Shown here: in pieces, positions 1-47,591 of the stretch
How positions within the stretch are numbered: position 1 is the first letter of the stretch
How the letters are laid out: every line of letters begins with the position of its first letter
IMG/VR virus record: IMGVR_UViG_3300045988_142058
Source of the DNA: a virus
Taxonomy: Duplodnaviria > Heunggongvirae > Uroviricota > Caudoviricetes
DNA length: 47,591 nt
Strand: one strand, 5' to 3'
Position numbers and translations under genes: made by a program
Notes under the pieces: generated by a model
What the model was told of the DNA's origin: nothing
What the model saw: only the letters and a program-made list of their open reading frames with translations
Database searches by the model: none

Positions 1-1517
1 GAGGTTGTCACGTACTTGTTATCGCCTGAGACATCAACTGACTTTGTTGCAGCAATTGATGCCATATTAATAGCCGAAGTTTGCCCAACCAGAGAATCGT
101 TGCAGACAAACTTTCCATAGGTAAAACCAAAACTATCCGTCCCGGTTTCGGGAACATCCATATTTGACGATCGCCCCCAACTGGCAGGGCTTTCCGAATT
201 GAGCATGTAGTTCGTTCTTTGCCCCTCAATAAGCAGGCCATCACGTTCAAATCGTGGCTCGTCAATGGCAGCCTCTGTCAGCACACCAGATTTATTTATA
301 TAGGTTGCTTTCGATGCGCGTTTAAACTTTACAACCTTATCGCCAGGCATCGTTATTTCATCATCACCAATAACAATCTTTTTATATGACGGCGAAAACC
401 CCGTAATCATATCCAGTGAATCGTTAAACGGTATCCACACATCAGGTAGCGGTTGAATAATCTTCCGGGCATCCTCCAGTGGCAATGCTTCGATATCCGA
501 GGCTGTTAAAGTAATATCTGACGAACCGTCAAATGAAACGTTGTTAATCTTCCGTGCAGTTTTTAATTTCGTTGCGGTGTCGGCGTTCCCCGTCAGTGCG
601 CCGTTGAGTCCGCCGTTGAAAATCTGGCGTTCACTCCATGTGTTAGCCGTGCTCAACAGGGGGATCTTTTCACCGCTTGTGCCGAGTTCTCTTAAACCAA
701 GGTACTGGATAACAGCAAGGACACTTGTTTTAGCCAGAATATTACGGCCGACTGACGTTAAATCAGCCAGGGCTACTGTGTCTTTACCGGTAAAGTACGG
801 CAATTTATTTGCAGCCGTCGCAAGTCCTGCCAGAGCGGTGAGCGTATCATCTGCTGGTTGTTTTTGCTTTGCTAGGTCAAACACTTCTTTGACGGCTTTT
901 GGCGTTGCAGCGCGCGTTTCAGAAGTACTGTTAGTGTCACTACTGAGTTGAACAATGCCTTTTGAGGTTAAAGTTGCATCAGGATGATTACGTGATTGCT
1001 CATGTTTTACAATGGCTTGCTTAAGTCGCTTTGCTGAAACAGCTAGGGAATCATCTGTACCTGCATCAATTTCTTGTTCATTAGCAAATCTTGCTACTCC
1101 AACAACAGTTTCGGTTGCGGGCGGGTTAATAAACTCAACATCACCAAATGTAATGTTTTTAGTATCAAGATTTTTAATTGCTATATCACTTGATATTAAA
1201 GCAATTGTAGAAGATGCTTTATTTATTATTACTTGTTCTTGCGAGTATACAGCAAACAATGTTCCTTTATTTGTATACAAACCTATTGTATGGACAACAT
1301 ACTCATCTTTACTATCATCCTTCGCAGTTACATGAATGGTATCAGGAGAAACGACTTTGCCTCCTATTGTGGTAAGTCGCTTTATTTCATCTGTTATTTC
1401 TGTTTGTGTGGTTGATGTGACATAATATCTACTACCTAAACCAACAGAAACGATCTCAACTTTATTTGTTCCAGTCTTGTTGGCATTAACCAGCTCCTGA
1501 CGCCCGGCGTCAGTCAT
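1..1517 (-). CDS. Tail fibre protein, N-terminal ~505 codons; gene continues across the circular junction into 46668..47591
   Basis: Minus frame open from ATG at 1517 (possible GTG at 1538 with AAGGA RBS) to position 1; absent from ORF track because no stop in window. Manual translation MTDAGRQELVNANKTG... contains fibre-type repeat [27 protein letters not shown]. Confidence 0.7.
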   Translation of the reverse strand, partial: MTDAGRQELVNANKTGTNKVEIVSVGLGSRYYVTSTTQTEITDEIKRLTTIGGKVVSPDTIHVTAKDDSKDEYVVHTIGLYTNKGTLFAVYSQEQVIINKASSTIALISSDIAIKNLDTKNITFGDVEFINPPATETVVGVARFANEQEIDAGTDDSLAVSAKRLKQAIVKHEQSRNHPDATLTSKGIVQLSSDTNSTSETRAATPKAVKEVFDLAKQKQPADDTLTALAGLATAANKLPYFTGKDTVALADLTSVGRNILAKTSVLAVIQYLGLRELGTSGEKIPLLSTANTWSERQIFNGGLNGALTGNADTATKLKTARKINNVSFDGSSDITLTASDIEALPLEDARKIIQPLPDVWIPFNDSLDMITGFSPSYKKIVIGDDEITMPGDKVVKFKRASKATYINKSGVLTEAAIDEPRFERDGLLIEGQRTNYMLNSESPASWGRSSNMDVPETGTDSFGFTYGKFVCNDSLVGQTSAINMASIAATKSVDVSGDNKYVTT

Positions 1518-1568
1518 CGTAAATAATAATTTACTCACGCTTAATTCCTTGAATTAACAAATCGCAAA

Positions 1569-2150
1569 TTAGCACTCACCAATTAATCGTACATAAGACA
1601 CAGGCTGGAAAGCACCGACAATACCAACACCACCTGAAACATTGGTTGCTTGCGAAAATGTAAATAGTGTTCTTGCCGACTTTGCACTCTTGATACTTCT
1701 TAACGTATCCTCCAACATCTCTTTCGAAGGAACAGCACCATGAAAAGAGTTAATCGAAGCAACAATTGAGGCTGTATATGGTTCGCCAGGTGGTGATGTT
1801 TCAAACCATTCTGTTATGTTTACCTCTCCACCCAAGCTATTTACTACATCTTCAACCGCTGCCCTTGTACCCTTTATTCGCTTTGTTCGTATTATTGATT
1901 TAAAAACAGAACGCTTTAACGATACAGGCCAACTATCCCTCCATGTATCAGCATTCCATTGCCAAGCTAAATGATCGAGAACAACTGAGTCCAGGTTATC
2001 AACAACGCTATATATTTCTGTCTTATATATTAAATTGTTAATTGCTTGTAGTTCATCATCGATAGCTTTCGACATAGCTATCACGTTCGGATCTCTAGCT
2101 AAGTTAGGAGGTAAAACATCCAACAAGCTAACATTAAAGATATCAGCCAT
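1569..2150 (-). CDS. Tail/baseplate protein, P2 gpI-like
   Basis: 193 aa; sits between baseplate J-like gene and tail fibre, the P2/Mu gpI position; 8-nt overlap with upstream gene. Confidence 0.5.
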   Translation of the reverse strand: MADIFNVSLLDVLPPNLARDPNVIAMSKAIDDELQAINNLIYKTEIYSVVDNLDSVVLDHLAWQWNADTWRDSWPVSLKRSVFKSIIRTKRIKGTRAAVEDVVNSLGGEVNITEWFETSPPGEPYTASIVASINSFHGAVPSKEMLEDTLRSIKSAKSARTLFTFSQATNVSGGVGIVGAFQPVSYVRLIGEC

Positions 2151-3267
2151 CCTCTAACCCCGCATACTGGCAATTTATATTTCTCTCTCTGGCGACCTGC
2201 GTCTCTCCAACCACAGTAAATACAGGACTTGATATTTCTAATCTTTTAGCCCCAGCATTTTTTAAACGTTGAATAATTTCATCTGGATTTATATCTCTTC
2301 CCATAACCGAACGTTGCCATTGTTTATACTCATCAATAGCTTTCTCAACCTCACTTTGAATTAATGTTGTTCTGTTTTTGTCCGATGAGTTAATCCAGTA
2401 TTTAATTATTATATCGTATTCAATGCTCTCTGGTTTCTTAACAAGAACTTTATCTGTGAATGGTCGAATATTAGTTGCAGAGAGAACGCTATTTATCTGC
2501 TCCAATAGTTCATCAGAAGGTATATCTCCGTTCTCTAACAAAGAACGGATTTCTACAGTTCCGGGCGATGGTGTATATACATTCACATCTTTTATATTCT
2601 GATTGGCTGTTCTTGTCCAATATTTATAAGAATCCTCCGGCCCTGCTGTAGACAGTTTTTCCGGCGACAGTTTTATTCTTTCAGCATAATTATCATCTGA
2701 CTCTGTATCAGCACCAGAATTAGATGTTGTTAGATTCCTTACGCTAGAAACATACGGCAACGGAGTCACCAACTCATTTATTTGCCCTGGTAAAAAGCCA
2801 TTCCCCGATAAACCAGGTATAACAGCATATCCTGAGACTGTACCAACTGTTTTCCCAGCAGGTATTTCCAACAAAACATCTGTTTGGAAAATAACACCAT
2901 TTCCAGTTGAAACTTGAGTGCCAGAAGGTATTGTATATATCCCCGATAATTTTGTTGACAGATTAAACTCAAATGTAGTCAAGGCAGATTGAGCTTCCAG
3001 CCTAGGCGTATCCGTCAGATAGCCTATATGGTCGAGATATTCACCTTCACCATATGTAAGAAGGTTTTGTTTTGCAGAAAAATCGATAGCTTTTCTTTGC
3101 TGTATAATAATCTCACACAATGATAAGATGAATAATCTACGTGGATCAGCAGGTGCTAATGTTTCACCTGTTATACTCTCAAAAGCTCTGATTGAACGAG
3201 TTGTTATATCAGTCGGGTTAGAATCTGCGAAAGTAATATCTGGCAAACCACCACGCGGCAACGTCAT
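2143..3267 (-). CDS. Baseplate J-like protein
   Basis: 374 aa; size and position downstream of gpW-like gene match baseplate J family. Confidence 0.65.
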   Translation of the reverse strand: MTLPRGGLPDITFADSNPTDITTRSIRAFESITGETLAPADPRRLFILSLCEIIIQQRKAIDFSAKQNLLTYGEGEYLDHIGYLTDTPRLEAQSALTTFEFNLSTKLSGIYTIPSGTQVSTGNGVIFQTDVLLEIPAGKTVGTVSGYAVIPGLSGNGFLPGQINELVTPLPYVSSVRNLTTSNSGADTESDDNYAERIKLSPEKLSTAGPEDSYKYWTRTANQNIKDVNVYTPSPGTVEIRSLLENGDIPSDELLEQINSVLSATNIRPFTDKVLVKKPESIEYDIIIKYWINSSDKNRTTLIQSEVEKAIDEYKQWQRSVMGRDINPDEIIQRLKNAGAKRLEISSPVFTVVGETQVARERNINCQYAGLEDG

Positions 3268-3584
3268 TCTCTAACTCCTATCACAAGTTTTGGCCTAATA
3301 AAACCATCAGAAACGTCCGTTCTTTCAAAAGTAACAGAATGGATAATCGCTCTAGGCTCAAACTCACTAATTTTTTGAATTATTTCTCGTGTTGCTGTAG
3401 CAATAAAAATTGGACTGGGGCTATCAACAAGACTTGAATTAACTCCTAATTTTCTGGCATATGGTACAGTGCCTATCTGAGTATTAATAATAGTAGAGAC
3501 ATTTTGCAAAACTTCTTCTACAACTGTTTTGGGCGACCAATCAATCGAGTAAGAAGGTGATGATATGGTAAACGTATTATTCAT
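3264..3584 (-). CDS. Baseplate wedge protein, gpW/GP46-like
   Basis: 106 aa; overlaps neighbours by 4 nt; V-W-J-I gene order. Confidence 0.5.
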   Translation of the reverse strand: MNNTFTISSPSYSIDWSPKTVVEEVLQNVSTIINTQIGTVPYARKLGVNSSLVDSPSPIFIATATREIIQKISEFEPRAIIHSVTFERTDVSDGFIRPKLVIGVRE

Positions 3585-4048
3585 AATAATTTACCTAACG
3601 CACTTCTAGTTTTTGACTCTATATTGCCAGTAATATCAACTAATGCTTCTTTCAGAGAGGTCTGTCCGACTTCCTGTAATTTAATGCCAACGATAATCAC
3701 TCGTGGATTCCCAGTTGGACCGAAATAAGTCCATGATTCCTCTATATCTGTAATTATAAAATTACCAAAATACTGAATGCCAATTACAACAGGATTTACT
3801 TCCTGAATTGATTGCATTGTCCTAAGTAATGAAAGCGCAGCCAATGGAACAATGCCAAGTGTTGTATCCAACCGCATATTAAAACTAACTTCATCCAGAT
3901 CTGGACCTATATCCTCCAGAACAGGTTTAAGCCCAATAACATCATGGCGCGCTACACGACGCTTTGACGTCCTTTTAAAATTGTTGAACGTATTCACCAC
4001 TATTGATGAGGCAACAAAAGGCATTGTACCAAGCATACCCACAATCAT
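3581..4048 (-). CDS. Hypothetical tail/baseplate-associated protein
   Basis: 155 aa, translationally coupled within the baseplate cluster. Confidence 0.4.
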   Translation of the reverse strand: MIVGMLGTMPFVASSIVVNTFNNFKRTSKRRVARHDVIGLKPVLEDIGPDLDEVSFNMRLDTTLGIVPLAALSLLRTMQSIQEVNPVVIGIQYFGNFIITDIEESWTYFGPTGNPRVIIVGIKLQEVGQTSLKEALVDITGNIESKTRSALGKLL

Positions 4049-4665
4049 GCCTGAGCCTCCGTTGTCGGAGCGTATTCCCCCTGAGCTGTGTGATGGTGGC
4101 CTTTAGATTTAATCCCATCAACATCTATATCACCATCAACAACCTTAACATTCCCAGAAATTGTAGCTGCAACACCTCCAGCAGAAGATCCTTTCATTCC
4201 ACCTTTGAAGGTTAGTAATCCTTCAACTGTAGCATTTCCGGTAATGATGGTTTCTGGAGCATCAATAGTTACGGTTCCTGTAGCCTTAACGGTTACATCT
4301 CCGACAGCATCAACAAGGAGTAAATTAGATTCTCTGTCTATCTCAATACGAGTTCCGTTATTAAATCTAATGACGCGTTTATTAACAGTATTAGATGGCG
4401 GCTTCTGTGTTTCATCATAAAAACTACCAAGAATAAAACCTTGTTGCGGCCCTGCGGGATGAAAGATACACAAAACTTGCTCACCAATATCTGGCATCCA
4501 GTAATCAGCATTCTTATCTGTATTTTTCACAATAACTGATAACTTTGCCGAAGTGACGTTATCCTGATCATCGAAAGTAACTCTTGCTGTAACATCACCA
4601 TCATCAATATCAGAAACAACGCCAACTCTTATAATCTGACGTAATAATGTTTCTAAATCATTCAT
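4045..4665 (-). CDS. Baseplate spike/assembly protein V-like
   Basis: 206 aa; N-terminal OB-like region (VGVVSDIDDGDVTARVTF), Gly-rich beta-helical C-terminus with HHH. Confidence 0.6.
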   Translation of the reverse strand: MNDLETLLRQIIRVGVVSDIDDGDVTARVTFDDQDNVTSAKLSVIVKNTDKNADYWMPDIGEQVLCIFHPAGPQQGFILGSFYDETQKPPSNTVNKRVIRFNNGTRIEIDRESNLLLVDAVGDVTVKATGTVTIDAPETIITGNATVEGLLTFKGGMKGSSAGGVAATISGNVKVVDGDIDVDGIKSKGHHHTAQGEYAPTTEAQA

Positions 4666-4667
4666 AA

Positions 4668-5669
4668 TTAATACCCATTAATTACTCTTCGGATATCAAT
4701 CGAGGTGGTATAACCACTAACCCCAATTGAATGCACAGCTTTCGATATAAGATATTTTCCAGAAAATGAACCGAATCCGTCCAGATTTATAGTTACACCA
4801 GCTACCAATCTGGTGTCTCCAACCAATACTAAAGATCCGGTATTTTGATATCTATTTTTAAGCCGCAAAGCAGCCTTTGCCTTACGTTTTGCTTCATCTA
4901 AATTAGCTACCAGTTTTCTTATCTTAAGATTCGACCCTTCTTCTACGGATGGATCTACCCAAGTATACGAAAGCGACTTTCTTTTTTTAGGTACGCGATA
5001 TTTGCACGTGCAACTTTTATACAAATCTGTAGATTGTGTGCTAAAGCTATATCTGATTATCTCATCAATACCTAACGTAAGCGTAGCGATAGGATCTTTT
5101 TGCTCAAACATCTCTTGAGCAAATATTATTAATTGGCTATCAGTGACCTTTAACGACAACCCTTCATCCTGGCAAAGTCGATGGAGAAATTTTAAATCGC
5201 TTTCCTCCATTTGATCTTCACGCGCATAATATGGATTACTATCACCATCAATAAGAAACAACAGTTCAAGGTTAGCTAATTTAGCTATAGAAGTTGCTAT
5301 ATCTTTAAGAGTTGTTTTTTCCCATGCATTACTTTTTAAATCACGTCTAATGCCTGATGAAACAGGAACAGAAACAGCAGTCACCTCAACAACAGAAGGT
5401 GGTCCAGAGCAAGTTATGCCATCTACCTGGAATTTCCCGCACTCAAGGACGATTTGATTTATAGGCTTAAAGCTCAAATCAATAAAATCACCCTTTTTAG
5501 GTGTCCAGTCTCCAGACCATTTCCCATCATCATTTTTTAATATAATAGAAATATCATCGACCTGACCATCTTCATTATCTGTATAAGACATTGACAAAAC
5601 ATCAGGTGACATATGAGCGGTAATATTTACATTCTGATATATAACATCAAAAAGCGTTTTACGTAACAC
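4668..5669 (-). CDS. Tail protein, P2 gpD-like
   Basis: 333 aa; follows tape measure and gpX-like gene as in P2-type tails. Confidence 0.5.
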   Translation of the reverse strand: MLRKTLFDVIYQNVNITAHMSPDVLSMSYTDNEDGQVDDISIILKNDDGKWSGDWTPKKGDFIDLSFKPINQIVLECGKFQVDGITCSGPPSVVEVTAVSVPVSSGIRRDLKSNAWEKTTLKDIATSIAKLANLELLFLIDGDSNPYYAREDQMEESDLKFLHRLCQDEGLSLKVTDSQLIIFAQEMFEQKDPIATLTLGIDEIIRYSFSTQSTDLYKSCTCKYRVPKKRKSLSYTWVDPSVEEGSNLKIRKLVANLDEAKRKAKAALRLKNRYQNTGSLVLVGDTRLVAGVTINLDGFGSFSGKYLISKAVHSIGVSGYTTSIDIRRVINGY

Positions 5670-5877
5670 TATTGCGTCTCCACGGAGGCAAATTGTTTAC
5701 TGATATTGGCATAACCGGAGCATCAGGAACTTTAAGAATAATTCCCGCAGAAAAAAGCACCGTGAAGCGGTGCTCAGTATTAGCATCAATAAGAAGATAA
5801 GACAGGTACTCATTACCATACAACTTTAACGCGATACTATCCCATGAGTCCCCTTGAACCGTTCTATAATCATCCAA
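5659..5877 (-). CDS. Tail protein X-like (LysM-like fold)
   Basis: 72 aa; YRTVQGDSWDSIALKLYG motif resembles P2 gpX/LysM; directly after tape measure. Confidence 0.45.
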   Translation of the reverse strand: MDDYRTVQGDSWDSIALKLYGNEYLSYLLIDANTEHRFTVLFSAGIILKVPDAPVMPISVNNLPPWRRNSVT

Positions 5878-8662
5878 AACTTAATCTCCGTTGTTGGAAC
5901 ATATGAGCACTCAATTTCTTCTCAAAATCAGAATATCCAGCATCTAATGCTCTTTTAGCTGCCGCCTCAGTTTCCTTTGGTGAACCAGCCGGAAGATTGA
6001 TTACAGGTGAATAGGTTATTCCACCAGTCACAGCGTTAACGTTCTGGCGAGGTCCAGAAGTCCCGGCGGCAGATATCCCGTGAGGTGATAAATTTGATTG
6101 CCCGAACTTGGTTGCTATTGCATTTTGTAAGCTGTTATTCCTGCTAACACCTGATGCCAGAGTAGTCATTATTGCACCACCTGACTTTGTTAGCTGTGAG
6201 AATGGACCTTTTTTCGCGTCAGAGAACGGTAAATACTCACGTACAGAAGAAAAAACGCCTTTCACTTCATTAATTAAAGCATTTGCTTTTGATTTTATCC
6301 CAGTGATTAACGTCTCAATTATTTTTGCACCTGACTCACTCCAGTTTATTCCAGATAAATAAGCCGTTACAGATTGGAATGCTCTTATAAAGAGTCCAAC
6401 TGGTGAAAAACGCATAAAAACAGATACCAGTGTATCTATGATTTTCTTTCCTGTTTCGCTCCAGTTAATGCCAGAAAGGTAATTTGTTGTAAGTTTAAAT
6501 GCTTTAATTAAGAACGGAAGCGGAGACATCCATTTAAAAGCACTAATTAATGTACTGTAAATTCTTACTCCTGCCGAACTCCAGTTTATGTTGGAAAGAT
6601 AATCCCATGCTTTACCAAACATAGATATAATCCATCCATTGAGGTCAAAGTTTAAGATAAAGTTTTTTATAGCCTCAAATGATTTAACTGTATATTCCTT
6701 AACAGAAGGCCAAACTCTGACAGCATAATCTCTGATCTTATCCCAATTCTGATAGAGCAATATTCCTGCGGCAACCAGTGCAGATATAGCCATCTGAATC
6801 CACCCGAAGGGTGTTAGCTTTGTCGCTACAGATAAAGCCAGCATAGCTACCCTACACGCTATAACCACACTTTTCATGGTTAGAAACGCACCTGCCGCCA
6901 TCACAATCTGAGACACAAAATTGGGGTTGTTAGCTACAAATTCACTAATTTTTGTAATCAGCGGAACCAAAACACTAAGCGCGGCATTCAAAGCTGGTTG
7001 CAAGGCCTGACCAAAACTTAATGATGCATTGCTAGCCTGAATACGTAATTGTTTCAATCGCTCCGCATTGTCTTTCGTTATATTGGCAAAATCGCGGTCA
7101 ATAACAGCACTTCCAGCCCCAAGAGATGTTGCTTTGATTCTCTGGTATTCCTTCCAGTTTTGAATCATCGGACGAACAAAGTTCTGAACCTGCATATCGC
7201 CAAATAGCTCACCAAGTAACTTCTGATCTCCGTTCTTAGTCATTTTCATGACAGAATGCATTGCAGCTTCGAATGGATTCTTCCCTTTTTTCTGCGCTGT
7301 TGTGACAATTTTATATAAATCTACACCGAAATTTTTCTTTGCTTTTTTTAGTGTTTCAGGGGAAAGTATTTTCGCCAAAAAGTTGTTCATATTATTAGCA
7401 GCCTCATCCGAAGTTGCAGCACCTTTGCGAGCTATCTGCAAAGCTGCCCCCATCGTCGCGGCGGCTTCTTTACCTCCCATTTTTAATGCCTGGAACTGAG
7501 CACCAAGCACAGGAAGATTTTTGGCCATATCTTTAAATTCAAAGTTTCCCTCTTTCCCTGCCTGAACCAGAATCCCCATTGCAGACTTCATTTGAGATGG
7601 ATCAATCTTCAATGAGTCACTTAATGTAAATGATGCTTTCGAGACATCGAGGATATCAGAGCCAGTAGCTGTAGCTGTTCGCCCAATAGTTAGTAGATTC
7701 GCCTGAGCCTCTTTATAATCCTGCCCAGCAGCGACGAGAAAACCCTGAGCGGCCTGAATATCAGATGCAAACTGGTTGGTGGCCGTTCCGGTAACAAGCA
7801 TCGCCTGCCCCATCGCCTGAACTTCTTCCGGCTTCATATCTGCCGTAAGACCAATCATTTTGTTTTCACGATTGAAATTTGCTGCATTGTTAGCAGCAGC
7901 AAATGCACCAGCCGCTACAGCACCAGTTTGTAATCCTGACCTTACAAGTTGACTCTTTGCCTCACCAAGATGCTCTCGCTTCAATTCACGCTGCCTTTCC
8001 AACGCGCGGTTTAACTCCTCCTGAGCACGTTTTACTGCAAGAACATTTTTCCGTGCTTCAGCCAACGCATTTTTATAGCTGTTAATTTTATCAATACGTT
8101 GTTTTTCTAATGCCCGGTTAAGTTCCTCCTGCTGTTTTTTCACTTGCTGAACATTTGCTCTGGCTAAAGCCAAAGCTGTTCTGTAGCGGTTAACCTGCTC
8201 AACGCTACGGGCCTGAGCCTCACGATTACGATCAATGCTTGCTTTAAGCTCTTTCTCTCTTGAGGCCAAAGCTCTGGCAGATGTATCAGCTCCCTGATAC
8301 GCAGACTTTAAAGCGGCCAGTTCTTCACGCTGAGAACGTAGTGATGCTCGTAAATTTGATGAATGTGTTTTTGCCTTCTCAAAGTCACGAAGCATCGCTC
8401 TGGTTGGATTGGCCGTGTTTTTTATTTGCTTCTGTAACTCTTCAACGCGAGCGGCAGCTTTATGATATTCGAGGGCAGTCTGTCCAACCTTTACTTTTAC
8501 AGATTGTAGCTTTTGAATTTCCCCATGTTCTTTCGTTAATCCAGCAAGCTCGGCATTTAATTTAGCAACAGCCTGATTAGCTGTAGTAAAACTTTTGGGG
8601 AGAGAGGCGGCAACTTTGCCGCCAATTTCAAAAGCCAGCTTAAAGTTCTTATTGCTGGCCAT
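5870..8662 (-). CDS. Tail tape measure protein
   Basis: 930 aa; coiled-coil N-terminal third with repeated QQVKKQQEELNRALE segments, hydrophobic middle, repeated W-rich C-terminal motifs; follows chaperone pair. Confidence 0.8.
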   Translation of the reverse strand: MASNKNFKLAFEIGGKVAASLPKSFTTANQAVAKLNAELAGLTKEHGEIQKLQSVKVKVGQTALEYHKAAARVEELQKQIKNTANPTRAMLRDFEKAKTHSSNLRASLRSQREELAALKSAYQGADTSARALASREKELKASIDRNREAQARSVEQVNRYRTALALARANVQQVKKQQEELNRALEKQRIDKINSYKNALAEARKNVLAVKRAQEELNRALERQRELKREHLGEAKSQLVRSGLQTGAVAAGAFAAANNAANFNRENKMIGLTADMKPEEVQAMGQAMLVTGTATNQFASDIQAAQGFLVAAGQDYKEAQANLLTIGRTATATGSDILDVSKASFTLSDSLKIDPSQMKSAMGILVQAGKEGNFEFKDMAKNLPVLGAQFQALKMGGKEAAATMGAALQIARKGAATSDEAANNMNNFLAKILSPETLKKAKKNFGVDLYKIVTTAQKKGKNPFEAAMHSVMKMTKNGDQKLLGELFGDMQVQNFVRPMIQNWKEYQRIKATSLGAGSAVIDRDFANITKDNAERLKQLRIQASNASLSFGQALQPALNAALSVLVPLITKISEFVANNPNFVSQIVMAAGAFLTMKSVVIACRVAMLALSVATKLTPFGWIQMAISALVAAGILLYQNWDKIRDYAVRVWPSVKEYTVKSFEAIKNFILNFDLNGWIISMFGKAWDYLSNINWSSAGVRIYSTLISAFKWMSPLPFLIKAFKLTTNYLSGINWSETGKKIIDTLVSVFMRFSPVGLFIRAFQSVTAYLSGINWSESGAKIIETLITGIKSKANALINEVKGVFSSVREYLPFSDAKKGPFSQLTKSGGAIMTTLASGVSRNNSLQNAIATKFGQSNLSPHGISAAGTSGPRQNVNAVTGGITYSPVINLPAGSPKETEAAAKRALDAGYSDFEKKLSAHMFQQRRLSFG

Positions 8663-8667
8663 TAGTA

Positions 8668-8850
8668 TTAATCCTCATTAAACACGTCAATCCATGCGAC
8701 GATTCGCCTCAACCGAAGCGAAAGCCAGTAGGATATAGGTGTTGATTGAGATGATTGAGATAGAGAACTCGCGGCCCTCATTATTTGCTTATCAATAGGT
8801 TTTTGCTCATCAAAACCTACGAGAGCAAAAAATTCTGTACCTTTTGGCAA
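8668..8850 (-). CDS. Frameshift extension of tail assembly chaperone (E'-like, -1 frame)
   Basis: -1 frame ORF overlapping 3' end of 8817..9098; reading FFALVG... after slip at heptamer 8826..8832. Confidence 0.5.
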   Translation of the reverse strand: MPKGTEFFALVGFDEQKPIDKQIMRAASSLSQSSQSTPISYWLSLRLRRIVAWIDVFNED

Positions 8851-9098
8851 ACTTTAACAAAGTCTTTCGCTGGCAATCCATTCAGATACTCTATCGGACG
8901 GCCAATACAGCGAGCAGCCAGAGCAACGTGGACTTTATGATCAAGTGATGTTTGAACTGTAACATGCCCTTGAGATTGTAGTAAGTCCGATACTTCTAAA
9001 ATATCGCTGCCTTTTAGGTTGTCTAAATCAAGGTTGAGTTCAGTCACCGGCTCGAAGTCTTCAAAACGATACTCTTTACTTAATTTAACGGTTTCCAT
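8817..9098 (-). CDS. Tail assembly chaperone, gpE-like
   Basis: 93 aa between tube and tape measure; ends in slippery T_TTT_TTG. Confidence 0.55.
   Translation of the reverse strand: METVKLSKEYRFEDFEPVTELNLDLDNLKGSDILEVSDLLQSQGHVTVQTSLDHKVHVALAARCIGRPIEYLNGLPAKDFVKVCQKVQNFLLS
8826..8832 (-). other. Putative -1 programmed frameshift slippery heptamer T_TTT_TTG
   Basis: Zero-frame codons aaT TTT TTG two codons before chaperone stop; -1 frame continues 58 codons to 8668. Confidence 0.5.
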
Positions 9099-9107
9099 TT
9101 TGTCACC

Positions 9108-9629
9108 TTATAAACCTAAATCATCACGAACGCTTTTTAATATATCTTCACCATCGAAGATACAAATAAAGTTCAATTTATCAATTTCCAGGACTTCTTT
9201 TCCATCAATAAATAATTTGATATAGAGAACTTCAAATTCATTCTCTGAATCAGTAGCCTTTGCCACCTGTAGCGAACCTAAATCCAGTTTTTTAGGGTTT
9301 AGCTTCATTGAAGCCCGAATGGGAACCGTTTTATATTTTCCTGTTCCGGCATCATAAACCTGCTGGCTACCACGAAAATCTACCTGATGCGATGAGGATA
9401 GAAATAATTTTGTACCAGCAGAGGTTAGGGTTCGCCATTTAAGAGAGACGGTCATTGGTTTGAAATGCCCCAGCGTTCCGCTCTCAAGCTCTCCAGCAAT
9501 ACCTGCACCACTAACTGTCTCTGTCATCATCTCGATTGATGGCAGCTTTGCGTCAGCAACACCGATAATACGGTTTCCCTCACCGTATACTGTAAAGTTA
9601 ATAAGTCTCTCAGGAATTTGATTGCTCAA
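9108..9629 (-). CDS. Tail tube protein
   Basis: 173 aa immediately downstream of sheath gene. Confidence 0.6.
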   Translation of the reverse strand: MSNQIPERLINFTVYGEGNRIIGVADAKLPSIEMMTETVSGAGIAGELESGTLGHFKPMTVSLKWRTLTSAGTKLFLSSSHQVDFRGSQQVYDAGTGKYKTVPIRASMKLNPKKLDLGSLQVAKATDSENEFEVLYIKLFIDGKEVLEIDKLNFICIFDGEDILKSVRDDLGL

Positions 9630-9645
9630 AGCAACCTCCTATTAT

Positions 9646-11109
9646 TTATTCAGAAAACAAGTTCAGCAGATAATCAGGATTATATTCCATGACGAACTCT
9701 ATATCTCTGGCAGGTGAGAATGGTGTCATTTTTACATGGAATTTAACAATCCCGTCCATCAATGACGTAATCGTGTTTTCAGACTGATCAAAGGTAACAA
9801 CACCACCTGCAATATCCTGATTACCTGTGAGGCCGTTAAGCCAAATATTCGCACTTGTAACAATCGATTCAATTAATCGACGGTTTGCAGGATTGTCTAT
9901 TTTTGACCAATGCGAAAGAATTAACGTATTACCCACCCAGTTAAACATACGTCGGCAAACACGAAATGCGTCTTTGGGGTCTGTAGATGTTGGATAAATA
10001 GCATTACGGTTTCCCCATGATTTCCAACCATCAAAATTAAGGCTTGTTACAATCCCCTGTCCATTTAAGTAGTTTGCCTGGCTAATGTTAAGCCATACTT
10101 CACTGCCATCTTTACGTACAGCACCGTCCATCTGTAGTTTTATATTTGACGGAGAACGTGATGGAATATCACCATACTGACTATCCAGCAAGCATGTTGC
10201 GGCCGCTAAATGGGTTGAGTGATGGTAAATATTGTCACCAAGTTTCACCATCGGCCAGCACACTGTCTGGTTAGCGGCCATGTGATTATTGTTCTGTTTC
10301 CATTCAGGAACAGCCGAGTAATCACTGATAGTAGATTTATCGGTCGGCGCATCCGTTATAGCTTCTGCTTTGAACAATTCACTAATCAGCGCGGCTTTAG
10401 CCGCCATTAGCTGACCAACTTCACTATCAGAACTAAATCCAGGTGCAATCACTTGTCCAGGAACTAACTTGAAGCGGGGATACACATCTGACAGTAACTC
10501 AAGCCCTGTATTGGCTTTAGTGTTGGAATCCACACCACCGATAATGTCATTTTTAGTTACGGCACCGGGATCAAGATGCGTATAACTAACCTTAAGAGTA
10601 GCGTCTTTTTCGGTAATTTTTCCTCCGCTAATAGCTGTAATGACCGTATAGCCATTATCATCCAGCGCCAGCACATAATCGGTATCAACCGTTAACCCAG
10701 GCGAATCACCATCTGCTTTTTTCACAACAACAGATTTATATAAGACACCATCGTTAGAGAGCGTACCTTTCCCGCCAGAAAGTTTTACTAACTCATCAGT
10801 AACGTCTTTCTTATGCTTTGCTGGATCAAGCACATTGATAAATACAACTGGCGCAACACCATATATTCCAAATGCGACTTTAATTACTTCGCTTAAAGTA
10901 TATTTCTCGAAGTTTGTGCTATATCCTATTTTAGATACGGCCTCTGCGTATGTATAAGCAATGATAGGTTTATTTACCGCTGAGGCTGGATCTTCTAACT
11001 GATTAACAGGAGCCGTACCAAATGCGACAATCAACCCAGCACTAACTTGCACTGGAGGAGTTATAGATGTAGCCAGCTCAGATATATAAATACCGTGGCG
11101 ATATCCCAT
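9646..11109 (-). CDS. Contractile tail sheath protein
   Basis: 487 aa; size and position (before tube, chaperone, tape measure) typical of sheath. Confidence 0.75.
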   Translation of the reverse strand: MGYRHGIYISELATSITPPVQVSAGLIVAFGTAPVNQLEDPASAVNKPIIAYTYAEAVSKIGYSTNFEKYTLSEVIKVAFGIYGVAPVVFINVLDPAKHKKDVTDELVKLSGGKGTLSNDGVLYKSVVVKKADGDSPGLTVDTDYVLALDDNGYTVITAISGGKITEKDATLKVSYTHLDPGAVTKNDIIGGVDSNTKANTGLELLSDVYPRFKLVPGQVIAPGFSSDSEVGQLMAAKAALISELFKAEAITDAPTDKSTISDYSAVPEWKQNNNHMAANQTVCWPMVKLGDNIYHHSTHLAAATCLLDSQYGDIPSRSPSNIKLQMDGAVRKDGSEVWLNISQANYLNGQGIVTSLNFDGWKSWGNRNAIYPTSTDPKDAFRVCRRMFNWVGNTLILSHWSKIDNPANRRLIESIVTSANIWLNGLTGNQDIAGGVVTFDQSENTITSLMDGIVKFHVKMTPFSPARDIEFVMEYNPDYLLNLFSE

Positions 11110-11399
11110 TATTTAACCTCCATGATAGAAGAAGAAACTCTAGAGTACATTACATACTCGACACTGGTTTTATCAGAAAGTCTTTTCTCTGCATCTGCAA
11201 AATCACTGGTTGCCACAAACAAACACTTTGCACCAGGAATATGTGATATTAATTTTTTACACTCTGGAGATAAGCCATTCTTAAATAATTTATGCTTCAA
11301 AATTGAGAGTTGAGGGATTGTTGGTCCTATATATACAAATGTTTGAGCAACATCTTCCTTCTTTTCTATATCTTCTTTACTACTTTTCTTATTAGCCAT
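11109..11399 (-). CDS. Hypothetical virion protein
   Basis: 96 aa, coupled to sheath gene start. Confidence 0.35.
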   Translation of the reverse strand: MANKKSSKEDIEKKEDVAQTFVYIGPTIPQLSILKHKLFKNGLSPECKKLISHIPGAKCLFVATSDFADAEKRLSDKTSVEYVMYSRVSSSIMEVK

Positions 11400-11885
11400 T
11401 TAGATAAACTCCTGAGACTGAATATTCTGAGGCTTTAATACTAGCCACGTTCCAGTTGCTTCCGTTATCCAATATGGATACGGTTGATCATCAAACATTC
11501 GCCATCTGATATCGCCCTGAAAAAGAAATTTCTCTTCAAGTAAAGGCCTCTCCTGAAAATGAAACATCATCCTTTCAAGAAGAGCCATTACCCATTCATA
11601 TCCAGTATGGTCCTCACAAAAACCACCTAGAAGAAACTTAACCTTAACTTCATCCGTTTCAGGCTGCATTCCTCCTTCCGTGGGCCTGATAATCACATGA
11701 GGAAATTCTGGCGGTTTATCTGGAGATGGTTGTGATTTAGGAGGCAAGTACCCTTTAAATATTGTTGGAACAAACAATTTAATATCGCTGTCTGTTTCAT
11801 CATAAGGAGGTCCCTGCACTAATAAATCATGGAAAACCTCATGTTCCAACCGATTTTTTATTGCATCTATCAAAAGATTAATCAA
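11400..11885 (-). CDS. Hypothetical head-tail completion protein
   Basis: 161 aa between capsid and tail modules. Confidence 0.35.
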   Translation of the reverse strand: MINLLIDAIKNRLEHEVFHDLLVQGPPYDETDSDIKLFVPTIFKGYLPPKSQPSPDKPPEFPHVIIRPTEGGMQPETDEVKVKFLLGGFCEDHTGYEWVMALLERMMFHFQERPLLEEKFLFQGDIRWRMFDDQPYPYWITEATGTWLVLKPQNIQSQEFI

Positions 11886-12226
11886 ATCGGCATTCCTCTG
11901 TTAGTATTAACAGTGAGAGTTATTTCCAATACACCAACATTATCTGATACTTCATCAACAATATAATTTTTACCGTTGATTTTCATTGACTGGTCTTTGA
12001 CTGGGAGAACAGGAAAATCTTTTCTTGAAACAAATAATATTATTTGCCCCTGATTTATTCCCTCTGCAAACTCAGCATATGAGCGTTTATTCCGCTCATG
12101 AATAAGGTCTGTATCAATAACGGCAAGGATATCCTTGCCGTCTATGTTATATGTATCGGCAAACTCTTTTTCATTGAGGAATATTGCAGAAATATCTTGC
12201 GCTATAACCTCTTTGAAGGAGTTCAT
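11882..12226 (-). CDS. Hypothetical head-tail connector protein
   Basis: 114 aa; position equivalent to lambda FII region. Confidence 0.35.
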   Translation of the reverse strand: MNSFKEVIAQDISAIFLNEKEFADTYNIDGKDILAVIDTDLIHERNKRSYAEFAEGINQGQIILFVSRKDFPVLPVKDQSMKINGKNYIVDEVSDNVGVLEITLTVNTNRGMPI

Positions 12227-12618
12227 TACTTCTTATCACCTTTTTTTTGCGTTGATTTTTTCGCATTACTGGTATCAGAAGTAGCTACAGATTCAGATGA
12301 ATCATCAGCAACCGTTTCCTCATTGCCGCCATCATCCTCAAACTCAACCTCGAATACACAGCTACCCGCCTCCGTTCGCGTAATCAACCCCGCGTCCACA
12401 GCATCATTAACAGCAGATGCGTATCCATGCTCAAAAGCTAACTTAGCAGCATCATAGCCCCCGGCCGATGCCAAATCCCCATCCTCTTCGGTGGCAATAG
12501 CATGTCCTGACGCAATCAGTTCAGCAATTCTGGAGTTATCCATTAGCCCATTAAGCAAACGGCCCGCTTTTAGCGAGCCGTGGCTTATCGTATCAATATT
12601 TTTAATCAGTCTGGCCAT
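12226..12618 (-). CDS. Hypothetical head protein with acidic C-terminus
   Basis: 130 aa directly after major capsid gene. Confidence 0.35.
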   Translation of the reverse strand: MARLIKNIDTISHGSLKAGRLLNGLMDNSRIAELIASGHAIATEEDGDLASAGGYDAAKLAFEHGYASAVNDAVDAGLITRTEAGSCVFEVEFEDDGGNEETVADDSSESVATSDTSNAKKSTQKKGDKK

Positions 12619-13662
12619 TTAAACCACCTTAGCCACCAGATAGGCATCAGCCACACCTGGATTAGGCAGTGGAGATGACTTCATGGCAACATAACGGCCA
12701 GCCGGCTTACGAGTTACCCAGGTGTCTGGAACTCGCGGTGACTCAACAATCGTTAGAGTCTTTTCGGCGTCATCTACAAGCTCTACAGCACCATACAGCA
12801 TCGTTCCTCGACCAGGAGAGCCAAAGAGGATCTTATCTTCCGGTACTAATGGTTCTGGTTTTCCTGTTTTATCATTGCGAATAAGTTCGTCGTAACCATA
12901 AAAATCGACACCTTCAAGATTGCCATAATGAGTTACGCCTTCTTCTAACTCCTTAGGCTCAATATACCCAAGCTCTTTTCGGCGATTCTCAAGATATTTA
13001 GTTACTGCTTCATTTTTAACGAAGGCATCAACAACTTTTGCGCCCATTACGGCAACACGAGGTGTAAAACCTGAAGTTAGTGATACCCGACGTCTCCAGT
13101 TGCGAACATTAACCAACGGATCTGATTTTGCTGCACTCCATAAATCATCACCTGTCAGTTCAAGATATGGTTTATCTCCTTCCTCTTCAGGCCAAAAATA
13201 AACTGTGTCATCCACTCCTTCACCAACAATATCAACCTGCCCCGTAAACAAGACTTGTGCACACATCCATTCTTCACGGCGGTTAACCATTTCATCAAGC
13301 TCAAGCAAATCTTTACCTAATTGCTCGGCGGCTCGTTCTGCTGGCGATTTTGCGTTGTAAATATTCTCACCCGGAAGCCTGTTTAAAAGCAGCTCGGCTG
13401 TTGTTACCAAATCAGGTGCAACAAGTGGTGGCTCCAGAGTTCTCGTTACAAAGCCGCGTCGCTCAACGGTTTTTGAGCCAAAACCTTTACCAACAAACGG
13501 AGCCATAGTACGGCCACCGCGAACAAAATCCAGATCAACTTTCTTTGTATTAAAGGTCTGAACACCAGGAAAAAAGGTACGAAGAAGAAAACGACGAGCC
13601 TTGAAATTCTGAATAACAGGCTCAAGCATTGTACGTCGTTCAAAAATATCAATATTCGGCAT
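12619..13662 (-). CDS. Major capsid protein, lambda gpE-like
   Basis: 347 aa; N-terminal FxxxRFLLRTFFPGVQTF pattern resembles gpE family; follows decoration-like gene. Confidence 0.7.
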   Translation of the reverse strand: MPNIDIFERRTMLEPVIQNFKARRFLLRTFFPGVQTFNTKKVDLDFVRGGRTMAPFVGKGFGSKTVERRGFVTRTLEPPLVAPDLVTTAELLLNRLPGENIYNAKSPAERAAEQLGKDLLELDEMVNRREEWMCAQVLFTGQVDIVGEGVDDTVYFWPEEEGDKPYLELTGDDLWSAAKSDPLVNVRNWRRRVSLTSGFTPRVAVMGAKVVDAFVKNEAVTKYLENRRKELGYIEPKELEEGVTHYGNLEGVDFYGYDELIRNDKTGKPEPLVPEDKILFGSPGRGTMLYGAVELVDDAEKTLTIVESPRVPDTWVTRKPAGRYVAMKSSPLPNPGVADAYLVAKVV

Positions 13663-13682
13663 AAAAATACGACCTCTTTATA

Positions 13683-14066
13683 TTATGCAGATGGATTTTG
13701 TTGTGCGGTATTAAGGAATATCCCAACCTTCCGGCAAGCCAGATATACATCGGCAATCTTTGCTGATTCAGGAAGGATAACCGCATGTGCATTGAACATT
13801 CCGGTCAGCCATGCTGTTCCAACTTGCGCTGAATCAGTCGCATCAATACTATGTTGAGCGATACAATACGGTTCTTTTGCCACCCCCTCACCAGAGAGAT
13901 TTATTGGTGCCACAGTGACAACATTTGTTGTCTGATCAATACTGACAAAAGCAAGCAACTCACCTCGATTTACTTTACCGCTGGCAAGTTTAATACTTGT
14001 TGTAATTGCTGGCATACCACCAGAAATAATCAGATTATCTGGTTCAAATGAAAAAGACTCTCGCAT
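13683..14066 (-). CDS. Head decoration protein-like
   Basis: 127 aa between protease/scaffold and major capsid, the gpD position. Confidence 0.5.
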   Translation of the reverse strand: MRESFSFEPDNLIISGGMPAITTSIKLASGKVNRGELLAFVSIDQTTNVVTVAPINLSGEGVAKEPYCIAQHSIDATDSAQVGTAWLTGMFNAHAVILPESAKIADVYLACRKVGIFLNTAQQNPSA

Positions 14067-14075
14067 AAACTCACC

Positions 14076-15164
14076 TTAATTTTTATCGCGGTTTTTAAAT
14101 ACTGACCCAATAACATTTTTTACTACTTCAGCTTGTTTATCGCCGTTGTTTTCTGGTTGATTAACATCAACTGAATCATTCACCTCATTTGCGTCTTCTT
14201 GCCGTTGATTAAGAAAGTTTTTGTTACGCGCTCGCTCTGCATTCATAATTTCTAAAGCAAGTTCAGCCGCAGAAATTCCCGTTTTGAACTTTGCATTCTT
14301 AACCAGGTCGTCATGACCTGGAATTACGCTATTCTCGATTGTTTCAATGCGCTCGCGTTCTGATTTAACGCCCTCGTCTTTACCAGCATTAAAAACCTGA
14401 TTGTATAATTCTGGATGTTTATTTTTTAATTCATCAAGAGTCACAACATCGTCCTCATTTTGTTCATTTAATTCAGTAGATAATTCATTTTTATTTTGTG
14501 GCAACTTTGCGAGCGAATCAGGTAATTTTGAAAACCTTGATGCTTCAAAAGTTATTCCATTGAGCGAAAGCATCCCTTCATTTATAGAAGCGGATAAGCG
14601 CATTGGTTTTTCAACTTCGTCAGCAAATCCAAGCTCTACAGCCTCTTCTGCATTTAGCCATGTTTCCTGATCCATTAGTTCAATTAATTTATCCTCAGAA
14701 AGCCCTGTTTTCTCCTTATATGCAGATAAAATACTATCTCGTATCTTATCCATCATCTCAGCAATATCACGTAGTTCATCCGCATCACCAGCAGCAAATG
14801 TCCACGGATTATGGATCATCATCATAGCATTAGATGGGATAACGACTTTATCACCTGCCATTGCAATAATGGTTGCAGCCGATGCAGCAATACCATCAAT
14901 ATAAACAGTAATATTAGCCTTATGACGTTTTAATGAAGAAAGAATAGCTTGAGCAGTAAAAACAGAACCACCATAACTATTAATTTTTACGTTGATAGCA
15001 TTTGATGATATATCCTTTAATTTATTAACTATGTCAGAAGAAGAAACCTCATCAAATTCGCCAATATATCCGTAGATTAAAAGTTCAGCCGGAGAGTCAT
15101 CTTCACCCGTGCTATTTTTTATTTCCCACCAATTAGGCATCATCTGTCTCCATATTTTGTTCAT
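14076..15164 (-). CDS. Prohead protease (ClpP-like) fused to scaffolding domain
   Basis: 362 aa; N-terminal ClpP-like motifs (INSYGGSV, GIAASAA, MMIHNP), charged coiled-coil C-terminal half. Confidence 0.75.
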   Translation of the reverse strand: MNKIWRQMMPNWWEIKNSTGEDDSPAELLIYGYIGEFDEVSSSDIVNKLKDISSNAINVKINSYGGSVFTAQAILSSLKRHKANITVYIDGIAASAATIIAMAGDKVVIPSNAMMMIHNPWTFAAGDADELRDIAEMMDKIRDSILSAYKEKTGLSEDKLIELMDQETWLNAEEAVELGFADEVEKPMRLSASINEGMLSLNGITFEASRFSKLPDSLAKLPQNKNELSTELNEQNEDDVVTLDELKNKHPELYNQVFNAGKDEGVKSERERIETIENSVIPGHDDLVKNAKFKTGISAAELALEIMNAERARNKNFLNQRQEDANEVNDSVDVNQPENNGDKQAEVVKNVIGSVFKNRDKN

Positions 15165-16707
15165 TTACCTCAGAAACAGGAGGCGTAATCAGCCCCAATT
15201 CACGGCGAGCATTCTCTTCTCTGCCACAAATTTGTGCGGTTTCTTCCCAGTTAAGACCTGACATTTCAGCCGCTTCCTTTTCACGGGTAGAGAATGTTTC
15301 CTCAACACGCAGTTTTGCAGCTTTGACTTCTTTAAGGGGATCTAATTGGCCTTGTGATGGGCCATACCATTGAGCGCCACTCCATGCAGCGCGATATTCA
15401 GGCCCATAAAAAAAACCAGGGGCAATAACACGACCTTTAGCAACGGCTTCGGCCAACCATTCCTCATAGATCGGTTGGCAAAATGACTGAACCATCCAGT
15501 CACGTCGCATACGGAACATTTTCCAGGCTTCAAGTAATGCGGCCCTGCTTGCGCTATAACTTGCTGTAAAATGCTTTACCAAGAGTTCGTAAGGGAGTTC
15601 TAAAGCAGCCCCAATTTGACGGCATATGGCGACAACAAAACCATCAAATGCCGTATTTGGTCGCCCGGGATTTGCTGTATCTATCGACTCACCTTCACCC
15701 AAACTTACTATGGAGCCATTCCCCATTTCTTGGGTGTTATCATCATGGTTATCGATCTGCTCGTACTGAGGGATACCCGATTCACCGACTGGTCCATCAG
15801 GAGCGTCTGTTTTAATAAAGACAGTAAACATCCCTGACACAACCGCAGCAACCAATTCAGCATCGGTGTATCGTCCTAACTGCTTCAATGCTTCAATTAC
15901 AGGAGCAAGGACAGGAACGCCACGGCGTTGCCCAGGCCTTTCAAAATCCTGCATGACATGCAGAATATTTCTTCTTCCTGTTTTACTCCCATATGCGGGA
16001 ATACGTTCCCACTTGCGGGTTACAAAACCAGAAGTCCCGGCTGGGTGATGTTTTGCAACCCAGTACGCCACAGGCTCGCTAAATTCACCAACCTCTACGC
16101 CACCGTAAAGATTTGGTATAAAACGATCCTCTGGATTGCAAACACGATCACCTTCAATTAAATAGACGCACAAATCATATATAACACCCTTACGCTTAAT
16201 AACTGGTAGCGCAGCAAATATATCGCCAGATGTTAAAGCAGATATTTGAACCAATGATTGCAATTGTCCAAAAGTACACATTCTTGATGCATCACAATTT
16301 GGAGAATCAGCCCATAATCTAAACTCACGCTCAACATGCTTTTCCCATGCTCGCGCTTCTTCCTGCGTCATCCCCAAGAAATCGGCATCAATGTTCGCAT
16401 TTAGTTTTAAACCGGAACCAACAACGTTTGTCCTGATAGTTTTTATTGCGCCAACCGATAGCGGGTTTCCCATGAAGAGATCACGAGAACGCTCACGCAA
16501 TTTATCTATATTTTTAACAATATCATCATCAGGAGAACCAGCTTTACTAAACCAACCCCTTAATGATTTTTTATGAGTGCTTGCACCATGACGTGAATAT
16601 CCAAGGTTATTAATACCTTCAAGTGCTTCTAACCGTTTTCTTGCCAAAGCTCGATTTAATGCCCTCTGAGGTGAAAACGGCGCAATAACTCGATCAAGAA
16701 TATTCAT
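15133..16707 (-). CDS. Portal protein, lambda gpB-like
   Basis: 524 aa, between gpW-like gene and protease. Confidence 0.8.
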   Translation of the reverse strand: MNILDRVIAPFSPQRALNRALARKRLEALEGINNLGYSRHGASTHKKSLRGWFSKAGSPDDDIVKNIDKLRERSRDLFMGNPLSVGAIKTIRTNVVGSGLKLNANIDADFLGMTQEEARAWEKHVEREFRLWADSPNCDASRMCTFGQLQSLVQISALTSGDIFAALPVIKRKGVIYDLCVYLIEGDRVCNPEDRFIPNLYGGVEVGEFSEPVAYWVAKHHPAGTSGFVTRKWERIPAYGSKTGRRNILHVMQDFERPGQRRGVPVLAPVIEALKQLGRYTDAELVAAVVSGMFTVFIKTDAPDGPVGESGIPQYEQIDNHDDNTQEMGNGSIVSLGEGESIDTANPGRPNTAFDGFVVAICRQIGAALELPYELLVKHFTASYSASRAALLEAWKMFRMRRDWMVQSFCQPIYEEWLAEAVAKGRVIAPGFFYGPEYRAAWSGAQWYGPSQGQLDPLKEVKAAKLRVEETFSTREKEAAEMSGLNWEETAQICGREENARRELGLITPPVSEVNEQNMETDDA

Positions 16708-16943
16708 AAATCTCTTATCACCACTCGTTTAATTCGTGGGCCTCGGCGTATACCTGCTGATAATCTTTCTACTTCATTACGCCAGTAATCCATCTCTTTT
16801 CTGACTTCTGATAAATCCGCACGAGTTAACTGCCGCGTACCAAATTTATATGACTGACCGCCAATAGCAATAGCGCGATATGCTTCCCGCCAGACAGATA
16901 ACATCTCTCTGGCTTCAGTCAGAGAAAATGCTTCATTGTTCAT
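16704..16943 (-). CDS. Head-tail joining protein, gpW-like
   Basis: 79 aa between large terminase and portal. Confidence 0.5.
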   Translation of the reverse strand: MNNEAFSLTEAREMLSVWREAYRAIAIGGQSYKFGTRQLTRADLSEVRKEMDYWRNEVERLSAGIRRGPRIKRVVIRDL

Positions 16944-16954
16944 TTATATTTCCT

Positions 16955-18811
16955 CTATATGGTTACGCCTTTACTTATAACTCTACGGCGTCTTCTACGT
17001 ATACCTGACGAGTTCTGCACATACACATTACCTCGCATTTCCTGTTCGGCAAGCCAGTTAAAATTAGGGTTCAGAATTTCCATCGCGGCAGTTGCATAGT
17101 TACGGCAATCAAGAGGCTCGTTACGCTCGTAGACTTTCACCCACTTTTCTTTTGTCTGCCCATTTTTATATTCAAATATTTTTTTCTCTGATAATAATCC
17201 TTTAAAGTATTCGGTATCATATCCTCTGTCAGAATCTAATGGGAAATGCATATAACCAGGACCAGGATCATGTAGTTTAATTCTTGCCATGATGGTCCCT
17301 TTACCATCATCAACCCCTAAATTAAACAACATAGCACCCACACGGTTATTATTACTTGGCTTTCCTATAAATGGTAAACCTACCCCACCACGCCCCCTGA
17401 TAGAGTATATTCGCCTTGATTCTCTCGGCTTAGTAAAGCGATATACCTCTGTCGTAAAATGCCCACCAGAGTCAATACAAACAGAAGAAATCTGTAATTT
17501 TCGACCGTCACGGAATGACCAGCTACGGAGTAAGTATTCATCAAGTTGTTTCCAGACAACATCTTGTGCGGGATCACCTAGGAATATTTTATATTCTATC
17601 CCCCATGACTCCTTACCTTTTCCCCAACCGACCAATTCACAAACTAAATACGTGTCCTGTACGTCAACACCAGCACTTAACAATAAAACATCATCTGGTA
17701 AAAACTCTTCAAACCTTATTCTGCGTTGCAACAAGTATTCAGGATCTATATCGTCTTTAGCATCCTCTTTCCATGGCTCACCCAGCTTAAGGTTAATAAA
17801 CTCCATTAATCCATTTTTATCGCGGTTTCTGGTTGCTTCCGTAAATTCTTCAACCAGCTCTGACAATGCAACCCACGGGGAGTAAAGACTGTTAATATGA
17901 AAACCAACAATACCTTTAACTCCAGTATGTTCAGCTATCCAAACCCCCTTCGCCAACCAATCAACGTCTGGTTTACCAGATCCGCGCATAATCCCGCCGC
18001 ACTCACAGCACTCATATCTGGCCGTTTCCGGTAACGCCTCACCTGAATCGCTCTTATCCCATCTGACTTGCGACCATTTCATCACCTGCATGGTGCCACA
18101 ACATGGGCAAGGAACATGGTAGTAACGCTGATCGGAGAGCTTAAACCACTTGTGGATTTTGCTCGTTTCCTCCAAAACAGGAGTAGAAACAAAAACTTTC
18201 TTACGATTATGAAAGTTGGTAGTACGCTGAATACCTAGTTTTAGTGGGTCGCCCTCCTGCGTCACACCGTAACGATCAATCTCATCAGCTAACAGTATTC
18301 GAATTGGCCTGGATGCAAGACCTGCTGGGGAATTAGCACCAACAAGTGCTATATATCCACCAGCGTAATGCTTCATACGTATAGTCGTGCTGGACTTTTT
18401 GGCTGCACCGCGCCCCTCTTTCCCTTCATGCAGCTTGTGTTTCAAACCAGGGGAATATTTGAACGTCGGATCAATACGCTCTTTTGAAAAAGCCTCAGCC
18501 GCCTCTACCGTTGGATAAATCATCAACTGAGGAGATGGCTCCTGATCTGCAAAGTAACCCATAACATTTAGCTGTAATTCGGATTTACCAATTTGCGAGC
18601 TACATTGCATCACTACTGTTTCTGTATCAGCGTCACCAATAACATCCATTGGTTCACGCAAATATGGCACTCGGCTTGTACGCCACGGCCCTGGCTCTGG
18701 AGACGTTCCCGGCGCTACATGACGATACTTATCAGCCCATTCGGAAACAGTTAGCCGTGATTTAGGGCGAAGCGCACGGAAAAAAGCGGTGCTCCATACT
18801 GTTTCGCCCAT
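16955..18811 (-). CDS. Terminase large subunit, lambda gpA-like
   Basis: 618 aa; Walker A-like QCSSQIGKSE; C-terminal nuclease-type region. Confidence 0.85.
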   Translation of the reverse strand: MGETVWSTAFFRALRPKSRLTVSEWADKYRHVAPGTSPEPGPWRTSRVPYLREPMDVIGDADTETVVMQCSSQIGKSELQLNVMGYFADQEPSPQLMIYPTVEAAEAFSKERIDPTFKYSPGLKHKLHEGKEGRGAAKKSSTTIRMKHYAGGYIALVGANSPAGLASRPIRILLADEIDRYGVTQEGDPLKLGIQRTTNFHNRKKVFVSTPVLEETSKIHKWFKLSDQRYYHVPCPCCGTMQVMKWSQVRWDKSDSGEALPETARYECCECGGIMRGSGKPDVDWLAKGVWIAEHTGVKGIVGFHINSLYSPWVALSELVEEFTEATRNRDKNGLMEFINLKLGEPWKEDAKDDIDPEYLLQRRIRFEEFLPDDVLLLSAGVDVQDTYLVCELVGWGKGKESWGIEYKIFLGDPAQDVVWKQLDEYLLRSWSFRDGRKLQISSVCIDSGGHFTTEVYRFTKPRESRRIYSIRGRGGVGLPFIGKPSNNNRVGAMLFNLGVDDGKGTIMARIKLHDPGPGYMHFPLDSDRGYDTEYFKGLLSEKKIFEYKNGQTKEKWVKVYERNEPLDCRNYATAAMEILNPNFNWLAEQEMRGNVYVQNSSGIRRRRRRVISKGVTI

Positions 18812-18816
18812 GAGGT

Positions 18817-19368
18817 TTATTCTTCCTGCTTAATAAATCGGGATTCCTGGAGCGCCTGAAGCGCAAAATTAATCTCGTCTTCAATAATGCGTTCGATCTC
18901 CCTGGCTGTTTTGCCTTCACAACGGGGAGCTGCTCTTGGAGCAATACTAAATAAGCGGCTACGCAATTCATTAGCTGCCAGAAATGCATCATCCCTGACC
19001 GCATCTTTAGCGATGAGAGAGCCTTCCTTTTCTTCAAATTCAAGGCGTTTCAGCTTTGCCTGATAAATTTTTTCTGCGGTCTTAGCCTTGTTGAATTGCA
19101 CCGCAACACCGGAAGTACCACCAGCTAATCCGGCATCATCAGCGGGTAACTCTGGTTGTTCCGAAGATATCCCATGCCCTCTTTTTCCATTTTCAGCAGA
19201 TACCTCACGGCCAACCTGTCGGCTCGCTTCATAAGCCGCACTGGCTTTATCAAAATCCAGCTTGCCGCTTTTCAGCACTGGAATGCGACCGGAACGACAG
19301 AGCTTCGTAACCATTGCCGGAGAAATACCTTTCCGGCGGGCAAACTCTGACTTACTGACGATGACCAT
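18817..19368 (-). CDS. Terminase small subunit
   Basis: First ATG at 19368 (track TTG at 19377); N-terminal HTH SKSEFARRKGISPAMVTKL. Confidence 0.6.
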   Translation of the reverse strand: MVIVSKSEFARRKGISPAMVTKLCRSGRIPVLKSGKLDFDKASAAYEASRQVGREVSAENGKRGHGISSEQPELPADDAGLAGGTSGVAVQFNKAKTAEKIYQAKLKRLEFEEKEGSLIAKDAVRDDAFLAANELRSRLFSIAPRAAPRCEGKTAREIERIIEDEINFALQALQESRFIKQEE

Positions 19369-19958
19369 TACTTGCAACCATTAGCAAGATACTGAACAAA
19401 TCCCTCATGCGTTTCATGCGCGTCGTGGTACTGACGATAAACATCCAGCAACAATGCAATTTCCATATCCGTCGCGGGAATACGTTCTTTATCAATAGCC
19501 AGGTACTTAATTTGAACAACAGGGGAAGAATTATCGTCTTCTTCCTGCGGCTGTTCATCGCTTAACATTTCGTCAAGCTCTGCATCATTAAACCCAAGCA
19601 GATCAATATCAAAATCATCATCCATTAACTCTTTGACTTCTTCGGCCAGAAGCTGCATATCCCAGCCAGCATTTAAGGCCAGCTTGTTATCTGCAATCCT
19701 GTACGCCTTCTTCTGTTTTTCAGAAAGGTTACTCAACCGAATCGCCGGAACTTTATCCATTTCCAGAATTTCGGCTGCTGCAAGCCGACCATGCCCCGCA
19801 ATCAGTTCATTCTTTTCATCGATCAGCACAGGATTAGTGAAACCGAACTCACGGATACTGTTCACCAACTGTTCAACCTGCTCATCTGAATGAGTCCGTG
19901 AATTTTTGGCGTATCTGAGCAGCTTACCGACTGGTAAATATTCGATTTTTAGAGCCAT
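19368..19958 (-). CDS. ParB-like nuclease domain protein
   Basis: 196 aa; ParB N-terminal motifs (NPVLIDEKNELIAGHGR, QKKAYRIADN); paralog of 22625..23248. Confidence 0.75.
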   Translation of the reverse strand: MALKIEYLPVGKLLRYAKNSRTHSDEQVEQLVNSIREFGFTNPVLIDEKNELIAGHGRLAAAEILEMDKVPAIRLSNLSEKQKKAYRIADNKLALNAGWDMQLLAEEVKELMDDDFDIDLLGFNDAELDEMLSDEQPQEEDDNSSPVVQIKYLAIDKERIPATDMEIALLLDVYRQYHDAHETHEGFVQYLANGCK

Positions 19959-20515
19959 TTTTTAACCGCCATAACACAACAGGTTAAAGAAAACTGTTTA
20001 ACTTATTGATACTAAAAGAGAAAAATGACGATCTTTTTACTCATAAAAAATCACACAAACCAGCATAATCATCTGATTTTATTAAGTTTTTATAAGTAAA
20101 AAGGATCTTGAGATGGTGTTTTGGTTAAAAGATTGGATGTATTTGCATGATTTATAACGATTTTTATCAGAACAACATCACATTGGTTAAAGATCTGCGC
20201 GTATCTTGATGATCTAAAAGAAAATTTTCTACTTTCTTTTTACCAGCACAAATACAGCAAAAAATCACGTTTTCCCGATATTTTTCAATGAGATGAGTAA
20301 ATTTCTTTTACCGCAACTTTTAACCTAACTTTTTTCACGTTTAGCTAGCCGAACATCGGGGTTCGAATGACCCGCATCCAACGCTTTTGGCCAGAAGGAC
20401 CCAATTCTGCCGGACGATGAAACGATGCTCGTGCTCACCCACAGACAGCCAGCGAGCGACGCTACAGAACACAGTGAATACACCCTGCATAACAACACCA
20501 TCAACCACACGATGA

Positions 20516-21235
20516 TTAACGAGAGAACGTCTTAGAAAGAATGTCATCAATAGCCTTTGTGACTTCATCAGCAAACGCATCGTCACCAGCACGTAGCGCC
20601 ACGCCATGCCAATCAAGACGCTGCGAATAGTTAGGTTGCTGGATAAACGTAAGGATCAACGTAGGACGCCGCCCAACGCGCTGCCAGACGCCTGGTTGAA
20701 GCGGGTTACTTGTACCAGGTCGAACAACAAAAAACTCCGTAGGCTTGCCCTGACGGCGATTTTGATGCGCATCTCGCTGAACTCTTAGGCCAGATAAGAC
20801 CTGCTGTAATTGCCCCCGCGAAATATTCCCGTATTTGTCCAGCTTTGCGCCGGGACCAGGAGCAAGCTGCCAGCCGTTAGGCAAATATCCACCAGCCCTT
20901 AGCGCCCCTTCTGAGCGTTTGTACTGTCGTTGGCCACCTTCGATTTGCGGAGTCAACGTTACAGGGGCTGGCGTTCCTCCCCATTCACGAGCATACACAA
21001 TGGCTGTAGGATCACTCTTCTTTGCGGCCAAAACGTAAGTAGAGTTCTGAATCCACGGCGTGGGCCTGTCAAATACCCGATTAATTTCATTCTTAATCGC
21101 AGCCTGAGAAGCCTTTGCCGTTCTGGTTGCCGCAAGCGCCATTGCGAATGGCAATTCGCGTTCTTCAAGGCGCTGGAGTTGTCGTTGAATATCCTGAGAA
21201 GAAAAATCAATCTTTATCTCAATTCTGTCAGCCAC
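20516..21235 (-). CDS. Hypothetical protein
   Basis: 239 aa ORF between methyltransferase and AT-rich intergenic region. Confidence 0.4.
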   Translation of the reverse strand: MADRIEIKIDFSSQDIQRQLQRLEERELPFAMALAATRTAKASQAAIKNEINRVFDRPTPWIQNSTYVLAAKKSDPTAIVYAREWGGTPAPVTLTPQIEGGQRQYKRSEGALRAGGYLPNGWQLAPGPGAKLDKYGNISRGQLQQVLSGLRVQRDAHQNRRQGKPTEFFVVRPGTSNPLQPGVWQRVGRRPTLILTFIQQPNYSQRLDWHGVALRAGDDAFADEVTKAIDDILSKTFSR

Positions 21236-21251
21236 CAGCGCCTCCTACACA

Positions 21252-22631
21252 CTACTTAATCAACGGCCGGAAAGCCGCCAACACATCATCAGATCGTCCG
21301 ATTGTTGAACCACCAGGCAACGGCAACTCAAACTCAAAACGAACAGCTTTCTCCAGACTCTCCCAGCGAAGAGAATCATCGTTAATAACGTGCAAATACC
21401 AGCTCTTACCGTTAAATACCGACCGCTTTATTCTGAAGCTATGCTCACGGCACAATTGCTTCACTTCCTCATCAGAATGAAACTTCTGATAAAACCAGTG
21501 TCCCTTCCGGTACAAAGCAGAAAAACCGTTATGGTCAATAAAATAAAGCCGGCTTATAGAGCTAGCAGCTTGCGTTCGTTTAAGCACACTCTCCAGCTCT
21601 CCACGACTACGGCCAGAAAAGAATATTGACCCACCAGCTTTACACAGGCCTTTCAGAACCGTCAGAACGGACCATTCAGCCTCGACACTATCGACCGAGT
21701 TCAAAACGCTATCGCAAATCACGTAGTCGTAACGCCCTCGCGTTTTTAAGTCGTCCACCAGCGTATCAATCATTCGGTTTGTTGCAGCCCTATCCAGAGT
21801 GTTTCCAGCGCCCTTACGGCGGAAAAGCTCGAGATCATGCAGGTTATATCCCTTTGCCCTGAGCATTCGCGCGTAGTCTCCCTGCCCCGAACCAAAATCA
21901 ATTCCTCTTGGCGTCTTGGCAATGATCGGGAGGATCAACGACTCATACAGGTTTGATTTCAGGCTGCCACCATTACGCAACCGCATAAGCTGCGCATACG
22001 TCTGGATGTATGTTGTTTTCTCCAGATGAGAATACTCAAATACACCATAAGTTTTATTCAGATAACTTTGGTATTTTTCCTTCTCAACATCAGGGATCAC
22101 AAACACCGTTAGCGGTGTGCGCGTCATCTTCGCTGCTAATGCATACTGAGCACAGTGAATAACCTCACCAGACTGAGTAGCAACACAACCACCCCACGGA
22201 CCATACTTGATAACCAGTTCCGCTATGTTCTTTCGAACATATGCCATTTTCGCGCGCATATTGCCTGAGATCTGGCTTGCCGATACCTGAACAAAACCAT
22301 GCTTATCTTCCAGACCGGACACCCTGCAACGCTCATCTCCGCTATCAAAATCCGTTCCGTTATGCAGTTGGTTAAACCGTACTTCGTCGTATACCGTCGT
22401 TTCACAGGGCAACACATACACCGCAGCACGCGTTATTCCCAACTTACGTAGCGCCTTCGTCCTTTGGTGTCCCGCCACCAGCAAATCGCCGCGCACTATC
22501 AATGGCTTCACAAGCCCCAGCTCCCTGACGCTTTCCGCCAGCCTCGCAAGATCATCCTCACCGATAAAACGCGGGTTATATTCCGCGCCGCGTAGGTGCG
22601 TTATGTCGTAATTCAGGTGAAGCATCAGCAC
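21252..22631 (-). CDS. ParB-domain / SAM-dependent DNA methyltransferase fusion
   Basis: 459 aa; N-terminal ParB-like (LVAGHQRTKA), C-terminal motif I-like IDFGSGQGDYA. Confidence 0.65.
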   Translation of the reverse strand: MLMLHLNYDITHLRGAEYNPRFIGEDDLARLAESVRELGLVKPLIVRGDLLVAGHQRTKALRKLGITRAAVYVLPCETTVYDEVRFNQLHNGTDFDSGDERCRVSGLEDKHGFVQVSASQISGNMRAKMAYVRKNIAELVIKYGPWGGCVATQSGEVIHCAQYALAAKMTRTPLTVFVIPDVEKEKYQSYLNKTYGVFEYSHLEKTTYIQTYAQLMRLRNGGSLKSNLYESLILPIIAKTPRGIDFGSGQGDYARMLRAKGYNLHDLELFRRKGAGNTLDRAATNRMIDTLVDDLKTRGRYDYVICDSVLNSVDSVEAEWSVLTVLKGLCKAGGSIFFSGRSRGELESVLKRTQAASSISRLYFIDHNGFSALYRKGHWFYQKFHSDEEVKQLCREHSFRIKRSVFNGKSWYLHVINDDSLRWESLEKAVRFEFELPLPGGSTIGRSDDVLAAFRPLIK

Positions 22632-23248
22632 ACCTCCCCAGCCAGCAATGCGGATACAAATCCGATATAGCTGCCATTATCATCAACATAACGAGACACC
22701 GCGCAGTCAAAACGATCCGCTTCCTCATCCGTTGCCGGGATTTTATGACCTCCAAATGACAGGTACTGAACTTTTACGCCTGATTTGGCCTCATCCTTCT
22801 CAAATGGGATATCCATACCCTCTGTGTCATCGTAGACCGCCGCACTCAATAAGTTATCCAGTTCGCGCTGAGTAAAACCAATTGAGTCCAGAGCAAAATC
22901 ATCGGCCGCAAGATCTGCAAGCTCCGCGCTTAACAACTCTTCATCCCAACCAGCATTCAGCGGAATACGGTTGTCGGCCAGACGATATGCCTTCTTCTGA
23001 TTCTCCGTTAGCCCAGCCAGAACAATGCAGGGAACATCATCCATCCCCAACTGAGTGGCCGCAGCAATTCGACCATGACCAGCAATTACAACGTTGTTCT
23101 CGTCTATCAGGATCGGATTAGTCCATCCGTACTCCTGTATGCTGGCAACAATCTGATCTACCTGCTCCACGGAGTGTGTGCGAGCGTTCTTTTCATAACC
23201 AATCAACACAGAAAGTGGTAAAGAAACCACATTAAGATGTTTTGTCAT
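22625..23248 (-). CDS. ParB-like nuclease domain protein
   Basis: 207 aa; same motif set as 19368..19958 (NPILIDENNVVIAGHGR, QKKAYRLADN). Confidence 0.75.
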   Translation of the reverse strand: MTKHLNVVSLPLSVLIGYEKNARTHSVEQVDQIVASIQEYGWTNPILIDENNVVIAGHGRIAAATQLGMDDVPCIVLAGLTENQKKAYRLADNRIPLNAGWDEELLSAELADLAADDFALDSIGFTQRELDNLLSAAVYDDTEGMDIPFEKDEAKSGVKVQYLSFGGHKIPATDEEADRFDCAVSRYVDDNGSYIGFVSALLAGEVC

Positions 23249-23482
23249 GCCGTTTATCCGCTAAAATCCCCTCGCTTGTGCAAGCAAGTGGGCCTCGGTT
23301 TGTATCCACGGCACCCTGTGGGTATGAATGACTGTCGTCAGGTCGCAACTGACGGCGGTCGCCCACCTTCCAGTAATAAAAAAGCCACCAGCATTAACTC
23401 CACAGCGAGCTGGAGTTAATGAGGCAGCTTTGGTTTGCGCATTATCGCAGCCCCTGATAGGCACAAGAGCTGCTGTAATGCG

Positions 23483-23893
23483 TTACGCAGGGATCAAACG
23501 GAGGCAGCCGTTATTTACCTCAATACGAGAGTATTCCGGCTTACCATCAACGATTCCGGTAATGACAAGTTCGCCATCAGACGAGCATTCTTCTTTGTCG
23601 TCTTCAAGTACCGCACCTTCTGGCAAATCAACACAGGCAAAAACAGGGCAGCCAGGATAACGATCATCTTCCATCGCAATCAGCATCGACTCACCGAACC
23701 ACTCTGTGGTAGCACGGCCATCAGCCGCCTGATAGTGAATCAGATACTGGTTTTCGCCATTTGCATACTGAGCACGGGCTTTAACTTCTCCCCATTCGTC
23801 ACTGATACGCATTGTTACCAGTTGGGATAATTCAAACTTAAACGGAACAGACTCTGCACCAATGGCTATCGGTTTATCTTCTTTCTTTTCCAT
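23483..23893 (-). CDS. Hypothetical protein
   Basis: 136 aa, AGGTGA RBS; preceded by intrinsic terminator. Confidence 0.4.
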   Translation of the reverse strand: MEKKEDKPIAIGAESVPFKFELSQLVTMRISDEWGEVKARAQYANGENQYLIHYQAADGRATTEWFGESMLIAMEDDRYPGCPVFACVDLPEGAVLEDDKEECSSDGELVITGIVDGKPEYSRIEVNNGCLRLIPA

Positions 23894-23903
23894 AACATCA
23901 CCT

Positions 23904-23933
23904 GAAAATAAAAGCCCCGCGACACCGCGAGGC
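23904..23933 (-). terminator. Intrinsic terminator inside cassette-1 operon (second)
   Basis: 8-bp GC stem then UUUUAUUUUC on minus RNA, just upstream of RBS of 23483..23893. Confidence 0.5.
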
Positions 23934-23941
23934 TGTAAGAG

Positions 23942-24094
23942 TTACTTTCGATAGAAATCAAGGCGCATTTGCTCCCGCTTAAGCCAAAAAGCTCTCTGCG
24001 CCACTAAGATGCGCCACAGGACACCAGCAATAACCACCAGCGAGATACAAAAACACACGGCCACAACCATCAGAAAAATGCCAAGACCATTCAT
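23942..24094 (-). CDS. Small hydrophobic membrane protein (50 aa)
   Basis: ATGA start/stop overlap with upstream gene; MNGLGIFLMVVAVCFCISLVVIAGVLW; below track size cut-off. Confidence 0.3.
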   Translation of the reverse strand: MNGLGIFLMVVAVCFCISLVVIAGVLWRILVAQRAFWLKREQMRLDFYRK

Positions 24095-24303
24095 GAAACT
24101 ATCCATTTTTCAATGAATACCTCCAGTAATATCAAGAGATACGCCGTACCCAGCGCGGTTCCTACCGATATAGCTAAGACAAACCTCAAAGATAACGAGG
24201 TATCTTTCGCTTTTCTCCAGACGTAAGCGCCAGCCAGAAATACCAACAAATCTCTTATTGGAAGCGGAAACCAGAACAAATCACTCGGCATAAGCACGAT
24301 CAT
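24091..24303 (-). CDS. Small membrane protein
   Basis: 70 aa, two hydrophobic segments. Confidence 0.4.
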   Translation of the reverse strand: MIVLMPSDLFWFPLPIRDLLVFLAGAYVWRKAKDTSLSLRFVLAISVGTALGTAYLLILLEVFIEKWIVS

Positions 24304-24580
24304 CTTCCGCTGCTGATTTACATGCCGCAGTTACTGATATATTGATAACCGGTGCGCTAATCGTGATGGACGACGCTGTCGGTTGACGCGATATAACTGA
24401 ACGATGGCTATCAATGAAGTCCACAATCTCATTCAGGCATTCTTTAGCTGCCTCATCGTGACTTTTTCCGTATGCTTCATGGAGGACTTTCATCCTCATC
24501 ATTGCTCCGTCACATATAGTCGAAAGCGCGTAAAGCACATCACTAACCGCCATTTCTTTTTTGGTGCTTGTCGAAGGCAT
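24281..24580 (-). CDS. Hypothetical protein
   Basis: 99 aa, first gene after terminator 24604..24631. Confidence 0.4.
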   Translation of the reverse strand: MPSTSTKKEMAVSDVLYALSTICDGAMMRMKVLHEAYGKSHDEAAKECLNEIVDFIDSHRSVISRQPTASSITISAPVINISVTAACKSAAEDDRAYAE

Positions 24581-24603
24581 CCCATGTTCTCCTTTGTCTG
24601 GAT

Positions 24604-24631
24604 GTAAAAAAGCCCCGGCAATTGCCGAGGC
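24604..24631 (-). terminator. Intrinsic terminator inside cassette-1 operon
   Basis: 10-bp stem (with G.U only in minus-strand RNA) followed by UUUUUUAC; in 74-nt gap after second gene. Confidence 0.55.
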
Positions 24632-24654
24632 TCGTTGTTCGTTATCGTTACGGT

Positions 24655-24855
24655 TTAATGCTCGCGTCGTCCGGCGACAACTTCGGATTTGTATTTCAGG
24701 TCGCCCAGCAAGAATTGCAGTTTAAGCATCTTTGCCGCCGTGTAGTTCCCTGATTCCACAACCTCTTTCATGAGGTCATAAACGGCCGCTACATCATCAG
24801 CCAGGAACTCTTTGCGTTGCTGCTCAGTCGCACGTTTGAAGGAAATACGCATCAC
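24655..24855 (-). CDS. Hypothetical protein
   Basis: 66 aa, coupled to upstream gene. Confidence 0.4.
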   Translation of the reverse strand: MMRISFKRATEQQRKEFLADDVAAVYDLMKEVVESGNYTAAKMLKLQFLLGDLKYKSEVVAGRREH

Positions 24856-25121
24856 TCATCATCTCCTGCCGCACATACAACCTCACAAAAAACATCAGCG
24901 GAATGTTTCTCCTTGAACGAATGACGCTCAAAACCGCACTCAATATCAGGCGCAAAAACATCCACCACATACGGTCTTTCAGAATGTTTGTTTTCCCAAC
25001 GATAAACCGTAGTGACGTTGAAATGTTTTAACGCTTCACGGAACTCAACGCTGCCCGTCAGGTTTTTTGAGGTCAGGTATTGCAGGAGGTTTTTTACTAC
25101 TTCACGGTCTTGTACTTTCAT
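24852..25121 (-). CDS. Hypothetical protein, first gene behind cassette copy 1
   Basis: 89 aa; ATG at 25121 preceded by cassette GGAG RBS. Confidence 0.45.
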   Translation of the reverse strand: MKVQDREVVKNLLQYLTSKNLTGSVEFREALKHFNVTTVYRWENKHSERPYVVDVFAPDIECGFERHSFKEKHSADVFCEVVCAAGDDE

Positions 25122-25230
25122 CGGGTTATCTCCGGTTTAACCAGGGCGGGTATCGCTCGGTTTCGGGTATAACCATAGGAAATTTTTTCCCACCTGTAAA
25201 GCACTTTTTATATAAATCTATAATTATATA
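25122..25230 (-). promoter_or_regulatory. Promoter-leader cassette copy 1
   Basis: ~109 bp near-identical to copies at 32043..32150 and 40979..41087; putative -35 TTTACA (25195..25200), -10 TATGGT (25172..25177), leader with GGAG RBS. Confidence 0.6.
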
Positions 25231-25233
25231 ATT

Positions 25234-25821
25234 CTATGACACTTGCCAGAGAGCATCATGCAACTGGATACCTCCATTGCACTGGTTGCCCCAGCCATGC
25301 CAGCCATCAGGTAAATCACCGCGAGCAAACAGCTCAATACGAGGAACATCGCCTAACAGCTTTACCAGCTTGTCACGGACCACATCAGGCTTCCGAGAAT
25401 GCTCCAGACGAGGCGATGTAAACGACTGAATGATTCCCGCATCAAGACGTGTCGGTAGTTTGCCTTTCACTGCAAACAAGCAATCTTCACTGTTTGCACG
25501 AGTCATATGCCCCATCCCCATCACCAGCTTATCTGGTTGTCGGCTACCACATTTGTTCCATGTGAAGCCCTTCATGGTCATCAGCCTGAATCCCCATGCT
25601 TTCACCACCAGCAACGCTTCTTCTGGCTGAGTCGGAACCCACCACATGGCCAACAAACACGATTCAGGATTAGCAAGCTGCCAGACAGGAATACGAGCAA
25701 TATCCTCAGCTTTCATCGTTGGATACTTAAAACCAGCGCCACGATTCCCATCCTTACACTTGTCTTTGTATTCCCAGGGGGGATCTGCATAAATCAGATT
25801 AAACAATGCAATTGCCTCCAT
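25234..25821 (-). CDS. MT-A70 family N6-adenine DNA methyltransferase
   Basis: 195 aa; DPPW motif (LIYADPPWEY). Confidence 0.8.
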   Translation of the reverse strand: MEAIALFNLIYADPPWEYKDKCKDGNRGAGFKYPTMKAEDIARIPVWQLANPESCLLAMWWVPTQPEEALLVVKAWGFRLMTMKGFTWNKCGSRQPDKLVMGMGHMTRANSEDCLFAVKGKLPTRLDAGIIQSFTSPRLEHSRKPDVVRDKLVKLLGDVPRIELFARGDLPDGWHGWGNQCNGGIQLHDALWQVS

Positions 25822-26129
25822 GTTAGTTGTGTCTCCGGCGCTTATCTCCGGCAGTCATAACGCTGGCCAGCTCTACAGCAAACACAACGAAAAGGGCACT
25901 AACCAGACTGATTAATGCCCTTGCCTGTTGTGTGCCGGATATCGCCCGACAACGCTGTTTTGGTAACACGGCTACAGTTCCGTGCCGCTCCAGCTTTTAC
26001 CCCTTTGCGGATAACAGGCCCTGCCTGTAACTTAGCCCCACGTTCGCCCGAAATGCGCACCAGGCACGCATAAAGATGAGCACGAAGGAAGTAACTCCAC
26101 CGCGCTTATCTTTATGTGTGAGAGTGAAT

Positions 26130-26205
26130 TGGTGGCCCCTACCGGATTTGAACCGATGACCGTGCGATTATGAGTCGCCTGCTCTAACCACTGAGCTAAG
26201 GGGCC
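26130..26205 (-). tRNA. tRNA with CAU anticodon, tRNA-Ile2 (lysidine)-like, CCA encoded
   Basis: 76 nt cloverleaf GGCCCCUUAGCUCAGUGGUUAGAGCAGGCGACUCAUAAUCGC...GGUUCAAAUCCGGUAGGGGCCACCA; 7-bp acceptor stem; resembles E. coli ileX from memory; elongator Met not excluded. Confidence 0.8.
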
Positions 26206-26374
26206 ATATTTGATCTGTTTGTCTGGTGTGGCGCCGCGCACGAAAATCCCAGCCAATAAATTCAGGATTTTTGGGCGCGGCGGCATATCAGACAAACATG
26301 GTTGATGCGTGCGCTAATGAGAAAAGCGCATAGAATGTTGTAACTATATATTTATATAATTATAGAAATATATA

Positions 26375-26584
26375 TTACTTTGGACAGTTGATTTCCCATG
26401 CCCTGTTATGAGCCAGAATATCTTTCTTTGTCTGGCGGTCCATAACATCGATATCGTGATCAGTCAGGTAGATGGGCTTTACCCAATCACAGGCGGTATC
26501 AACCACCACCGGGACGCTTCCACGACTCCCGCAGCTCGCGATCAACATCGTCATCAGCCATATGGTTAACACTCTGCTGTACAT
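26375..26584 (-). CDS. Outer-membrane spanin Rz1-like lipoprotein
   Basis: 69 aa; lipobox-like LIASC; overlaps 3' end of Rz-like gene in another frame. Confidence 0.55.
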   Translation of the reverse strand: MYSRVLTIWLMTMLIASCGSRGSVPVVVDTACDWVKPIYLTDHDIDVMDRQTKKDILAHNRAWEINCPK

Positions 26585-26777
26585 TGCCCACCTCTTTTGT
26601 CACTTCTATACGCCGCTCCGCAGTGGCTTTTACGGCGGCTGCATTCTCATTAATGCGCTGCTTTTCAGCTTCATCTTCGGCCTTTTCTCGCCCCTTCATA
26701 CGACCAAAACCAAACGCGCCGAATGCAACCAATATAATTGTGCCAATAAATGACAAAACGGCCTTCAAACCAGTCAT
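26499..26777 (-). CDS. Inner-membrane spanin Rz-like
   Basis: 92 aa; N-terminal TM, charged coiled-coil; follows endolysin. Confidence 0.6.
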   Translation of the reverse strand: MTGLKAVLSFIGTIILVAFGAFGFGRMKGREKAEDEAEKQRINENAAAVKATAERRIEVTKEVGNVQQSVNHMADDDVDRELRESWKRPGGG

Positions 26778-27316
26778 ACCACCACTCGCTCTTTCATCCA
26801 GCCGTAGACAAACGACTCATTCGCCTCGCGCTTCTCCGCCAACTCCAGATAGCGTTCGCCCTGCGTACAGTTCAGCGACGTCAGCATCACCCGTTCGCCG
26901 TCTTTTCCCCGATTCCCAAGATAAGCACGCAGCGCATTAATGGTACGTGGACCGATTCGTCCGTCTGCATCCAAATCGGGATACAGCTTCCCGCGCAGGT
27001 TGAACACATTCAGCCAGCGTTGAAGCATTTTTGACGCCACTGTTGGCCCCATGTTCACCCCCGTGTCACACAGCTCTGCAGCAATATCAGAGGATAATGC
27101 GGCCACCTGATCAAAGCGTGGTCCGTACCAGTAATCAGCCTCAAGGATTTCCAGTGCCTGTTCGCGAGTTAAATCGCGCATATCGCCACGGTATCCATGA
27201 GCACGGGCAGTGTTCTGAGTAATGCCCCACTTTGTTGGGCCTCCCTTGTCGTCAGGGTGATCAACATAACCGCCCTCTTTCCCAAGAATGCTGTTAAAAA
27301 TCTCATCTTTGGTCAT
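26774..27316 (-). CDS. Endolysin, GH108-like with peptidoglycan-binding domain
   Basis: 180 aa; ILGKEGGYVDHPDDKGGPTKWGIT motif; C-terminal DGRIGPRTINAL. Confidence 0.8.
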   Translation of the reverse strand: MTKDEIFNSILGKEGGYVDHPDDKGGPTKWGITQNTARAHGYRGDMRDLTREQALEILEADYWYGPRFDQVAALSSDIAAELCDTGVNMGPTVASKMLQRWLNVFNLRGKLYPDLDADGRIGPRTINALRAYLGNRGKDGERVMLTSLNCTQGERYLELAEKREANESFVYGWMKERVVV

Positions 27317-27635
27317 GATTAAACCCTAATGCGTCAACTATCCGCGCCAGATTGCCCCTGAAATACAGAACAACGATGCAGATAATCAGATTTCCAATAA
27401 CCACCAGCCAGTGGGATTCTTGATAAAGACCGAACACATAACGGAAGGGAACATTGGCGTATACAATGACGTAGATATAAGCCAGAAAGGAAACAAATGG
27501 ACGATGCCTGGAGTCTTTCCGTCGATAAAGCATCAGCGCCATTACTATTACTGTGCAAAGCACCGCATTAATCAGTGCTGACGGGTCACTGCTTACCATT
27601 TGAACCCCCTCCACGTAAGCGGGAAAGCATTCCAA
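27303..27635 (-). CDS. Membrane protein, holin/antiholin-like
   Basis: 110 aa, multiple hydrophobic segments; start uncertain. Confidence 0.4.
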   Translation of the reverse strand: MECFPAYVEGVQMVSSDPSALINAVLCTVIVMALMLYRRKDSRHRPFVSFLAYIYVIVYANVPFRYVFGLYQESHWLVVIGNLIICIVVLYFRGNLARIVDALGFNHDQR

Positions 27636-27981
27636 AGATGCTACCGAGATCCTGGCTGTTTACGAACGTGAGGATTTTAATGGTCAATGCAGCCACAATA
27701 ACCGCACCAAGCGCATCCAGAGGACGATCGTTGTAGCTGGTCCATTTGGCAAGAAATGAGCCAACTAACGGCGCTCCAATCACTCCAACAATGAACGATG
27801 TAAAGAAATAGCCAATCAGCTTGAGACGGCTAATATTCACCGCTGTAGCAACATAGAAAACAGCGCCAGCAAATGCCCCGAATACAACGCCGTAATCAAT
27901 ACCAGTTGCAATACCAAAAACGCTGGCACCCATCAGGCCACCAGCAGCAACGGCCGTACCGGAAATTGGTTCTGCTGACAT
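27586..27981 (-). CDS. Putative holin
   Basis: 131 aa, 3-4 predicted TM segments, upstream of endolysin. Confidence 0.55.
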   Translation of the reverse strand: MSAEPISGTAVAAGGLMGASVFGIATGIDYGVVFGAFAGAVFYVATAVNISRLKLIGYFFTSFIVGVIGAPLVGSFLAKWTSYNDRPLDALGAVIVAALTIKILTFVNSQDLGSIFGMLSRLRGGGSNGKQ

Positions 27982-28171
27982 TGAAATCCTCGTTAAAAAA
28001 AAAGCCCCGCCGAAAAAGGCAGGGCTTCATAAAGCAACAAATTACGCGGTAATCGCTTAACGCAGTTTTACTACGTTAAATGAAACACTACACCCAGTTA
28101 CCACCTAAAACAAGGTTTCCCCATAAAAAAACCTTCATATCGTGGTTAATCGATCAATAAAAAAGCAATGT

Positions 28172-28363
28172 TCAACTTTTTACCAACTGAACATCCCGAC
28201 CAGGACTTCCATAATATTCGCCGATATTCCACTGCTTAAGTTGAGTAATCTTCTCCAACTTAACTCCCACAGAATCCAATTTCTGCCATGTTTTCGGTTG
28301 TATGTGCCTCATTACCCGCTCTGAATATCTAAATACTGCTCGTAGCCTCGCTAAATTGCTCAC
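28172..28363 (-). CDS. Hypothetical small protein
   Basis: 63 aa ORF. Confidence 0.3.
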   Translation of the reverse strand: MSNLARLRAVFRYSERVMRHIQPKTWQKLDSVGVKLEKITQLKQWNIGEYYGSPGRDVQLVKS

Positions 28364-29064
28364 TTGTCGCCTCCTTTACGAATCTGTTCCGCCCACTCCT
28401 CAAGAGATTTCTCCGCATATTCACCGGACAGGCCATCAATCGGGTGCGGTTCATTAGCCAACTCTTCTTTCGCTGACAAAATCATGCGTGTAACGTCGAA
28501 AACTTCACGCAAAGACTTATTGATAAATCCGTGATTGAACGCAGCAGCAAGACGGCTTGCGGTGTAGTTAATCCCCTCGTTGCGTGCCTCCGCACGTATT
28601 TCAGCCAGGAAAGCGTCGGTGGCTGACATATTTCCTGTTGCCTTCATGGCCTTCAAAATAACCAGAACGCCATCTCGCCCAACCAACTCGGAGATAATCT
28701 CAGTGTTGTCGCCAACAACATCACAGAATGCCTGAACAGCTTTACGAGCAAGTGCATTCTCCGCCGCCAGCGCCGCACGACAGGCCTCCAGTTCAGCAAT
28801 ACGCTTGTTTTGGGCTTCCCGCTCATCCAGTAGTGCCTGTACTACTTCAGGGTTGAAAGCTGCGATATAACGAGCGTTGTTCTCTGCGTTTTCCTGTCCA
28901 TCAAAGCCGGTCCATTTGATAACGTCTTCACATCGTTTATCACCGGGTGTATGCACCGCATATGTACCAGTACCCGACGAAATAAATGCGACCCATTCGC
29001 CTTGTGTTGCCTGTTTTGCTATCTCACGCAGCGCCTGATAATTAATTGCTGTGCTGTTAGTCAT
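28360..29064 (-). CDS. Hypothetical protein
   Basis: Start moved to ATG 29064 (MTNSTAINYQ...), 8-nt overlap with upstream gene; 234 aa. Confidence 0.4.
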   Translation of the reverse strand: MTNSTAINYQALREIAKQATQGEWVAFISSGTGTYAVHTPGDKRCEDVIKWTGFDGQENAENNARYIAAFNPEVVQALLDEREAQNKRIAELEACRAALAAENALARKAVQAFCDVVGDNTEIISELVGRDGVLVILKAMKATGNMSATDAFLAEIRAEARNEGINYTASRLAAAFNHGFINKSLREVFDVTRMILSAKEELANEPHPIDGLSGEYAEKSLEEWAEQIRKGGDK

Positions 29065-29398
29065 TCCAAGACTCCAGCTCTGTTTCAATTTCTTTATCGA
29101 TCTCATCGTTTGTGGCTTCTTCATCCAGATGGTCACGAGCCTCTTTACGATACTTTTCTCTATGCGCTTCATACCAGTTAGAAAACTCCGGCGACCAGCC
29201 TGTGTCCTTGCCGTCGTAGTCAAACTTGGCATTTTTCTCAGCCATGCTTTCAACCATGTTTTCAGCCGTAATAAGCCCCAATTCACGCATCCCACGCAAA
29301 AAACTCTTACGCATGTGAGGACTAACTTTCGAATCACAAATAGGCTTAAATTTGACTTCCCAACGGCGAATACAACGTGCATTAAGTGATTTGTTCAT
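29057..29398 (-). CDS. Hypothetical protein
   Basis: 113 aa ORF. Confidence 0.4.
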   Translation of the reverse strand: MNKSLNARCIRRWEVKFKPICDSKVSPHMRKSFLRGMRELGLITAENMVESMAEKNAKFDYDGKDTGWSPEFSNWYEAHREKYRKEARDHLDEEATNDEIDKEIETELESWND

Positions 29399-29400
29399 AG

Positions 29401-29997
29401 TTATGCTTCCTGAATACGCTTAAACTCAATTACCCATACCCACGGGTTAGATAGCCAGTTCTCTTGCCCGTAAATACCGCGCCAGATATCACCAAAGCCA
29501 ACGCGATAAACCGCTTCCGGCGGTGTAATCTTGTACGTCGCCGGAGATGCACCTTCCGCTTTAGCATCTGCCTCGCTCATGTCATGTAGCCGTTCCACAC
29601 GCACATCGGTTATTTCCAACAGAATACGGCTGGCCCAACGTGGCATGTGAATTGATGGGGTCCAACCCTCAGCTGGCTTGCTACTATCTGAGTAATCAGC
29701 CTTGTAATCACACAGTTCAGAAGCCAGAGAGACACCATCTTTGATTTCCTGAATGACATCGTTATCCAGCCAAAAAGCGTTGAATGTTTCACGTACCCAT
29801 ATGCGATCACCAACGTTACCGAACGGACATAAACCATGTTTCGGTGCATCCATAACATGGGTACAGACACCATTGCGTTTCTTTGTCGGTTTACTGATAA
29901 CCAGGCAGTTATCCGCCCCGACATTTTTTACAGGTCGGCGAGTCTGCGTTTTCCTTCCTTCGAGGATGGCCCGGACCATCTCATCGTTAAAAATCAT
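29401..29997 (-). CDS. ASCH-domain-like protein
   Basis: Start at MIFNDEMVRAILEGRKTQTRR; motif resembles ASCH fold. Confidence 0.4.
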   Translation of the reverse strand: MIFNDEMVRAILEGRKTQTRRPVKNVGADNCLVISKPTKKRNGVCTHVMDAPKHGLCPFGNVGDRIWVRETFNAFWLDNDVIQEIKDGVSLASELCDYKADYSDSSKPAEGWTPSIHMPRWASRILLEITDVRVERLHDMSEADAKAEGASPATYKITPPEAVYRVGFGDIWRGIYGQENWLSNPWVWVIEFKRIQEA

Positions 29998-30008
29998 GCC
30001 GCGCTCTT

Positions 30009-30257
30009 TCACTCTCCCTCCCACGTTTTCAGACTTTCACCACAAAACGGGCAAAATGAGACTCGAATAGGTGATTTAGAAAACTCACCGGAACGCAACA
30101 TCACCAAATCAGGTCCACGGGTTAAACTCTCATTCCAGATTTTGTATAGCAGTAAGCCTTTTCTTACTGAGCATTCAGCATCGTGCTCAAGAGACTTTGC
30201 CAATGCAGCACACGGCTCTATTCGATTGCCATTAATTCGACAATTTGATCCACTCAC
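30009..30257 (-). CDS. Small Cys-rich (zinc-ribbon-like) protein
   Basis: GTG start overlapping upstream stop (GTGA) with GGAGG RBS; Cys pairs NCRINGNRIEPC and CPFCG. Confidence 0.4.
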   Translation of the reverse strand: MSGSNCRINGNRIEPCAALAKSLEHDAECSVRKGLLLYKIWNESLTRGPDLVMLRSGEFSKSPIRVSFCPFCGESLKTWEGE

Positions 30258-30619
30258 TTCAACTCCTCCCGACGACGTTCCTGAAGCTCTAGCATTGCGG
30301 CTCGGAAATCCTGCCACCATTCCTCATCTGCAACGGGGGTGTTTCGCTCCAGCACCTTGTCCGCATCAGCGATCAGGTTTGCCAGACTCTTGTCTGAAAT
30401 CTTCGTTACCAAAGTCGTTGGTTGCTCAACCTGCCCGATAGGTTTTATCGTGCTCAAAAGGAGGCGACGGCGGGAAAGTGGTGCGCCACAACGACGGCCA
30501 TCTTCCTTGCGATATGTTTCTTTCGGACCAACACACCAGGTTGTCGGCGTTTCGCGTAACTTCACTTTTTTCTCACCATCAATGGTGATGATTATTCCGG
30601 TATGGGTTTTGATGCTCAT
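30254..30619 (-). CDS. Hypothetical protein
   Basis: 121 aa ORF. Confidence 0.4.
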   Translation of the reverse strand: MSIKTHTGIIITIDGEKKVKLRETPTTWCVGPKETYRKEDGRRCGAPLSRRRLLLSTIKPIGQVEQPTTLVTKISDKSLANLIADADKVLERNTPVADEEWWQDFRAAMLELQERRREELK

Positions 30620-30897
30620 GCCACAGCCCCTCTCAACGGCTTAACTTTGGCTAATAAGGTGTTAAACAACATGGAGTTAGGATTCATGCCAAATGGCAAT
30701 TCCGGTTTAGCGGAGTAGTACAGGCAACCATTTATTTTCCTGGTTGTTATCTGTCCTTCGGCAACCATGCTTCTCAGTCTGCAACGCATAGAGTTCTGCG
30801 ACACACCAATGTGCTCCGCGATTACGTCCACTTTTGAACATGGGTGATCGGTCAGGAAATTAATCACATCTTGGGGGTTAATAATTTTGCGTTTCAT
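30616..30897 (-). CDS. Putative winged-helix DNA-binding protein
   Basis: Second ATG (MKRKIINPQ) has AAGGA RBS; HTH-like VDVIAEHIGVSQNSMRCRLRSMVAEGQI. Confidence 0.4.
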   Translation of the reverse strand: MKRKIINPQDVINFLTDHPCSKVDVIAEHIGVSQNSMRCRLRSMVAEGQITTRKINGCLYYSAKPELPFGMNPNSMLFNTLLAKVKPLRGAVA

Positions 30898-30943
30898 TGT
30901 CGAGGCGTCCTTATACATTTATATAAATATATAATTCTATATA

Positions 30944-30963
30944 CGGCGGGAGACATCCCGCCG
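30944..30963 (-). terminator. Terminator-like hairpin after first gene of cassette-2 operon
   Basis: 8-bp stem CGGCGGGA/TCCCGCCG 12 nt after stop at 30975, followed by AU-rich tract. Confidence 0.4.
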
Positions 30964-30974
30964 TAGGCTTACTG

Positions 30975-32042
30975 TCAGGCTTTCAATAGCGATTCTTTCA
31001 GATATCGGGCATCAGCCAGGGCATTTGGAGTAATCTTGCGAACCCATGCATTACGGGTTGGACTCCACTTAAAGGCGCGTGATTTAAGCAGCGAACGAAT
31101 GTTTGCCTCTGGTTTGCCAGGGAAATAAAACAGGATGCGGTTATCCTCTGGATCTATCTCCATAGAAAAGTCGTCGTATTCTTCGCGCTGTGCTCCTGTT
31201 ACAGACTTGACCGATTCAAGCTCCTTAATACGGCTCTGTAGTCGTTTGATCTCGGCGTTATTGTTGCTCAGTGCGTATGAAGGGAATCCGATGCGCCCAC
31301 AGAAATCTCCGGCCAGTAACTCTTTGGCTTCGCTTTCTGTAAACCTGAGATCGATTAATGCAGAAAGCTGCTGTAATTGGTCTTTTTTGTATTTGCGAAT
31401 GGCCTTATTTGCGGCCTTCATTTTGACGTGTGACTTCATGCAGCCTTGCAGCTTACGAAGCAACTTAAATAGCGCATCAGGATCATCAGACGAAATTCCA
31501 TTACGACCAACACCTGCGGCTTTGCTCTCGTAGTGTGATGCTTTACTTTCGCATTCAACAAACGCTTTTCTGAATAACGCATCAGCTTTAGACAAACGGC
31601 GGCGATGGCCTTTCGCGCTATAATGGTCAACTAAAATCGGCTGGCCTAACGGGATCACATCCAACAGGTCATGCGCTCGCTTATGCGCTACCGCACCTTC
31701 TTTTCTGGCTTTTTCTGCACGAGCAATATATCGGGCAAGACGCGCGTTCTGGCGTTCCTGATAGGTGTTTACGTAATCATCTCCGCGCTGCTGCTGTTCA
31801 AGCCATGCTTTACGCAGATCTTCTGTTACGTCCACCAGCTCCGCAGGGATACAACCAGTTTGGGCTTCATAAGAGTAACCATCCTCATAGATACGCCCAT
31901 CGTCTTCAACAAAGAAAAAGGTTTCGTGCTCATCGCTTTTGACCATACGACCATTAACATGGCGTAATAGGTAGCCAGTATCAGTGCTTAACAGGCTGTT
32001 AGGGTTGTTGATCCAGTCAGAAATAATTACTTGTTTATTCAT
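30975..32042 (-). CDS. DUF3560-like protein, first gene behind cassette copy 2
   Basis: 355 aa; start at cassette RBS; family call from memory only. Confidence 0.4.
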   Translation of the reverse strand: MNKQVIISDWINNPNSLLSTDTGYLLRHVNGRMVKSDEHETFFFVEDDGRIYEDGYSYEAQTGCIPAELVDVTEDLRKAWLEQQQRGDDYVNTYQERQNARLARYIARAEKARKEGAVAHKRAHDLLDVIPLGQPILVDHYSAKGHRRRLSKADALFRKAFVECESKASHYESKAAGVGRNGISSDDPDALFKLLRKLQGCMKSHVKMKAANKAIRKYKKDQLQQLSALIDLRFTESEAKELLAGDFCGRIGFPSYALSNNNAEIKRLQSRIKELESVKSVTGAQREEYDDFSMEIDPEDNRILFYFPGKPEANIRSLLKSRAFKWSPTRNAWVRKITPNALADARYLKESLLKA

Positions 32043-32150
32043 CAGATTTCTCCGGTTTAACCAGGGCGGGTATCGCTCGGTTTCGGGTATAACCTTAGGA
32101 AATTTTTTCCCACCTGTAAAGCACTTTTTATATAAATCTATAATTATATA
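32043..32150 (-). promoter_or_regulatory. Promoter-leader cassette copy 2
   Basis: Differs from copy 1 at -10 (TAAGGT) and in ~8 nt next to ATG; lies between Q-like gene and lysis-containing operon. Confidence 0.6.
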
Positions 32151-32211
32151 TTTATAGATTTTCGATGTTCCCGATGTCTACACACCATCAAAACAGCTCA
32201 AAATGACACTT

Positions 32212-32589
32212 TCACTCTCTTCGCTTTTTCAAATAGTCGACAACATACGCCCTGGCTTTTGCCAGCTTCCGGCGATACTGTCTGAGACTAAGAGAAAGGG
32301 CGTGGGCTTTATCAATATGCGGTGCATTTATGTCGAGGCCCCGAATCTCCCACGCCCCGTATTCAATTCGGACAACCAGCGCCGCAGTCTCATCAACTAC
32401 CGTGAGGGCCGTCACCGCTCCCTCGATACTGGTTTCCAGTGAGTCATTTGGTGCGCCGCCCCCTCCGGTAAACTGGCAACGCGTAACCATCATCATTTCT
32501 AACATCGACGCGAAACCGCTACGGGCGTTGCAGCCATTGCGCACCCACAGCGCCCATAGCTCAAACAAGCTATCCAGATCGCGTCTCAC
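32212..32589 (-). CDS. Putative late-gene antiterminator Q-like protein
   Basis: 125 aa; last gene of Cro-side operon, immediately upstream of cassette 2 and lysis operon; N-terminal LFELWALWVRNG resembles small Q family. Confidence 0.4.
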   Translation of the reverse strand: MRRDLDSLFELWALWVRNGCNARSGFASMLEMMMVTRCQFTGGGGAPNDSLETSIEGAVTALTVVDETAALVVRIEYGAWEIRGLDINAPHIDKAHALSLSLRQYRRKLAKARAYVVDYLKKRRE

Positions 32590-32592
32590 TGT

Positions 32593-32925
32593 TCAGATCT
32601 CCCGTATCGTGACGGGATAAAGCGCCTCTACCTGCTTTTTCTTCATGATGTAGACGTCTGTTCGCACACCTTTAGTGTCGACACAATCAATCGTCCCATC
32701 GTCATAAAACACCATGAAATCAAGTTTATAAACGACACCACCAGGCAGATGAAAAGGCACCTGCATAAGAAACGTCACAACGCGGCCAGCTTTTCTCAGT
32801 AGCTTCAGTTCGCAGTAGTAATCAGCCTCTTTTTTGCTATCAAAAGCGATATCATCGACAACAGTTTTTTTATTGCCGTATTTGCTTTTCCTGGTCGCTG
32901 GTTTGCGAAAGCCGGTATATCTCAT
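32593..32925 (-). CDS. DUF1064-family protein
   Basis: 110 aa with hallmark SKYGNKKT...FDSKKEA...KLDF...DTKG pattern. Confidence 0.6.
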   Translation of the reverse strand: MRYTGFRKPATRKSKYGNKKTVVDDIAFDSKKEADYYCELKLLRKAGRVVTFLMQVPFHLPGGVVYKLDFMVFYDDGTIDCVDTKGVRTDVYIMKKKQVEALYPVTIREI

Positions 32926-33326
32926 TTGGTATCCCCTGGTACTTCACCAAGACTAAGATCAAACCCAATTTCGTCTTTAACTGACTGCGGCAACAGCTCC
33001 CACGTCTGCGCACACAAAAATTCATCGGTGCCATAACGCTCAACAAAGCGAGCACAATTACTCAGGGGAGGGTGACGAACGGCAATATGCGGAGGCACGC
33101 GCCCACCACCAGGCACAACACCGCGATGATGTGGTGCGCACAACCCAAAGCTATGGAAGTGGCAATTCTCATCAACGCTGCCGTAATCAGGATCGTGATG
33201 TAGCTCCGTCCACAGCTCTGGATTCTCAATTTCACGGCCATCAATAATGCAAGCTATGCAACCCACGTGAGTGAGCACCGCTTGTATATAAAGTTTCTCT
33301 TTCTTCGTTGGTGTACGTCCGTTCAT
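32922..33326 (-). CDS. Hypothetical Cys/His-rich protein
   Basis: 134 aa with CIACII...HHDPDYG...CHFHSFGLCAPHH. Confidence 0.35.
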   Translation of the reverse strand: MNGRTPTKKEKLYIQAVLTHVGCIACIIDGREIENPELWTELHHDPDYGSVDENCHFHSFGLCAPHHRGVVPGGGRVPPHIAVRHPPLSNCARFVERYGTDEFLCAQTWELLPQSVKDEIGFDLSLGEVPGDTK

Positions 33327-33559
33327 CAGCGCCCCTTACCATTGATAAAGAGGTTGAACTCGTTGATTAACTGGACATACATGCTTCTGGCCGCGTAGTT
33401 CTTTGCCAGCTCTTTACGGGATGAGATCCCGCAAAACTCACGCAGAATCACAGAGGCCTCAGAACTGTTTGAAACCTTCTTCCCTGTTTTACTGGTCAGA
33501 AAGCGCCAGAATTGGGGATTCTGGCAATGCATCGCAGCACCGCGAACATAACTACTCAT
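33326..33559 (-). CDS. Hypothetical protein
   Basis: 77 aa, coupled in early operon. Confidence 0.35.
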   Translation of the reverse strand: MSSYVRGAAMHCQNPQFWRFLTSKTGKKVSNSSEASVILREFCGISSRKELAKNYAARSMYVQLINEFNLFINGKGR

Positions 33560-34071
33560 TGATGGCCCCCGTCATTTCTGGTGCTTTTCACCGTGCGGCT
33601 TCTTAAAAACCTGCCATCACGAACAACAGACACTTCTCGTTTACCCAACCTCATTTCACGGCGGTAACATTCAGAAAATGCCTCGTCCGGCATCATATAA
33701 ATGCGACGCTTCGCCTCCGTATCCAGAAGGGAACGGCTTGGGGTTACATATAAGAACGACTCATCAATAGGGACAAAACCACGAGCAAGAATTGCTGGCA
33801 GAATACCAGGAAGAACGCAGAAAACAGCTCCACGATGCAGCAACATCTGGTACTCCATGACCTCCGTAATCCCCGTAACGACTGTTACGGTGTCACGTCT
33901 GTTACGGCTGGCAACCAGTCGCTGCACACCTCCAATTTTCTGCTCTACAGATAGACGTTTGCTATCGTTATCAATATGATCGATAACAAATCCTTTAATC
34001 GTTTGATCAAGGTAGTGCACCACCTGCGATTGAATCTGGTGATTATCACCAAAGAAGGCCAGAATCATCAT
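33556..34071 (-). CDS. Hypothetical protein
   Basis: 171 aa, second gene of Cro-side operon. Confidence 0.35.
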   Translation of the reverse strand: MMILAFFGDNHQIQSQVVHYLDQTIKGFVIDHIDNDSKRLSVEQKIGGVQRLVASRNRRDTVTVVTGITEVMEYQMLLHRGAVFCVLPGILPAILARGFVPIDESFLYVTPSRSLLDTEAKRRIYMMPDEAFSECYRREMRLGKREVSVVRDGRFLRSRTVKSTRNDGGHQ

Positions 34072-34562
34072 TCCTCAAGCCTCCCAAGTGCTGAACGCCG
34101 GGCGTTGCTAATCTCCTTATGAATCAGCTCGATATCGCTGGAATCTTTATTCTTAAGCTCCAGCACAGTAATCGCATCACGAACCTCTGAAACGGTTACG
34201 TGTGAGTGTTTCCAGCGAGCAATGAATCGCGGACCGCGTAGATTGCAACGCTCCGCAGGCATCCCCAGCTCAGAGAAAACCGCTTTCAGCCTTGATAAGC
34301 AGTTAACAGGGAGATTCCCTTTGATCTTGTTCTGCCGAACCGATGTGCCATCGCTACGCTGGCGCTGACGCTCGGCAAAATCTGCCGCCCATTGCTGGAC
34401 GTTAATCCGGCCTTCCGAATACGCCACCAGCAGCGTCAGGTTATCCGCACGAGGGAATCTCTCGAAGCGATACCAGGCACCAATCAGTGATGACGTAAAG
34501 CCAAACTTTCTGGCAACACCAATTTGGCCTCCATTTTCGTCAACCCACTCCTGAAAGGTCAT
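34068..34562 (-). CDS. Cro-like regulator (HTH N-terminus with ~100 aa extension)
   Basis: 164 aa; divergent from CI-like gene across operator region. Confidence 0.5.
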   Translation of the reverse strand: MTFQEWVDENGGQIGVARKFGFTSSLIGAWYRFERFPRADNLTLLVAYSEGRINVQQWAADFAERQRQRSDGTSVRQNKIKGNLPVNCLSRLKAVFSELGMPAERCNLRGPRFIARWKHSHVTVSEVRDAITVLELKNKDSSDIELIHKEISNARRSALGRLEE

Positions 34563-34581
34563 TTAACGAACTCCAGTTAAA

Positions 34582-34596
34582 ACCACGATATGTGGT
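34582..34596. promoter_or_regulatory. Operator ACCAC-gatat-GTGGT in cI/cro intergenic region
   Basis: Perfect inverted half-sites, 5-bp spacer. Confidence 0.6.
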
Positions 34597-34602
34597 ATTA
34601 AA

Positions 34603-34617
34603 ACCACATATCGTGAG
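34603..34617. promoter_or_regulatory. Degenerate operator ACCAC-atatc-GTGAG
   Basis: Adjacent to first operator; right half imperfect. Confidence 0.4.
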
Positions 34618-34684
34618 TTTTTCAATGGGCGAAACAAAAAATAACCTTCTATTTGTGGTCCACCTCTCGTCTTACCATGTGAAA

Positions 34685-34699
34685 ACCACTAAATGTGGT
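34685..34699. promoter_or_regulatory. Operator ACCAC-taaat-GTGGT near cI start
   Basis: Perfect half-sites, 38 bp upstream of cI ATG. Confidence 0.6.
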
Positions 34700-34736
34700 A
34701 ATGTATAAATAACCCACCATTCACGATTGATGAGAC

Positions 34737-35393
34737 ATGAAAAGCAACGACGAGAACATCAAGAAAGAAATAGGTCTGCGCATTCAGACTCTACGGAAAC
34801 AATCCGGCATGACTGCCGGAGATCTCCAGCAAGTCACTGGAATAGGCTTAAGCACCTTGCAGAACTATGAGGCCGGATTAAGACAACCATCTATACCTGC
34901 CATCAAGAAAATCGCGCACGCCCTGAAAGCATCAGCGCCTTATATCGCGTGCTTAACAGATAACCCGTTCCCACCCCAGAATACTAACGCTCCTGTTATT
35001 CCTGGGCTTGTAGCTATAAAAAATGACATAGCATCGCACGCCGGAGAAAAGCCAGTGCTGGCGATAGAACAGGAGATTCTACGAAGCAAGAACATCAACC
35101 CATCGTCTCTGTCAGTTCTCCAGAGCAACGATGAGTTAATGTCACCAACAATATCCCCTGGCTCCCAAGTCCTGATTAATACAGACGATACAGAGATTCA
35201 TGAGGGGATCTATGCCCTTGAAGACAGAAATGGCCTGGTTGTTTTGAGGCACTGTAGAGTCATACCGGGTGACAATGCTGTTATGCTGTCAACCGAAAGG
35301 GATGCTGAAATGAACACTAAGCATCTGAATAACGAGGAATTTAAGCGTTATAAAGTTCTGGGCCGCGTAGTTAGTGTTGTCAACTGGTTATGA
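34737..35393 (+). CDS. CI-like repressor (HTH + LexA/S24-like C-terminal domain)
   Basis: 218 aa; N-terminal HTH (LRKQSGMTAGDLQQVTGIGLSTLQNYEAG); C-terminal S24-like fold. Confidence 0.8.
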   Translation: MKSNDENIKKEIGLRIQTLRKQSGMTAGDLQQVTGIGLSTLQNYEAGLRQPSIPAIKKIAHALKASAPYIACLTDNPFPPQNTNAPVIPGLVAIKNDIASHAGEKPVLAIEQEILRSKNINPSSLSVLQSNDELMSPTISPGSQVLINTDDTEIHEGIYALEDRNGLVVLRHCRVIPGDNAVMLSTERDAEMNTKHLNNEEFKRYKVLGRVVSVVNWL

Positions 35394-35435
35394 TACACAG
35401 CACGGCGAAAGCCGTGCATTTCTACGCTCAAAAAA

Positions 35436-35450
35436 ACCACATTTTGTGGT
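35436..35450. promoter_or_regulatory. Operator-like ACCAC-atttt-GTGGT downstream of cI
   Basis: Perfect half-sites; after hairpin 35401..35416; could also act as weak terminator. Confidence 0.45.
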
Positions 35451-35485
35451 TTTGACAACATGTGAAAGTATAAAAGAGGCTACGC

Positions 35486-35860
35486 ATGGAATTACATACA
35501 GCCAATAAAAACGAAACTCTGATCACTGCTGGAATCGAAATCCAAGCGTTGAACATAGCGATTGAGTGTATGTTATGCCAAATCATTGATAATGAGAAAG
35601 ATATCGACTGGATATCATCTACCCTTCATCTTGCTTACGAGCAAAAAGCCTGCCTCAAAACAGCCTTACAATACGATGTGCCTTCTGTATCAAAGCTGTG
35701 CCAGTCATTGATGGCATATAACAGAGCTATCATTTCTGTATGCCTCATGATTCTCGATGAGAATACCCCTCTTAGCGACCGCTCAGAAGCAGCTCTAACC
35801 CTCTCACGTAAACAGCGACAGCTAGCAAATCAACTGATATCAACGATAGCTGACCTCTGA
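35486..35860 (+). CDS. Hypothetical protein downstream of repressor
   Basis: 124 aa, AAGAGG RBS; operator-like site D upstream. Confidence 0.4.
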   Translation: MELHTANKNETLITAGIEIQALNIAIECMLCQIIDNEKDIDWISSTLHLAYEQKACLKTALQYDVPSVSKLCQSLMAYNRAIISVCLMILDENTPLSDRSEAALTLSRKQRQLANQLISTIADL

Positions 35861-35864
35861 CTGC

Positions 35865-35884
35865 AAGCGGGCTAACGCCCGCTT
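35865..35884 (+). terminator. Hairpin terminator after gene 35486..35860
   Basis: 8-bp stem AAGCGGGC/GCCCGCTT, loop TAAC, then AU-rich sequence. Confidence 0.4.
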
Positions 35885-36010
35885 ATATGATTATAGTTTT
35901 ATATAATTATATAAAACGCTTTTCATCCGCCAAAAAGTTGGTTATGCTTACCTCGTTCTATAAATATAGATTTATAGAATTATATAACCAAACACATGGA
36001 GTCTCGACAA

Positions 36011-36664
36011 ATGACTATCTCTGTAGGTATTTTCAACGGAAAAGGCGGCGTAACCAAATCAACAATTGCCCGTGCTTTAGCAGTTGCTTATGCAAAGGCT
36101 GGCTGGAATGTATGCCTGATCGATATGGATGTGCTTAACGGAACGGTAACGCGTTGGGTACAACGCAGAATGGCCAACAATATCGAACCAGCAATCGCGG
36201 CGCAGCCGTGCGGCACACCATCACAAGTCCAGAAAATCATCGAATCAGAAGTATACGACCTGGTTATCGTCGATGGCGGTGCCTACGCATCTGAATCAGT
36301 ACCGAAGCTCTCTGAATTTCTGGATATGGTTATTTTGCCAACCAGATTCTCTACCGATGACCTGGAAACCACCGTTAACACAGCTCATGGCATCGTTAAA
36401 AAGGGTGTGCCAATCAAGAAAATTTGCATGGTGTTCTCAGGCGCGGCTGAAAACGAAGCCGACTACATTGAAGCCCAAGAGTACCTGGCTAATACGCCAT
36501 ACTTTGTTGTCGATAAGTACATTCCCCACAAGCCAGCTCTGAGCAAAGCTCAGGATAAGGGCTTAAGCCTCATTGAGTGCTCATACGTTGCGCCACGCAA
36601 AAAGGCAGACGACGTTATTCAGGGGATTATCAACCAGCTTGAGGCTCTGACTACTGCCGCGTAA
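36011..36664 (+). CDS. parA: ParA-like partition ATPase (small, type Ib-like)
   Basis: Deviant Walker A FNGKGGVTKST; start at second ATG with GGAG RBS. Confidence 0.8.
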   Translation: MTISVGIFNGKGGVTKSTIARALAVAYAKAGWNVCLIDMDVLNGTVTRWVQRRMANNIEPAIAAQPCGTPSQVQKIIESEVYDLVIVDGGAYASESVPKLSEFLDMVILPTRFSTDDLETTVNTAHGIVKKGVPIKKICMVFSGAAENEADYIEAQEYLANTPYFVVDKYIPHKPALSKAQDKGLSLIECSYVAPRKKADDVIQGIINQLEALTTAA

Positions 36665-36707
36665 TATATAATTATAGTTTTATAGATTTATATAAGAGGG
36701 TATACAC

Positions 36708-36956
36708 ATGGCCGCACCATCAAAACCACCAAAGAAGAACAGCAAAGGCGTACCGCCATCGATCGAACAACCGCAGGTTTTCGACCCGACTGAAACGCCA
36801 ACCAGAACCAAATCAGGTGGGGCACAAATGGCGTTTAACGTCGACCCTGAATTTAAACGTGAGTACAAAACATTCGCCAGCTCAATGGATATGTCATTGA
36901 AAGAAGTGCTGACAAAATCTTTTGAGTTACTCAAGGCTCAATACAACCAGAAGTAA
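36708..36956 (+). CDS. ParG/ParB-like small partition DNA-binding protein
   Basis: 82 aa after parA; basic N-tail, RHH-like C-terminus. Confidence 0.5.
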   Translation: MAAPSKPPKKNSKGVPPSIEQPQVFDPTETPTRTKSGGAQMAFNVDPEFKREYKTFASSMDMSLKEVLTKSFELLKAQYNQK

Positions 36957-37018
36957 GAGAAGGTGACGGCCTCCAGCGCCAACTGTTGGCCGTCGCGACA
37001 CAACAAGGGGAATTTGTT

Positions 37019-37168
37019 ATGTCCGAACAACAATATACACGGTTACTGAAAACTCGTCTAACCGACCTCAAACGGCTGCAAGCTGGCCGCTTATTTGCCC
37101 TGCTATCCACCAGACCAGAATGGGTACGTGAAGCAGTTCTGAAAGGCTTAATGCGCTCCAGCGTTTAA
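37019..37168 (+). CDS. Hypothetical small protein
   Basis: MSEQQYTRLLKTRL...; AAGGGG RBS; 49 aa. Confidence 0.3.
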   Translation: MSEQQYTRLLKTRLTDLKRLQAGRLFALLSTRPEWVREAVLKGLMRSSV

Positions 37169-37178
37169 ATTCAACCAT

Positions 37179-37200
37179 AAAAAAGGCCCCCGAAGGGGCC
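37179..37200 (-). terminator. Intrinsic terminator for small-peptide transcript
   Basis: GGCCCC-cgaa-GGGGCC followed on minus RNA by UUUUUU; 7 nt after peptide stop. Confidence 0.6.
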
Positions 37201-37206
37201 TAATCG

Positions 37207-37329
37207 CTACTTGCTGCTAATGTTTATCGTCACATTCAGAGCGTTATCAGTAATCTTCCAACCCTCCCCATGTGGCGTAAACAAAGCTCCAGTAACAACG
37301 ATAAAAATACACATACAGTATTTTTTCAT
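37207..37329 (-). CDS. Small hydrophobic peptide (40 aa), candidate type I toxin
   Basis: MKKYCMCIFIVVTGALFTPHGEGW...; AAGGG RBS; intrinsic terminator immediately after stop; upstream leader carries 15-nt antisense target. Confidence 0.4.
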   Translation of the reverse strand: MKKYCMCIFIVVTGALFTPHGEGWKITDNALNVTINISSK

Positions 37330-37622
37330 TGTATGGCCCTTACAGGCCGTTTCACGGCATCCCCACCGACGAAAACAACGCGAGAGCAAGCACGGCTGCT
37401 TGTGCTTGCATGTACGGCAACAGGAAATCCTCCCCTAAAGTCGGTGCCCGGGTGCGAATCGGCGGGAAGGTCCACAGGTATTTTACGATTATTTTAAGAT
37501 TAGTAATAGGAAAGAAATTAAACGAAAAAAACAGTTTATTTTCACAAAATCAGTAACCTACCCACAATCTGTGAGTTTGCTGACACAACAAGAACCACAA
37601 TTTTTTGATGTATAATAGTGGA

Positions 37623-37753
37623 CTATTATTACCTTTTGAGTAAAATCAATTTGCTGCTTGTGCTTGCGTGGTTGTTTATACAACAACGTAATGCTGAAAG
37701 GACCGCGAATCCGATCAGCACGAAAGAACCGTCCTCAATAGGGCGGTTTTTTT
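37623..37753 (+). ncRNA. Candidate ~130 nt small RNA (antitoxin-like)
   Basis: TATAAT -10 at 37611..37616; intrinsic terminator at 37728..37753; contains GCTGCTTGTGCTTGC (37653..37667). Confidence 0.4.
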
Positions 37754-37772
37754 GTTTCTGCCTACCAATAAA

Positions 37773-37787
37773 CCCACGCTATGTGGT
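37773..37787. promoter_or_regulatory. Near-operator CCCAC-gctat-GTGGT in antirepressor leader
   Basis: One mismatch to consensus; between sRNA terminator and ant operon. Confidence 0.3.
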
Positions 37788-37900
37788 TGTCTCTGTTAAA
37801 ATCCCGCCGTATTGACATGAATGCGCCATTGGTGGACACTTTCCGAGCCGTAGCAAAATCTACGGTCGGGATTAGCCTCCTGAATAACACGATGGCGCAT

Positions 37901-37921
37901 ACCGCGTTAGCGGTTTTTTTA
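37901..37921 (+). terminator. Second intrinsic terminator in antirepressor leader
   Basis: ACCGC-gtta-GCGGT followed by TTTTTTT. Confidence 0.45.
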
Positions 37922-38082
37922 TGCGTAGAGCACTGTTACGCCCAAATTATGGTGGGTCGTACAGGGGCGGAGAAATCCGCGCCGGTTCGTCATTGTGTCC
38001 GGTAAGGCTAACCCTGTACGGCTCACCACCATTTGATTAGCCTCGAATGGCGGTGATAGTTCCATATACTGGAGATATCACA

Positions 38083-38274
38083 ATGACAAACCTACCCCAT
38101 GACTATTACGTCAACCTCGTAAAGATCCTTCTCAAGAAAGCCTCATACGCCGATAAATTCCGCCTGGCTGAAATCATCGAGCGCGAAGCTATGCGCATCG
38201 CCAGCAACGATAACGCTGTTTCTGACGCAAAAATCTCCCTCGTAACCAAAGTAGTTATGGGAGGTGCAAAATGA
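38083..38274 (+). CDS. Hypothetical small protein upstream of antirepressor
   Basis: 63 aa, GGAGA RBS, stop overlaps antirepressor ATG. Confidence 0.4.
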   Translation: MTNLPHDYYVNLVKILLKKASYADKFRLAEIIEREAMRIASNDNAVSDAKISLVTKVVMGGAK

Positions 38275-39452
38275 AAACGCTTCCGACCGTTAACACCCTA
38301 CAGCCTATCCTGCATAACCAGCTCCCCGTTATCACTACTGAACTACTGGCGCAATTGTATGGAACCGAGCGCCAACGTCTGACAAACAATTTCAATAGAA
38401 ACAAGGAACGTTTTATAGAAGGTAAACACTTTTTTAGGATAGAAGGTAAAGAGTTACGAGAGTTGAAGAACAAAAACTCTTTAAGAGTTCCTGTGAGAGT
38501 AGTTAACGAACCATCTTTAAGAGGGTTACAAATTCCCCCGAAAGTTCGCTCCCTCATCCTCTGGACAGAACGCGGGGCTGCACGTCACGCCAAAATGCTT
38601 GAAACTAACCAAGCGTGGGATGTGTTCGAACGGCTGGAAGACTGCTATTTCAACCAGAACGCACAAACGGCCGCGACCGTTACCGTCTCGCCAAGCAATG
38701 CTCGTGAGGTTGTCGATACGCTCAACGCCAAACCGATGTTTTACATTAAGGTGTGCAATAACGAGCCACTCACAACCTCAGCCGATGTTGCCCAGGCATT
38801 CAGCACCACAAACAATTCCATCGTTATGGCCATCGATGCGTTACGCATTCCTCGCACAGCTGCGGCGCGTCATTTCTTTAAAGAGCAACGACCGTTGGAA
38901 GGAAGCGACCGCGAAATAACAATCTATCGCATGACAAAAGACGGATTTACCTTGCTCATGGAGAGCATCGACGGTCCAAGCGTGAAAGATATCAAGCTGG
39001 CCTACATTGAAGCCTTTAACGCTATCAGCAGCGTGTTAAAAACACAGTACGAGCGTGATCTGGCTAAACGACTGTACCAAGAAAAAACGATTATCCGCGC
39101 GGCAACAGAGCATAATCGGCTATTAACGGAACCGAACTACAGGAAGGAACTAATCAAGGAGTTTGACAAGGCAACAGGGAAAACCAAAGCGGCGCTAAAT
39201 CTGCCAGCAATGACTCAGGAAAATGTGATATCAGCCTTACTTCTTGATCTGCTCAGAAACGCCAGAGCACTTATCAGCTTTGACGAAAACCTGAATCCTC
39301 AGCTCAAGCTACTACCACCGACAGGCAAAGTAGTCGACCAAGCTGATCACAACAGCATACTCAGCGTACTGGATGCAAACCTGCCAGCCAAGACACTACA
39401 GGATCTGATAAAAACATGTGCTGATAAGCTGGCACAGAAAAGCAGACCATAA
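38271..39452 (+). CDS. Antirepressor (ORF6N/ANT N-terminus, Rha-like C-terminus)
   Basis: 393 aa; N-terminal LPVITTELLAQLYGTERQRLTNNFNRNKERF; terminator after stop. Confidence 0.75.
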   Translation: MKTLPTVNTLQPILHNQLPVITTELLAQLYGTERQRLTNNFNRNKERFIEGKHFFRIEGKELRELKNKNSLRVPVRVVNEPSLRGLQIPPKVRSLILWTERGAARHAKMLETNQAWDVFERLEDCYFNQNAQTAATVTVSPSNAREVVDTLNAKPMFYIKVCNNEPLTTSADVAQAFSTTNNSIVMAIDALRIPRTAAARHFFKEQRPLEGSDREITIYRMTKDGFTLLMESIDGPSVKDIKLAYIEAFNAISSVLKTQYERDLAKRLYQEKTIIRAATEHNRLLTEPNYRKELIKEFDKATGKTKAALNLPAMTQENVISALLLDLLRNARALISFDENLNPQLKLLPPTGKVVDQADHNSILSVLDANLPAKTLQDLIKTCADKLAQKSRP

Positions 39453-39456
39453 CTAC

Positions 39457-39489
39457 AAGGGGCTACGGCCCCTTACTCTTTTCTCTCTT
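39457..39489 (+). terminator. Terminator after antirepressor
   Basis: 7-bp stem AAGGGGC/GCCCCTT then U-rich ACTCTTTTCTCTCTT. Confidence 0.55.
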
Positions 39490-39651
39490 ATCAACGCCAG
39501 AGACTTTCTGAAAATCCTTTCGAATAGCGTCAGCGTCACACGCCAAGCCCATACTGGAACGTGTCGCCATATGACGAAAATGATCAACTGCCGGAAACAA
39601 AGAAATAATGGACCCAATAGCTTGCAGCAAACTCGCTTTTCTACGCATCAT
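39463..39651 (-). CDS. Hypothetical small protein (62 aa), convergent with antirepressor
   Basis: ATGATG start with GGTGG RBS; otherwise unsupported. Confidence 0.25.
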   Translation of the reverse strand: MMRRKASLLQAIGSIISLFPAVDHFRHMATRSSMGLACDADAIRKDFQKVSGVDKREKSKGP

Positions 39652-40187
39652 AATTCCACCATAACTGATAACCACCCTTCAGACACAACCCCCCCTCCCC
39701 CCATACAGGGTGCCCTTTACCGGAGTTCCGGCCCCTTCTCAAAAGCATCAAAAAAAGCTCGAGATCGAGTACCGGAACTCATGCCACCAGATAGCTCCAC
39801 ATCGTTTCCAATGCTTCGCCGCCGTGTGCGCCCTGTGGCCCACAATCATGCCATTGGTCGTCTGATATACCTTCTTCTGCTCATAGAGCACAGGCGAGTT
39901 GTCGCACTCCTGCCTTTCTCAGACTCGACTTAGTTTAGATCGCTGTTCCTGGCTTGCGTCAGCACACTTTCCCCTTGTACGCATACCCGCGCGCCACTTC
40001 GCCCAAAAACACCGAACCCAACGAAGTGGCAAAGACAACGACGCGAGCGTGAGTCTGAAATGGGCACCAGTAAAAAAGGGGTTGCAGGCGCAAAAAGATT
40101 TGATTATCTTTAGACGCAAGAAAGCCGCCCCAATCAAGAGGTGTCTTTTTAAATCCAGCCTACCAAGCAAGATTTAAATTTCAGACT

Positions 40188-40220
40188 GAAAACCGCCCGG
40201 CAAGGCGGTTTTTGTCTTTC
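40188..40220. terminator. Bidirectional terminator downstream of HTH gene
   Basis: AAAACCGCC-cggcaa-GGCGGTTTTT with A-run before and T-run after. Confidence 0.55.
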
Positions 40221-40261
40221 TGGCGCTTACATTACACCACCATAAAACGATCCGTAAAGGA

Positions 40262-40534
40262 TCATTTGATCCCTTGTTCCAATTCTGACGACACTTTAAC
40301 CTTTTCCCATACAAGGGTTTGCAGCCTTAACAGAATCGCGTCTTTATCAAGGTGTGAAAGATCCTTCACCATATCGTCAAACGACAGAACGCGAATGGCC
40401 ATCTCAATGACCCTCGGCGGCTCCCCCTTCTCATATCGCTTATATGTAGCCAACGATATCCCAAATTCTTCGGCGGCTCGCTCCTGCGTCCAGTTCATCC
40501 CACGACGCCATAATTTCAATTCATAACCCGTCAT
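40262..40534 (-). CDS. XRE-family HTH DNA-binding protein
   Basis: Start at MTGYELKLWRRGMNWTQERAAEEFGISLATYKRYEKG with AGGAGG RBS; perfect IR upstream. Confidence 0.55.
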   Translation of the reverse strand: MTGYELKLWRRGMNWTQERAAEEFGISLATYKRYEKGEPPRVIEMAIRVLSFDDMVKDLSHLDKDAILLRLQTLVWEKVKVSSELEQGIK

Positions 40535-40563
40535 AGCACCCTCCTCGCACAATATTAACACTC

Positions 40564-40588
40564 GCAAAGTGTCAAAATGACACTTTGC
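40564..40588. promoter_or_regulatory. Perfect inverted repeat GCAAAGTGTCA-aaa-TGACACTTTGC
   Basis: 11-bp arms, ~25 nt upstream of RBS of HTH gene 40262..40534; no U-run. Confidence 0.4.
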
Positions 40589-40597
40589 GCATTGTGT

Positions 40598-40978
40598 TTA
40601 CTTAACGAGGAATAAAAATGGTTTATTGTTCGGCGGTGTAATCGGGGCTGGCTCGCTTTTGCTCATGCGATCAGTGTACCAAGCCAACTCCTTGTCAAAG
40701 TAAGCCTGATTAAAATAGGCCATGAATGTAGTTTCAAATCCATAACGACCGCTAATACGCAGCATCTGATTGCCGTTCTCTGTTTCCAGATATACCTGGG
40801 CACGTTCCTGATTCTCCTTCAGCCAGGTTAAAGCCTCATCGCATGAGGACACACGATACTCATCATCGTAGCCGTCATCGATGCGGCTTGAGGAAGAACG
40901 GCAAATCACGCCAACAGAACCAGCCAGGATAGTTTGAATTTTAAGGAAAGCGTTTTTGCGGATTTTAATCATGCTCAT
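40598..40978 (-). CDS. Hypothetical protein, first gene behind cassette copy 3
   Basis: 126 aa; ATG at 40978 preceded by cassette RBS. Confidence 0.45.
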   Translation of the reverse strand: MSMIKIRKNAFLKIQTILAGSVGVICRSSSSRIDDGYDDEYRVSSCDEALTWLKENQERAQVYLETENGNQMLRISGRYGFETTFMAYFNQAYFDKELAWYTDRMSKSEPAPITPPNNKPFLFLVK

Positions 40979-41087
40979 CGGGTTATCTCCGGTTTAACCA
41001 GGGCGGGTATCGCTCGGTTTCGGGTATAACCTTAGGAAATTTTTTCCCACCTGTAAAGCACTTTTTATATAAATCTATAATTATATA
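40979..41087 (-). promoter_or_regulatory. Promoter-leader cassette copy 3
   Basis: One substitution relative to copy 1; heads operon 40598..40978 plus HTH gene. Confidence 0.6.
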
Positions 41088-41245
41088 AATAATAGTAACT
41101 GGTGTTTTTTTAGGCGAAGCATTAAACATTTTTGTTTAGCTTATTGGCAAGGTCTTGAAAAAGACATTTCAGCAATGCTATACCATTGAACATGGTATCG
41201 GCTGAATTTTGTAATTAACACATTTTAAACAATTTGAGGTGCCAA

Positions 41246-41530
41246 ATGGCTAAACAAAAATCTGAAATTGATGCTATTCGAGCATTAACAGAAGTAACAA
41301 TTAAAGGTTTTGAGCAGGTTGCTCAGGCATTAGTTGATATGAGAGAAGCTCAGGGAAAAGTCGTACGAGCAACATATAATGGATTAACCTCCTCAGGAAA
41401 ATCTCGCTATGTTGCATCGCTAGTAGAGGAAGTAGGATCACAAGCTGAAGTAAGCCGCATGTTAAATATCACACCAGGGCGCGTTAGCCAGCTTATGAAG
41501 TCCGAAAAAAACCGCAAAAATGGTAAGTAA
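41246..41530 (+). CDS. Putative small HTH DNA-binding protein
   Basis: ATG at 41246 with GAGGT RBS; C-terminal HTH-like GSQAEVSRMLNITPGRVSQLMK; ATACCAT-N5-ATGGTAT upstream. Confidence 0.45.
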   Translation: MAKQKSEIDAIRALTEVTIKGFEQVAQALVDMREAQGKVVRATYNGLTSSGKSRYVASLVEEVGSQAEVSRMLNITPGRVSQLMKSEKNRKNGK

Positions 41531-41535
41531 ATAAG

Positions 41536-41556
41536 TAAGGCCCCAATGGGGCCTTA
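41536..41556. terminator. Hairpin between convergent genes 41246..41530 and higA
   Basis: Perfect 9-bp stem TAAGGCCCC/GGGGCCTTA, 3-nt loop. Confidence 0.45.
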
Positions 41557-41563
41557 CATTATG

Positions 41564-41863
41564 TTAGACATGGAACGCTACTCGCTTTCCTGTAGGAAGC
41601 TCAACATCCAGGCTTAATTTGCCTCCCATAGCTTCAACGTAACGCTTTAATGTCGCCAGCTTTAAATCATTTCCGCGCTGCTCCAGCTTTGTTACTGCTG
41701 GCTGGCTTATACCCATCGCCTCAGCAACCTGTTTTTGTGATAACTGGAGTTCTTCACGCATCATCTGCAAGCCGACCTCAAGAATCATCTCATCTGCCAT
41801 TTCTTTAATTCGCGCCTGGCTTTCAGGTGAACGGCTGGCAATCACCTCATCTAATGTTCTCAT
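41564..41863 (-). CDS. HigA-like antitoxin (XRE HTH)
   Basis: 99 aa; HTH LSQKQVAEAMGISQPAVTKLEQ; downstream of and coupled to toxin gene. Confidence 0.65.
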   Translation of the reverse strand: MRTLDEVIASRSPESQARIKEMADEMILEVGLQMMREELQLSQKQVAEAMGISQPAVTKLEQRGNDLKLATLKRYVEAMGGKLSLDVELPTGKRVAFHV

Positions 41864-42210
41864 TACTTGCTCTCCAGTGTGTTCAGATGTGCTGCAAACT
41901 CATCCTCAGCTATACGCACCAGTTTTTCATAAAACCGTTTATCGTTACTTTTGTCTCCTGCACAAAGAACGATGGCCCGGCGAATCGGATCGAACGCATA
42001 AAAGGCTCTTATCGGACGGCCAGAAAACTGAACGCGAAGCTCTTTCATATTTTTGTACCGAGAACCTTTTACGGTATCGGCATATGGCCTGGGTAACTCA
42101 GGTCCGTAAACCTGTAGCTTTTTCAAATCAGCCAAAACCTTTTCCTGAAGAGCGTCTTCTTGCTCATTTAGCCAGTCGTCAAATCGCTGGCTAAAAAGTA
42201 CCGTCCACAT
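41863..42210 (-). CDS. RelE/HigB-like toxin (phage Gp49-like)
   Basis: Start at ATG 42210 (AGGA RBS); toxin-first gene order. Confidence 0.6.
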   Translation of the reverse strand: MWTVLFSQRFDDWLNEQEDALQEKVLADLKKLQVYGPELPRPYADTVKGSRYKNMKELRVQFSGRPIRAFYAFDPIRRAIVLCAGDKSNDKRFYEKLVRIAEDEFAAHLNTLESK

Positions 42211-42243
42211 GCTCAATCCTATAACCTGTAGTTTATATCACTA

Positions 42244-42272
42244 ACCATATAACCTGTGAGTTATAATTTCAA
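42244..42272 (-). promoter_or_regulatory. higBA promoter with direct-repeat operator
   Basis: -35 TTGAAA (42267..42272), 17-bp spacer, -10 TATGGT (42244..42249); ACAGGTTATA repeats at 42221..42229 and 42249..42257. Confidence 0.45.
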
Positions 42273-42454
42273 GAAAAACGGGGCTATTTAACATAATGGA
42301 CGTTATCGGCACCACCGGATCACCGTTCATTGTCGGATCTAAAAAATCCGCTCAAAAGATCATGTTTTCCTGGGCGTTTTCCACCGTTTTTTATGTTGCT
42401 TATTTGTTAATGAAATCTCGTTTTCAGTTTCGCCTCATTTTCGACGCGAAAGCC

Positions 42455-42745
42455 CTATTTTTGTGACTTTACTCCTGGCATATGGACTTCCCAGCGACGA
42501 ATCCCCATAGCTGCGCAAAAATCAGCCACATAATTCAATCCCGCCCATTCGCGGATACCACCACGGGCTTTTTCAATGAAAACGGCAATCCCTTTTTTAT
42601 TGAGAGCAAAAAGCCGCCAGCTTTTTGTCACTTCGTCCTGGGTAGCCACAACACAAGTGAAAGCTCCCATGCGATACAGGTCCAAGAACTCTTTGCGTGT
42701 TTTGCGTACAAGTTCCATAACAAACCTCATATTTGCATGTTTCAA
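42455..42745 (-). CDS. Hypothetical protein
   Basis: 96 aa ORF between origin region and higBA. Confidence 0.35.
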   Translation of the reverse strand: MKHANMRFVMELVRKTRKEFLDLYRMGAFTCVVATQDEVTKSWRLFALNKKGIAVFIEKARGGIREWAGLNYVADFCAAMGIRRWEVHMPGVKSQK

Positions 42746-43041
42746 ACATCTGTTTTGTTATCAATGAAGATTAACCCTAACCCAGCGAAGTAACACAGCA
42801 GCGCCCAGGCTGCATACGGAATGCTGGATCTGGATGTGGACTCCTTTAACATCTGCCAGTTGCGAACATTGCGACTATCTTTTAAGCCTAGTTTTTTGGC
42901 CAACTGCGAGCCGCTCATTCCGGTCAGGCCAATGACTGCCCGAACTTCTCCACATGTAGGAGATTCCCATTCATCCGCTTTTTTTAAACAAGCCGGATTC
43001 AACATTTTTAAAACAGTATCTTTATCCATAACCATCTCCAT
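42742..43041 (-). CDS. Putative HTH DNA-binding protein
   Basis: HTH-like GLTGMSGSQLAKKLGLKDSRNVRNW; hydrophobic C-terminus. Confidence 0.4.
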   Translation of the reverse strand: MEMVMDKDTVLKMLNPACLKKADEWESPTCGEVRAVIGLTGMSGSQLAKKLGLKDSRNVRNWQMLKESTSRSSIPYAAWALLCYFAGLGLIFIDNKTDV

Positions 43042-43089
43042 TTATTATATCTACGATGGTAGGAAATCTTTTCCTATGTGGCAATAGAA

Positions 43090-43670
43090 ATTTACTACAT
43101 TGCGTATAAGACAAGTTTTCTATGTCTAATAGGAAATGATGTTTCTTACGTTTTATCGCGTTCTGATGGCTACTGTGTGCGTATTTATCGACGTTTATCG
43201 ATAAGGCTCGCCCCTTCCTCCTGCAAAGCCCGGCCGTAGGCCTTATTTCGGCCTTATATAAATTGATTTTGTATAGTTCGAAACGTGCCGTTTCGAAAAG
43301 GATGATCAGGCTGCTCCATGCCTCCGGCAAGTGCCGGAGGAGGTATATATTTGAGCGTAGCGACTCGAACCGGCGCGAGCTTTAGCTCGCTGCAAGGGCG
43401 AACATATTCACAGGCAAAGCCTGCGTAAGTTAAATAAAGAAAGTCTTAATAAAAGAAAGTGATTTTGCATTTATTTGTTTAGTGCATCTATTATAAAAAA
43501 CCATTTGCATATACATATCAAAACTGTGGATAACTTTATTAGCCGATGCCTGTGAAGGCGATATTTTTGCTGTGTTCAGGTTTAGAGAAAATTAATTTAG
43601 ATTGTTTTTTGAACAAACATTTTATTGCGACGTAGATAATCCTCCGGTAAAACCGGATTCATCATTAAGG
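43090..43670. other. Candidate replication origin downstream of repA
   Basis: ~580 bp without credible ORF; DnaA box TGTGGATAA at 43525..43533; AT-rich stretch with ATTTGCAT repeats; perfect palindromes 43277..43297 and 43321..43340; TTTATCGA direct repeats. Confidence 0.45.
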
Positions 43671-43674
43671 TGGG

Positions 43675-44523
43675 TTAATGTTGGAGTGATTTCCAGGTCT
43701 TTCTTAACCTGTTATAACGCTGCTCAACGAGGGATCGTAAATATGCAAGGTCAGCTCCAGGATACATGCCATCAGCAAATTCCTGGCTAACCTCTCTAGT
43801 GATTTGATGACGAAGTTCGGCCTCTCCCTTTTCCCGAACAAGACGCGCAGCTCTCTCCGCTGCTTTCTGTTTTGCCTTTATCTCTCTGGCCGTCTTCCTC
43901 TGACGCCATACATTCTCCATCTGCTCCTGAATAACAATACGCTTATAATCAGCCTCCGTTATCGCTTTTTTAAGCCGTTCGCTATTCTTCGCATTGAAGT
44001 AATTAAGTTTCTGGCTAACCGCACGTCTCCATGCTTGTTCAGTAATACCAACGGTTTCCAGCAGTTGATCACGAATCTCTATTTTCGCTGGCCAATACTG
44101 TTTATTCACCCGATCCCAGCGACGTTCATAATCAATAAAACCTAACTCTTTCAGTTGCGACAACGCCCTTGTACAGCGCGTTATAGACTTGTTCCCAGCT
44201 TCGGATACGGTAGACAGGCCGCAAAAATCAGCCAACGCCTCAGCACTGGCCAGAACCCGCTTAGAAATGATGTTTACATGGTGCAAAATCGCAGCAATCA
44301 CAGCATTAATTGCCCGACGACGATGCTCGTTTATCCGGCGTTTCCGCTCTGACGGTTGATTAACGTAGAACGCAACCTCACACGTAAGATCACGACCATT
44401 AATGCGCTGTAAAGCATCAGATAACACCAGCGGCAGCTTGTGCGTATGGTGCTTTGGAGGCTGGAACTCCGGCGACAAATTACAAACGTAAGCTGAACGT
44501 AGAGACGGCATTGGTCTATCCAT
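43675..44523 (-). CDS. repA: Replication initiator RepA, IncFII RepA1-like
   Basis: ATG at 44523 (MDRPMPSLRS...); block ...ALADFCGLSTVSEAGNKSITRCTRALSQLKELGFIDY... matches IncFII RepA1 pattern CGL-T-S-AG--SITR-TRAL--L-ELG-I-Y (from memory). Frame open upstream to 44685. Confidence 0.8.
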   Translation of the reverse strand: MDRPMPSLRSAYVCNLSPEFQPPKHHTHKLPLVLSDALQRINGRDLTCEVAFYVNQPSERKRRINEHRRRAINAVIAAILHHVNIISKRVLASAEALADFCGLSTVSEAGNKSITRCTRALSQLKELGFIDYERRWDRVNKQYWPAKIEIRDQLLETVGITEQAWRRAVSQKLNYFNAKNSERLKKAITEADYKRIVIQEQMENVWRQRKTAREIKAKQKAAERAARLVREKGEAELRHQITREVSQEFADGMYPGADLAYLRSLVEQRYNRLRKTWKSLQH

Positions 44524-44535
44524 ATGTTCGCTCTT

Positions 44536-44650
44536 GCGTCCACGGAAAACCAACGTATAATGGGAGTTGTCGAGGCGCCCATGGATATGTTTGTTGGTTT
44601 TCCGTGGATGTCGCAAGAAGCCCGCAGATTTATCTGCGGGCTTTTTGTTT
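44536..44650 (+). ncRNA. Candidate CopA-like antisense RNA in repA leader
   Basis: Plus-strand intrinsic terminator (9-bp stem 44620..44628/44633..44641 + TTTTTGTTT) antisense to repA leader; 16-bp stem-loop 44539..44608. 5' end not defined. Confidence 0.4.
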
Positions 44651-44690
44651 CCATATCTGGTCGTTTTCCAACCAGACACCCACAATCGTA

Positions 44691-44705
44691 ACCACGTTAC
44701 GTGGT
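44691..44705. promoter_or_regulatory. Operator-type ACCAC-gttac-GTGGT in repA leader
   Basis: Same half-sites and spacing as immunity operators; ~100 nt downstream of putative repA promoter. Confidence 0.5.
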
Positions 44706-44811
44706 TTTAAGAGAACTCTACCACAACACTTTCGGTCATGCACGAAGTCTCTCGCTAATCGAACGATAATCCACCAGTAAAAGGATCTAAATCGGATCTC
44801 GTGTTGCGAGC

Positions 44812-44839
44812 ATCATACTACTGGCCTAACTCCAGTCAA
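44812..44839 (-). promoter_or_regulatory. Putative repA promoter TTGACT-16-TATGAT
   Basis: Minus strand -35 (44834..44839), -10 (44812..44817), just after Tfa stop. Confidence 0.45.
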
Positions 44840-44861
44840 TGATGAACATAACAACACTCCT

Positions 44862-45389
44862 TTATTCTGGTTTGTCTGGCCATTCGGGGTTTGCTGTGTC
44901 CACGCGGCTGACAAGAACACTGTAGCGTTCCCATGCTTCCAGTCGTGTGCGTTCCTCGTCTGTTGCCATATTCAGCCTGACAGCGCGTTCCAGCGGCTGG
45001 ATGACTGATTCAGCTTCGGAAAGCAATGCGGCCTTTTGTGATTCGGCTTGTTGTTGCTGTTCGTCTGCCGTATAAATCCGTTTAACTACAGCTCCATCCT
45101 TAAACATCCACTTTCCTGAATCATCAGCGCGGCGGTTGGCTGTAATATCAGGAACCTCAACGACGCTAAAACCTTCAGGGTTAAGCGTGGAGGCATCTTT
45201 AGTGATGGCGACAATAATATTATTTGCATCGTAAACAATCTTTATTGTGTCTGGCTGAAAGTTTTTCACTTCCTCATACCAGTTTTTTCCGTCCTCAGAG
45301 TAAAGCCAGATAACTCCGTGTTTCTTTGTTAACTCATACTGTTCCAGTGTTTTAGCGTTACCCGCTTTTATGTTCTTTAAGTGCATCAT
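44862..45389 (-). CDS. Tail fibre assembly protein (Tfa-like)
   Basis: 175 aa after second fibre gene; C-terminal ...[13 protein letters not shown]. Confidence 0.6.
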
Positions 45390-45390
45390 A

Positions 45391-46380
45391 TTAAACGCTC
45401 GCTACATTATACCAGGTGCCATTTATATACTTTTGAACGGGTCTGTAATAAACGCCCGCTATATTATCGGCAGAGTTGGAACCTGTATCCTGAACATTAA
45501 TACCAGACAATACATGACCTGACGGGCACTGGAAATTCCATGTTTGCCAGTTGTTTACTCCATAATATTGCTGTGAACCAAGTCGAACATCTTTCACATA
45601 ACGGGAATCAAAGTTACCGTAATCCGAGGGGTTAACACGCCCTGTAATATTTATGGTTTTATTACTTTGAATGCTGCCGGAGACAAAGCGCATAACATGG
45701 ACGTTATTAGCATAAACGTCCAGATTACCGTCGCCATTTTGTTTAAAGCCCGTGTCATTATCACCCAAAACAATCGAGTTACCGCCAAGAGCACTGGATG
45801 TTCCGATACCCAGTGCACCATTCAATTGACCACCAGATAACGACAGTGCACCGACATCTCCCGCTGTAGGTTTTCGCGTTGTGGTATAAAACTCAGACCA
45901 GTCAGCCTCGAATCCGTAACCGTCACGAGCAGAACGATAAAAAATACCGCCGTTATTATAATTAACGCGGAACTGGGCGGCGGGACAACTTCCTTCACCG
46001 ATATTAAAATGAAGAATTAACGTTGATGCCCCACCAATAGTTGCGTTATAGGCTCCGCTACTCCAGTTCCATCCAACGGCTTTATCATTCGCAACGGTAT
46101 CTCCTGTTTTTCCTGAAGCAAATGCACCAATATTTTTCGGCGTCAGGTTAATATCTGATGTTCCATCAAACGAAACGGAATTAATCTTTCTCGCGGTTTT
46201 CAGCTTTGTAGCCGTTGAGGCATTGCCGGACAGCTCACCAGAAATGCCACCAACAACTGTTAGATCACCAGTTATTGTGCCGCCTGAACTTTCCAGTTTT
46301 TTAGCAACATCACTCTTAATAGAGTCGATTTCTTTTTTCAGATTAGTTATATCTGCTGGTATCGTTGTCACTGTTGCCAT
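45391..46380 (-). CDS. Second tail fibre protein
   Basis: 329 aa; [27 protein letters not shown] shared with first fibre; Gly/Asn-rich distal region. Confidence 0.65.
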
Positions 46381-46389
46381 ATTAATTCC

Positions 46390-46668
46390 TTACGCCCATT
46401 CCCGCAGCGGTTGTTCTAATTTAACTTCAAAACCATCAAACATTTGTTGTTTCAAACTGTCGTTTAAAATACGAACATTAACAAAGAAGCCATCATTTTT
46501 AATCACTGTTGGTTCTTCGTTCTCGCCGTTTGGTATTTCGGTATATGTAATACCTACAACATCAAGAAGGATGTTGTTTTGCAGTTCTTCATTATCGTGC
46601 CAGGATATACTCTCTAAAAAAGAGTCGTATTCTTCCCTGTCTCTGAATTTCAACGTAATATCTTTCAT
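46390..46668 (-). CDS. Hypothetical protein (possible chaperone for first fibre)
   Basis: 92 aa directly after first fibre stop. Confidence 0.35.
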   Translation of the reverse strand: MKDITLKFRDREEYDSFLESISWHDNEELQNNILLDVVGITYTEIPNGENEEPTVIKNDGFFVNVRILNDSLKQQMFDGFEVKLEQPLREWA

Positions 46669-47591
46669 TAAATAACCTCAGCCATTTGTTGGTCTGTTAA
46701 TGCTTTATGCCATATTCTGAAATTCCTGATATGACCAAATAGATGACGTGCCCCTGATGTGGTTTGACCTCCTATTCTAATAAAGGTCCGCGTTTTTACG
46801 CCCGTCCATTCCGTTTCAATGGTTTTAGTAGCCTCACCGTTAGAAACTACTCGTTTAGTACCGTCAGAATAAATATTAAAACCACCAATGAATTTTCGAA
46901 CATCCGTTCGACCAGTAAACAAACTAGAAACGTAACTACTTGTCGACGCTTTATAAGTTTGCATATAAAGCTGACCGTAATATCTCTCGGTTGTGTTAAA
47001 AGCGTATGTGATTGACTCAATAGGCGGCACACCAGAAAAATCAAAAATACGCGGTGCTACATTAGGGGGAATATCGCCCCAATTCCTGTTAACCTCGACC
47101 AAACAAGTAAGCGGTCTGTTATAAATGTTGTTTTCGGTCGGGATCGTAACCATATCACTCGCACGAGTCGCCGCCGTCGTTCCTGATATAATAAAAGATG
47201 ATACACAAGGCCCATTTTCTACTTGTGGGGTGGCCAGATAAATATAGTCACCAGATACGGTTGCCCCGCCCTGCTTAGGAGAATACTGTATCTGAGAACC
47301 TATTTTTAACTCCCCATCAATTGCCTGAATTGTTGCCTCAGCAAAAATCCATCCTGTAGTTTCATCCTTCCTGACTCGTGCCGTAATTCTACCGGAAGCA
47401 CCACCTGTCATATTAATTTCAAGCGTTTGTGTATCAATATACGCATCACCAAGAAAAGTTGTTGCGCTACCGTCATACTTATCAAACCGTATACGTAACC
47501 TTACCTGTCGTTCTGTTTTAAAACGGCATGAGGTTGTCACGTACTTGTTATCGCCTGAGACATCAACTGACTTTGTTGCAGCAATTGATGC
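46668..47591 (-). CDS. Tail fibre protein, C-terminal portion (same gene as 1..1517)
   Basis: Same reading frame as 1..1517 across the 62-bp junction; complete gene ~2379 nt (~792 aa). Confidence 0.7.
   Translation of the reverse strand, partial: ASIAATKSVDVSGDNKYVTTSCRFKTERQVRLRIRFDKYDGSATTFLGDAYIDTQTLEINMTGGASGRITARVRKDETTGWIFAEATIQAIDGELKIGSQIQYSPKQGGATVSGDYIYLATPQVENGPCVSSFIISGTTAATRASDMVTIPTENNIYNRPLTCLVEVNRNWGDIPPNVAPRIFDFSGVPPIESITYAFNTTERYYGQLYMQTYKASTSSYVSSLFTGRTDVRKFIGGFNIYSDGTKRVVSNGEATKTIETEWTGVKTRTFIRIGGQTTSGARHLFGHIRNFRIWHKALTDQQMAEVI
47530..47591. repeat. 62-bp terminal redundancy identical to 1..62 (circular closure)
   Basis: Exact identity of the two window ends. Confidence 0.95.

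What the first reader, a model, noticed from the sequence alone, without database searches (positions are those of the whole stretch)
23904..32589. Intrinsic terminators just inside the cassette-driven operons fit antitermination control
Operon 1 has strand-specific terminators at 24604..24631 and 23904..23933; operon 2 has a hairpin at 30944..30963 after its first gene. A promoter followed shortly by terminators, with a Q-like gene (32212..32589) at the end of the Cro-side operon, is the lambdoid late-gene logic, here apparently applied to three promoters.
Basis: inference. Interest (0 to 1): 0.6.

Follow-up and report, generated by a model that had tools for sequence, protein, structure and literature searches.

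The report
Q-type antitermination in a phage-plasmid
A common 48-kb E. coli phage-plasmid carries real transcription terminators between its promoters and its lysis and particle genes, plus an unannotated distant relative of the phage 21 Q antiterminator, so it probably uses the classic lambdoid late switch; this is sound but not a new kind of mechanism.

Summary
Two canonical, minus-strand-only intrinsic terminators lie at 24633..24610 and 23934..23913. A stable hairpin lies at 30963..30944 but has no U tract. Strong terminators on the coding strand are far above chance (8 against 0.37 in shuffles). Three more were not listed, including the strongest (28028..28001), directly before the holin.

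Terminators keep their positions in diverged relatives. I conclude that lambdoid-type processive antitermination is likely (about 0.55), with no experimental support.

Not supported:
- "Three promoters": only two share the module.
- The hairpin as a terminator.
- Any identifiable loading site (Q-binding element or sigma-dependent pause element).

The AT-rich 8-bp-repeat cassettes also flank a ParA/ParG-like partition locus, and which protein binds them is unresolved.

The parts
32212..32589 (-). Q-like gene: 125 aa, GTG start, last gene of the early (anti-cI side) operon. Remote member of the Q21/QuuD (PF06530) antiterminator superfamily.
32049..32160 (-). P2 module directly downstream of the Q-like gene. 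It holds the 8-bp-repeat cassette (32160..32126), -35 TTTACA (32120..32115), a 17-nt spacer containing GGAAA-N3-TTTCC, -10 TAAGGT (32097..32092), and a ~50-nt leader to the ATG at 32042. This is the candidate pR'-like loading promoter.
   Evidence: Sequence. It is one copy of the 108-nt direct repeat D2. The same module follows the Q-like region in relatives L001 and L002.
25129..25250 (-). P1 module, the second copy (97% identical) of the 108-nt promoter/leader. It holds the cassette (25250..25209), -35 TTTACA (25200..25195) and -10 TATGGT (25177..25172). It precedes two small genes, then T1.
   Evidence: In L002 the two copies are identical to each other but differ from the window's copies, which indicates concerted evolution.
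24604..24633 (-). T1: intrinsic terminator after the second gene of operon 1 (24655..24855).
   Evidence: A terminator of different sequence sits at the same place in L002 (46187-46206). An identical one is present in Yersinia phage L001.
23904..23934 (-). T2: intrinsic terminator after three small variable genes and before the 136-aa gene.
   Evidence: The positional equivalent in L002 is 341-359. It is absent from Yersinia phage L001, where this segment is replaced.
30944..30963 (-). Stable hairpin after the DUF3560 gene, abutting the next cassette. It has no U tract and is not a canonical terminator.
   Evidence: The stem is conserved and the loop varies in L001 and L002.
28001..28028 (-). 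Strongest terminator (11-bp stem, U9), at the end of a 190-nt intergenic region and 20 nt before the holin gene. It is in the tR'-like position ahead of the lysis cassette (27981..26375).
   Evidence: Lysis gene annotation. Same position in L002 (42434-42460, different sequence) and in L001.
25892..25922 (-). Terminator-like hairpin downstream of tRNA-Met and upstream of the MT-A70 methyltransferase gene and P1.
5755..5775 (-). Intrinsic terminator inside the tail gene array, after the tape-measure gene.
30904..30953 (-). 8-bp-repeat AT-rich cassette directly upstream of the ribosome-binding site of the wHTH (MarR-like) gene 30616..30918.
26337..26386 (-). Cassette between the end of the lysis genes and the long hairpin plus tRNA-Met.
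35884..36006 (+). parA promoter region: cassette (35884-35917), -35 TTTTCA (35920-35925), -10 TATGCT (35943-35948), second cassette (35957-35990). It has the same architecture as P1/P2 but a different sequence.
   Evidence: ParA assignment from Pfam CbiA/MipZ hits.
36665..36956 (+). Cassette (36665-36706) followed by an 82-aa ParG-like gene (36708-36956). From its sequence pattern it looks like a ribbon-helix-helix centromere-binding protein.
   Evidence: The RHH assignment is inferred from the sequence pattern only; there is no Pfam hit.
41066..41088 (-). Eighth cassette, upstream of the 126-aa gene 40598..40978.
   Evidence: The equivalent site in L002 is at 30365-30388.

Best explanation
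The window is a circularly permuted ~47.6-kb temperate myovirus that is maintained as an IncFII-RepA/ParA plasmid (a phage-plasmid). Nearly all phage genes form one co-directional minus-strand array. In order: the early operon (34562 to 32212), accessory genes, the lysis genes (27981..26375), tRNA-Met and a methyltransferase gene, small genes, ParB-like genes, then packaging, head and tail genes.

The last early gene (32212..32589) encodes a divergent Q21-type antiterminator. After the CI-like repressor is inactivated, this protein accumulates. It then loads onto host RNA polymerase that initiates at the promoter module immediately downstream of its own gene (P2). It probably also loads at P1, the near-identical copy 7 kb further on.

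The modified polymerase would then ignore, in order: the hairpin at 30963, the strong terminator at 28028 before the holin, the terminator at 25922, T1 (24633), T2 (23934) and the terminator at 5775. That would deliver lysis and virion gene expression. Without the protein, transcripts from P2, P1 and the early promoter stop at these terminators. Only the one or two promoter-proximal genes would be expressed, and the lysis and structural genes would stay silent in the plasmid state.

Shown here: the terminators, their strand specificity and positional conservation, the remote homology and fold, the synteny, and the duplicated promoter module. Inferred: that the protein antiterminates, that P2 and P1 are its loading sites, and that late genes depend on read-through.
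For: Terminators. They are real, one-directional and far above chance. They keep their positions with different sequences in the Salmonella relative L002: before lysis at 42434-42460, the T1 equivalent at 46187-46206, the T2 equivalent at 341-359.

Protein homology. The family profile (110 diverse members) hits only Q21 structures in the PDB with significance (E 3.6e-5, Q21 residues 12-95). Profile-profile comparison with the QuuD/PF06530 family gives 82% probability and E 1e-5 over 111 co-linear columns, nearly the full length of both. Ten of 110 members touch PF06530 directly.

Synteny. The gene follows Ref-like nuclease and DUF1064 resolvase-like genes, as Q follows rusA in DLP12. It is followed within 52 nt by the P2 module.

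Promoter module. P2 is duplicated as P1. The two copies evolve in concert, as expected if both must be recognised by the same factor.

Other promoters. The scan found no other sigma-70-like promoter on the minus strand between P1 and 20000.

Distant relatives. Integrative prophages L007 and L008 carry ~35%-identical homologues. They also have strong same-strand terminators between that gene and terS.
Against: The protein itself has no Pfam hit, so the homology is remote. The hhalign match is 82% against the QuuD family alignment but only 22% against a single QuuD sequence.

I found no conserved -10-like pause element in the P1/P2 leader.

The only tandem 8-bp direct repeats (the cassette) lie at about -38 to -70, upstream of the -35. 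In my reading of the Q21 loading-complex geometry (Qu in the sigma R4 position), a Q21-type QBE would lie between the -35 and the pause site, so the cassette is in the wrong place.

P1 to T1 is ~540 nt and P2 to the first canonical terminator is ~4 kb, with genes in between, unlike lambda pR'-tR'.

The hairpin after the first gene of operon 2 has no U tract. T2 is missing in the Yersinia phage relative.

A 556-nt AT-rich non-coding stretch (19959-20515) upstream of the packaging genes could hold an independent late promoter.

There are no transcript or biochemical data.
Confidence: 0.55

Rival explanations
1. The 125-aa protein is a sigma-region-4-like late-gene activator, not an antiterminator. 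It binds the 8-bp direct repeats of the cassettes just upstream of weak -35/-10 promoters and recruits RNA polymerase. The terminators are ordinary operon or moron punctuation that leaks enough, or late genes have their own activated promoters.
Against: The N-terminal 90 residues align to Q21 and QuuD, not to sigma factors or known activators. The most conserved segment is the counterpart of the Q21 torus, which has no role in simple activation. Five cassettes have no -35/-10 pair downstream. There is no room for a promoter between T1 and the next gene (30 nt), so genes beyond T1 need read-through.
Confidence: 0.17
2. The protein is a Q-type antiterminator but loads elsewhere. The candidate is an unrecognised promoter in the 190-nt intergenic region just upstream of the terminator at 28028, giving a canonical pR'-leader-tR'-lysis arrangement. 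P1, P2 and the cassettes would then belong to a separate circuit run by the ParG-like partition protein: operators or centromere sites that keep these promoters low in the plasmid state. T1 and T2 would be read through only by polymerases modified upstream.
For: The 190-nt non-coding leader ending in the strongest terminator, right before the holin, is the textbook position. It contains a half-copy of the CI-type operator (ACCACGATATG). In L007 an operator-like repeat also lies ~120 nt upstream of the late terminator (I1/I15). Three cassettes flank parA and the ParG-like gene, as type Ib centromere/operator arrays do. The ParG-like beta-strand changes together with the cassette sequence in relatives. 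Integrative relatives with a Q-like gene but no parA seen within 12 kb show no cassettes.
Against: The scan found no sigma-70-like promoter in 28171-28030. In relative L005 a cassette, not an operator, precedes the holin terminator by 16 nt. The first intergenic gap after the Q-like gene holds a cassette in all five relatives examined. The Q-like recognition helix also changes together with the cassette.
Confidence: 0.18
3. The terminators are only a fail-safe insulation of a plasmid-borne prophage. They would stop leaky transcription from maintenance promoters. They would be overcome during lytic growth by sheer promoter strength or by a different, unidentified factor, and the 125-aa protein would have an unrelated DNA-binding role.
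For: There is no direct evidence for any antiterminator activity. Several hypothetical early proteins remain unassigned.
Against: Five strong terminators in series would leave very little read-through without an active mechanism. The only early protein with detectable homology to any transcription elongation factor is this one. Rfam found no known RNA-based antiterminator element.
Confidence: 0.1

Closest known systems
Phage 21 Q / E. coli DLP12 QuuD (Q21 family, Pfam PF06530)
   Same: Small protein of about 125-160 aa. Co-linear remote homology over nearly the whole length. Sigma-R4-like fold, with 2H27 as a top structural neighbour, as reported for Q21. A conserved flexible segment lies where the Q21 torus forms. 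The gene is at the end of the early operon, after recombination/nuclease genes, and is followed by a promoter and then by terminators ahead of the lysis genes.
   Different: Below the Pfam threshold. The modelled HTH lacks the Q21 helix-turn-[loop]-helix insertion, as far as the model shows. No QBE/SDPE pair was identified. The putative target promoter is present in two copies 7 kb apart. Genes of 0.5-4 kb lie between promoter and terminators. The host element is a plasmid-prophage myovirus, not an integrated lambdoid siphovirus.
Lambda Q (PF03589) and phage 82 Q (PF06323)
   Same: The same regulatory logic: a Q gene, then pR', then terminator(s), then lysis and late genes. These are described as three unrelated families with an equivalent function (PMC9388147).
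   Different: No sequence or fold relationship. Neither family appeared in the Pfam scans of the protein or of its 110 relatives.
N15 linear phage-plasmid: dispersed SopB centromere sites near a Q-dependent late promoter (Ravin, Rech and Lane, J Bacteriol 2008; recalled from my own knowledge, not retrieved here; one search found nothing)
   Same: A plasmid-prophage whose partition-protein binding sites are dispersed over the genome, some next to phage promoters, together with a Q-type antiterminator for late genes.
   Different: N15 uses a type Ia SopAB system with inverted-repeat sites. Here there is a type Ib ParA with a small ParG-like protein, and the arrays are of 8-bp direct repeats. The link between partition protein and late promoter is only a hypothesis here.
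TP228 ParF/ParG/parH and pB171 par2 (type Ib partition with repeat arrays that serve as centromere and operator; from my own knowledge)
   Same: A small ParA (222 aa), a small downstream DNA-binding protein with an RHH-like C-terminus, and arrays of short repeats with about 8-bp period upstream and downstream of parA.
   Different: The arrays are also found at five sites far from the par locus, in front of phage genes and late-type promoters.
Caulobacter GTA GafY/GafZ two-tier control (PMC11150451)
   Same: A phage-like cluster with internal terminators, expressed through a promoter-bound activator plus an antiterminator.
   Different: Different proteins. The GafZ system is proposed to work with NusA, NusG and NusE, and no homology was tested here.

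Membership tests
Q21-type antiterminator (Pfam PF06530) | The protein scores above the Pfam PF06530 gathering threshold. | tested here: not met
   No Pfam family at E <= 0.01 for the window protein. Only 10 of 110 family members give weak PF06530 hits, best E 1e-4.
Q21-type antiterminator (Pfam PF06530) | Detectable homology to Q21/QuuD by profile methods, co-linear over the protein. | tested here: met
   hmmsearch of profile A2 against the PDB hits only Q21 (6jnx_P, 6p18_P) with significance, E 3.6e-5. hhalign of A2 against the QuuD family A4 gives 82% probability, E 1e-5, columns 8-131 against 2-112.
Q21-type antiterminator (Pfam PF06530) | A sigma-region-4-like helical body, with an N-terminal helix and a mobile linker that forms the RNA-exit-channel torus. 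| tested here: inconclusive
Q21-type antiterminator (Pfam PF06530) | The gene is immediately followed by a promoter, then terminator(s), then late (lysis) genes. | tested here: met
   P2 starts 52 nt after the stop codon. The terminator at 28028..28001 lies directly before the holin. However, about 4 kb of accessory genes lie in between.
Q21-type antiterminator (Pfam PF06530) | A QBE of two tandem 8-bp direct-repeat subsites next to a sigma-dependent pause element in the early transcribed region. | tested here: inconclusive
   Tandem 8-bp direct repeats exist (TTATAKAW x3-4), but they lie upstream of the -35. No conserved -10-like element was found in the leader.
Q21-type antiterminator (Pfam PF06530) | Makes RNA polymerase resistant to terminators. 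| not testable with these tools
   This needs in vitro transcription or Term-seq with and without the gene.
Lambda Q (PF03589) / phage 82 Q (PF06323) | Sequence membership. | tested here: not met
   Neither family appears for the protein or for any of its 110 relatives.
Rho-independent (intrinsic) terminator | A G+C-rich stem-loop immediately followed by a U-rich tract on the transcribed strand. | tested here: met
   Met for 24633..24610, 23934..23913, 28028..28001 and 5775..5755, and weaker for 25922..25892. Not met for the hairpin 30963..30944, which has 3 U in 8.
Type Ib plasmid partition locus (ParA + small centromere-binding protein + repeat arrays), considered for the cassettes | A Walker-type small ParA followed by a small DNA-binding protein, with short-repeat arrays flanking the genes. 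| tested here: inconclusive
   ParA is supported by Pfam CbiA/MipZ/ParA hits. The arrays lie upstream, downstream and between the genes. The 82-aa protein has no Pfam hit, and its RHH character is read from sequence only. Which protein binds the arrays was not resolved.

The most novel reading that the evidence does not exclude
The 8-bp-repeat AT-rich cassettes would be one shared regulatory site class that ties plasmid partition to the Q-type late switch. They occur at eight conserved genome positions. Three flank parA and the ParG-like gene, and two are built into the duplicated late-type promoter module next to the Q-like gene. Two versions are possible. In the first, the sigma-R4-like Q homologue uses multi-copy arrays of 8-bp direct repeats as loading sites at many places, including sites a few nucleotides from terminators in relatives. 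In the second, the ParG-like centromere-binding protein gates the promoters from which the antiterminator loads, so that plasmid state and lytic commitment are read out at the same DNA element.
Probability: 0.25. Interest if true: 0.7.

Novelty: new member of a known kind. Interest (0 to 1): 0.42.

Why it matters
It gives a functional assignment to an unannotated protein family: PHROG 5285, "hypothetical protein" in the source names and records seen here, with about 130 clusters at 50% identity. It also gives a testable transcription map for a phage-plasmid carried by many E. coli isolates, including the reference strain ATCC 25922. It extends the Q21 structural family to sequences that Pfam does not capture. 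If the duplicated promoter module and the cassettes shared with the partition locus are functionally linked to antitermination, this would be a compact example of how a plasmid-prophage couples maintenance and lytic gene expression. As it stands, the core mechanism is the textbook lambdoid one.

Tried and rejected
(1) Direct annotation of the Q-like ORF gave nothing useful. Pfam found nothing and PHROG returned 'unknown function'. The first homologue search returned only close, unannotated relatives. A profile of those relatives hit nothing relevant in the PDB.

(2) I tried to decide which protein binds the cassettes by covariation across four genomes with three cassette variants. Both the ParG-like beta-strand and the Q-like recognition helix change in step with the cassette, so the test does not discriminate.

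(3) I looked for a natural experiment with one protein present and the other absent. ParG-like homologues occur only in this phage-plasmid family. Two integrative prophages with distant Q-like genes have no cassettes. This is weak negative evidence only, because a one- or two-copy QBE would not show up as a repeat.

(4) I searched by eye for a sigma-dependent pause element in the P1/P2 leaders of the window, L001, L002 and L005. No -10-like hexamer is conserved.

(5) I looked for a promoter in the 190-nt region before the holin terminator. None was found by the scan or by eye.

(6) Rfam found no RNA-based antitermination element. It returned only tRNA, ryfA, IsrK and C4.

(7) Literature searches for this phage-plasmid, for the Yersinia phages and for the N15 Sop/late-gene paper found nothing usable.

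(8) I considered a sigma-factor reading of the protein and rejected it. There is no region-2-like part, and the N-terminus aligns to Q21 instead.

Full report
**What the window is.** PHROG and Pfam scans of the ORFs show a complete, circularly permuted temperate myovirus genome that is also a plasmid.
- Nearly all genes run on the minus strand, from a divergent control region at 34562-34737.
- In order these are: an early operon, accessory genes, a lysis cassette (27981..26375), tRNA-Met, an MT-A70 methyltransferase gene, small genes, ParB-nuclease-like genes, TerS/TerL, and head and tail genes. The array wraps round to the tail fibres at 47540..44862.
- On the plus strand lie a CI-like S24 repressor gene (34737-35393), a type Ib ParA gene (35996-36664), an 82-aa ParG-like gene (36708-36956) and an Ant/Rha gene.
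- An IncFII-type RepA gene lies at 43675-44685.
- Close relatives (96-99% identical) are ~48-kb non-mobilizable plasmids of about 70 records, mostly E. coli, including one in ATCC 25922.
- Yersinia phages vB_YpM_39/41/44 are about 95% identical over half of the region.
- More diverged relatives used here are a Salmonella Weltevreden plasmid (L002) and two metagenomic contigs (L003 and L005).

**The observation.**
- T1 is a 10-bp stem with 7 G-C pairs at 24633..24610, followed by U6 (-18.8 kcal/mol, z -5.0).
- T2 is a 9-bp stem with 7 G-C pairs at 23934..23913, followed by UUUAUUUU (-16.6 kcal/mol, z -4.0).
- Both work only on the minus strand.
- The hairpin at 30963..30944 is stable (-19.0 kcal/mol) but is followed by UAUAGAAU, so it is not a canonical terminator.

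A stricter scan of my own found 8 strong sites on the minus strand, against 0.37 +/- 0.61 in 100 dinucleotide shuffles. Five of them interrupt the co-directional gene array: 28028..28001, 25922..25892, T1, T2 and 5775..5755. The first is the strongest in the window (11-bp stem, U9) and sits 20 nt before the holin start, at the end of a 190-nt non-coding leader. The finding did not mention it.

**Conservation of the terminators.** In L002 the terminators are found at the same places but with unrelated stems: before the lysis genes (42434-42460), after the second small gene behind the promoter module (46187-46206), and before the 136-aa-gene homologue (341-359). Position kept while sequence is replaced argues for function. 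T2 is missing in the Yersinia phage, where that segment is replaced. The hairpin after the DUF3560 gene keeps its stem, and only its loop varies, in L001 and L002.

**The Q-like gene.** The 125-aa product has no Pfam hit, and its PHROG (5285) has unknown function. A word-indexed search found only close relatives, none of which had a functional name. An exhaustive HMMER search with their alignment found 130 representative proteins of 110-165 aa. The evidence from these is as follows.
- A profile of 110 of them (A2) hits only phage 21 Q in the PDB with significance (6jnx_P and 6p18_P, E 3.6e-5, Q21 residues 12-95).
- Ten of the 110 touch PF06530 directly.
- Profile-profile comparison with an alignment of QuuD relatives gives 82% probability and E 1e-5 over 111 co-linear columns, nearly the full length of both proteins and including the C-terminal HTH.
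- In the present family the aligned segment (residues 25-47) is the most conserved part and the least confidently modelled part. That is what one would expect of such a segment.

The gene is last in the early operon, after Ref-like nuclease and DUF1064 resolvase-like genes. This parallels rusA followed by quuD in DLP12. I therefore accept 'Q-like' as a remote homology, not as membership of PF06530 in the Pfam sense.

**Promoters and cassettes.**
- Fifty-two nucleotides after the stop codon of the Q-like gene begins a module. It consists of three to four 8-bp direct repeats (TTATAKAW), then AAAAAGTGC, then TTTACA, a 17-nt spacer, and TAAGGT, then a ~50-nt leader.
- A 108-nt stretch of this module recurs at 25129-25236, 97% identical and with TATGGT as the -10. 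That copy sits ahead of two small genes and T1.
- In L002 the two copies are identical to each other but differ from the window's at several positions. This concerted evolution suggests both are read by the same factor.
- A third module with the same architecture but a different sequence is the parA promoter.
- The repeat pattern occurs 25 times in the window against 0.11 expected, in eight cassettes. The eight cassettes occupy the same relative places in L002.
- Five cassettes have no -35/-10 pair and lie directly before ribosome-binding sites, or before a hairpin and the tRNA gene.
- So the operons are not driven by the cassette as such, and the 'three promoters' of the finding reduce to two that share a module.

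**Who binds the cassettes?** This is not resolved.
- Q21 binds two tandem 8-bp direct-repeat subsites, which makes the Q-like protein a candidate.
- However, the cassettes lie upstream of the -35. In my reading of the Q21 loading-complex geometry, a Q21-type QBE would lie between the -35 and the pause site.
- Three cassettes flank parA and the ParG-like gene, as type Ib centromere/operator arrays do.
- Relatives carry different cassettes: L005 has KATATMWW and L003 has TTAAATAT/TTATTTAT. Both the ParG-like beta-strand and the Q-like recognition helix change with them, so covariation does not decide.
- In L005 and L003, cassettes sit 5-60 nt upstream of intrinsic terminators, one of them directly before the holin.
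- Integrative prophages with ~35%-identical Q-like genes have no cassettes and no parA within 12 kb. They do keep strong same-strand terminators between that gene and terS.

**Most likely mechanism.** The early operon produces a Q21-type antiterminator. It loads on RNA polymerase starting at P2, directly downstream of its gene, and probably also at the duplicate P1. The modified polymerase then reads through the hairpin, the lysis terminator, T(25922), T1, T2 and T(5775). This expresses the lysis and virion genes. In the plasmid state, transcripts stop at these sites. I put this at about 0.55.

**Main rivals.**
- The protein is only a sigma-R4-like activator of cassette promoters (0.17).
- The protein is an antiterminator but loads at an unrecognised promoter in the 190-nt leader before the lysis terminator, while P1, P2 and the cassettes belong to the partition protein's circuit (0.18).
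- The terminators are simple insulation with no dedicated factor (0.10).

**Weak points of the preferred model.**
- The homology is remote.
- No sigma-dependent pause element was found.
- Genes lie between the promoters and the terminators.
- A 556-nt AT-rich gap before the packaging genes could hold an independent late promoter.
- There are no transcript data at all.

**Comparison with known systems and novelty.** The logic is that of lambdoid Q control. Q proteins are described as three unrelated families with an equivalent function (PMC9388147). This protein is a divergent offshoot of the Q21 family, in a phage-plasmid myovirus. The closest parallel for a link between partition sites and Q-dependent late expression is N15, which I cite from memory because I could not retrieve the paper. 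I rate the finding a new member of a known kind. It is a useful annotation and a testable map, of moderate interest. The open question with real novelty is whether the cassettes shared by the partition locus and the duplicated late-type promoters couple the two systems.

Noticed in passing
window 37179-37475 (-), 37847-37920 (+), 37945-38033 (+): Rfam gathering-level matches to ryfA, IsrK and the C4 antisense RNA lie just upstream of the Ant/Rha gene (38271-39452). This is a P1/P7 immI-type antirepressor control module inside this phage-plasmid.
   Followed up: no
window 34582-34596, 34685-34699, 35436-35450, 44691-44705 (and 37773-37787 with one mismatch): Palindromes ACCAC-N5-GTGGT occur 7 times against 0.79 expected. 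They are probably the CI-type operators. One copy lies a few nucleotides upstream of the IncFII-type repA ORF (43675-44685), which suggests the phage repressor may also act on plasmid replication.
   Followed up: no
window 25209-25250, 26337-26386, 30904-30953, 32126-32160, 35884-35925, 35957-36006, 36665-36706, 41066-41088: Eight AT-rich cassettes of three to four 8-bp direct repeats (TTATAKAW) give 25 pattern hits against 0.11 expected. They sit at the same relative positions in a diverged Salmonella plasmid. Two more distant relatives have different repeat sequences at comparable sites (e.g. around parA). The binding protein is unknown; the candidates are the ParG-like and the Q-like proteins.
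   Followed up: partly
window 25129-25236 and 32049-32156: A 108-nt direct repeat (97% identical) covers part of the cassette, the -35, the -10 and the leader of two operons. The two copies are identical within the Salmonella relative but differ from the window's copies, which indicates concerted evolution.
   Followed up: yes
window 25178-25194 and 32098-32114 (promoter spacers), 35930-35941; L005 ~39-51: The 17-nt spacers of the cassette-plus-promoter modules contain a short inverted repeat that changes in a compensatory way: GGAAA-N3-TTTCC in the window and L002, GGACT-N3-AGTCC in L005, and CCAA-N4-TTGG at the parA promoter. This could be a dimer-binding site within the promoter.
   Followed up: no
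window 19959-20515: A 556-nt AT-rich non-coding stretch lies immediately upstream of the ParB-like, TerS and TerL genes. It could be the cos/pac region, an independent late promoter, or both.
   Followed up: no
window 26216-26298 (-): A very stable long hairpin (34-nt arms, -40.3 kcal/mol, z -5.5) lies between a cassette and tRNA-Met (26130-26205). It is possibly a processing or stability element for the tRNA transcript.
   Followed up: no
window ~23377-23421 (-): A further hairpin followed, after a 9-nt gap, by a T7 run lies after the 136-aa gene and before the ParB-like gene. The matching place in the Salmonella relative was flagged as terminator-like (L002 723-742).
   Followed up: partly
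window 30900-30918, 35996-36014; L005 6370-6388, 2995-3010: The translation-start context (G)AG.C(T/C)TCGACAA(A)TG recurs in front of several cassette-associated genes in the window and in relatives. This suggests that whole cassette-RBS units have been copied around the genome.
   Followed up: no
window 22625-23248, 21252-22631, 19368-19958 (-): Three ParB/Srx-N-terminal-domain proteins lie between operon 1 and the terminase genes. One is fused to a 459-aa protein annotated as a methyltransferase in relatives. They are unrelated to the ParA/ParG-like partition locus.
   Followed up: no
L007 4128-4164, 9435-9471, 9589-9616: In an integrative prophage with a distant Q-like gene, a copy of the immunity-region operator-like repeat lies about 120 nt upstream of a strong late terminator. 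This resembles a pR'-leader-tR' unit placed away from the Q-like gene.
   Followed up: no

Follow-up and report, generated by a model that had tools for sequence, protein, structure and literature searches.

Repeated promoter-leader cassettes of a phage-plasmid as candidate co-regulated expression modules before small accessory genes

In the kor regulon of the IncP-1 plasmid RK2/RP4, several promoters carry KorA operators at the -10 region and operators of KorB, a ParB protein, next to the -35 region. The omega protein of pSM19035 represses three separate promoters through arrays of short repeats. In N15, the SopB centromere sites are reportedly dispersed and found by gene Q and the late promoter, and their function is said to have been shown. 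At the RNA level, stem-loops of the ompA type located at the 5′ end are said to stabilize the transcripts. Lambda Q and Pseudomonas aeruginosa AlpA (ABE) bind between the -35 and -10 regions, while Q21 binds direct repeats of 8-bp subsites (QBE). TP228 ParG, a flexible-tailed RHH protein, has sites made of 4-bp boxes with 4-bp AT spacers, hence a period of 8 bp (PMC3130281). The IncN plasmids pKM101 and R46 include CUP elements controlled by ArdK (Delver & Belogurov 1997, cited in PMC6289460). As outlined in the latter article, these are conserved upstream repeats located before several genes, including that of the regulator itself, a single plasmid repressor binds them, and they are thought to aid establishment in a new host (PMC6289460). 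The searchable literature yielded nothing on the cassettes described here, in which a promoter, a putative repressor site, a partition-type array and an RNA hairpin are repeated as one block, each time before a different small accessory gene.

The three cassettes and the genes behind them

The window, i.e., the whole stretch of 47,591 nucleotides that was analyzed, is a circular phage-plasmid (~47.5 kb) in which RepA, ParA, a toxin-antitoxin pair and myovirus genes are present. A repeat search of the window found one family with three 114-nt copies, all on the minus strand (25118-25231, 32038-32151 and 40975-41088), as expected from the three near-identical cassettes reported in the initial annotation. 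Their locations were correct there, but the conserved unit reaches a few bases further on either side. Identity to copy 1 is 99% for copy 3 and 91% for copy 2, which diverges at both ends (the outermost array unit and the RBS-to-ATG stretch). Copies 1 and 3 differ within the unit, as had been noted, only by a T/A in the -10 hexamer. Considering their length and identity, the three copies cannot have arisen by chance in 47.6 kb.

Reading of the minus strand confirmed the parts described before: an ATG, GGAG, a leader with GGTTATACC and GGTTAAACC, a 17-bp spacer, TTTACA, an AT-rich tract, and a -10 hexamer that is TATGGT in copy 1 and TAAGGT in copies 2 and 3. The whole unit of copy 1 (25118-25237) includes an array of four 8-bp units, ATAGAATT ATATAATT ATAGATTT ATATAAAA, identified by lag-8 periodicity and repeat families (25206-25237), an A-tract, AAAAAGTGC, that looks like a proximal UP subsite (25201-25209), and a promoter (25172-25209) with its -35 at 25195-25200 and its -10 at 25172-25177. 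A palindrome in the promoter spacer, TGGGAAA-AAA-TTTCCTA (25176-25192), covers the first two bases of the -10 hexamer and is a putative operator. The leader stem-loop, AACC-GA-GCG-AUACC-CGC-CCU-GGUU (25139-25162), is followed by the SD (25130-25133) and the ATG (25119-25121) of an 89-aa gene, which together span 25119-25133. Copy 2 (32038-32157) has the same arrangement, with the array at 32126-32157, -35 at 32115-32120, palindrome at 32096-32112, -10 at 32092-32097, hairpin at 32059-32082, SD at 32050-32053 and the ATG of a DUF3560 gene at 32040-32042. In copy 3 (40975-41094) these parts are at 41063-41094 (with a degenerate outermost unit), 41052-41057, 41033-41049, 41029-41034, 40996-41019 and 40987-40990, and the ATG of a 126-aa gene is at 40976-40978.

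Behind each cassette come the one or two small genes that it drives, in most cases with a hairpin or terminator after them. The unit of copy 1 (24610-25121) consists of the 89-aa gene (24852-25121), a 66-aa gene (24655-24855) and an intrinsic terminator (24610-24633). That of copy 2 (30943-32042) encodes the 355-aa DUF3560 protein (30975-32042) and ends in a GC hairpin, ACGGCGGGA-TGTC-TCCCGCCGT (30943-30964). That of copy 3 (40187-40978) comprises the 126-aa gene (40598-40978), a palindrome with 11-bp arms (40563-40589) and, distally, an XRE HTH gene (40262-40534) and a terminator (40187-40214). These short units, two genes before a terminator in copy 1 and the 126-aa gene in copy 3, do not agree with the proposal that the cassettes head three operons. 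The view of copy 2 as a late promoter upstream of the lysis operon was not supported either: it drives the DUF3560 gene and then meets the GC hairpin, and the holins begin only after another 4 kb and a strong terminator (28001-28028). Since DUF3560 is the sole functional clue among the driven genes, "establishment/moron" is a position-based label.

Conservation of the cassette modules

A database search with the repeat unit, which the initial annotation had recommended, showed that it is conserved beyond the window. It is present in 72 of 5426 complete E. coli genomes at a median of 3 places each, and 214 of the 217 places are on plasmids of 46-52 kb. The phage-plasmid as such, with its three cassettes, occurs in at least 72 complete E. 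coli genomes. A further 63 PLSDB plasmids and three Yersinia phages have it, and Salmonella, Serratia and several metagenomic relatives carry 3-4 cassettes each, clustered in the relatives in tandem in an accessory region facing convergent ant/rha genes. An IS26-truncated cassette adjoins HigBA genes (97-99% identical) on a conjugative plasmid without phage genes. The Serratia and metagenomic cassettes are 44-70% identical to those of the window and alike among themselves, identity is 0.83 within genomes vs 0.64 between genomes, and the T/A allele of the -10 occurs on both cassette types in different plasmids. Because these relatives own 3-4 mutually similar copies at such distances, the multiplicity is old and maintained by concerted evolution, and the suggestion of a very recent duplication was not upheld. 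Gene conversion would keep the paralogous cassettes alike, so that they would go on matching shared trans factors.

Comparison of 29 distinct copies defined five modules: the 8-bp array, the A-tract with a sigma-70 promoter, the spacer palindrome, the 5′ stem-loop and a fixed RBS. Among 25 copies from 9 genomes, conservation was found in the columns of the two promoter hexamers (-35 and -10) with their 17-bp spacing, of the palindrome, of the two stems and of the SD with its GAGATA context, and variation in the discriminator, loop and SD-ATG spacer. The retention of -35, spacing and -10 in all lineages corroborates the promoter-plus-leader nature of the cassettes, and their orientation and distance to the start codon are constant across copies. 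Upstream of the -35, at about -45 to -37, an AAAAAG-N-(G/T)-C tract appears from its position and pattern to be a proximal UP subsite, for which the reported consensus is said to fit an A-tract adjoining the -35.

The stem-loop begins 1-3 nt after the predicted transcription start (copy 1: about 25163-25165). In the alignment, 89.4% of the cells pair, vs 12-44% when the partner columns are slid. Both sides changed in four of the eight pairs, and 0 of 500 shuffles reached the observed covariation score, few independent lineages underlying this covariation. RNAalifold recovered the same helix independently, all six leaders that were folded contain it in their minimum-free-energy structure, and its G·U pairs are compatible only with the sense RNA. 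The stability is unremarkable (z -0.6 to -2.1). An internal loop is kept within clades, and the terminal loop differs even among copies of one genome (ACAAC, ACAUC, GCACC, AUAGU). Comparison of the leader with Rfam gave no match, even at E up to 10, and a boxA-like sequence is absent from it. The idea of a shared cis-acting leader element is supported as regards the conserved stem-loop with compensatory changes, and not supported as regards a Q-loading or pause site, since there is no -10-like pause element within the first 25 transcribed bases.

Candidate regulators and alternative readings

The cassette arrays consist of 3-4 AT-rich 8-bp units (85-97% A+T) at -37 to -68. Arrays of the same wider family occur at five further places in the window, and only lag 8 gave a periodic signal (6 arrays vs none at lags 5-7 or 9-12). 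In the parA promoter region (35883-36013, plus strand), arrays at 35883-35916 and 35957-35988 lie on either side of the promoter (-35 TTTTCA, 35920-35925; -10 TATGCT, 35943-35948), which is followed by SD-TCTCGACAAATG and the parA start at 36011. The plus-strand segment 36665-36956 has an array (36665-36696) and then the gene of an 82-aa protein (36708-36956), a putative ParG/omega-like RHH centromere-binding protein predicted to have a basic disordered tail followed by strand, helix and helix. The "Type B" module (30895-30942, minus strand) has an array (30911-30942), then GGACGCCTCGACAATG and the ATG (30895-30897) of a 93-aa winged-helix-like gene, and another array (26339-26381) is located upstream of a tRNA gene (26130-26205). 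In every lineage, the cassettes and the parA promoter share a genome-specific unit type, ATTATAGA/ATTATATA in E. coli, ATTAAAGA/ATTAAATA in Serratia and GATATAAA/TATATTTA in L022/L027/L030, which is also common to the parA-parB gap and the site after the Q-like gene. Where the unit type changes, so does the beta-strand predicted for the 82-aa protein.

The 7+3+7 palindrome matched eight sites in the window at up to two mismatches, vs 3.0 expected. Its four closest matches are the three cassettes and a fourth minus-strand promoter, TTGCCA-CATAGGAAAAGATTTCC-TACCAT (43084-43056), with the palindrome in the same place and with neither array nor hairpin. The first gene behind it encodes a small HTH protein of 99 aa (phrog_8351; 42742-43041, minus strand), a candidate autorepressor. 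In E. coli, Salmonella and Serratia, genes of this family follow a promoter that bears the palindrome; in L042-L046 they lie within a cassette unit. The family was seen only in lineages with cassettes, and it was not found in the partial contigs L023, L025 and L026, which likewise lack cassettes. Position and co-occurrence make the 99-aa protein the candidate reader of the palindrome. The CI/Cro operators differ from the palindrome in sequence.

We hypothesized that the cassettes are standardized co-regulated expression modules placed before small accessory genes of "moron" or establishment type, controlled by HTH repression, tied to a partition protein and protected by a hairpin, a reading to which we would give an even chance and which is drawn from sequence comparison. 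The cassette promoter would be intrinsically strong. A dimer of the plasmid-encoded HTH protein (42742-43041) would bind the palindrome and shut off all cassettes as well as its own promoter, which would produce a burst upon entry into a naive cell, followed by low, autoregulated expression during maintenance as a plasmid. The RHH-type ParA partner (36708-36956) would coat the arrays adjoining the -35, tying cassette output to the partition protein, and the cassettes may thus become extra centromere-like sites. The 5′-terminal hairpin would mainly shield the transcripts from 5′-end-dependent decay, and would give all cassette genes equal stability and translation start.

Control by a Q-type protein, which would load onto RNA polymerase at the cassettes through the spacer element or the 8-bp repeats and allow terminator read-through into the lysis and structural genes, is unlikely. 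The 125-aa Q-like protein (32212-32589, minus strand), with a sigma-region-4 or Q21-like fold and a weak full-length match to the PA0613 family, is encoded by the last gene of the early operon, with copy 2 directly behind; a single strand carries everything between 34562 and 1569, interrupted by the three terminators at 30943-30964, 28001-28028 and 24610-24633; the spacer element lies where lambda Q and AlpA bind, and the repeats have the subsite length of the QBE. However, a GC hairpin instead of a pause element opens the transcript, the spacer element has a palindromic symmetry that is not a feature of known Q or AlpA sites, and about 29 bp separate the arrays, which precede the -35, from the -10. 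The array units differ, in contrast to the nearly invariant recognition helix of the Q-like protein, and the tandem location of the relatives' cassettes in the accessory region also speaks against this control. The linkage assumed before is not kept: in six relatives a bare 8-bp array (L022, L027 and L030) or nothing comes after the Q-like gene, and L023, L025 and L026, as partial contigs, have the gene and no cassette in 11-19 kb. There is little support for a Q-type antiterminator being loaded at the cassettes.

A working role of the hairpin as an RNA operator that binds a protein and is common to all cassette mRNAs, whether for antitermination (boxB/nut-like) or for translational control by the SD, is improbable. 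The compensatory changes and the internal loop kept within clades would suit it, and with 4-5 nt between the end of the hairpin and the SD, a bound protein would occlude the ribosome. Nonetheless, the free variation of the loop within single genomes, the lack of boxA and Rfam matches in the leader, and the fact that neither an arginine-rich N-like protein nor another RNA-binding candidate was identified argue otherwise. Equally improbable is that the arrays are generic AT-rich UP elements, curved DNA or H-NS targets in a strong constitutive promoter spread by recombination. Their A+T content, their position where UP elements act and the A-tract that reportedly fits the proximal consensus are compatible with this, but the strict 8-bp register, the lineage-specific unit shared with the par sites and the post-Q-like site, and a palindrome and hairpin conserved independently of A+T content are not. 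The near identity of the three window copies is what a neutral recent duplication or selfish repeat devoid of common function would leave; that reading is hardly credible, as the comparative data contradict it: orientation and start-codon distance are constant, each lineage has 3-4 copies at cassette identities down to 44%, and hexamers, palindrome, stems and SD are selectively conserved.

Comparison with described systems

Regarding the co-regulated modules that we favor, the lambdoid PR′-qut, Q21 QBE and AlpA ABE systems share with the window a protein of Q21-like fold encoded next to copy 2, an element between -35 and -10 and terminators downstream; they differ by their sigma-dependent pause element, by the palindromic nature of the element here and by a Q-like linkage that relatives do not keep. 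As in the ompA type, the hairpin is within 2-3 nt of the predicted 5′ end and has a conserved stem and a variable loop, but it is small (7-8 pairs with an internal loop), and both the 5′ end and the stabilizing effect are predicted. Like N15, the element is a phage-plasmid with scattered, here putative, partition sites, one just downstream of a Q-type gene and others upstream of promoters, an analogy suggesting that partition proteins are coupled to the expression of phage genes. Partition in N15 relies on a type Ia Sop system and single inverted repeats outside any repeated promoter-leader cassette, and the function of the sites in the window is deduced.

The 82-aa protein resembles pSM19035 omega and TP228 ParG in being small, with a flexible N-terminal tail, and encoded after a small ParA; short direct-repeat arrays flank the par promoter as in parH-OF, with the 8-bp period of a ParG box plus spacer. 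Its RHH fold is putative, the unit sequence differs (TATAnAnT type), and the arrays, instead of being the sole operator, precede a promoter that is controlled independently by an operator of its own. The IncN CUP elements also precede several genes including that of the putative regulator, although with another sequence and regulator family and, in the account cited above, with neither partition-protein arrays nor a conserved leader hairpin described. With RK2 kor, the cassettes share dispersed plasmid promoters, a palindromic operator over the core promoter for a small HTH dimer (here a candidate), a putative partition-protein site just upstream of the -35 and a regulator proposed to be autoregulated. 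The sole trace of KorA itself is as a weak structural neighbor of the Q-like protein. Unlike in RK2, where ParB/KorB, an HTH protein, binds a 13-bp palindrome, a putative type Ib RHH protein would act here on 8-bp tandem arrays, promoter, 5′UTR and SD are copied as a single block, and the host is a phage-plasmid. By analogy, the cassette set appears to resemble the RK2 kor, IncN CUP and pSM19035 omega regulons.

A repeated promoter-leader cassette with a leader hairpin

The repeat search of the window returned one family, three 114-nt direct repeats located at 25118-25231, 32038-32151 and 40975-41088; relative to copy 1, identity is 91% for copy 2 and 99% for copy 3. All the cassette elements listed in the initial annotation are present when the three copies are read on the minus strand. 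Each copy has an array of three or four 8-bp AT-rich units (ATAGAATT ATATAATT ATAGATTT ATATAAAA), followed by AGTGC, the -35 hexamer TTTACA, a 17-bp spacer (GGTGGGAAAAAATTTCC) and a -10 hexamer, which is TATGGT in copy 1 and TAAGGT in copies 2 and 3. On the 3' side of the -10 is TATACCCGAAACCGAGCGATACCCGCCCTGGTTAAACCGGAG, then 7-8 nt and the ATG. The comparison set comprised 29 distinct promoter-leader sequences. Across the compared cassettes, the array keeps its 8-bp register and the promoter its -35, -10 and 17-bp spacing. Also conserved are a tract directly next to the -35, AAAAAG-N-(G/T)-C, which we take to fit a proximal UP subsite, a spacer palindrome overlapping the -10, both stems of a leader hairpin and the Shine-Dalgarno (SD) context (G)GAGATA. 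The segment from the -10 to the start varies, as do the loop of the hairpin and the SD-ATG spacer. Rfam, run at gathering threshold on the whole window and with E up to 10 on copy 1, produced no match within the cassettes. The repeat is real and looks functional; the description that suits it best is a standardised promoter-leader module with multiple inputs, serving the accessory genes of a widespread phage-plasmid. All mechanistic steps beyond this anatomy and the covariation are ones that we infer.

The hairpin was assessed in a 20-sequence alignment (A6) by pairing columns 17-25 with columns 31-40. The helix pairs in 89.4% of the cells, compared with 12-44% when the partner columns are slid. 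At four of the eight pairs both partners vary, with AU/GC in the lower stem and, in the upper one, AU/GC/GU and GC/AU; the G·U pairs occur in the sense orientation only. None of 500 shuffles reached the covariation score. RNAalifold gives the same helix, and minimum-free-energy folding of six leaders recovers it as well, with energies from -9.6 to -15.6 kcal/mol and z from -0.6 to -2.1. The hairpin begins 1-3 nt past the predicted transcription start and ends 4-5 nt before the SD, and its loop varies even inside one genome. The proposal that the leader holds a conserved cis-acting element is borne out by these compensatory changes. An RNA of the nut (boxA+boxB) or put type does not match what was found, namely a single small hairpin with a loop that varies within genomes and no Rfam match. 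A 5'-terminal protective stem-loop fits better than a sequence-specific protein site, taking the 5' end predicted from the position of the -10. Two other candidates were discarded. A basal helix sequestering the SD through the -10/+1 discriminator would draw on a segment that precedes the predicted start, and its complementarity is not preserved in the E. coli clade; GGA sites of the CsrA type are absent from the E. coli hairpin.

The phage-plasmid, its relatives and the uniformity of the copies

Bases 1-62 of the window are identical to bases 47530-47591; this overlap of the ends indicates a circular replicon of about 47,529 bp. Its gene content was taken from the RefSeq annotation of a near-identical plasmid, Pfam and PHROGs. 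An IncFII-type RepA (43675-44685), a ParA with an 82-aa partner (36708-36956) and a HigBA-like toxin-antitoxin pair accompany a CI-like repressor, a P1 immI-like isrK/C4/ant module, holins, a GH108 lysin, a terminase, lambda-like head genes and P2/Mu-like tail genes. Circularity, the replication, partition and toxin-antitoxin genes, and the lysis, terminase, head and myovirus tail genes together identify the molecule as a phage-plasmid. A literature search returned no paper on it, and its identification as a pSLy3-type phage-plasmid was dropped, the literature placing pSLy3 in the roughly 100-kb SSU5 supergroup. Rfam matched ryfA (37179-37475, minus strand), isrK (37847-37920) and the C4 antisense RNA (37945-38033) in a region, 37179-38274, lying upstream of two genes, one of 75 aa and the other for a 393-aa Ant/Rha antirepressor (38271-39452); these RNAs and genes form a P1 immI-like anti-immunity module. 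The tape-measure gene includes, at 6321-6605, three 45-nt repeats 120 nt apart.

The database search of the repeat unit advised in the initial annotation gave matches on enterobacterial plasmids and in phages. By blastn, the cassette is present in 72 of 5426 complete E. coli genomes, at a median of three places, and 214 of the 217 places are on 46-52 kb plasmids. One carrier is E. coli ATCC 25922, with three copies on its 48.5-kb plasmid NZ_CP009073.1. It was also found on Salmonella, Klebsiella, E. fergusonii, E. albertii and Serratia plasmids and in three myoviruses that infect Yersinia pestis. The 28.5-kb conjugative cfr plasmid NZ_CP037908.1 carries HigBA genes 97-99% identical to those of the window and, beside them, a cassette truncated by IS26 (record positions 1444-1491), of which the part from the array through the -35 to the middle of the spacer remains. 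This plasmid also has a related pair of ParA and small-protein genes, and neither the Q-like gene nor phage genes. Its composition indicates that the cassette travels with plasmid-maintenance DNA.

Diverged copies were collected by local blastn and nhmmer on fetched plasmids. Salmonella has three copies about 87% identical to those in the window, and Serratia marcescens p2 has three that are 66-70% identical to the window and resemble each other. Homologues of the 125-aa Q-like gene (32212-32589) led to contigs L022-L030 and an alignment of the 126-aa protein encoded behind copy 3 led to contigs L040-L046; a scan of genome contigs with the 126-aa protein alignment returned zero relatives. L022-L030 and L040-L046 include further cassettes that have diverged more; three or four of them often follow one another at intervals of about 700 bp, with a different small gene behind each. 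Mean cassette identity is 0.83 within genomes versus 0.64 between genomes, and the T/A allele of the -10 was found on both cassette types in different E. coli plasmids. These observations indicate gene conversion and not the very recent duplication that had been offered as one possible explanation for conservation through the leader.

Genes behind the cassettes and the late-promoter question

Copy 1 is followed by an 89-aa gene, a 66-aa gene and an intrinsic terminator (24610-24633). Copy 2 is followed by the gene for a 355-aa DUF3560 protein (30975-32042) and a GC hairpin (30943-30964), and copy 3 by the 126-aa gene, beyond which come a long palindrome, the gene for a small XRE protein and a terminator (40187-40214). 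This palindrome, at 40563-40589 between the 126-aa gene and the 90-aa XRE gene (40262-40534), has 11-bp arms, GCAAAGTGTCA-TTT-TGACACTTTGC, and could be an operator or a hairpin. Pfam, PHROGs and NCBIfam assigned no function to the cassette-driven genes except for DUF3560. With a promoter upstream, a terminator downstream and no phage-core annotation, they resemble phage morons, which also have their own promoter and terminator outside the core phage modules. Homologues of the DUF3560 protein are widespread on conjugative plasmids (433 PLSDB records), some of them labelled ardC, which suggests an establishment or leading-region type of function.

The lysis genes start at 27981, 4 kb downstream of copy 2, right behind a strong intrinsic terminator (28001-28028; 11-bp stem and T9 run) that immediately precedes the first holin gene (27586-27981). 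Because of this terminator, expression of the lysis genes requires read-through or another promoter, and no such promoter was found. Considering the terminators and hairpins behind the first genes and the distance to the lysis genes, the cassettes head short units. The initial annotation had them heading three operons, with copy 2 located upstream of the lysis operon as the late promoter is in lambdoid phages; they do not head lysis or structural operons as such, and the gene next to copy 2 is that of DUF3560.

An alternative is that the 125-aa protein is loaded at the cassettes, which would then act as Q-dependent late promoters. The model of this protein (pLDDT 77) has Q21 as its top Foldseek match, a signal that comes from the fold comparison only, sequence-level tests for Q membership being negative. 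A weak full-length match to NCBIfam PA0613 (E 2.5e-4) is below the curated cut-off; PA0613 neighbours the holin in the P. aeruginosa pyocin cluster. Copy 2 adjoins the Q-like gene, terminators are found downstream of the cassettes, and the cassettes have a conserved element between the -35 and the -10, as is the case for lambda Q and AlpA (PMC7969949). However, this element is a symmetric palindrome, and inspection of the 29 leaders by eye revealed no -10-like pause element (a TAnnnT-type hexamer) in +1 to +25 in either clade, where a GC-rich hairpin is found instead. Furthermore, three lineages (L023, L025 and L026) have the Q-like gene but no cassettes, and in three others (L022, L027 and L030) a bare array with no cassette follows this gene. 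The cassettes of the relatives cluster in the accessory region. The linkage of Q gene, promoter and lysis genes typical of lambdoid phages is, then, not kept in the relatives. The cassette repeat is not the late promoter of the lysis operon, and we consider action of the Q-like protein at the cassettes improbable.

Candidate readers of the cassettes and comparison with known systems

For the spacer palindrome, E. coli has TGGGAAA-AAA-TTTCCTA and Salmonella TAGGAAA-ATA-TTTCCTA; most other lineages have TAGGACT-AAA-AGTCCTA, and L041 has GGACC-AAC-GGTCC. Allowing up to two mismatches, AGGAAA-N3-TTTCCT has eight sites in the window versus 3.0 expected, and the four closest are those in the three cassettes and one at 43061-43075. 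The latter occupies the same position within a promoter, TTGCCA-17-TACCAT (43084-43056), that has neither array nor hairpin and precedes the gene for a 99-aa protein with an XRE-like helix-turn-helix (42742-43041), a 96-aa gene and HigBA. Members of this 99-aa family are found behind a palindrome-bearing promoter also in Salmonella and Serratia, and as the second gene of a cassette unit in L042-L046. None was found in L023, L025 and L026, which likewise lack cassettes and palindromes. The simplest reading is that the 99-aa protein would be an autoregulated dimeric repressor that controls all cassettes through the palindrome. In the RK2 kor and IncN CUP regulons, promoters at several separate sites, the regulator's own among them, share one operator; the palindrome, here a putative operator, likewise recurs in the three cassettes and in front of the gene for the candidate regulator. 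CI was rejected as the reader of the palindrome, the operators in the CI/early intergenic region being different in sequence. That region (34563-34736) contains repeated CCACATATCGTGG-type palindromes, unlike the cassette palindrome, which are presumably CI/Cro operators.

At the threshold used, six AT-rich runs repeating at lag 8 were detected in the window, and none at lags 5-7 or 9-12. Arrays flank the parA promoter (35883-35916 and 35957-35988), fill the parA-parB gap (36665-36696) and precede the gene at 30897 (30911-30942); another (26339-26381) is upstream of a tRNA gene (26130-26205). This tRNA has a CAT anticodon and was called Met by ARAGORN and Ile in the RefSeq homologue; it is therefore probably a lysidine-type tRNA-Ile. 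The array-promoter-array layout at parA is shared by the window and all six relatives examined. The sequence of the array unit is lineage-specific, yet par and the cassettes have it in common. The ParA proteins (217-222 aa) are small Walker-type proteins without an N-terminal helix-turn-helix, with CbiA/ParA/MipZ Pfam matches, and the 82-aa gene is next to parA. Type Ib partition loci likewise combine a small ParA of this kind with a small partner and have tandem short repeats bracketing the par promoter.

In the 82-aa protein, a disordered basic tail precedes a predicted strand and two predicted helices, an order that is the ribbon-helix-helix (RHH) pattern of ParG and omega. The residues of the predicted strand track the array unit: xAFNV is found with TTATAG, xNFNV with TTAAAT, and LLF/LRL where the unit is GATATAAA. 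TP228 ParG binds 4-bp boxes split by 4-bp AT spacers (PMC3130281), and box plus spacer amount to an 8-bp period, as in the arrays described here. A fold search gave no RHH confirmation for the 82-aa protein, and for this reason we only infer that it reads the arrays. The 125-aa Q-like protein could be considered a competing reader, as its modelled fold matches that of Q21, whose binding site is made up of two directly repeated 8-bp subsites (bioRxiv 10.1101/651190). Nevertheless, the recognition helix of the 125-aa protein, Y(R/K)RKLAKAR, hardly changes between lineages with differing array units, which argues against this role. The product of the winged-helix gene at 30616-30897 was also rejected, since the array-led gene is unrelated in the relatives.

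A second module consists of an array directly followed by SD-C(C/T)TCGACAA(A)TG and was found in three settings. In the window it is located before parA (35957-36013) and before the gene at 30897 (30895-30942); in relatives it precedes the first gene after the Q-like gene (L022 6327-6388, L027 6960-7008, L030 7087-7150). These settings suggest that, in the window, an ancestral array-led operon is separated from the Q-like gene by cassette 2 and the DUF3560 gene. The second module near the Q-like gene recalls the SopB sites of N15, which reportedly flank gene Q and the late promoter. A tentative proposal, possible although on balance doubtful, is that the arrays are dispersed type Ib (RHH) centromere/operator sites at which the partition protein would gate the accessory promoters and entry into the late operon behind the Q21-like gene, in addition to a second autorepressor, the shared 5' RNA hairpin and the uniformity maintained by gene conversion. 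If correct, it would make the system an RHH-based equivalent, evolved independently, of the coupling between Sop and the late genes in N15.

To our knowledge, wiring of segregation machinery into phage gene expression has so far been explored in N15 only, and, if the arrays are read by the partition protein, this family would provide a tractable system to study it. The family is common in clinical and animal E. coli, essentially unstudied, and extends to Salmonella, Klebsiella, Citrobacter, Serratia and Yersinia-infecting isolates. The cassettes appear to mark small genes of coordinated, tightly controlled expression, prime candidates for anti-defence, exclusion or establishment functions. As a compact natural expression part, the cassette offers putative control at three separable levels, through a DNA operator, through partition-protein arrays and through an RNA hairpin. 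The known systems closest to it in logic include the RK2 kor regulon, the IncN CUP elements, omega of pSM19035 and the dispersed centromeres of N15, but their parts differ from those of the cassettes.

Follow-up and report, generated by a model that had tools for sequence, protein, structure and literature searches.

Dispersed four-box arrays as predicted sites of an RHH partition protein in a phage-plasmid

Described partition systems and the locus under study

The ParF-ParG-parH/OF system of TP228, an E. coli multiresistance plasmid, is a type Ib partition system in which, as in the locus described here, a small ParA is followed by a protein of ~76-82 aa whose N-terminal tail is flexible and whose C-terminal part is an RHH domain. 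The TP228 ParG sites consist of 4-bp boxes and regular 4-bp AT-rich spacers with an 8-bp period; the boxes may be direct or inverted, and the arrays lie upstream of the operon, one part serving as operator and the other as centromere (PMC3130281). In pSM19035, whose ParB is an RHH protein, ParA activation requires at least four contiguous repeats (PMC9499535), and omega is reported to be able to turn from an aid to RNA polymerase into a repressor (PMC4627068). In this Firmicutes system (delta/omega), the RHH ParB is also a global repressor and occupies contiguous short repeats, the same sites being centromeres and operators at several promoters. Scattered partition sites near promoters, linking segregation and gene control, also occur with SopAB of the N15 prophage, which has dispersed sopC-like centromeres, and with KorB of RK2, which has 12 OB sites. 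Phage-plasmids are common in enterobacteria, and to our knowledge their coordination of plasmid maintenance with phage functions has been little studied.

The window, by which we mean the whole stretch of 47,591 nucleotides that was analyzed, is a phage-plasmid, a circle of ~47.5 kb that encodes an IncFII-type RepA and a cI-like repressor and has a virion module of myovirus type. Within it are eight arrays of tandem 8-bp boxes, which are most probably the sites of an 82-aa RHH partition protein and would serve as its operator, its centromere and probably a wider regulon. As in TP228, the boxes are tetramers with an 8-bp period in direct or inverted orientation, and arrays lie upstream of the operon. 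However, the core is ATAT/ATAG instead of the ACTC of TP228, so that the site is wholly A/T; TP228 has 8 + 12 boxes in one place, whereas the window has eight four-box arrays across 16 kb; and the 82-aa protein lacks significant sequence similarity to ParG. The arrangement resembles pSM19035 in that contiguous short repeats would be read by an RHH protein, and four, the usual array length in the window, equals the pSM19035 minimum for ParA activation. In contrast to the 7-bp heptads of pSM19035, which stand in sets of 7-10 at three maintenance-gene promoters, the units here are 8 bp long, come in fours and occupy eight places, a tRNA and genes of the phage module among them; the two systems also differ in host phylum and sequence family. 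What the window has in common with N15 and RK2 is a (here predicted) partition-protein site that recurs close to promoters throughout the genome of a plasmid or phage-plasmid. Those systems are of type Ia, with a large HTH ParB on single 16-bp or 13-bp inverted repeats, whereas the window has a type Ib RHH protein with predicted binding to tandem tetramer boxes.

Arrays of 8-bp boxes in the window

The original prediction described a 10-bp palindrome, TATAATTATA, with several exact copies between 25211 and 36696. In the whole window we found six (starts 25219, 26355, 32139, 35902, 36667 and 41076), compared to 0.08 expected per window from dinucleotide shuffles; when the intergenic segments were shuffled in place 1000 times, the mean was 0.044 and the maximum 1. 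Thus, motif enumeration with composition-matched shuffled controls, the check that had been proposed, confirmed the excess. The near-copies at ~30911 and ~35958 were present, as was ATTATAGTTTTATA, reported as common to the par-flanking sites, at 35890 and 36671. Although copies do lie inside the predicted range, the one at 41076 falls outside it, and the exact copies are not all separate evidence: those at 25219, 32139 and 41076 form the distal end of the copies of a single 114-nt direct repeat that belongs to a repeated cassette, which leaves ~4 independent occurrences.

The palindrome is enriched, but the true repeat is an 8-bp box that comes in fours. TATAATTATA is the junction of two adjoining 8-bp units (TTATATAA followed by TTATATAA), and its one-mismatch neighbors are offset by 8 or 16 bp. 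Each box is composed of TT, a core (ATAT, ATAG or CTAT) and AA or AT, and boxes of the TTATATAA type in tandem fours make up a 32-bp array. All eight arrays are non-coding (Table 1): three lie around parA and the 82-aa gene, three stand at the head of a 114-nt promoter and leader cassette, and two come just before a gene or the tRNA. Their cores are ATAT (17), ATAG (7), CTAT (6) or other (2), and their matrix scores range from 27 to 42 bits, with the next best site in the window at 7 bits. These 4-bp cores in direct and inverted orientation, set at a regular 8-bp period in contiguous arrays, are the attributes of ParG-type sites.

A motif-free detector of self-matches at lag 8 found 7 clusters in the window, every one of them an array, compared to a mean of 0.125 in 3rd-order Markov simulations; at the other lags from 5 to 12 it found 0-1 clusters in the window, making 8 bp the only periodic lag. 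Similarly, TATA-N4-TATA-N4-TATA with at most one mismatch had 24 matches versus 0.14 expected. When a matrix was trained solely on the three par-locus arrays, the five remote arrays were its next best matches, at 35-39 bits (array 8, 22 bits), and the following site scored 8.8 bits. Copies of the par-locus site lie at promoters of other operons, as for a plasmid-wide regulator, except that array 2, ~140 nt upstream of the tRNA, has no clear promoter in between. Array 3 abuts an SD, and the three cassette arrays end 7 nt upstream of a -35.

Table 1. Arrays, cassettes and partition genes, with positions counted from the first letter of the window
Feature	Position	Strand	Description
Array 1	25208..25239		Cassette 1; units TTATATAA ATCTATAA TTATATAA TTCTATGA; read on the minus strand, ends 7 nt 5' of cassette promoter -35
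Array 2	26344..26375		Units CTATATAT TTATATAA TTATAGAA ATATATAT; between stop of ORF 26375-26584(-) and tRNA-Met 26130-26205(-)
Array 3	30911..30942		Units TTATACAT TTATATAA ATATATAA TTCTATAT; read on the minus strand, directly after terminator hairpin 30943-30964; adjoins GGACGCCTCGACAATG, start region of MarR/FaeA-like gene (likely ATG at 30897)
Array 4	32128..32159		Cassette 2; upstream of DUF3560/primase-like gene 30975-32042(-)
Array 5, par-upstream	35883..35914		From foot of preceding gene's terminator hairpin to 5 nt before parA-promoter -35
Putative parA promoter	35920..35948	+	TTTTCA-17-TATGCT; inferred from consensus match
Array 6, operator-type	35956..35987		Begins 7 nt after -10, in parA leader before GGAGTCTCGACAAATG
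parA	36011..36664	+	Small Walker-type partition ATPase, 217 aa
Array 7	36664..36695		Occupies parA-to-RHH-gene spacer; directly 5' of 82-aa gene's SD (GAGG)
82-aa ParG-like protein gene	36708..36956	+	Basic disordered N-terminal tail, then predicted RHH
Array 8	41065..41096		Cassette 3; three good units and a degenerate fourth; upstream of 126-aa gene 40598-40978(-)
Cassette 1	25118..25239	-	Array, TTTACA-17-TATGGT promoter, ~48-nt leader, ATG of 89-aa gene
Cassette 2	32038..32159	-	Module as cassette 1; -10 is TAAGGT
Cassette 3	40975..41096	-	Module as cassette 1

Four of the arrays occupy the place of UP elements, stopping 5-8 nt short of a downstream -35 hexamer; most units are 100% A/T, and the window-type units contain TATAAT, some of them paired with -35-like hexamers in a promoter scan. 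The arrays might accordingly be protein-independent promoter DNA (UP elements and/or -10 boxes), or AT-rich, TpA-rich sites of the host nucleoid proteins H-NS, Fis or IHF, but we regard this as quite improbable. A strict 8-bp register, a fixed number of four units and near-palindromic units are foreign to UP elements and H-NS sites, clusters arise at lag 8 only, and arrays are found where a promoter is unexpected (between parA and the RHH gene, just behind a terminator and up against an SD, and within a T4SS operon). In addition, the geometry is constant while the core varies by lineage (ATAT, AAAG, CTTT, AGCG, GTAC), some lineage cores containing G/C and bearing no resemblance to a -10, whereas these enterobacterial hosts have nearly identical nucleoid proteins. 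A dispersed operator, a centromere-like element and a promoter element had all been proposed; the proposal is supported, and narrowed toward partition-protein sites, with the plain -10 box as the weakest of the three options because Serratia-type arrays (TTAAATAA, TTAAAGAT) retain the geometry without TATAAT. Given their AT-richness and UP-element-like position, part of the effect of the arrays could still be protein-independent.

The ParA/RHH pair and its relatives

Judged by models and gene arrangement, ParA and the 82-aa RHH protein form a partition pair of type Ib with the build of TP228 ParF/ParG. ParA matches Pfam CbiA/ParA/MipZ; it aligns to positions 2-200 of 203 of NCBIfam ParA_partition at 78.6 bits, under the 180-bit cut-off, and weakly matches the solved ParF structure 4dzz (E 3e-4). 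Like other type Ib proteins, it is a Walker-type ParA of ~200-220 aa without an N-terminal HTH domain. Its start was picked by the conserved SD-CTCGACAA-ATG context, the open frame beginning at 35996. Two further type Ib traits are a small gene directly after parA (here, 44 nt after it), predicted to encode an RHH protein whose N-terminal tail is disordered, and tandem short repeats beside the operon that overlap its promoter (here, arrays 5-7, which start at 35883, 35956 and 36664). Eight relatives keep the order of terminator, array, promoter, array and SD, and the layout of the putative parA promoter recurs in Serratia relatives as TTTACA-17-TAAGCT (L007) and TTTACA-17-TAATCT (L008). Between parA and the RHH gene, L008 lacks an array; this array position is therefore dispensable.

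The RHH assignment of the 82-aa protein is a prediction from a monomer model and weak family-level matches. A strand (AQMAFNV) and two helices (47-59 and 64-80) are predicted, and in the AF2 monomer model residues 40-80, with pLDDT >90, form an extended strand and two helices. Nearly all Foldseek PDB matches of this model were RHH proteins (CopG, AmrZ, Arc, ParD, CdbA, StnY; target TM 0.65-0.87). On its own, the protein matched neither ParG nor omega significantly, nor any model of Pfam or NCBIfam, while Pfam RHH_10 was matched by 19 of its 56 homologues. We rejected membership in the ParG family proper (PF09274; PDB 1P94): the protein has no Pfam match, one of the 56 homologues matched PF09274 (E 0.018), and the family profile aligned in register with 1P94 at a non-significant E of 0.84. 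The earlier label "ParG-like" thus fits the architecture but not the sequence, which falls outside the Pfam ParG family. All records examined annotate the family as "hypothetical protein", and we found no binding, stability or expression data for it in the papers searched; the present data define it as an unannotated family of predicted RHH partition proteins.

The arrays are conserved among relatives. A Salmonella plasmid has all eight arrays at orthologous places, and a contig with a 79%-identical RHH protein keeps the par-locus arrays despite diverged flanks. In Serratia and related phage-plasmids, where the RHH proteins are 40-50% identical to the 82-aa protein, the arrays retain their period, their four units and their locations but have the cores AAAG/AAAT/CTTT, and the remote arrays of these elements have altered together with their par-locus arrays. 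Further ParA/RHH lineages have the cores CTTT, AGCG/CGCT, GTAC and TACA/TGTA. The period and the usual four-box length persist throughout the phage-plasmid relatives and further ParA/RHH loci, and the 4-bp core varies with the protein lineage; individual arrays score about 4-15 bits higher with their own lineage's matrix than with a foreign one. The joint change of par-locus and dispersed arrays was seen where whole replicons could be scanned. We found no simple mapping of beta-strand residues to cores, since AQMAFNV and AQLNLYV both go with ATAT/ATAG, and AQMKFAV with GTAC.

The original prediction's tie between the element and the ParG-like protein is supported both by the 8-bp-spaced tetramer boxes that flank the ParA/RHH pair, as in TP228 ParG sites, and by sites at the same positions in relatives, with a core that co-varies with the RHH lineage at par-locus and dispersed arrays alike. 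However, the co-varying lineages differ in many genes, and within phage-plasmids another lineage-specific DNA-binding protein could be the array reader. The one case that separates the RHH protein from the rest is an otherwise unrelated conjugative MOBC plasmid. It resembles the window only in a distant ParA/RHH pair (ParA, 45% identity) and a higBA toxin-antitoxin segment; higA, which encodes an HTH protein, and the 98-aa ORF 41234-41530 are thus shared too. Its arrays lie upstream of parA, between parA and the RHH gene, and at two places within the T4SS cluster.

It is improbable, in our estimation, that the arrays are operators of another element-encoded regulator, with parA as one member of its regulon. 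Candidates would be the 124-aa protein just upstream of parA, whose gene invariably adjoins parA in phage-plasmids; the MarR/FaeA-like protein, whose gene is preceded by array 3; and HigA or the HTH-like product of the 98-aa ORF, which has weak HTH-type Pfam matches, both being shared with the array-bearing conjugative plasmid. Yet that plasmid lacks the 124-aa and MarR-like genes and has four arrays of its own, while L007 and L008 lack higBA (they have hicAB and pemIK instead) and carry 6-8 arrays. Arrays that differ in core but not in design are also present on short contigs with parA and the RHH gene alone, and tandem 8-bp boxes in fours are a known site design of RHH partition proteins rather than of HTH dimers.

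We consider it highly improbable that only the par-locus arrays matter and that the remote ones are functionless passengers, copied by recombination with two repeated promoter/leader modules. Three remote arrays do lie in a cassette that is homogenized per genome (95-99% identity within a genome, versus 86-90% between E. coli and Salmonella), and array 3 and parA have the downstream CTCGACAATG context in common. The distal unit of the cassette arrays, however, is outside the homogenized repeat and still good in two of three copies, and the tRNA-proximal array belongs to neither module. Moreover, Salmonella keeps the remote arrays at orthologous places, those of Serratia lineages bear their own lineage's core, and those of the conjugative plasmid are in quite different contexts.

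Predicted functions of the arrays

If the arrays are sites of the RHH partition protein, each would present four 8-bp units, every unit a 4-bp core (ATAT, ATAG or the inverse CTAT) plus a 4-bp A/T spacer. By analogy with TP228 ParG and pSM19035 omega, we infer that one RHH dimer would bind per core through a beta-ribbon in the major groove, that four dimers would coat the 32 bp cooperatively, and that the N-terminal tails would touch ParA and stimulate its ATPase. Array 6, just past the -10, would be the autoregulatory operator; loading of the centromere type would take place at array 5, the candidate centromere-type site upstream of the -35, and at array 7, between parA and the RHH gene. The five remote arrays are predicted to serve as additional partition-complex sites and, as they abut a -35 hexamer or ribosome-binding site, the nearby genes would fall under partition-protein control, forming a small plasmid-wide regulon.

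More tentatively, and with some doubt, we suggest that the RHH protein might be a genome-wide regulator of the phage-plasmid. Each four-box array would then be a minimal centromere and operator, and protein concentration, and with it the plasmid copy state, would set the output of the thrice-repeated promoter/leader cassette, the MarR-like or Lar-like gene and the tRNA/methyltransferase unit. Were this so, segregation would be coupled to phage gene expression, and the design would be portable, with the 4-bp core re-specified per lineage and all sites of the replicon following. Functional remote arrays would be a type Ib counterpart of the dispersed centromeres of N15, with global control in the style of omega and KorB.

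The analysis defines a site grammar of 8-bp units, four per array, with a lineage-specific 4-bp core, which offers a simple sequence-only route to the centromeres and regulons of such elements; the lineage cores are a ready natural experiment in specificity change. The par locus was plasmid-borne in 71 of the 72 places where it occurred, from 71 of 5426 complete E. coli genomes, and the genomes with this phage-plasmid family include the reference strain ATCC 25922.

The promoter of cassette 1 contains an inner dyad, TGGGAAAAAATTTCCTA. Besides its array, the promoter/leader cassette has a second putative operator, a dyad that is independent of lineage, and its leader is structured.

Site unit and positions of the arrays

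The original prediction described AT-rich sites sharing a 10-bp palindromic core, and the enrichment of that core was borne out. TATAATTATA occurs six times in the window (25219, 26355, 32139, 35902, 36667 and 41076), as compared to 0.08 times in dinucleotide shuffles of the whole window. When each intergenic segment was shuffled in place, a procedure that kept the array bases in the composition, the mean was 0.044 and the maximum was 1 in 1000 shuffles. Near-copies and the shared ATTATAGTTTTATA were found as well. However, the six exact copies include three that are not independent of one another, as they form the distal end of a 114-nt direct repeat, and the palindrome is not the unit but merely the joint of two adjoining 8-bp units. 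One-mismatch copies sit 8 or 16 bp away from exact ones, and in an 8-bp register every site consists of four tandem units of the TTATATAA type, with variants that include TTATAGAT, ATCTATAA and TTCTATAA. The central four bases of the 32 units are ATAT (17), ATAG (7), its inverse CTAT (6) or other (2). Each unit thus joins a tetramer box, in either orientation, to an A/T spacer of 4 bp.

With a position matrix built from these units, the eight arrays score 27–42 bits, as against 7 bits for the runner-up elsewhere in the window. As the sites had themselves supplied the training set, the arrays were put to three more tests. The first used no motif and counted, in stretches of 24 positions, how often a base equals the one 8 nt further on; it returned seven clusters in the window, all of them arrays; lags of 5–7 and 9–12 returned 0 or 1 cluster, and third-order Markov simulations averaged 0.125. 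The pattern TATA-N4-TATA-N4-TATA, with at most one mismatch, matched the window 24 times versus 0.14 expected. Finally, a matrix derived from the three arrays of the par locus alone ranked the five remote arrays next (35–39 bits; 22 for array 8), the best place beyond the arrays reaching 8.8 bits. Iterons, DnaA boxes and pac or cos sites were dropped as candidates because the length of the unit, the scatter of eight copies and the IncFII type of the replicon speak against them.

All eight arrays are non-coding, and two geometries recur. In the first, the array ends 5–8 nt upstream of a -35 hexamer; this applies to the parA promoter and, on the minus strand, to three cassettes that run from the array through TTTACA-17-TA(A/T)GGT to a leader in which all copies agree as far as the ATG. 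The genes that they drive encode an 89-aa protein, a DUF3560/primase-like protein and a 126-aa protein. In the second geometry, arrays 6, 7 and 3 lie immediately 5' of a ribosome-binding site. Mechanical ORF starts at 30895-30918 and 35996-36013 are probably too far upstream; a conserved SD-CTCGACAA-ATG context puts the start of the MarR-like gene at 30897 and that of parA at 36011, which gives a ParA of 217 aa.

It is highly improbable that the remote arrays are passenger copies. Three of them do form part of a cassette whose copies are homogenised within each genome (95–99% identity within a genome versus 86–90% between E. coli and Salmonella), but the outermost array unit falls beyond the homogenised repeat, the other remote arrays belong to no repeat, and the positions are conserved.

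Coordinates of the arrays and associated features (window positions unless another replicon is named)
Feature	Coordinates	Strand	Remarks
Array 1	start 25208		32 bp; cassette 1
Array 2	start 26344		32 bp; between a gene's end and tRNA-Met
Array 3	start 30911		32 bp; 3' of terminator hairpin, 5' of GGACGCCTCGACAATG of MarR/FaeA-like gene
Array 4	start 32128		32 bp; cassette 2
Array 5	start 35883		32 bp; par locus
Array 6	start 35956		32 bp; parA leader, 5' of GGAGTCTCGACAAATG
Array 7	start 36664		32 bp; occupies spacer between parA and 82-aa gene
Array 8	start 41065		32 bp; cassette 3
parA promoter	35920-35948		TTTTCA-17-TATGCT
parA	36011-36664	plus
82-aa gene	36708-36956	plus
114-nt direct repeat	25118-25231, 32038-32151, 40975-41088
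Cassette leader, ~48 nt	25121-25171, 32041-32091, 40978-41028	minus	three copies identical; conserved in Serratia
T(G/A)GGA-N7-TCCTA dyad	25176-25192, 32096-32112, 41033-41049, 43060-43076
cI-like repressor	34737-35393		HTH_3; weak, below-cutoff Peptidase_S24 match
RepA, IncFII-type	43675-44685
T4SS-cluster arrays of NZ_CP037908.1	11984-12015, 13759-13790		one abuts virB10 start region

ParA and the 82-aa protein

ParA matches CbiA/ParA/MipZ, the NCBIfam partition-ParA model over its full length (below the cut-off) and, weakly, the solved ParF. For the 82-aa protein encoded downstream, single-sequence searches of Pfam, NCBIfam and the PDB gave no match; its PHROGs family is of unknown function, and it is "hypothetical" in every database record seen. 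A word-indexed protein search returned only close relatives (at least 79% identical), and an exhaustive phmmer search of 1.8 billion representatives recovered 62 relatives, mostly of 74–90 aa. The family alignment has a basic N-terminal tail that contains a conserved K-G-x-P-P, followed by a beta-strand and two helices (LNFkV..EF.rEFK.FA...d.SM.ELL..sFE.YK). Among 56 family members, Pfam assigned RHH_10 to 19, Antitox_RHH to 12 and ParG to one (E 0.018).

An initial AlphaFold2 model on a shallow alignment was poor (pLDDT 65) and was replaced by one from a 56-sequence alignment, in which residues 40–80 exceed pLDDT 90 and form an extended segment and helices 47–59 and 64–80. Almost all PDB matches of this model in Foldseek are ribbon-helix-helix (RHH) proteins, including CdbA, StnY, AmrZ, CopG, Arc and ParD, with target TM-scores of 0.65–0.87 and rmsd of 1–2 Å over ~42 residues; their E-values are poor, which the small size of the domain leads one to expect. 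The family profile aligned in register with TP228 ParG (1P94; E 0.84). By sequence and predicted structure, the 82-aa protein is ParG-like in architecture and lies outside the ParG sequence family. A literature search for a partition system of this family found no paper describing it.

Array-bearing replicons and co-variation of the sites

Bases 1-62 of the window recur at 47530-47591, and the element is therefore a closed circle of ~47.5 kb. Besides the cI-like repressor and RepA, it encodes the small ParA, an ORF6N/Rha-type protein, a Gp49/HTH toxin-antitoxin pair and lysis genes, and its relatives have a virion module of the tail-sheath type. The nearest named relatives are Yersinia phages vB_YpM_39/41/44; also close are some 60 Escherichia, Salmonella and Klebsiella plasmids, each roughly 48 kb long, a plasmid of E. 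coli ATCC 25922 among them. Of 5426 complete E. coli genomes, 71 have the par region, at 72 places of which 71 are on plasmids. The window belongs to a phage-plasmid family. Literature searches on vB_YpM_39/41/44 and the ATCC 25922 plasmid returned nothing relevant, and one lead, HQ103, was rejected as an unrelated 32-kb phage.

A Salmonella Weltevreden plasmid has eight arrays at orthologous positions. All three par-locus arrays also persist in a contig that encodes an RHH protein of 79% identity, although the intervening DNA has diverged. Two Serratia phage-plasmids, both of which also carry a Rha gene, and a phage-plasmid from another assembly have the module cI - orf - parA - RHH gene in common. 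The virion modules of these three elements partly differ, one having a lambda-like siphovirus tail, and their RHH proteins are 40–50% identical to that of the window. Their arrays have the same period, four units, the same places at parA and 3–5 remote promoter regions, with units of TTAAATAA, TTATTTAA and TTAAAGAT. At each genome's own remote arrays, the matrix from its par locus beat a foreign matrix by ~4–15 bits per array; therefore, par-locus and remote sites changed together. Further ParA/RHH loci follow the same grammar with other cores: TTCTTTAA; TTAGCGAT/TTCGCTAA; a TACA/TGTA type; and (T/A)(T/A)GTAC(A/T)(A/T), the last in two four-unit arrays either side of the RHH gene. This is comparative evidence for the reading of all arrays by one lineage-specific factor.

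It would be very unlikely for the arrays to be UP elements, -10 boxes or sites for a host AT-binding protein. Such roles leave unexplained the strict register and fixed length, the lineage-specific and at times G/C-containing cores, and the arrays at promoter-less positions, although the four -35-proximal arrays may make an UP-like, protein-independent contribution.

NZ_CP037908.1 is a 28.5-kb, cfr-carrying conjugative plasmid with a MOBC relaxase and an MPF_T mating-pair system. By tblastx, it has in common with the window only ParA (45% aa identity), a 77-aa RHH homologue and a 1.4-kb higBA segment. It has four TATA-type arrays: one immediately 5' of parA, one in the spacer that separates parA from the RHH gene, one immediately ahead of the virB10 start codon and one in another intergenic gap of the T4SS cluster. 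The T4SS arrays suggest that partition-protein control of its transfer genes is also possible. Since the two Serratia phage-plasmids have arrays without higBA, the ParA/RHH pair is the sole component common to every array-bearing replicon examined. That another element-encoded regulator reads the arrays is unlikely given this plasmid and short contigs carrying ParA/RHH.

Phage-plasmid pTP33 of Y. pestis (15171-15285) and an Erwinia tracheiphila phage-plasmid (16170-16285) encode ParA and a 75-aa RHH homologue, and their upstream regions have irregularly spaced (A/T)TCAC-type boxes that are reminiscent of omega heptads. Both were set aside as support.

Proposed mode of action and neighbouring features

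Partition sites are scattered near promoters in N15 (SopB) and RK2 (KorB) as well, but SopB and KorB are type Ia HTH proteins, whereas the window system would be type Ib RHH. The sites of TP228 comprise 8 boxes in the operator OF and 12 in the centromere parH, in both cases arrays of degenerate ACTC tetramers, direct or inverted, that are regularly spaced by 4 bp of AT-rich DNA; ParG binds them cooperatively, with one dimer to a box, and the tails contact ParF (PMC3130281). The window arrays are alike in grammar and differ in core. The RHH ParB of pSM19035 (omega) binds contiguous heptads that overlap several promoters, and a stable ParA-ParB complex and ATPase activation need at least four contiguous repeats (PMC9499535); omega is also reported to be able either to help or to block RNA polymerase (PMC4627068). 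As the usual window array has four units, each could, by analogy, be a minimal functional site.

The site grammar, its statistics, the array positions, their conservation and their co-variation with the RHH lineage are shown by this analysis. In the mechanism that we propose, RHH dimers would read the tetramer cores by their beta-ribbon and cooperatively coat each 32-bp array. Array 6 would serve to repress transcription of parA. Partition complexes whose basic tails stimulate ParA would load onto arrays 5 and 7, perhaps even onto the full set, and remote arrays would modulate the neighbouring promoter or gene start with either sign. The proposal of a dispersed operator, centromere-like or promoter element concerned a real family and was essentially right; a better description is a set of eight arrays, four boxes in each, that most likely serve a ParG-like RHH partition protein. 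The arrays and the ParA/RHH pair would make up a type Ib system with an all-A/T core and sites spread over a phage-plasmid. Together they define a family of protein and sites that lacks annotation, show that specificity is re-set lineage by lineage, and suggest that control of phage-plasmid genes is coupled to partition.

Between -35 and -10, the cassette promoters have another inverted repeat that resembles an operator, T(G/A)GGA-N7-TCCTA. Its fourth copy, a perfect one (TAGGAAAAGATTTCCTA), is in a promoter of the same geometry (TTGCCA-17-TACCAT) without an array, before ORF 42742-43041 (minus strand). The dyad was also found in the Serratia cassettes, so that, unlike the arrays, it is not lineage-specific. 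RNAalifold predicted a small stem including the SD in the cassette leader, and a hairpin in which two pairs are compensatory, the stem reading AACC/GGTT in E. coli and GGCC/GGCC in Serratia, a covariation that is weakly supported because it reflects only one evolutionary switch.

Just upstream of the ORF6N/Rha-type gene (38271-39452), Rfam matches at gathering score to ryfA, isrK and C4 antisense RNA (37179-37475, minus; 37847-37920, plus; 37945-38033, plus) resemble antirepressor control by antisense RNA of the P1/P7 immI type. ACCAC-N5-GTGGT dyads at 34583-34616 and 34655-34700, in the gap between the gene of the cI-like repressor and the leftward operon that diverges from it, are probable cI operators; as candidate kin of the AT-rich arrays they were rejected as unrelated.

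The 930-aa ORF 5870-8662 (minus strand) probably encodes the tape-measure protein. It contains a 38-nt stretch (7286-7323) with 71% identity to the cassette -35 region and ~1.5 array units (3.7 bits), too few for it to be counted as an array; the likeness is probably chance or a decayed copy. The same ORF holds three 45-nt repeats spaced exactly 120 nt apart (6321-6605), which look like an internal protein repeat.

Follow-up and report, generated by a model that had tools for sequence, protein, structure and literature searches.

What does a phage gain from a single tRNA gene with a CAU anticodon, and is the product a methionine or an isoleucine tRNA? We addressed both questions for a 47,591-nt stretch of viral DNA (hereafter the window), in which ARAGORN detects exactly one tRNA, a minus-strand gene at 26130-26205 whose CAT anticodon it places at position 34. 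A sequence-only reading had described this gene as a clean 76-nt cloverleaf with an encoded CCA, resembling tRNA-Ile2 rather than tRNA-Met. Its position, length and CCA end were all recovered, and the strand, left unstated in that reading, is minus: the RNA, GGCCCCUUAGCUCAGUGGUUAGAGCAGGCGACUCAUAAUCGCACGGUCAUCGGUUCAAAUCCGGUAGGGGCCACCA, is 76 nt long with the CCA encoded, and the Rfam tRNA model (RF00005) scores 67.0 bits against a gathering score of 29 (E 1.6e-12, whole window), spanning 26133-26205 (-) over the full length of the model (1-71/71). The cloverleaf is complete, with acceptor strands GGCCCCU / AGGGGCC, and "clean" holds for its 20 standard pairs, though not for the one non-standard pair, a G27/A43 mismatch at the top of the anticodon stem, where host ileX has a G.U wobble. 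Across an Ile2 cloverleaf alignment of 11 distinct sequences, 97.8% of cells are paired and 7 pairs are changed on both sides, a number reached by 0 of 500 shuffles. The window tRNA is a real, intact tRNA gene.

Several other candidate features at the locus were discarded. An 87-aa ORF overlapping the tRNA (26032-26295, minus strand) was taken to be spurious, as PGAP annotation places no CDS there. Rfam searches of the flanks under permissive settings returned only sub-threshold matches of a chance type, namely miRNA models on the upstream hairpin I1 and a plastid model on the strand opposite the tRNA, together with a rydB match that was rejected at 24.8 bits against a threshold of 50. The 521-nt intergenic region folds with z = -8.4; the long-range pairing predicted around the tRNA in this fold is without comparative support and was set aside.

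Comparison with the tRNAs of E. coli K-12 placed the gene with tRNA-Ile2. It matches ileX at 68/76 positions (89.5%) and ileY at 66/76, as against 57/77 (74%) for the elongator genes metT/metU and 47/77 (61%) for the initiator metZ. The acceptor and anticodon stems had been read as ileX-like, and positions 1-42 and 66-76 are indeed identical to ileX, taking in the acceptor stem, the D-arm with its loop, positions 27-42 and the discriminator-CCA. The eight differences fall at positions 43, 44, 49, 50, 51, 59, 63 and 65; those in the T-stem all preserve pairing, with 49-65 changed from G-C to A-U and 51-63 from U-A to C-G on both sides, and 50-64 from C-G to U.G.

The known identity elements give the same answer. 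E. coli TilS needs C4-G69 and C5-G68, and the U4-A69 and A5-U68 pairs of tRNA-Met are antideterminants (PMC2500205, PMC1635315) as well as MetRS determinants (PMC2500205, PMC1635315, PMC9976931). Both TilS determinants, which the sequence-only reading had singled out for inspection, are present in the window tRNA, and the two Met pairs carried by metT/metU are absent. TmcA, which acetylates C34 of tRNA-Met, requires C27-G43, C30-G40 and G44 (PMC2500205); metT/metU have these elements for ac4C34 formation (PMC2500205, PMC9976931), whereas the window tRNA has G27/A43, G30-C40 and C44. The IleRS identity elements A73, C4-G69, U12-A23, C29-G41, A35, U36, A37 and A38 (Table 1 of PMC9976931) are all found. 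Initiator tRNA-fMet is marked by a C1xA72 mismatch, A11-U24 and three G-C pairs at 29-31/39-41 (GGG/CCC) (PMC1635315), marks that are absent from the window tRNA, which has G1-C72, C11-G24 and C29-G30-A31.

An elongator tRNA-Met, reading AUG and charged by MetRS, is what the gene has been called elsewhere. The anticodon itself and the anticodon loop, CUCAUAA, are those of metT/metU, ARAGORN returns tRNA-Met, and the GenBank records of Yersinia phages vB_YpM_39/41/44 and of several P1-like phages label the same or a near-identical gene tRNA-Met. The ARAGORN label is an anticodon read-out only, because the program assigns isotype from the anticodon alone. RefSeq (PGAP), on the other side, labels 100%-identical copies tRNA-Ile, and tRNA-Ile is also the label on all 40 E. 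coli matches sampled across the similarity ranking. PGAP tRNA calls are made with tRNAscan-SE. Version 2.0 of tRNAscan-SE includes an Ile2 isotype model (PMC8450103). Any molecules escaping modification should accept methionine, since a tRNA in which unmodified C takes the place of L34 gains methionine-accepting activity (PMC9976931). Given the poorer metT match, the Ile-type pairs at 4-69 and 5-68, the missing acetylation elements and the PGAP calls, a methionine identity for the gene appears highly improbable. The evidence supports tRNA-Ile2 of the ileX kind, rather than tRNA-Met.

We then characterised the element that carries the gene. Bases 1-62 of the window are repeated at 47530-47591, and the genome is therefore circular, with 47,529 bp. 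Circular plasmids of 46-51 kb that are 97-99% identical to the window are numerous in E. coli, E. albertii, E. fergusonii and K. aerogenes, and three "Yersinia phages" isolated as plaques, vB_YpM_39/41/44, are close to it as well. One family member, NZ_CP009073.1, resides in E. coli ATCC 25922. Of 5,426 complete E. coli genomes, 67 contain 80% or more of the 2.5-kb stretch that surrounds the tRNA; an exact-match search with the 45 nt at its 3' end gave 0 matches in a collection with one genome per species, a result that is uninformative on distribution. PGAP annotates the 98.5%-identical plasmid pDETEC34 with the head, tail and lysis genes of a contractile-tail phage, and with RepA, ParA and a RelE/ParE toxin-antitoxin pair, while Pfam searches of the window ORFs revealed an IncFII-type RepA, ParA, tail-fibre genes and an ORF6N/Rha antirepressor. 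An integrase was found neither among the PGAP-annotated genes of pDETEC34 nor among the window-specific ORFs scanned with Pfam. With head, tail and lysis genes alongside RepA and ParA, and with integrase absent, the element is therefore a phage-plasmid: a myovirus-type phage-plasmid of Escherichia of approximately 47.5 kb, with a GC content of 44.2% in the window. Naming the family after the pSLy3/SSU5 phage-plasmid group was an option that we rejected, since that group is SSU5-related, and we found no published name for this family in the literature.

The features surrounding the tRNA are collected in Table 1. All neighbours named there share the minus strand with the tRNA, and upstream and downstream are read on that strand. 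The proposed location between a lysis cassette and an MT-A70 methyltransferase gene was borne out, with holin, endolysin and spanin ORFs upstream and MT-A70 downstream.

Table 1 Features of the tRNA locus, in order along the minus strand, with the evidence for each.
Feature	Position	Strand	Evidence
Strong terminator-like hairpin with T-run, ~20 nt before the first holin ATG	28028-28001	-	Pattern scan
Lysis cassette, upstream of the tRNA	26375..27981	-	Pfam and translations
Holin	27586-27981	-	Pfam (Phage_holin_8 / Phage_holin_3_7 in the two holins)
Second holin	27303-27635	-	Pfam
GH108 endolysin	26774-27316	-	Pfam Glyco_hydro_108 and PG_binding_3
i-spanin-like ORF	26499-26777	-	TM segment and LIASC lipobox seen in the i-/o-spanin-like translations
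o-spanin-like lipoprotein ORF with LIASC lipobox, overlapping the i-spanin-like ORF, unannotated	26375-26584	-	Translation
AT-rich repeated motif, candidate operator/promoter element, between o-spanin stop and I1	26336..26381	-	Repeat families D2/D3
Hairpin I1, 34-nt arms, 83 nt, 10 nt 5' of the tRNA	26216..26298	-	Repeat search
Variable cargo slot, 152 nt, tRNA and I2	26058..26209	-	blastn boundaries against two Salmonella relatives
tRNA-Ile2 gene, CAU anticodon, encoded CCA, 76 nt	26130..26205	-	ARAGORN, Rfam, ileX 68/76, RefSeq labels, covariation
Anticodon CAT (tRNA positions 34-36); C34 is the predicted TilS lysidine site	26170..26172	-	Sequence and ARAGORN
Imperfect hairpin I2, 25-nt arms, directly 3' of the tRNA	26065..26120	-	Repeat search
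Weak terminator-like hairpin with weak T-run, between tRNA and MT-A70 (putative)	25892..25922	-	Pattern scan
MT-A70 methyltransferase gene, downstream of the tRNA	25234..25821	-	Pfam PF05063, E 4e-23; PGAP annotation of pDETEC34

A promoter scan found no sigma-70-like promoter upstream of the tRNA, and no convincing -35/-10 pair could be picked out by eye in the AT-rich stretch. It is plausible that the tRNA is carried on the transcript of the lysis cassette, the "late transcript" of the sequence-only reading. The AT-rich motif recurs at approximately 7 intergenic sites (repeat families D2/D3), aligns with the D1 promoter cassettes and is kept in Salmonella relatives of the element. Hairpin I1 has 0/83 variable columns across nine family members and, compared with the Salmonella versions, 4 compensatory pairs of 33; it is a backbone element and not specific to the tRNA. 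The region that contains hairpin I2 (26058-26129), with 17/72 variable columns, is the most variable segment in the family. A further ~170 nt of conserved non-coding sequence lies 3' of I2.

The boundaries of the tRNA segment are set by two plasmids of this phage type from Salmonella, NZ_CP044178.1 and CP053324.1. Their alignment with the window runs to 26210/26213 and resumes at 26057, and both carry approximately 370 nt of unrelated sequence in between; no tRNA was found anywhere in the record or fetched region of these two relatives. Since the same slot is filled by unrelated sequence in them, the tRNA together with I2 (26058-26209) is therefore exchangeable cargo, and the AT-rich motif and I1 belong to the backbone.

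Where this cargo came from was investigated by comparison with other phage and chromosomal tRNAs. The closest sequences outside the family of the window are the trnI genes of P1, P7, D6 and P1-like plasmids, which match at 72/76 positions and are nearer than host ileX. The nearest relative is thus P1 trnI, and not host ileX, with which the sequence-only reading had compared the gene. Relative to ileX, the window tRNA and the trnI genes of P1, P7 and D6 have in common the derived bases A43, C44, A49-U65 and C51-G63, and all of these genes reside on E. coli phage-plasmids. P1 trnI, recorded as "tRNA-ile2 (CAT)" and 89% identical to ileX, differs from the window tRNA at four bases: U6, U26, C50 and G59 in P1, against C6, A26, U50 and A59 in the window. 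The contexts are unlike. In P1, trnI belongs to the C1-controlled tciA-tciB-tciC-trnI-ban operon and the phage also has trnA (Asn) and trnT (Thr), whereas the window has a single tRNA between the o-spanin ORF of the lysis cassette and MT-A70, and homology between the window and P1/D6 extends no more than 5 nt beyond the tRNA on either side. An IMG/VR contig carries an Ile2 variant only two bases away from the window tRNA, within a cluster of Arg-TCT, Thr-TGT, Ser-TGA and Ile2 genes that resembles the tRNA cluster of D6.

Two other genes help to place the window tRNA. Host ileX and ileY share with it the TilS and IleRS determinants, yet they are chromosomal, whereas the window tRNA lies on a plasmid prophage and differs at A43, C44, three T-stem pairs and position 59 of the T-loop. 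The ileZ gene of Stx-phage 933W is likewise a tRNA-Ile(CAT) gene that follows a terminator in the late region of a temperate phage of E. coli; it has a non-Watson-Crick 27-43 pair, as do all three phage versions (window, P1 and 933W), and its usual interpretation is the supply of a rare-codon tRNA. In contrast to the window tRNA, ileZ has an ileX/ileY-type T-arm and its own G20, G26, A27, C43 and A44, stands alongside two tRNA-Arg genes (ileZ-argN-argO) with an annotated putative promoter pT, and lies upstream of the stx2 toxin and lysis genes, where the window tRNA is downstream of the lysis genes. Taken together, the shared derived bases make it most likely that the window tRNA descends from the P1/P7/D6 trnI lineage of phage-plasmids.

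We next considered the demand for AUA decoding. ATA codons had been described as frequent in the AT-rich tail genes, and this proved correct: the tail module of pDETEC34 uses 22.3 ATA per 1000 codons (33% of Ile codons), and individual baseplate and head-tail genes reach 36-61 per 1000. Over all PGAP CDS of this plasmid there are 204 ATA codons (15.7 per 1000, 25% of Ile), and a greedy ORF set of the window holds 244 (16.8 per 1000, 27% of Ile). The corresponding figure in a 50-kb sample of K-12 is 2.7 per 1000 (4% of Ile; odds ratio for pDETEC34 against the sample 6.0, p 1.6e-30), a sample that understates host ATA use because it includes ribosomal-protein operons. Genome-wide ATA use in K-12 is roughly 4-5 per 1000 codons.

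Three observations qualify how much the tRNA would contribute. The Salmonella relative without it uses 12.7 ATA per 1000 over all CDS (21% of Ile) and 16.3 per 1000 in its tail module (24% of Ile); because such tRNA-less relatives still use ATA at this density, the tRNA is dispensable for the phage type and its benefit may be small. ATA is nearly absent from the most abundant virion proteins (0/347 codons in the major capsid, 1/173 in the tube), and this avoidance suggests that AUA is costly even with the tRNA. AGA, AGG, ACA and GGA are likewise raised 2- to 8-fold with no matching tRNA in the element, and since they are enriched about as much as ATA, the ATA richness reflects general AT drift and not a special adaptation. 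The tRNA is helpful at best, and not required. The ATA content of the Salmonella relative is somewhat below that of the window family, and it is still ATA-rich.

Very probably, to judge from its sequence and relatives, this gene is accessory cargo of P1/P7/D6 trnI origin whose product, a functional minor tRNA for isoleucine (tRNA-Ile2), supplies AUA decoding to the phage-plasmid. Host RNase P and 3' processing enzymes would trim the transcript, in which the CCA is already encoded. Host TilS would then recognise C4-G69, C5-G68 and the CAU loop and form lysidine at C34, switching the tRNA from a MetRS substrate that reads AUG to an IleRS substrate that reads only AUA; for the phage tRNA these steps are extrapolated from the biochemistry of ileX/ileY (PMC2500205, PMC9976931). 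Any unmodified fraction would be expected to act as a harmless tRNA-Met (PMC1635315). With the extra gene copy there would be more tRNA for AUA, a codon rarely used by the host itself, and the added supply may help to translate the ~200-240 ATA codons of the element, which occur at 4-6 times the host density and most densely in baseplate and tail genes.

One alternative is a tRNA that is intact and yet near-neutral, hitch-hiking from a P1-like phage-plasmid with no measurable benefit. It accords with the swap-in/swap-out nature of the slot, with the similar ATA use of the Salmonella relatives that lack the gene, with P1 homology confined to the tRNA and its immediate edges, and with abundant virion proteins that avoid ATA anyway. 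Conservation argues the other way. Across nine family members the tRNA varies at 2/76 columns, C13U, which gives U13.G22, and A59G in the T-loop, and both variants are structure-neutral. The non-coding flanks vary at 42/308 columns, 17/72 in the 3' flank with I2 and 25/236 in the next non-coding segment (Fisher p 0.004 for 2/76 against 42/308, with sites that are not independent because much of the flank variation clusters in single sequences). The gene has also been retained by dozens of plasmids across the four host species (E. coli, E. albertii, E. fergusonii and K. aerogenes) and by the plaque-forming Yersinia phages. This conservation is weak evidence against neutrality because the family is young (97-99% identity); on balance, we regard a near-neutral passenger as unlikely.

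A more elaborate possibility is that the tRNA acts as a translational timer. Made only from an antiterminated lysis/late transcript, it would gate the ATA-rich baseplate and tail genes that lie downstream (22-61 ATA per 1000) and spare the ATA-free major capsid, with the invariant 83-nt hairpin and the AT-rich operator-like motif controlling its release; in a related reading, the changes of the P1 lineage (G27/A43, C44 and the T-arm) would tune escape from a host control that acts on ileX/ileY. We hold this scenario to be quite unlikely.

Phage tRNAs have been proposed or shown, for other isoacceptors, to counter host defences (PMC10264068, PMC11555353), and the window tRNA might in the same way replace host tRNA-Ile2 destroyed by an anticodon nuclease or another tRNA-depleting defence. 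The derived changes at 43/44 and in the T-arm, common to the window family, P1 and D6 and absent from the host, could be read in this light. Loop mutations are, however, the hallmark of nuclease evasion (PMC10264068). Such mutations are absent here, because positions 27-42, comprising the 5' strand of the anticodon stem, the entire loop and all but one of the five bases of the 3' strand, are identical to host ileX. To our knowledge, no defence nuclease targets tRNA-Ile2, and codon demand alone accounts for the presence of the tRNA, making a counter-defence role very unlikely.

A role as attachment site, either as an attP recombining with host ileX/ileY or as a complementing tRNA in tRNA-dependent lysogeny, has precedents in the many IMG/VR prophage contigs that end at ileX/ileY-type host tRNAs and in mycobacteriophages (PMC10865867), but is effectively refuted for a plasmid prophage with IncFII-type RepA and ParA that lacks an integrase in the annotations described above, whose relatives found are all 46-51 kb plasmids or phage genomes, and whose tRNA gene is full length with a 3' half that differs from the host at 8 positions.

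All of these alternatives, tRNA-Met included, are weaker than the supply of AUA decoding. The kind of gene is already known: RefSeq labels this exact gene tRNA-Ile, and P1 trnI and 933W ileZ are annotated as tRNA-Ile. As an ordinary and already catalogued kind of phage tRNA, it carries little conceptual weight, and the new points are modest, namely the link to the P1 lineage, a polymorphism for presence or absence of the tRNA with defined boundaries, and the persistent tRNA-Met mislabel. The last has consequences beyond this locus, as anticodon-only callers mislabel the gene as tRNA-Met in GenBank phage records (among them the three Yersinia isolates of this family and several P1-like phages), which distorts surveys of codon compensation. 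The derived bases held in common point to an exchange of tRNA cargo between two unrelated phage-plasmid families that cohabit E. coli. Finally, the tRNA and the unrelated 370-nt segment, alternating on one backbone, offer a natural with/without comparison for the value of a rare-codon tRNA to a temperate phage.

The boundaries of the intergenic cargo slot that houses the tRNA-Ile2 gene are the same in all relatives. In the E. coli family the slot holds the tRNA and the imperfect hairpin directly 3' of it (I2), while the Salmonella plasmids NZ_CP044178.1 and CP053324.1 (loci L130 and L135) share one common, unrelated segment of ~370 nt that carries neither a tRNA nor a convincing ORF, and in L130 has no Rfam match. 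On the 5' side of the tRNA, the 83-nt hairpin shows zero variation across nine family members and is also kept in the tRNA-less Salmonella relatives, with compensatory changes at 4 of 33 pairs. As no T-run follows it on either strand, it is not a canonical terminator. It may serve as an attenuator, as a site of processing or as a palindrome to which a protein binds. Further downstream, directly before the MT-A70 start codon, a weak rydB-like Rfam match (about 25 bits, where the threshold is 50) was seen in both the window and a Salmonella relative; this is probably chance or simply a conserved leader.

The same or a near-identical tRNA-Ile2 gene is labelled tRNA-Met in many GenBank phage records (OR545053-OR545055, FO818745, MH160767, ON018986 and OP279344, among others), and tRNA-Ile in RefSeq plasmid records. 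The tRNA-Met label is a systematic annotation error by anticodon-only callers. Regarding the use of ATA, this codon is absent from the 347 codons of the major capsid gene, versus 61 per 1000 in the neighbouring head-tail gene and 48 per 1000 in the baseplate J gene, and its avoidance is therefore sharply expression-linked within a single operon.

Features of the window and of two Salmonella loci (L130, L135)
Feature	Position (strand)	Details
Cargo slot	26058-26209; L130 3384-3752; L135 about 2163-2534	intergenic
83-nt hairpin	26216-26298	34-nt arms; 10 nt upstream of tRNA
rydB-like match	25824-25883 (-); L130 3111-3174 (-)	
Major capsid gene	12619-13662 (-)	
Head-tail gene	11882-12226 (-)	
Baseplate J gene	2143-3267 (-)	
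69-aa ORF	26375-26584 (-)	lipoprotein signal (LIASC); overlaps 3' end of i-spanin-like gene
Intrinsic-terminator-like hairpin	28001-28028 (-)	strong; 11 pairs, then nine-T run
ryfA	37179-37475 (-)	Rfam, 143 bits
isrK	37847-37920 (+)	Rfam, 66 bits
C4 antisense RNA	37945-38033 (+)	Rfam, 71 bits
ORF6N/Rha antirepressor gene	38271-39452 (+)	
AT-rich sites (TATAATTATAGATTTATATAA)	25208-25237, 26336-26381, 30911-30940, 32128-32157, 35883-35985, 36665-36706, 41065-41094	
114-nt direct repeat	25118-25231, 32038-32151, 40975-41088	three copies, 91-99% identical

Within the lysis cassette, the 69-aa ORF is probably the o-spanin; its counterpart in a near-identical plasmid has no PGAP annotation. The terminator-like hairpin precedes the start codon of the first holin gene by only ~20 nt, which suggests that expression of the lysis genes requires read-through or antitermination.

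Positions 1-62 of the window are repeated exactly at 47530-47591, and the window is therefore a circular genome, complete at 47,529 bp, plus an assembly overlap. The ryfA, isrK and C4 antisense RNA matches adjoin the antirepressor gene on its upstream side, an arrangement similar to the immI module (c4-icd-ant) of P1/P7, though this phage-plasmid is non-P1. AT-rich sites of the type TATAATTATAGATTTATATAA are located in intergenic regions, and in three copies the site is adjoined by a sigma-70-like promoter (TTTACA-17-TATGGT). Each copy of the 114-nt repeat comprises an AT-rich site, promoter-like sequence, a 5' leader and an ATG, which starts a different downstream minus-strand gene in each case. 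By comparison with the C1 operators of P1, the AT-rich sites look like dispersed operators of one putative master repressor.

Follow-up and report, generated by a model that had tools for sequence, protein, structure and literature searches.

Block of eight small genes between a repeated promoter cassette and the lysis genes of an E. coli phage-plasmid

Gene content and borders of the block

The analyzed DNA (the window, meaning the whole stretch of 47,591 nucleotides) comes from an approximately 47.5-kb E. coli phage-plasmid with RepA, ParA and a P2-type tail; ParA is encoded within the window itself. A close relative, the ATCC 25922 plasmid, carries RepA, ParA, an invertase, P2-type tail genes and a toxin-antitoxin pair of the RelE/ParE type; a P2-type baseplate and C4/isrK immunity RNAs are also among the features of the element. 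On these grounds we rejected a lambdoid phage identity, the framework adopted in the preliminary description. A conjugative-plasmid leading region, which lies next to oriT and the relaxase gene and enters the recipient first, was rejected as well. The element has no relaxase, oriT or type IV secretion genes, the complete ATCC 25922 relative likewise lacks relaxase and type IV secretion genes, and 60 of the 63 PLSDB relatives are typed as non-mobilizable.

Positions 28172–32042 hold eight small genes, all on the minus strand. The limits are exact: 28172 is the stop of the last gene and 32042 the start of the first. Every ORF in the block has a PHROG match at E ≤ 1e-32. In the order of transcription, the first gene (30975..32042) encodes a 355-aa DUF3560 (YdbA-like) protein (Pfam PF12083, E = 3.7e-31). 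It is followed by a hairpin and the fourth copy of a TATA-rich iteron (30909..30964), leading into the RBS of the gene for a 93-aa winged-helix (wHTH) protein (30616..30897; phrog_1687 'MarR family', 5e-32). Next come p121 (30254..30619; 121 aa, phrog_7520), an 82-aa zinc-ribbon-like protein with four cysteines, Cys4 (30009..30257; phrog_4030, 8.5e-37; GTG start), a 203-aa ASCH-like protein (29401..30012; phrog_874, 6e-85), p113 (29057..29398; 113 aa, phrog_6675), a 234-aa Ead/Ea22-like protein (28360..29064; Pfam PF13935, 4.6e-27) and p63 (28172..28363; 63 aa, phrog_9594). Seven consecutive junctions, counted from the wHTH gene on, are either stop/start overlaps of 1–8 nt (e.g. ATGA, GTGA) or a 2-nt gap, and this tight packing far exceeds chance expectation. 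The preliminary description had placed the block correctly between the promoter/leader cassette and the lysis genes. All of its ORFs are real at the coordinates it gave, but it had left out p121 between the wHTH and Cys-rich genes, and the 234-aa protein listed among its 'four unknowns' is Ead/Ea22.

Upstream of the block lies cassette-2 (32038..32160, minus strand), composed of a TATA-rich iteron/palindrome, a sigma70-like promoter and a leader of about 45 nt up to the DUF3560 ATG. Judged by sequence, the putative promoter consists of TTTACA (32115–32120), a 17-nt spacer and TAAGGT (32092–32097). The 114-nt cassette is present in three copies with 91–100% identity (25118–25231, 32038–32151 and 40975–41088), identical up to the RBS/ATG. 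Three copies are found in all E. coli-lineage relatives and in the relatives L012 and L013, always directly before DUF3560. Distant relatives have the full cassette elsewhere and iterons alone flanking the block region, so that the cassette may not be a late promoter but a general one under iteron control. Operators of the cI type occur at the early operon, the ant locus and repA, and none was found at the cassettes. Terminators lie downstream of the first genes in each cassette unit.

The gene just upstream of the block, p125 (32212..32589, minus strand; 125 aa), is the last of the cI-controlled early operon, and no terminator was found between this operon and the block. In its structural model p125 shows similarity to the Q21 antiterminator and to sigma region 4, and it is a candidate regulator of the cassettes, possibly an antiterminator of the Q type. 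The protein has no Pfam hit at E ≤ 0.01 and thus no membership in PF06323 or related Q families, and a profile search against the PDB did not recover Q21 at E ≤ 10.

On the other side, a structured non-coding element (27990..28171, minus strand) ends in a strong intrinsic terminator (28001–28028) directly before the holin RBS and would gate the lysis genes. This conserved non-coding stretch of 190 nt, separating the block from the lysis genes, is absent from the preliminary description. Its structured part spans about 160 nt (fold z = −4.6), of which a core of about 110 nt is nearly invariant in L012 and L013. In these two relatives the terminator stem carries substitutions on both strands, at least one of them compensatory (G-C to A-U). 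The distant relatives L015, L016 and L020 also have a terminator directly before the holin gene. We rejected assignment of 27996–28153 to the GcvB sRNA (Rfam RF00022), as it scores 34.3 bits where the gathering score is 42; apart from the terminator and one hairpin, the element aligns poorly with E. coli gcvB. The lysis cassette itself (26375..27981, minus strand) comprises Phage_holin_8, Phage_holin_3_7 and a GH108 endolysin with a PG-binding domain, all assigned by Pfam, together with candidate i- and o-spanins called from position, transmembrane segment and lipobox.

Exchange of the distal genes and conservation of the proximal trio

The two parts of the block differ sharply in their distribution. 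In PLSDB, 56 plasmids cover at least 80% of the proximal segment, which comprises the cassette and the DUF3560, wHTH and p121 genes; identity is ≥95% in 62 of the 63 records that match it. The distal segment reaches the same coverage in only 9 plasmids, while its fragments are scattered over 445 records. Among 11 independent loci we found about 10 different cargo layouts, so that gene turnover between close relatives takes place at a fixed locus. The variable part is bordered by p121 on the left and p63 on the right. In all relatives that reach the lysis genes, no other gene lies between p63 and the holin leader (90–97% identity in the E. coli lineage, 53–57% in L012 and L013).

Each of the genes between these borders is variable. 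The Cys4 gene is missing from the Yersinia phages vB_YpM_39/41 and several IMG/VR relatives; its C-X9-C and C-X2-C motifs are kept in a 47%-identical homolog from the viral contig L043. ASCH-like alleles are 58–100% identical, or the gene is replaced altogether, as in ATCC 25922, where an unrelated 214-aa protein takes its place. Homologs of this protein are labeled 'ASCH domain-containing' in RefSeq; in three alleles the score with Pfam PF04266 is 17.0–17.5 bits, below the cutoff of 21.2, and the aligned stretch is short. Only some relatives carry p113. The Ead/Ea22-like protein belongs to PF13935 (95.7 bits, cutoff 27) and its gene is mosaic: alleles are 63–83% identical, other relatives have DUF7446 or different genes in its place, and DNA of 90–98% identity is found in Stx, P22-like and Mu-like phages. 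Homologs of the distal genes are also found in a set of viral contigs, L043 among them, where they are flanked by p121-C-like genes on one side and a related lysis cassette on the other. In two of these contigs the Cys4 copy is 93–95% identical. In L043, a Mu-like prophage and the only contig of the set for which ORFs were read, the distal genes lie between MuB and GemA/Mor. Recombination with Mu-like prophages, lambdoid/P22-like phages and other phage-plasmids exchanges the genes between the proximal trio and p63.

Distant relatives keep the upstream p164-to-p125 module and homologs of the two holins, holin8 and holin3 (26–39% identity), and between the p125 module and the holins they have 5.5–7.8 kb of unrelated small ORFs. 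The earlier view of the block as accessory would have been contradicted by conservation and synteny in all relatives with clear core functions. Instead, most close relatives have other genes in place of the five distal ones, and the whole block is missing from distant ones that keep the flanking modules. We conclude that the block is probably an accessory-gene bay in the middle transcription unit of the phage-plasmid. Variability does not, however, extend to the whole block: within the lineage, its first three genes and p63 do not change.

These three genes, encoding DUF3560, wHTH and p121, are 98–100% conserved in all E. coli-lineage relatives and are kept at 51–81% identity in L012 and L013. 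It might be argued that they form a core lytic module, e.g. for DNA replication/processing or for regulation of the cassettes, and that only the distal genes are cargo. Strict conservation could indeed mean a core role in the E. coli lineage. Moreover, the C-terminal half of DUF3560 matches phrog_19458, labeled 'primase' (3e-36), and no obvious lytic replication genes were recognized in the early operon. The wHTH gene is preceded by the conserved hairpin and a copy of the same iteron that is found at all three cassette promoters, as expected of an autoregulated regulator. The Pfam matches of wHTH (FaeA/HTH_24/TrmB) fall below the cutoff; its start at 30897 is preceded by an AAGGA RBS and agrees with GenBank/RefSeq calls. 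The hairpin ACGGCGGGATGTCTCCCGCCGT (30943–30964), described earlier as terminator-like, is present but lacks a U-tract and is followed by the TATA-rich repeat. In L012 and L013, where DUF3560 is only 68% identical, the stem is kept and the loop varies. It is at best a weak terminator and could instead be a processing or binding site. The p121 protein consists of two modules (residues 3–61 and 72–121) that match phrog_1226 and phrog_14672, respectively, and occur apart in other viral contigs; a PDB sequence search with p121 gave no match. We nevertheless regard a core lytic module as unlikely. The trio is missing from the distant relatives L015–L022, despite the early operon and the holin8/holin3 homologs that they have in common, and elsewhere DUF3560 occupies non-essential leading regions of plasmids.

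Expression of the block and its possible roles

The accessory-bay reading suggests how the block may be expressed. Transcription would start at the cassette promoter and also arrive from the cI-controlled early operon by read-through. Without antitermination it would end at the hairpin after DUF3560 or at the pre-holin terminator, so that expression of the block would precede that of the lysis genes and not depend on it. If antitermination occurs, for which p125 is the presumed factor, polymerase would continue into the lysis genes. The proposed read-through would be analogous to that of lambda PR'/tR', except that genes lie between promoter and terminator here. The sequence at least allows early expression, given the possible read-through from the cI operon, the sigma70-like cassette promoter and the downstream terminator. 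Besides DUF3560, the predicted products of the block include a small protein that binds DNA, a PUA/ASCH-like one that binds nucleic acids and an Ead protein with a coiled coil. Most likely, the products serve non-essential establishment or host-takeover functions, and some of them may counteract host defences.

An anti-defence role is plausible above all in view of DUF3560, which is a conjugative-plasmid leading-region family. The protein is a clear member of PF12083 (108.2 bits, cutoff 27.2, residues 94–216). It has 726 homologs. Homologs occur in conjugative-plasmid arrays, where full-length copies lead runs of small same-strand ORFs of unknown function. Adjoining genes encode SSB, orphan methyltransferases, ArdB/KlcA, LPD29, KorA/KorB, and relaxases or coupling proteins. 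None of the other seven block genes is present in the plasmid arrays that we examined. In other proteins DUF3560 occurs as a fusion with the polyvalent-protein domains LPD29/LPD30 and with ArdC-N, the N-terminal domain by which the anti-restriction factor ArdC binds ssDNA. Anti-defence genes are abundant in the leading regions of plasmids, and DUF3560/YdbA is among the commonest families there (Samuel et al. 2024, PMC11541004); in the leading-region table it is family number 28 and uncharacterised (PMC11541004).

In its strict form, proposed earlier, this role would make the block an anti-defence island, in which several of the eight proteins directly inhibit restriction, CRISPR, abortive infection or similar systems. 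High turnover at a fixed locus and small same-strand ORFs of unknown function fit such an island, as do the leading-region enrichment of DUF3560, its ArdC-N fusions and its ArdB/KlcA neighbors. Homologs of the distal genes lie in early non-essential regions of Mu-like prophages and lambdoid/P22-like phages, where known anti-restriction and anti-RecBCD genes are found. Yet no block protein matched a characterised anti-defence protein in searches of Pfam, PHROGs, NCBIfam and PDB sequences. The AF2 model of DUF3560 (pLDDT 90.9) shows an N-terminal beta domain, a long helical bundle and a C-terminal alpha/beta domain, and structure comparison gave no informative fold match. The link is thus indirect, one of guilt by association, through leading-region membership and the ArdC-N fusion. 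Better anti-restriction candidates lie outside the block, namely an orphan MT-A70 methyltransferase (25234–25821) and the ParB-methyltransferase genes (21252–23248). A strict anti-defence island therefore appears doubtful.

Alternatively, the genes could be lysogenic-conversion or defence morons, by which the plasmid prophage guards its host against other phages or plasmids. With a plausible constitutive sigma70 promoter before the genes and a terminator after them, expression without the late regulator would be possible, and hypervariable loci of temperate phages often carry defence genes. Nonetheless, we consider this very unlikely: none of 5027 PADLOC defence models was matched, enzymatic effector domains typical of defence systems are absent, and the homologs in Mu-like and lambdoid phages sit in lytic early operons.

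A more specific idea is that DUF3560/YdbA and swappable early-type phage genes, enclosed in the promoter-to-terminator segment of a Q-like late module, make up a dedicated constitutive compartment for counter-defence and establishment. This is quite improbable. If true, the block products would be made without the antiterminator, both at entry and in the plasmid state, the conserved GcvB-like structured RNA and its terminator would gate lysis, and the compartment logic would be common to plasmids and phages.

Comparison with known systems

The accessory bay resembles several known arrangements. In lambdoid phages, morons between Q and lysis genes (nmpC in DLP12, stx in Stx phages) are cargo between a Q-type regulator/promoter and holin/endolysin genes, a position that the block may share, and likewise vary among relatives. 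The DLP12 order (quuD, nmpC, essD) also shows that lambdoid lysis genes do not always come directly after the late promoter, as had been assumed in the preliminary description. In the phage-plasmid, p125, with its predicted Q21-like fold, is directly upstream of the cassette. The differences are that the host of the block is a RepA/ParA phage-plasmid, that the cargo precedes the putative gating terminator, whereas lambdoid morons follow tR', that the promoter/leader exists in three identical copies, and that the block is a coupled array of eight genes, unlike a self-contained moron, which brings a promoter and a terminator of its own.

Similar arrays make up the ea/nin regions of lambdoid/P22-like phages and, in Mu-like phages, the semi-essential early region: their genes are small, non-essential, without assigned function and quickly exchanged. 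True homologs are in common: the Cys4 protein (Cys82), the C-terminal module of p121 (92–94%), Ead/Ea22 and c55–c58. In Mu-like prophages the region is also located 2–3 kb upstream of a related lysis cassette. However, those genes are under a repressor-controlled early promoter, whereas the block follows a separate repeated cassette downstream of the early operon and is headed by a plasmid-type DUF3560 gene.

Leading-region islands of conjugative plasmids have DUF3560 in common with the block, heading small same-strand ORF arrays near SSB, orphan methyltransferases, ArdB/KlcA and LPD29. The phage-plasmid differs in its lack of conjugation genes and in its non-mobilizable typing. It enters cells as double-stranded phage DNA, and the single-strand promoter/T-strand logic is therefore not applicable.

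Finally, the block has in common with the lambda PR'-qut-6S RNA-tR' region a candidate regulator gene just upstream, a promoter that may well be constitutive and a strong intrinsic terminator directly before the holin gene, the last of these conserved across the phage-plasmid family. At the phage-plasmid cassettes the arrangement of regulator gene, promoter and downstream terminators was observed, but neither a Q-binding element nor a pause site was identified. In lambda a leader of about 200 nt separates promoter and terminator, whereas here the same interval holds 3.9 kb of coding sequence.

Gene content of the block

The region between promoter cassette 2 and the lysis genes (28172-32042) codes for eight proteins, all on the minus strand, and both of its ends coincide exactly with gene boundaries. 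This gene call rests on reading of the sequence together with PHROG matches. In the direction of transcription the block consists of DUF3560 (30975-32042; 355 aa, Pfam 3.7e-31), a wHTH protein (30616-30897; 93 aa, phrog_1687 'MarR'), p121 (30254-30619; 121 aa, phrog_7520; unnamed proteins are labeled by length), the Cys4 protein Cys82 (30009-30257; 82 aa, phrog_4030), an ASCH-like protein (29401-30012; 203 aa, phrog_874), p113 (29057-29398; 113 aa, phrog_6675), an Ead/Ea22 protein (28360-29064; 234 aa, Pfam 4.6e-27) and p63 (28172-28363; 63 aa, phrog_9594). From the wHTH gene on, neighboring genes either overlap by 1-8 nt (several as ATGA/GTGA) or are separated by 2 nt.

The preliminary description had the gene list right overall, but p121 was left out between the wHTH and Cys proteins, and one of its 'four unknowns' is the Ead/Ea22 protein. 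The ASCH-like label is backed by the phrog_874 match, but the Pfam ASCH domain stays below the cutoff in three alleles, the one in the window among them. The terminator-like hairpin reported after DUF3560 is real (30943-30964) but lacks a U-run; its stem is kept and its loop varies in relatives with DUF3560 only 68% identical, and a conserved TATA-rich repeat follows. Finally, the block does not run straight into the holin gene, as 190 nt of non-coding DNA containing a strong terminator lie in between. For all eight proteins, searches of Pfam, PHROGs, NCBIfam and PADLOC yielded domain names but no further functional assignment, and PDB sequence searches with DUF3560, the ASCH-like protein, p121, p113 and Ead returned nothing usable.

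Content turnover in a family of phage-plasmids

The first 62 bases of the window are identical to the last 62, so the window represents a circularly permuted genome of ~47.5 kb. It encodes a cI/LexA-like repressor, a ParA ATPase and an anti-repressor whose gene is preceded by C4 and isrK RNAs; the tail genes are P2-type and the head genes lambda-like. The nearest complete relatives are circular E. coli plasmids of 47-49 kb, mostly non-mobilizable. One near relative, the ATCC 25922 plasmid, also has RepA, a RelE/ParE toxin-antitoxin pair and an invertase. Over the block, the myophages vB_YpM_39, 41 and 44 of Yersinia pestis match at 94-97% identity. Judging by this gene content and these relatives, the element is a phage-plasmid and not a lambdoid phage; the earlier lambdoid framing does not fit with ParA, the P2-type tail and plasmid relatives carrying RepA. 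An initial guess that it belongs to the pSLy3 group was wrong, as pSLy3 is part of the ~100-kb SSU5 supergroup. Rfam matches above threshold to ryfA (37179-37475, minus), isrK (37847-37920, plus) and C4 antisense RNA (37945-38033, plus), with the ORF6N/Rha anti-repressor gene downstream (38271-39452), together constitute a predicted P1/P7-type immI module. A tRNA with a CAT anticodon (26130-26205, minus) sits between the lysis genes and an MT-A70 gene; it is tRNA-Met according to ARAGORN and the Yersinia phage records, and the ATCC 25922 copy is tRNA-Ile in RefSeq. The family as a whole comprises widespread, unstudied phage-plasmids of ~47-49 kb in E. coli and relatives; the plasmid of ATCC 25922, a reference strain, and the three Y. 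pestis phages are members.

We compared the locus gene by gene in IMG/VR, using 19 loci found via p125, a protein encoded just upstream of the block, and 23 found via p121. The early module upstream of the block is syntenic in every locus compared. Members of the E. coli lineage share DUF3560, wHTH and p121 at 98-100% identity, and wherever the locus extends to the lysis genes its final gene is p63. The interval between p121 and p63 differs in content in almost every locus. Cys82 and p113 are each present in some loci and absent in others; for the ASCH gene, some loci carry alleles of 58-100% identity and others an unrelated 214-aa protein in its place; Ead likewise occurs as alleles of 63-83% identity or gives way to DUF7446 and further uncharacterized genes. 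Among ten cargo proteins sampled from relatives, Pfam recognized only DUF7446. The same partitioning is seen in PLSDB, where at least 80% of the proximal segment (the cassette through p121) is covered in 56 plasmids and of the distal segment in only 9, and fragments of the latter occur in 445 records, ~90-100-kb plasmids among them. Two sister lineages (L012 and L013) combine other cargo with DUF3560, wHTH, p63 and the N-terminal p121 module, retained at 51-81% identity. In more distant relatives the whole block is missing, its place being taken by 5.5-7.8 kb of unrelated small ORFs; a reading of the proximal trio as a core module is accordingly less well supported. One 68.5-kb contig (L018/L034) has two Ead-like genes, DUF7446, a 491-aa ORF and others after the block, with no holin within 9 kb, and may be a hybrid or rearranged element.

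The proposed accessory status thus holds, since the block is not a syntenic unit with core functions conserved in all relatives, and the turnover across IMG/VR and PLSDB marks the locus as a recombination hot spot. The evidence best supports an accessory cargo bay in which DUF3560, wHTH and p121 at the head and p63 at the tail are constant, and the genes in the middle can be swapped.

Promoter cassettes and the pre-holin element

A 114-nt repeat occurs in three minus-strand copies at 91-100% identity (25118-25231, 32038-32151 and 40975-41088). Each combines a TATA-rich palindromic iteron with a sigma70-like promoter (TTTACA, 17 nt, TAAGGT) and a leader that is the same in all copies as far as the start codon; the first gene differs between copies (p89, DUF3560 and p126). 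DUF3560 is predicted to be driven by copy 2. Three more distant relatives (L015, L016 and L022) have their own cassette versions at other sites, in three or four copies 0.65-1 kb apart; another (L021) has two of its own ~5.9 kb apart, with the ACCGAGC motif of the window in the leader. A gap of 50 nt lacking any predicted terminator separates cassette 2 from the end of the early operon (p164, p171, p77, Ref nuclease, DUF1064, p125). Cassette 2 would transcribe the block, read-through from the early operon probably adding to it, and a conserved structured leader with its terminator would insulate the block from the lysis genes.

The structured non-coding element before the holin gene (~160 nt; 27990-28171, minus strand) closes with a strong terminator immediately upstream of the holin RBS. 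Its fold z-score is -4.6, and its core is almost invariant though the flanking proteins are only 53-57% identical; distant relatives also have a terminator directly before the holin gene. The element may act as an sRNA, as a late leader or as both. Its identification as GcvB was rejected: it aligns only weakly with E. coli gcvB, and the Rfam score of 34.3 bits (E 5e-5) falls short of the 42-bit threshold. A 12-mer within it, AACCACGATATG, equals the cI-type operator half at 34581, and a GTGGTAA half lies 40 nt downstream.

Close matches to the cI-type operator AACCAC-N5-GTGGTT number eight in the window, against 1.6 expected by chance. Six of them (34581-34700, 35435-35451, 37772-37788 and 44690-44706) are distributed over the divergent cI/early promoter region, a site after cI, and sites upstream of the isrK/C4/ant locus and of repA, a layout that recalls the dispersed single-repressor control by P1 C1. 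Such operators were also sought at the cassettes and are absent from them.

The p125 protein (32212-32589, minus; 125 aa) has no Pfam family. Its structural model appears to resemble sigma region 4 and the Q21 antiterminator, and it weakly matches NCBIfam PA0613_fam; PA0613 belongs to the P. aeruginosa pyocin cluster and sits upstream of that cluster's holin gene. A Q82/QuuD-type assignment by sequence was dropped, as the hhalign profile comparison with QuuD was not significant. Each cassette unit has a strong terminator downstream of its first genes (24610-24633, 28001-28028 and, as a hairpin, 40187-40214), a layout that would fit antitermination control of lysis and structural genes.

TATA-rich palindromic or iterated repeats (25208-25237, 26336-26381, 30911-30940, 32128-32157, 35883-35985, 36665-36706 and 41065-41094) flank parA on both sides and also occur at the three cassette promoters and downstream of both DUF3560 and the spanin genes. 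parA is followed by the gene of a small ParG-like protein (36708-36956) without a Pfam match. Taken together, these suggest that plasmid partition and lytic-unit control could be coupled through a single protein binding centromeres or operators, a role comparable to those of omega and KorB in plasmids.

Origin and possible role of the cargo

DUF3560 has 726 detectable homologs. Standalone (~265-aa) and full-length (~355-aa) forms reside in conjugative-plasmid/ICE arrays alongside genes for SSB, an orphan C5 methyltransferase, SprT-like, ArdB/KlcA, LPD29, ParA/KorB/KorA, relaxase and coupling proteins. In some homologs DUF3560 is joined to the ArdC N-terminal domain, ArdC being an anti-restriction factor, or to polyvalent-protein domains (LPD29/LPD30), and in pO157 the gene sits among leading-region genes. 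The supplementary table of Samuel et al. 2024 (PMC11541004) lists DUF3560 as leading-region family number 28, with 1913 members, uncharacterized. The AF2 model is confident (pLDDT 90.9), and neither PDB nor BFVD yielded a functional neighbor for it. A literature search found no functional study of DUF3560/PF12083, PA0613, the Yersinia phages or the RefSeq protein accessions. For DUF3560/YdbA, a very common uncharacterized leading-region family, the locus offers a tractable phage context.

The distal genes differ in origin from DUF3560. A group of IMG/VR viral contigs (L042-L050) also carries Cys82, the p121 C-terminal module and several alternative cargo genes, 2-3 kb upstream of a related lysis cassette. 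This holin8/holin3/GH108 cassette is common to the window and the group (GH108 85-88%, holins 39-52% identity). The one contig with ORFs read (L043) is a Mu-like prophage with the cargo genes between MuB and GemA/Mor, and the window has Ead DNA in common with Stx, P22-like and Mu-like phages. The shared cassette and cargo suggest that modules have been exchanged between Mu-like phages and this phage-plasmid family.

The block had also been proposed as an anti-defence candidate. Its accessory, swapped content agrees with this, but none of the eight proteins matches a characterized anti-defence family in Pfam, PHROGs or NCBIfam. PADLOC defence models likewise matched none of them, and both a strict anti-defence island and defence morons are less well supported than a cargo bay. 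More conventional anti-restriction candidates are predicted outside the block: an orphan MT-A70 methyltransferase (25234-25821, minus; PADLOC MTase_II, 8e-69) and two ParB/Srx-domain proteins, one with a fused methyltransferase domain (21252-23248, minus). For the cargo bay, a non-essential role in establishment or host takeover is probable; anti-defence is possible for some members, on the basis of association. The hot spot bounded by p121 and p63 provides a short candidate list for host-takeover and counter-defence screens; otherwise the block is an ordinary example of an accessory region.

The type of locus is already known, while the phage-plasmid family carrying it is unstudied. The arrangement is similar to the Q-to-S morons of lambdoid prophages (DLP12 carries nmpC there), to the semi-essential early region of Mu and to plasmid leading-region islands. 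What sets the block apart from each of these is the element that hosts it, where it lies with respect to the gating terminator, or its lack of conjugation genes.
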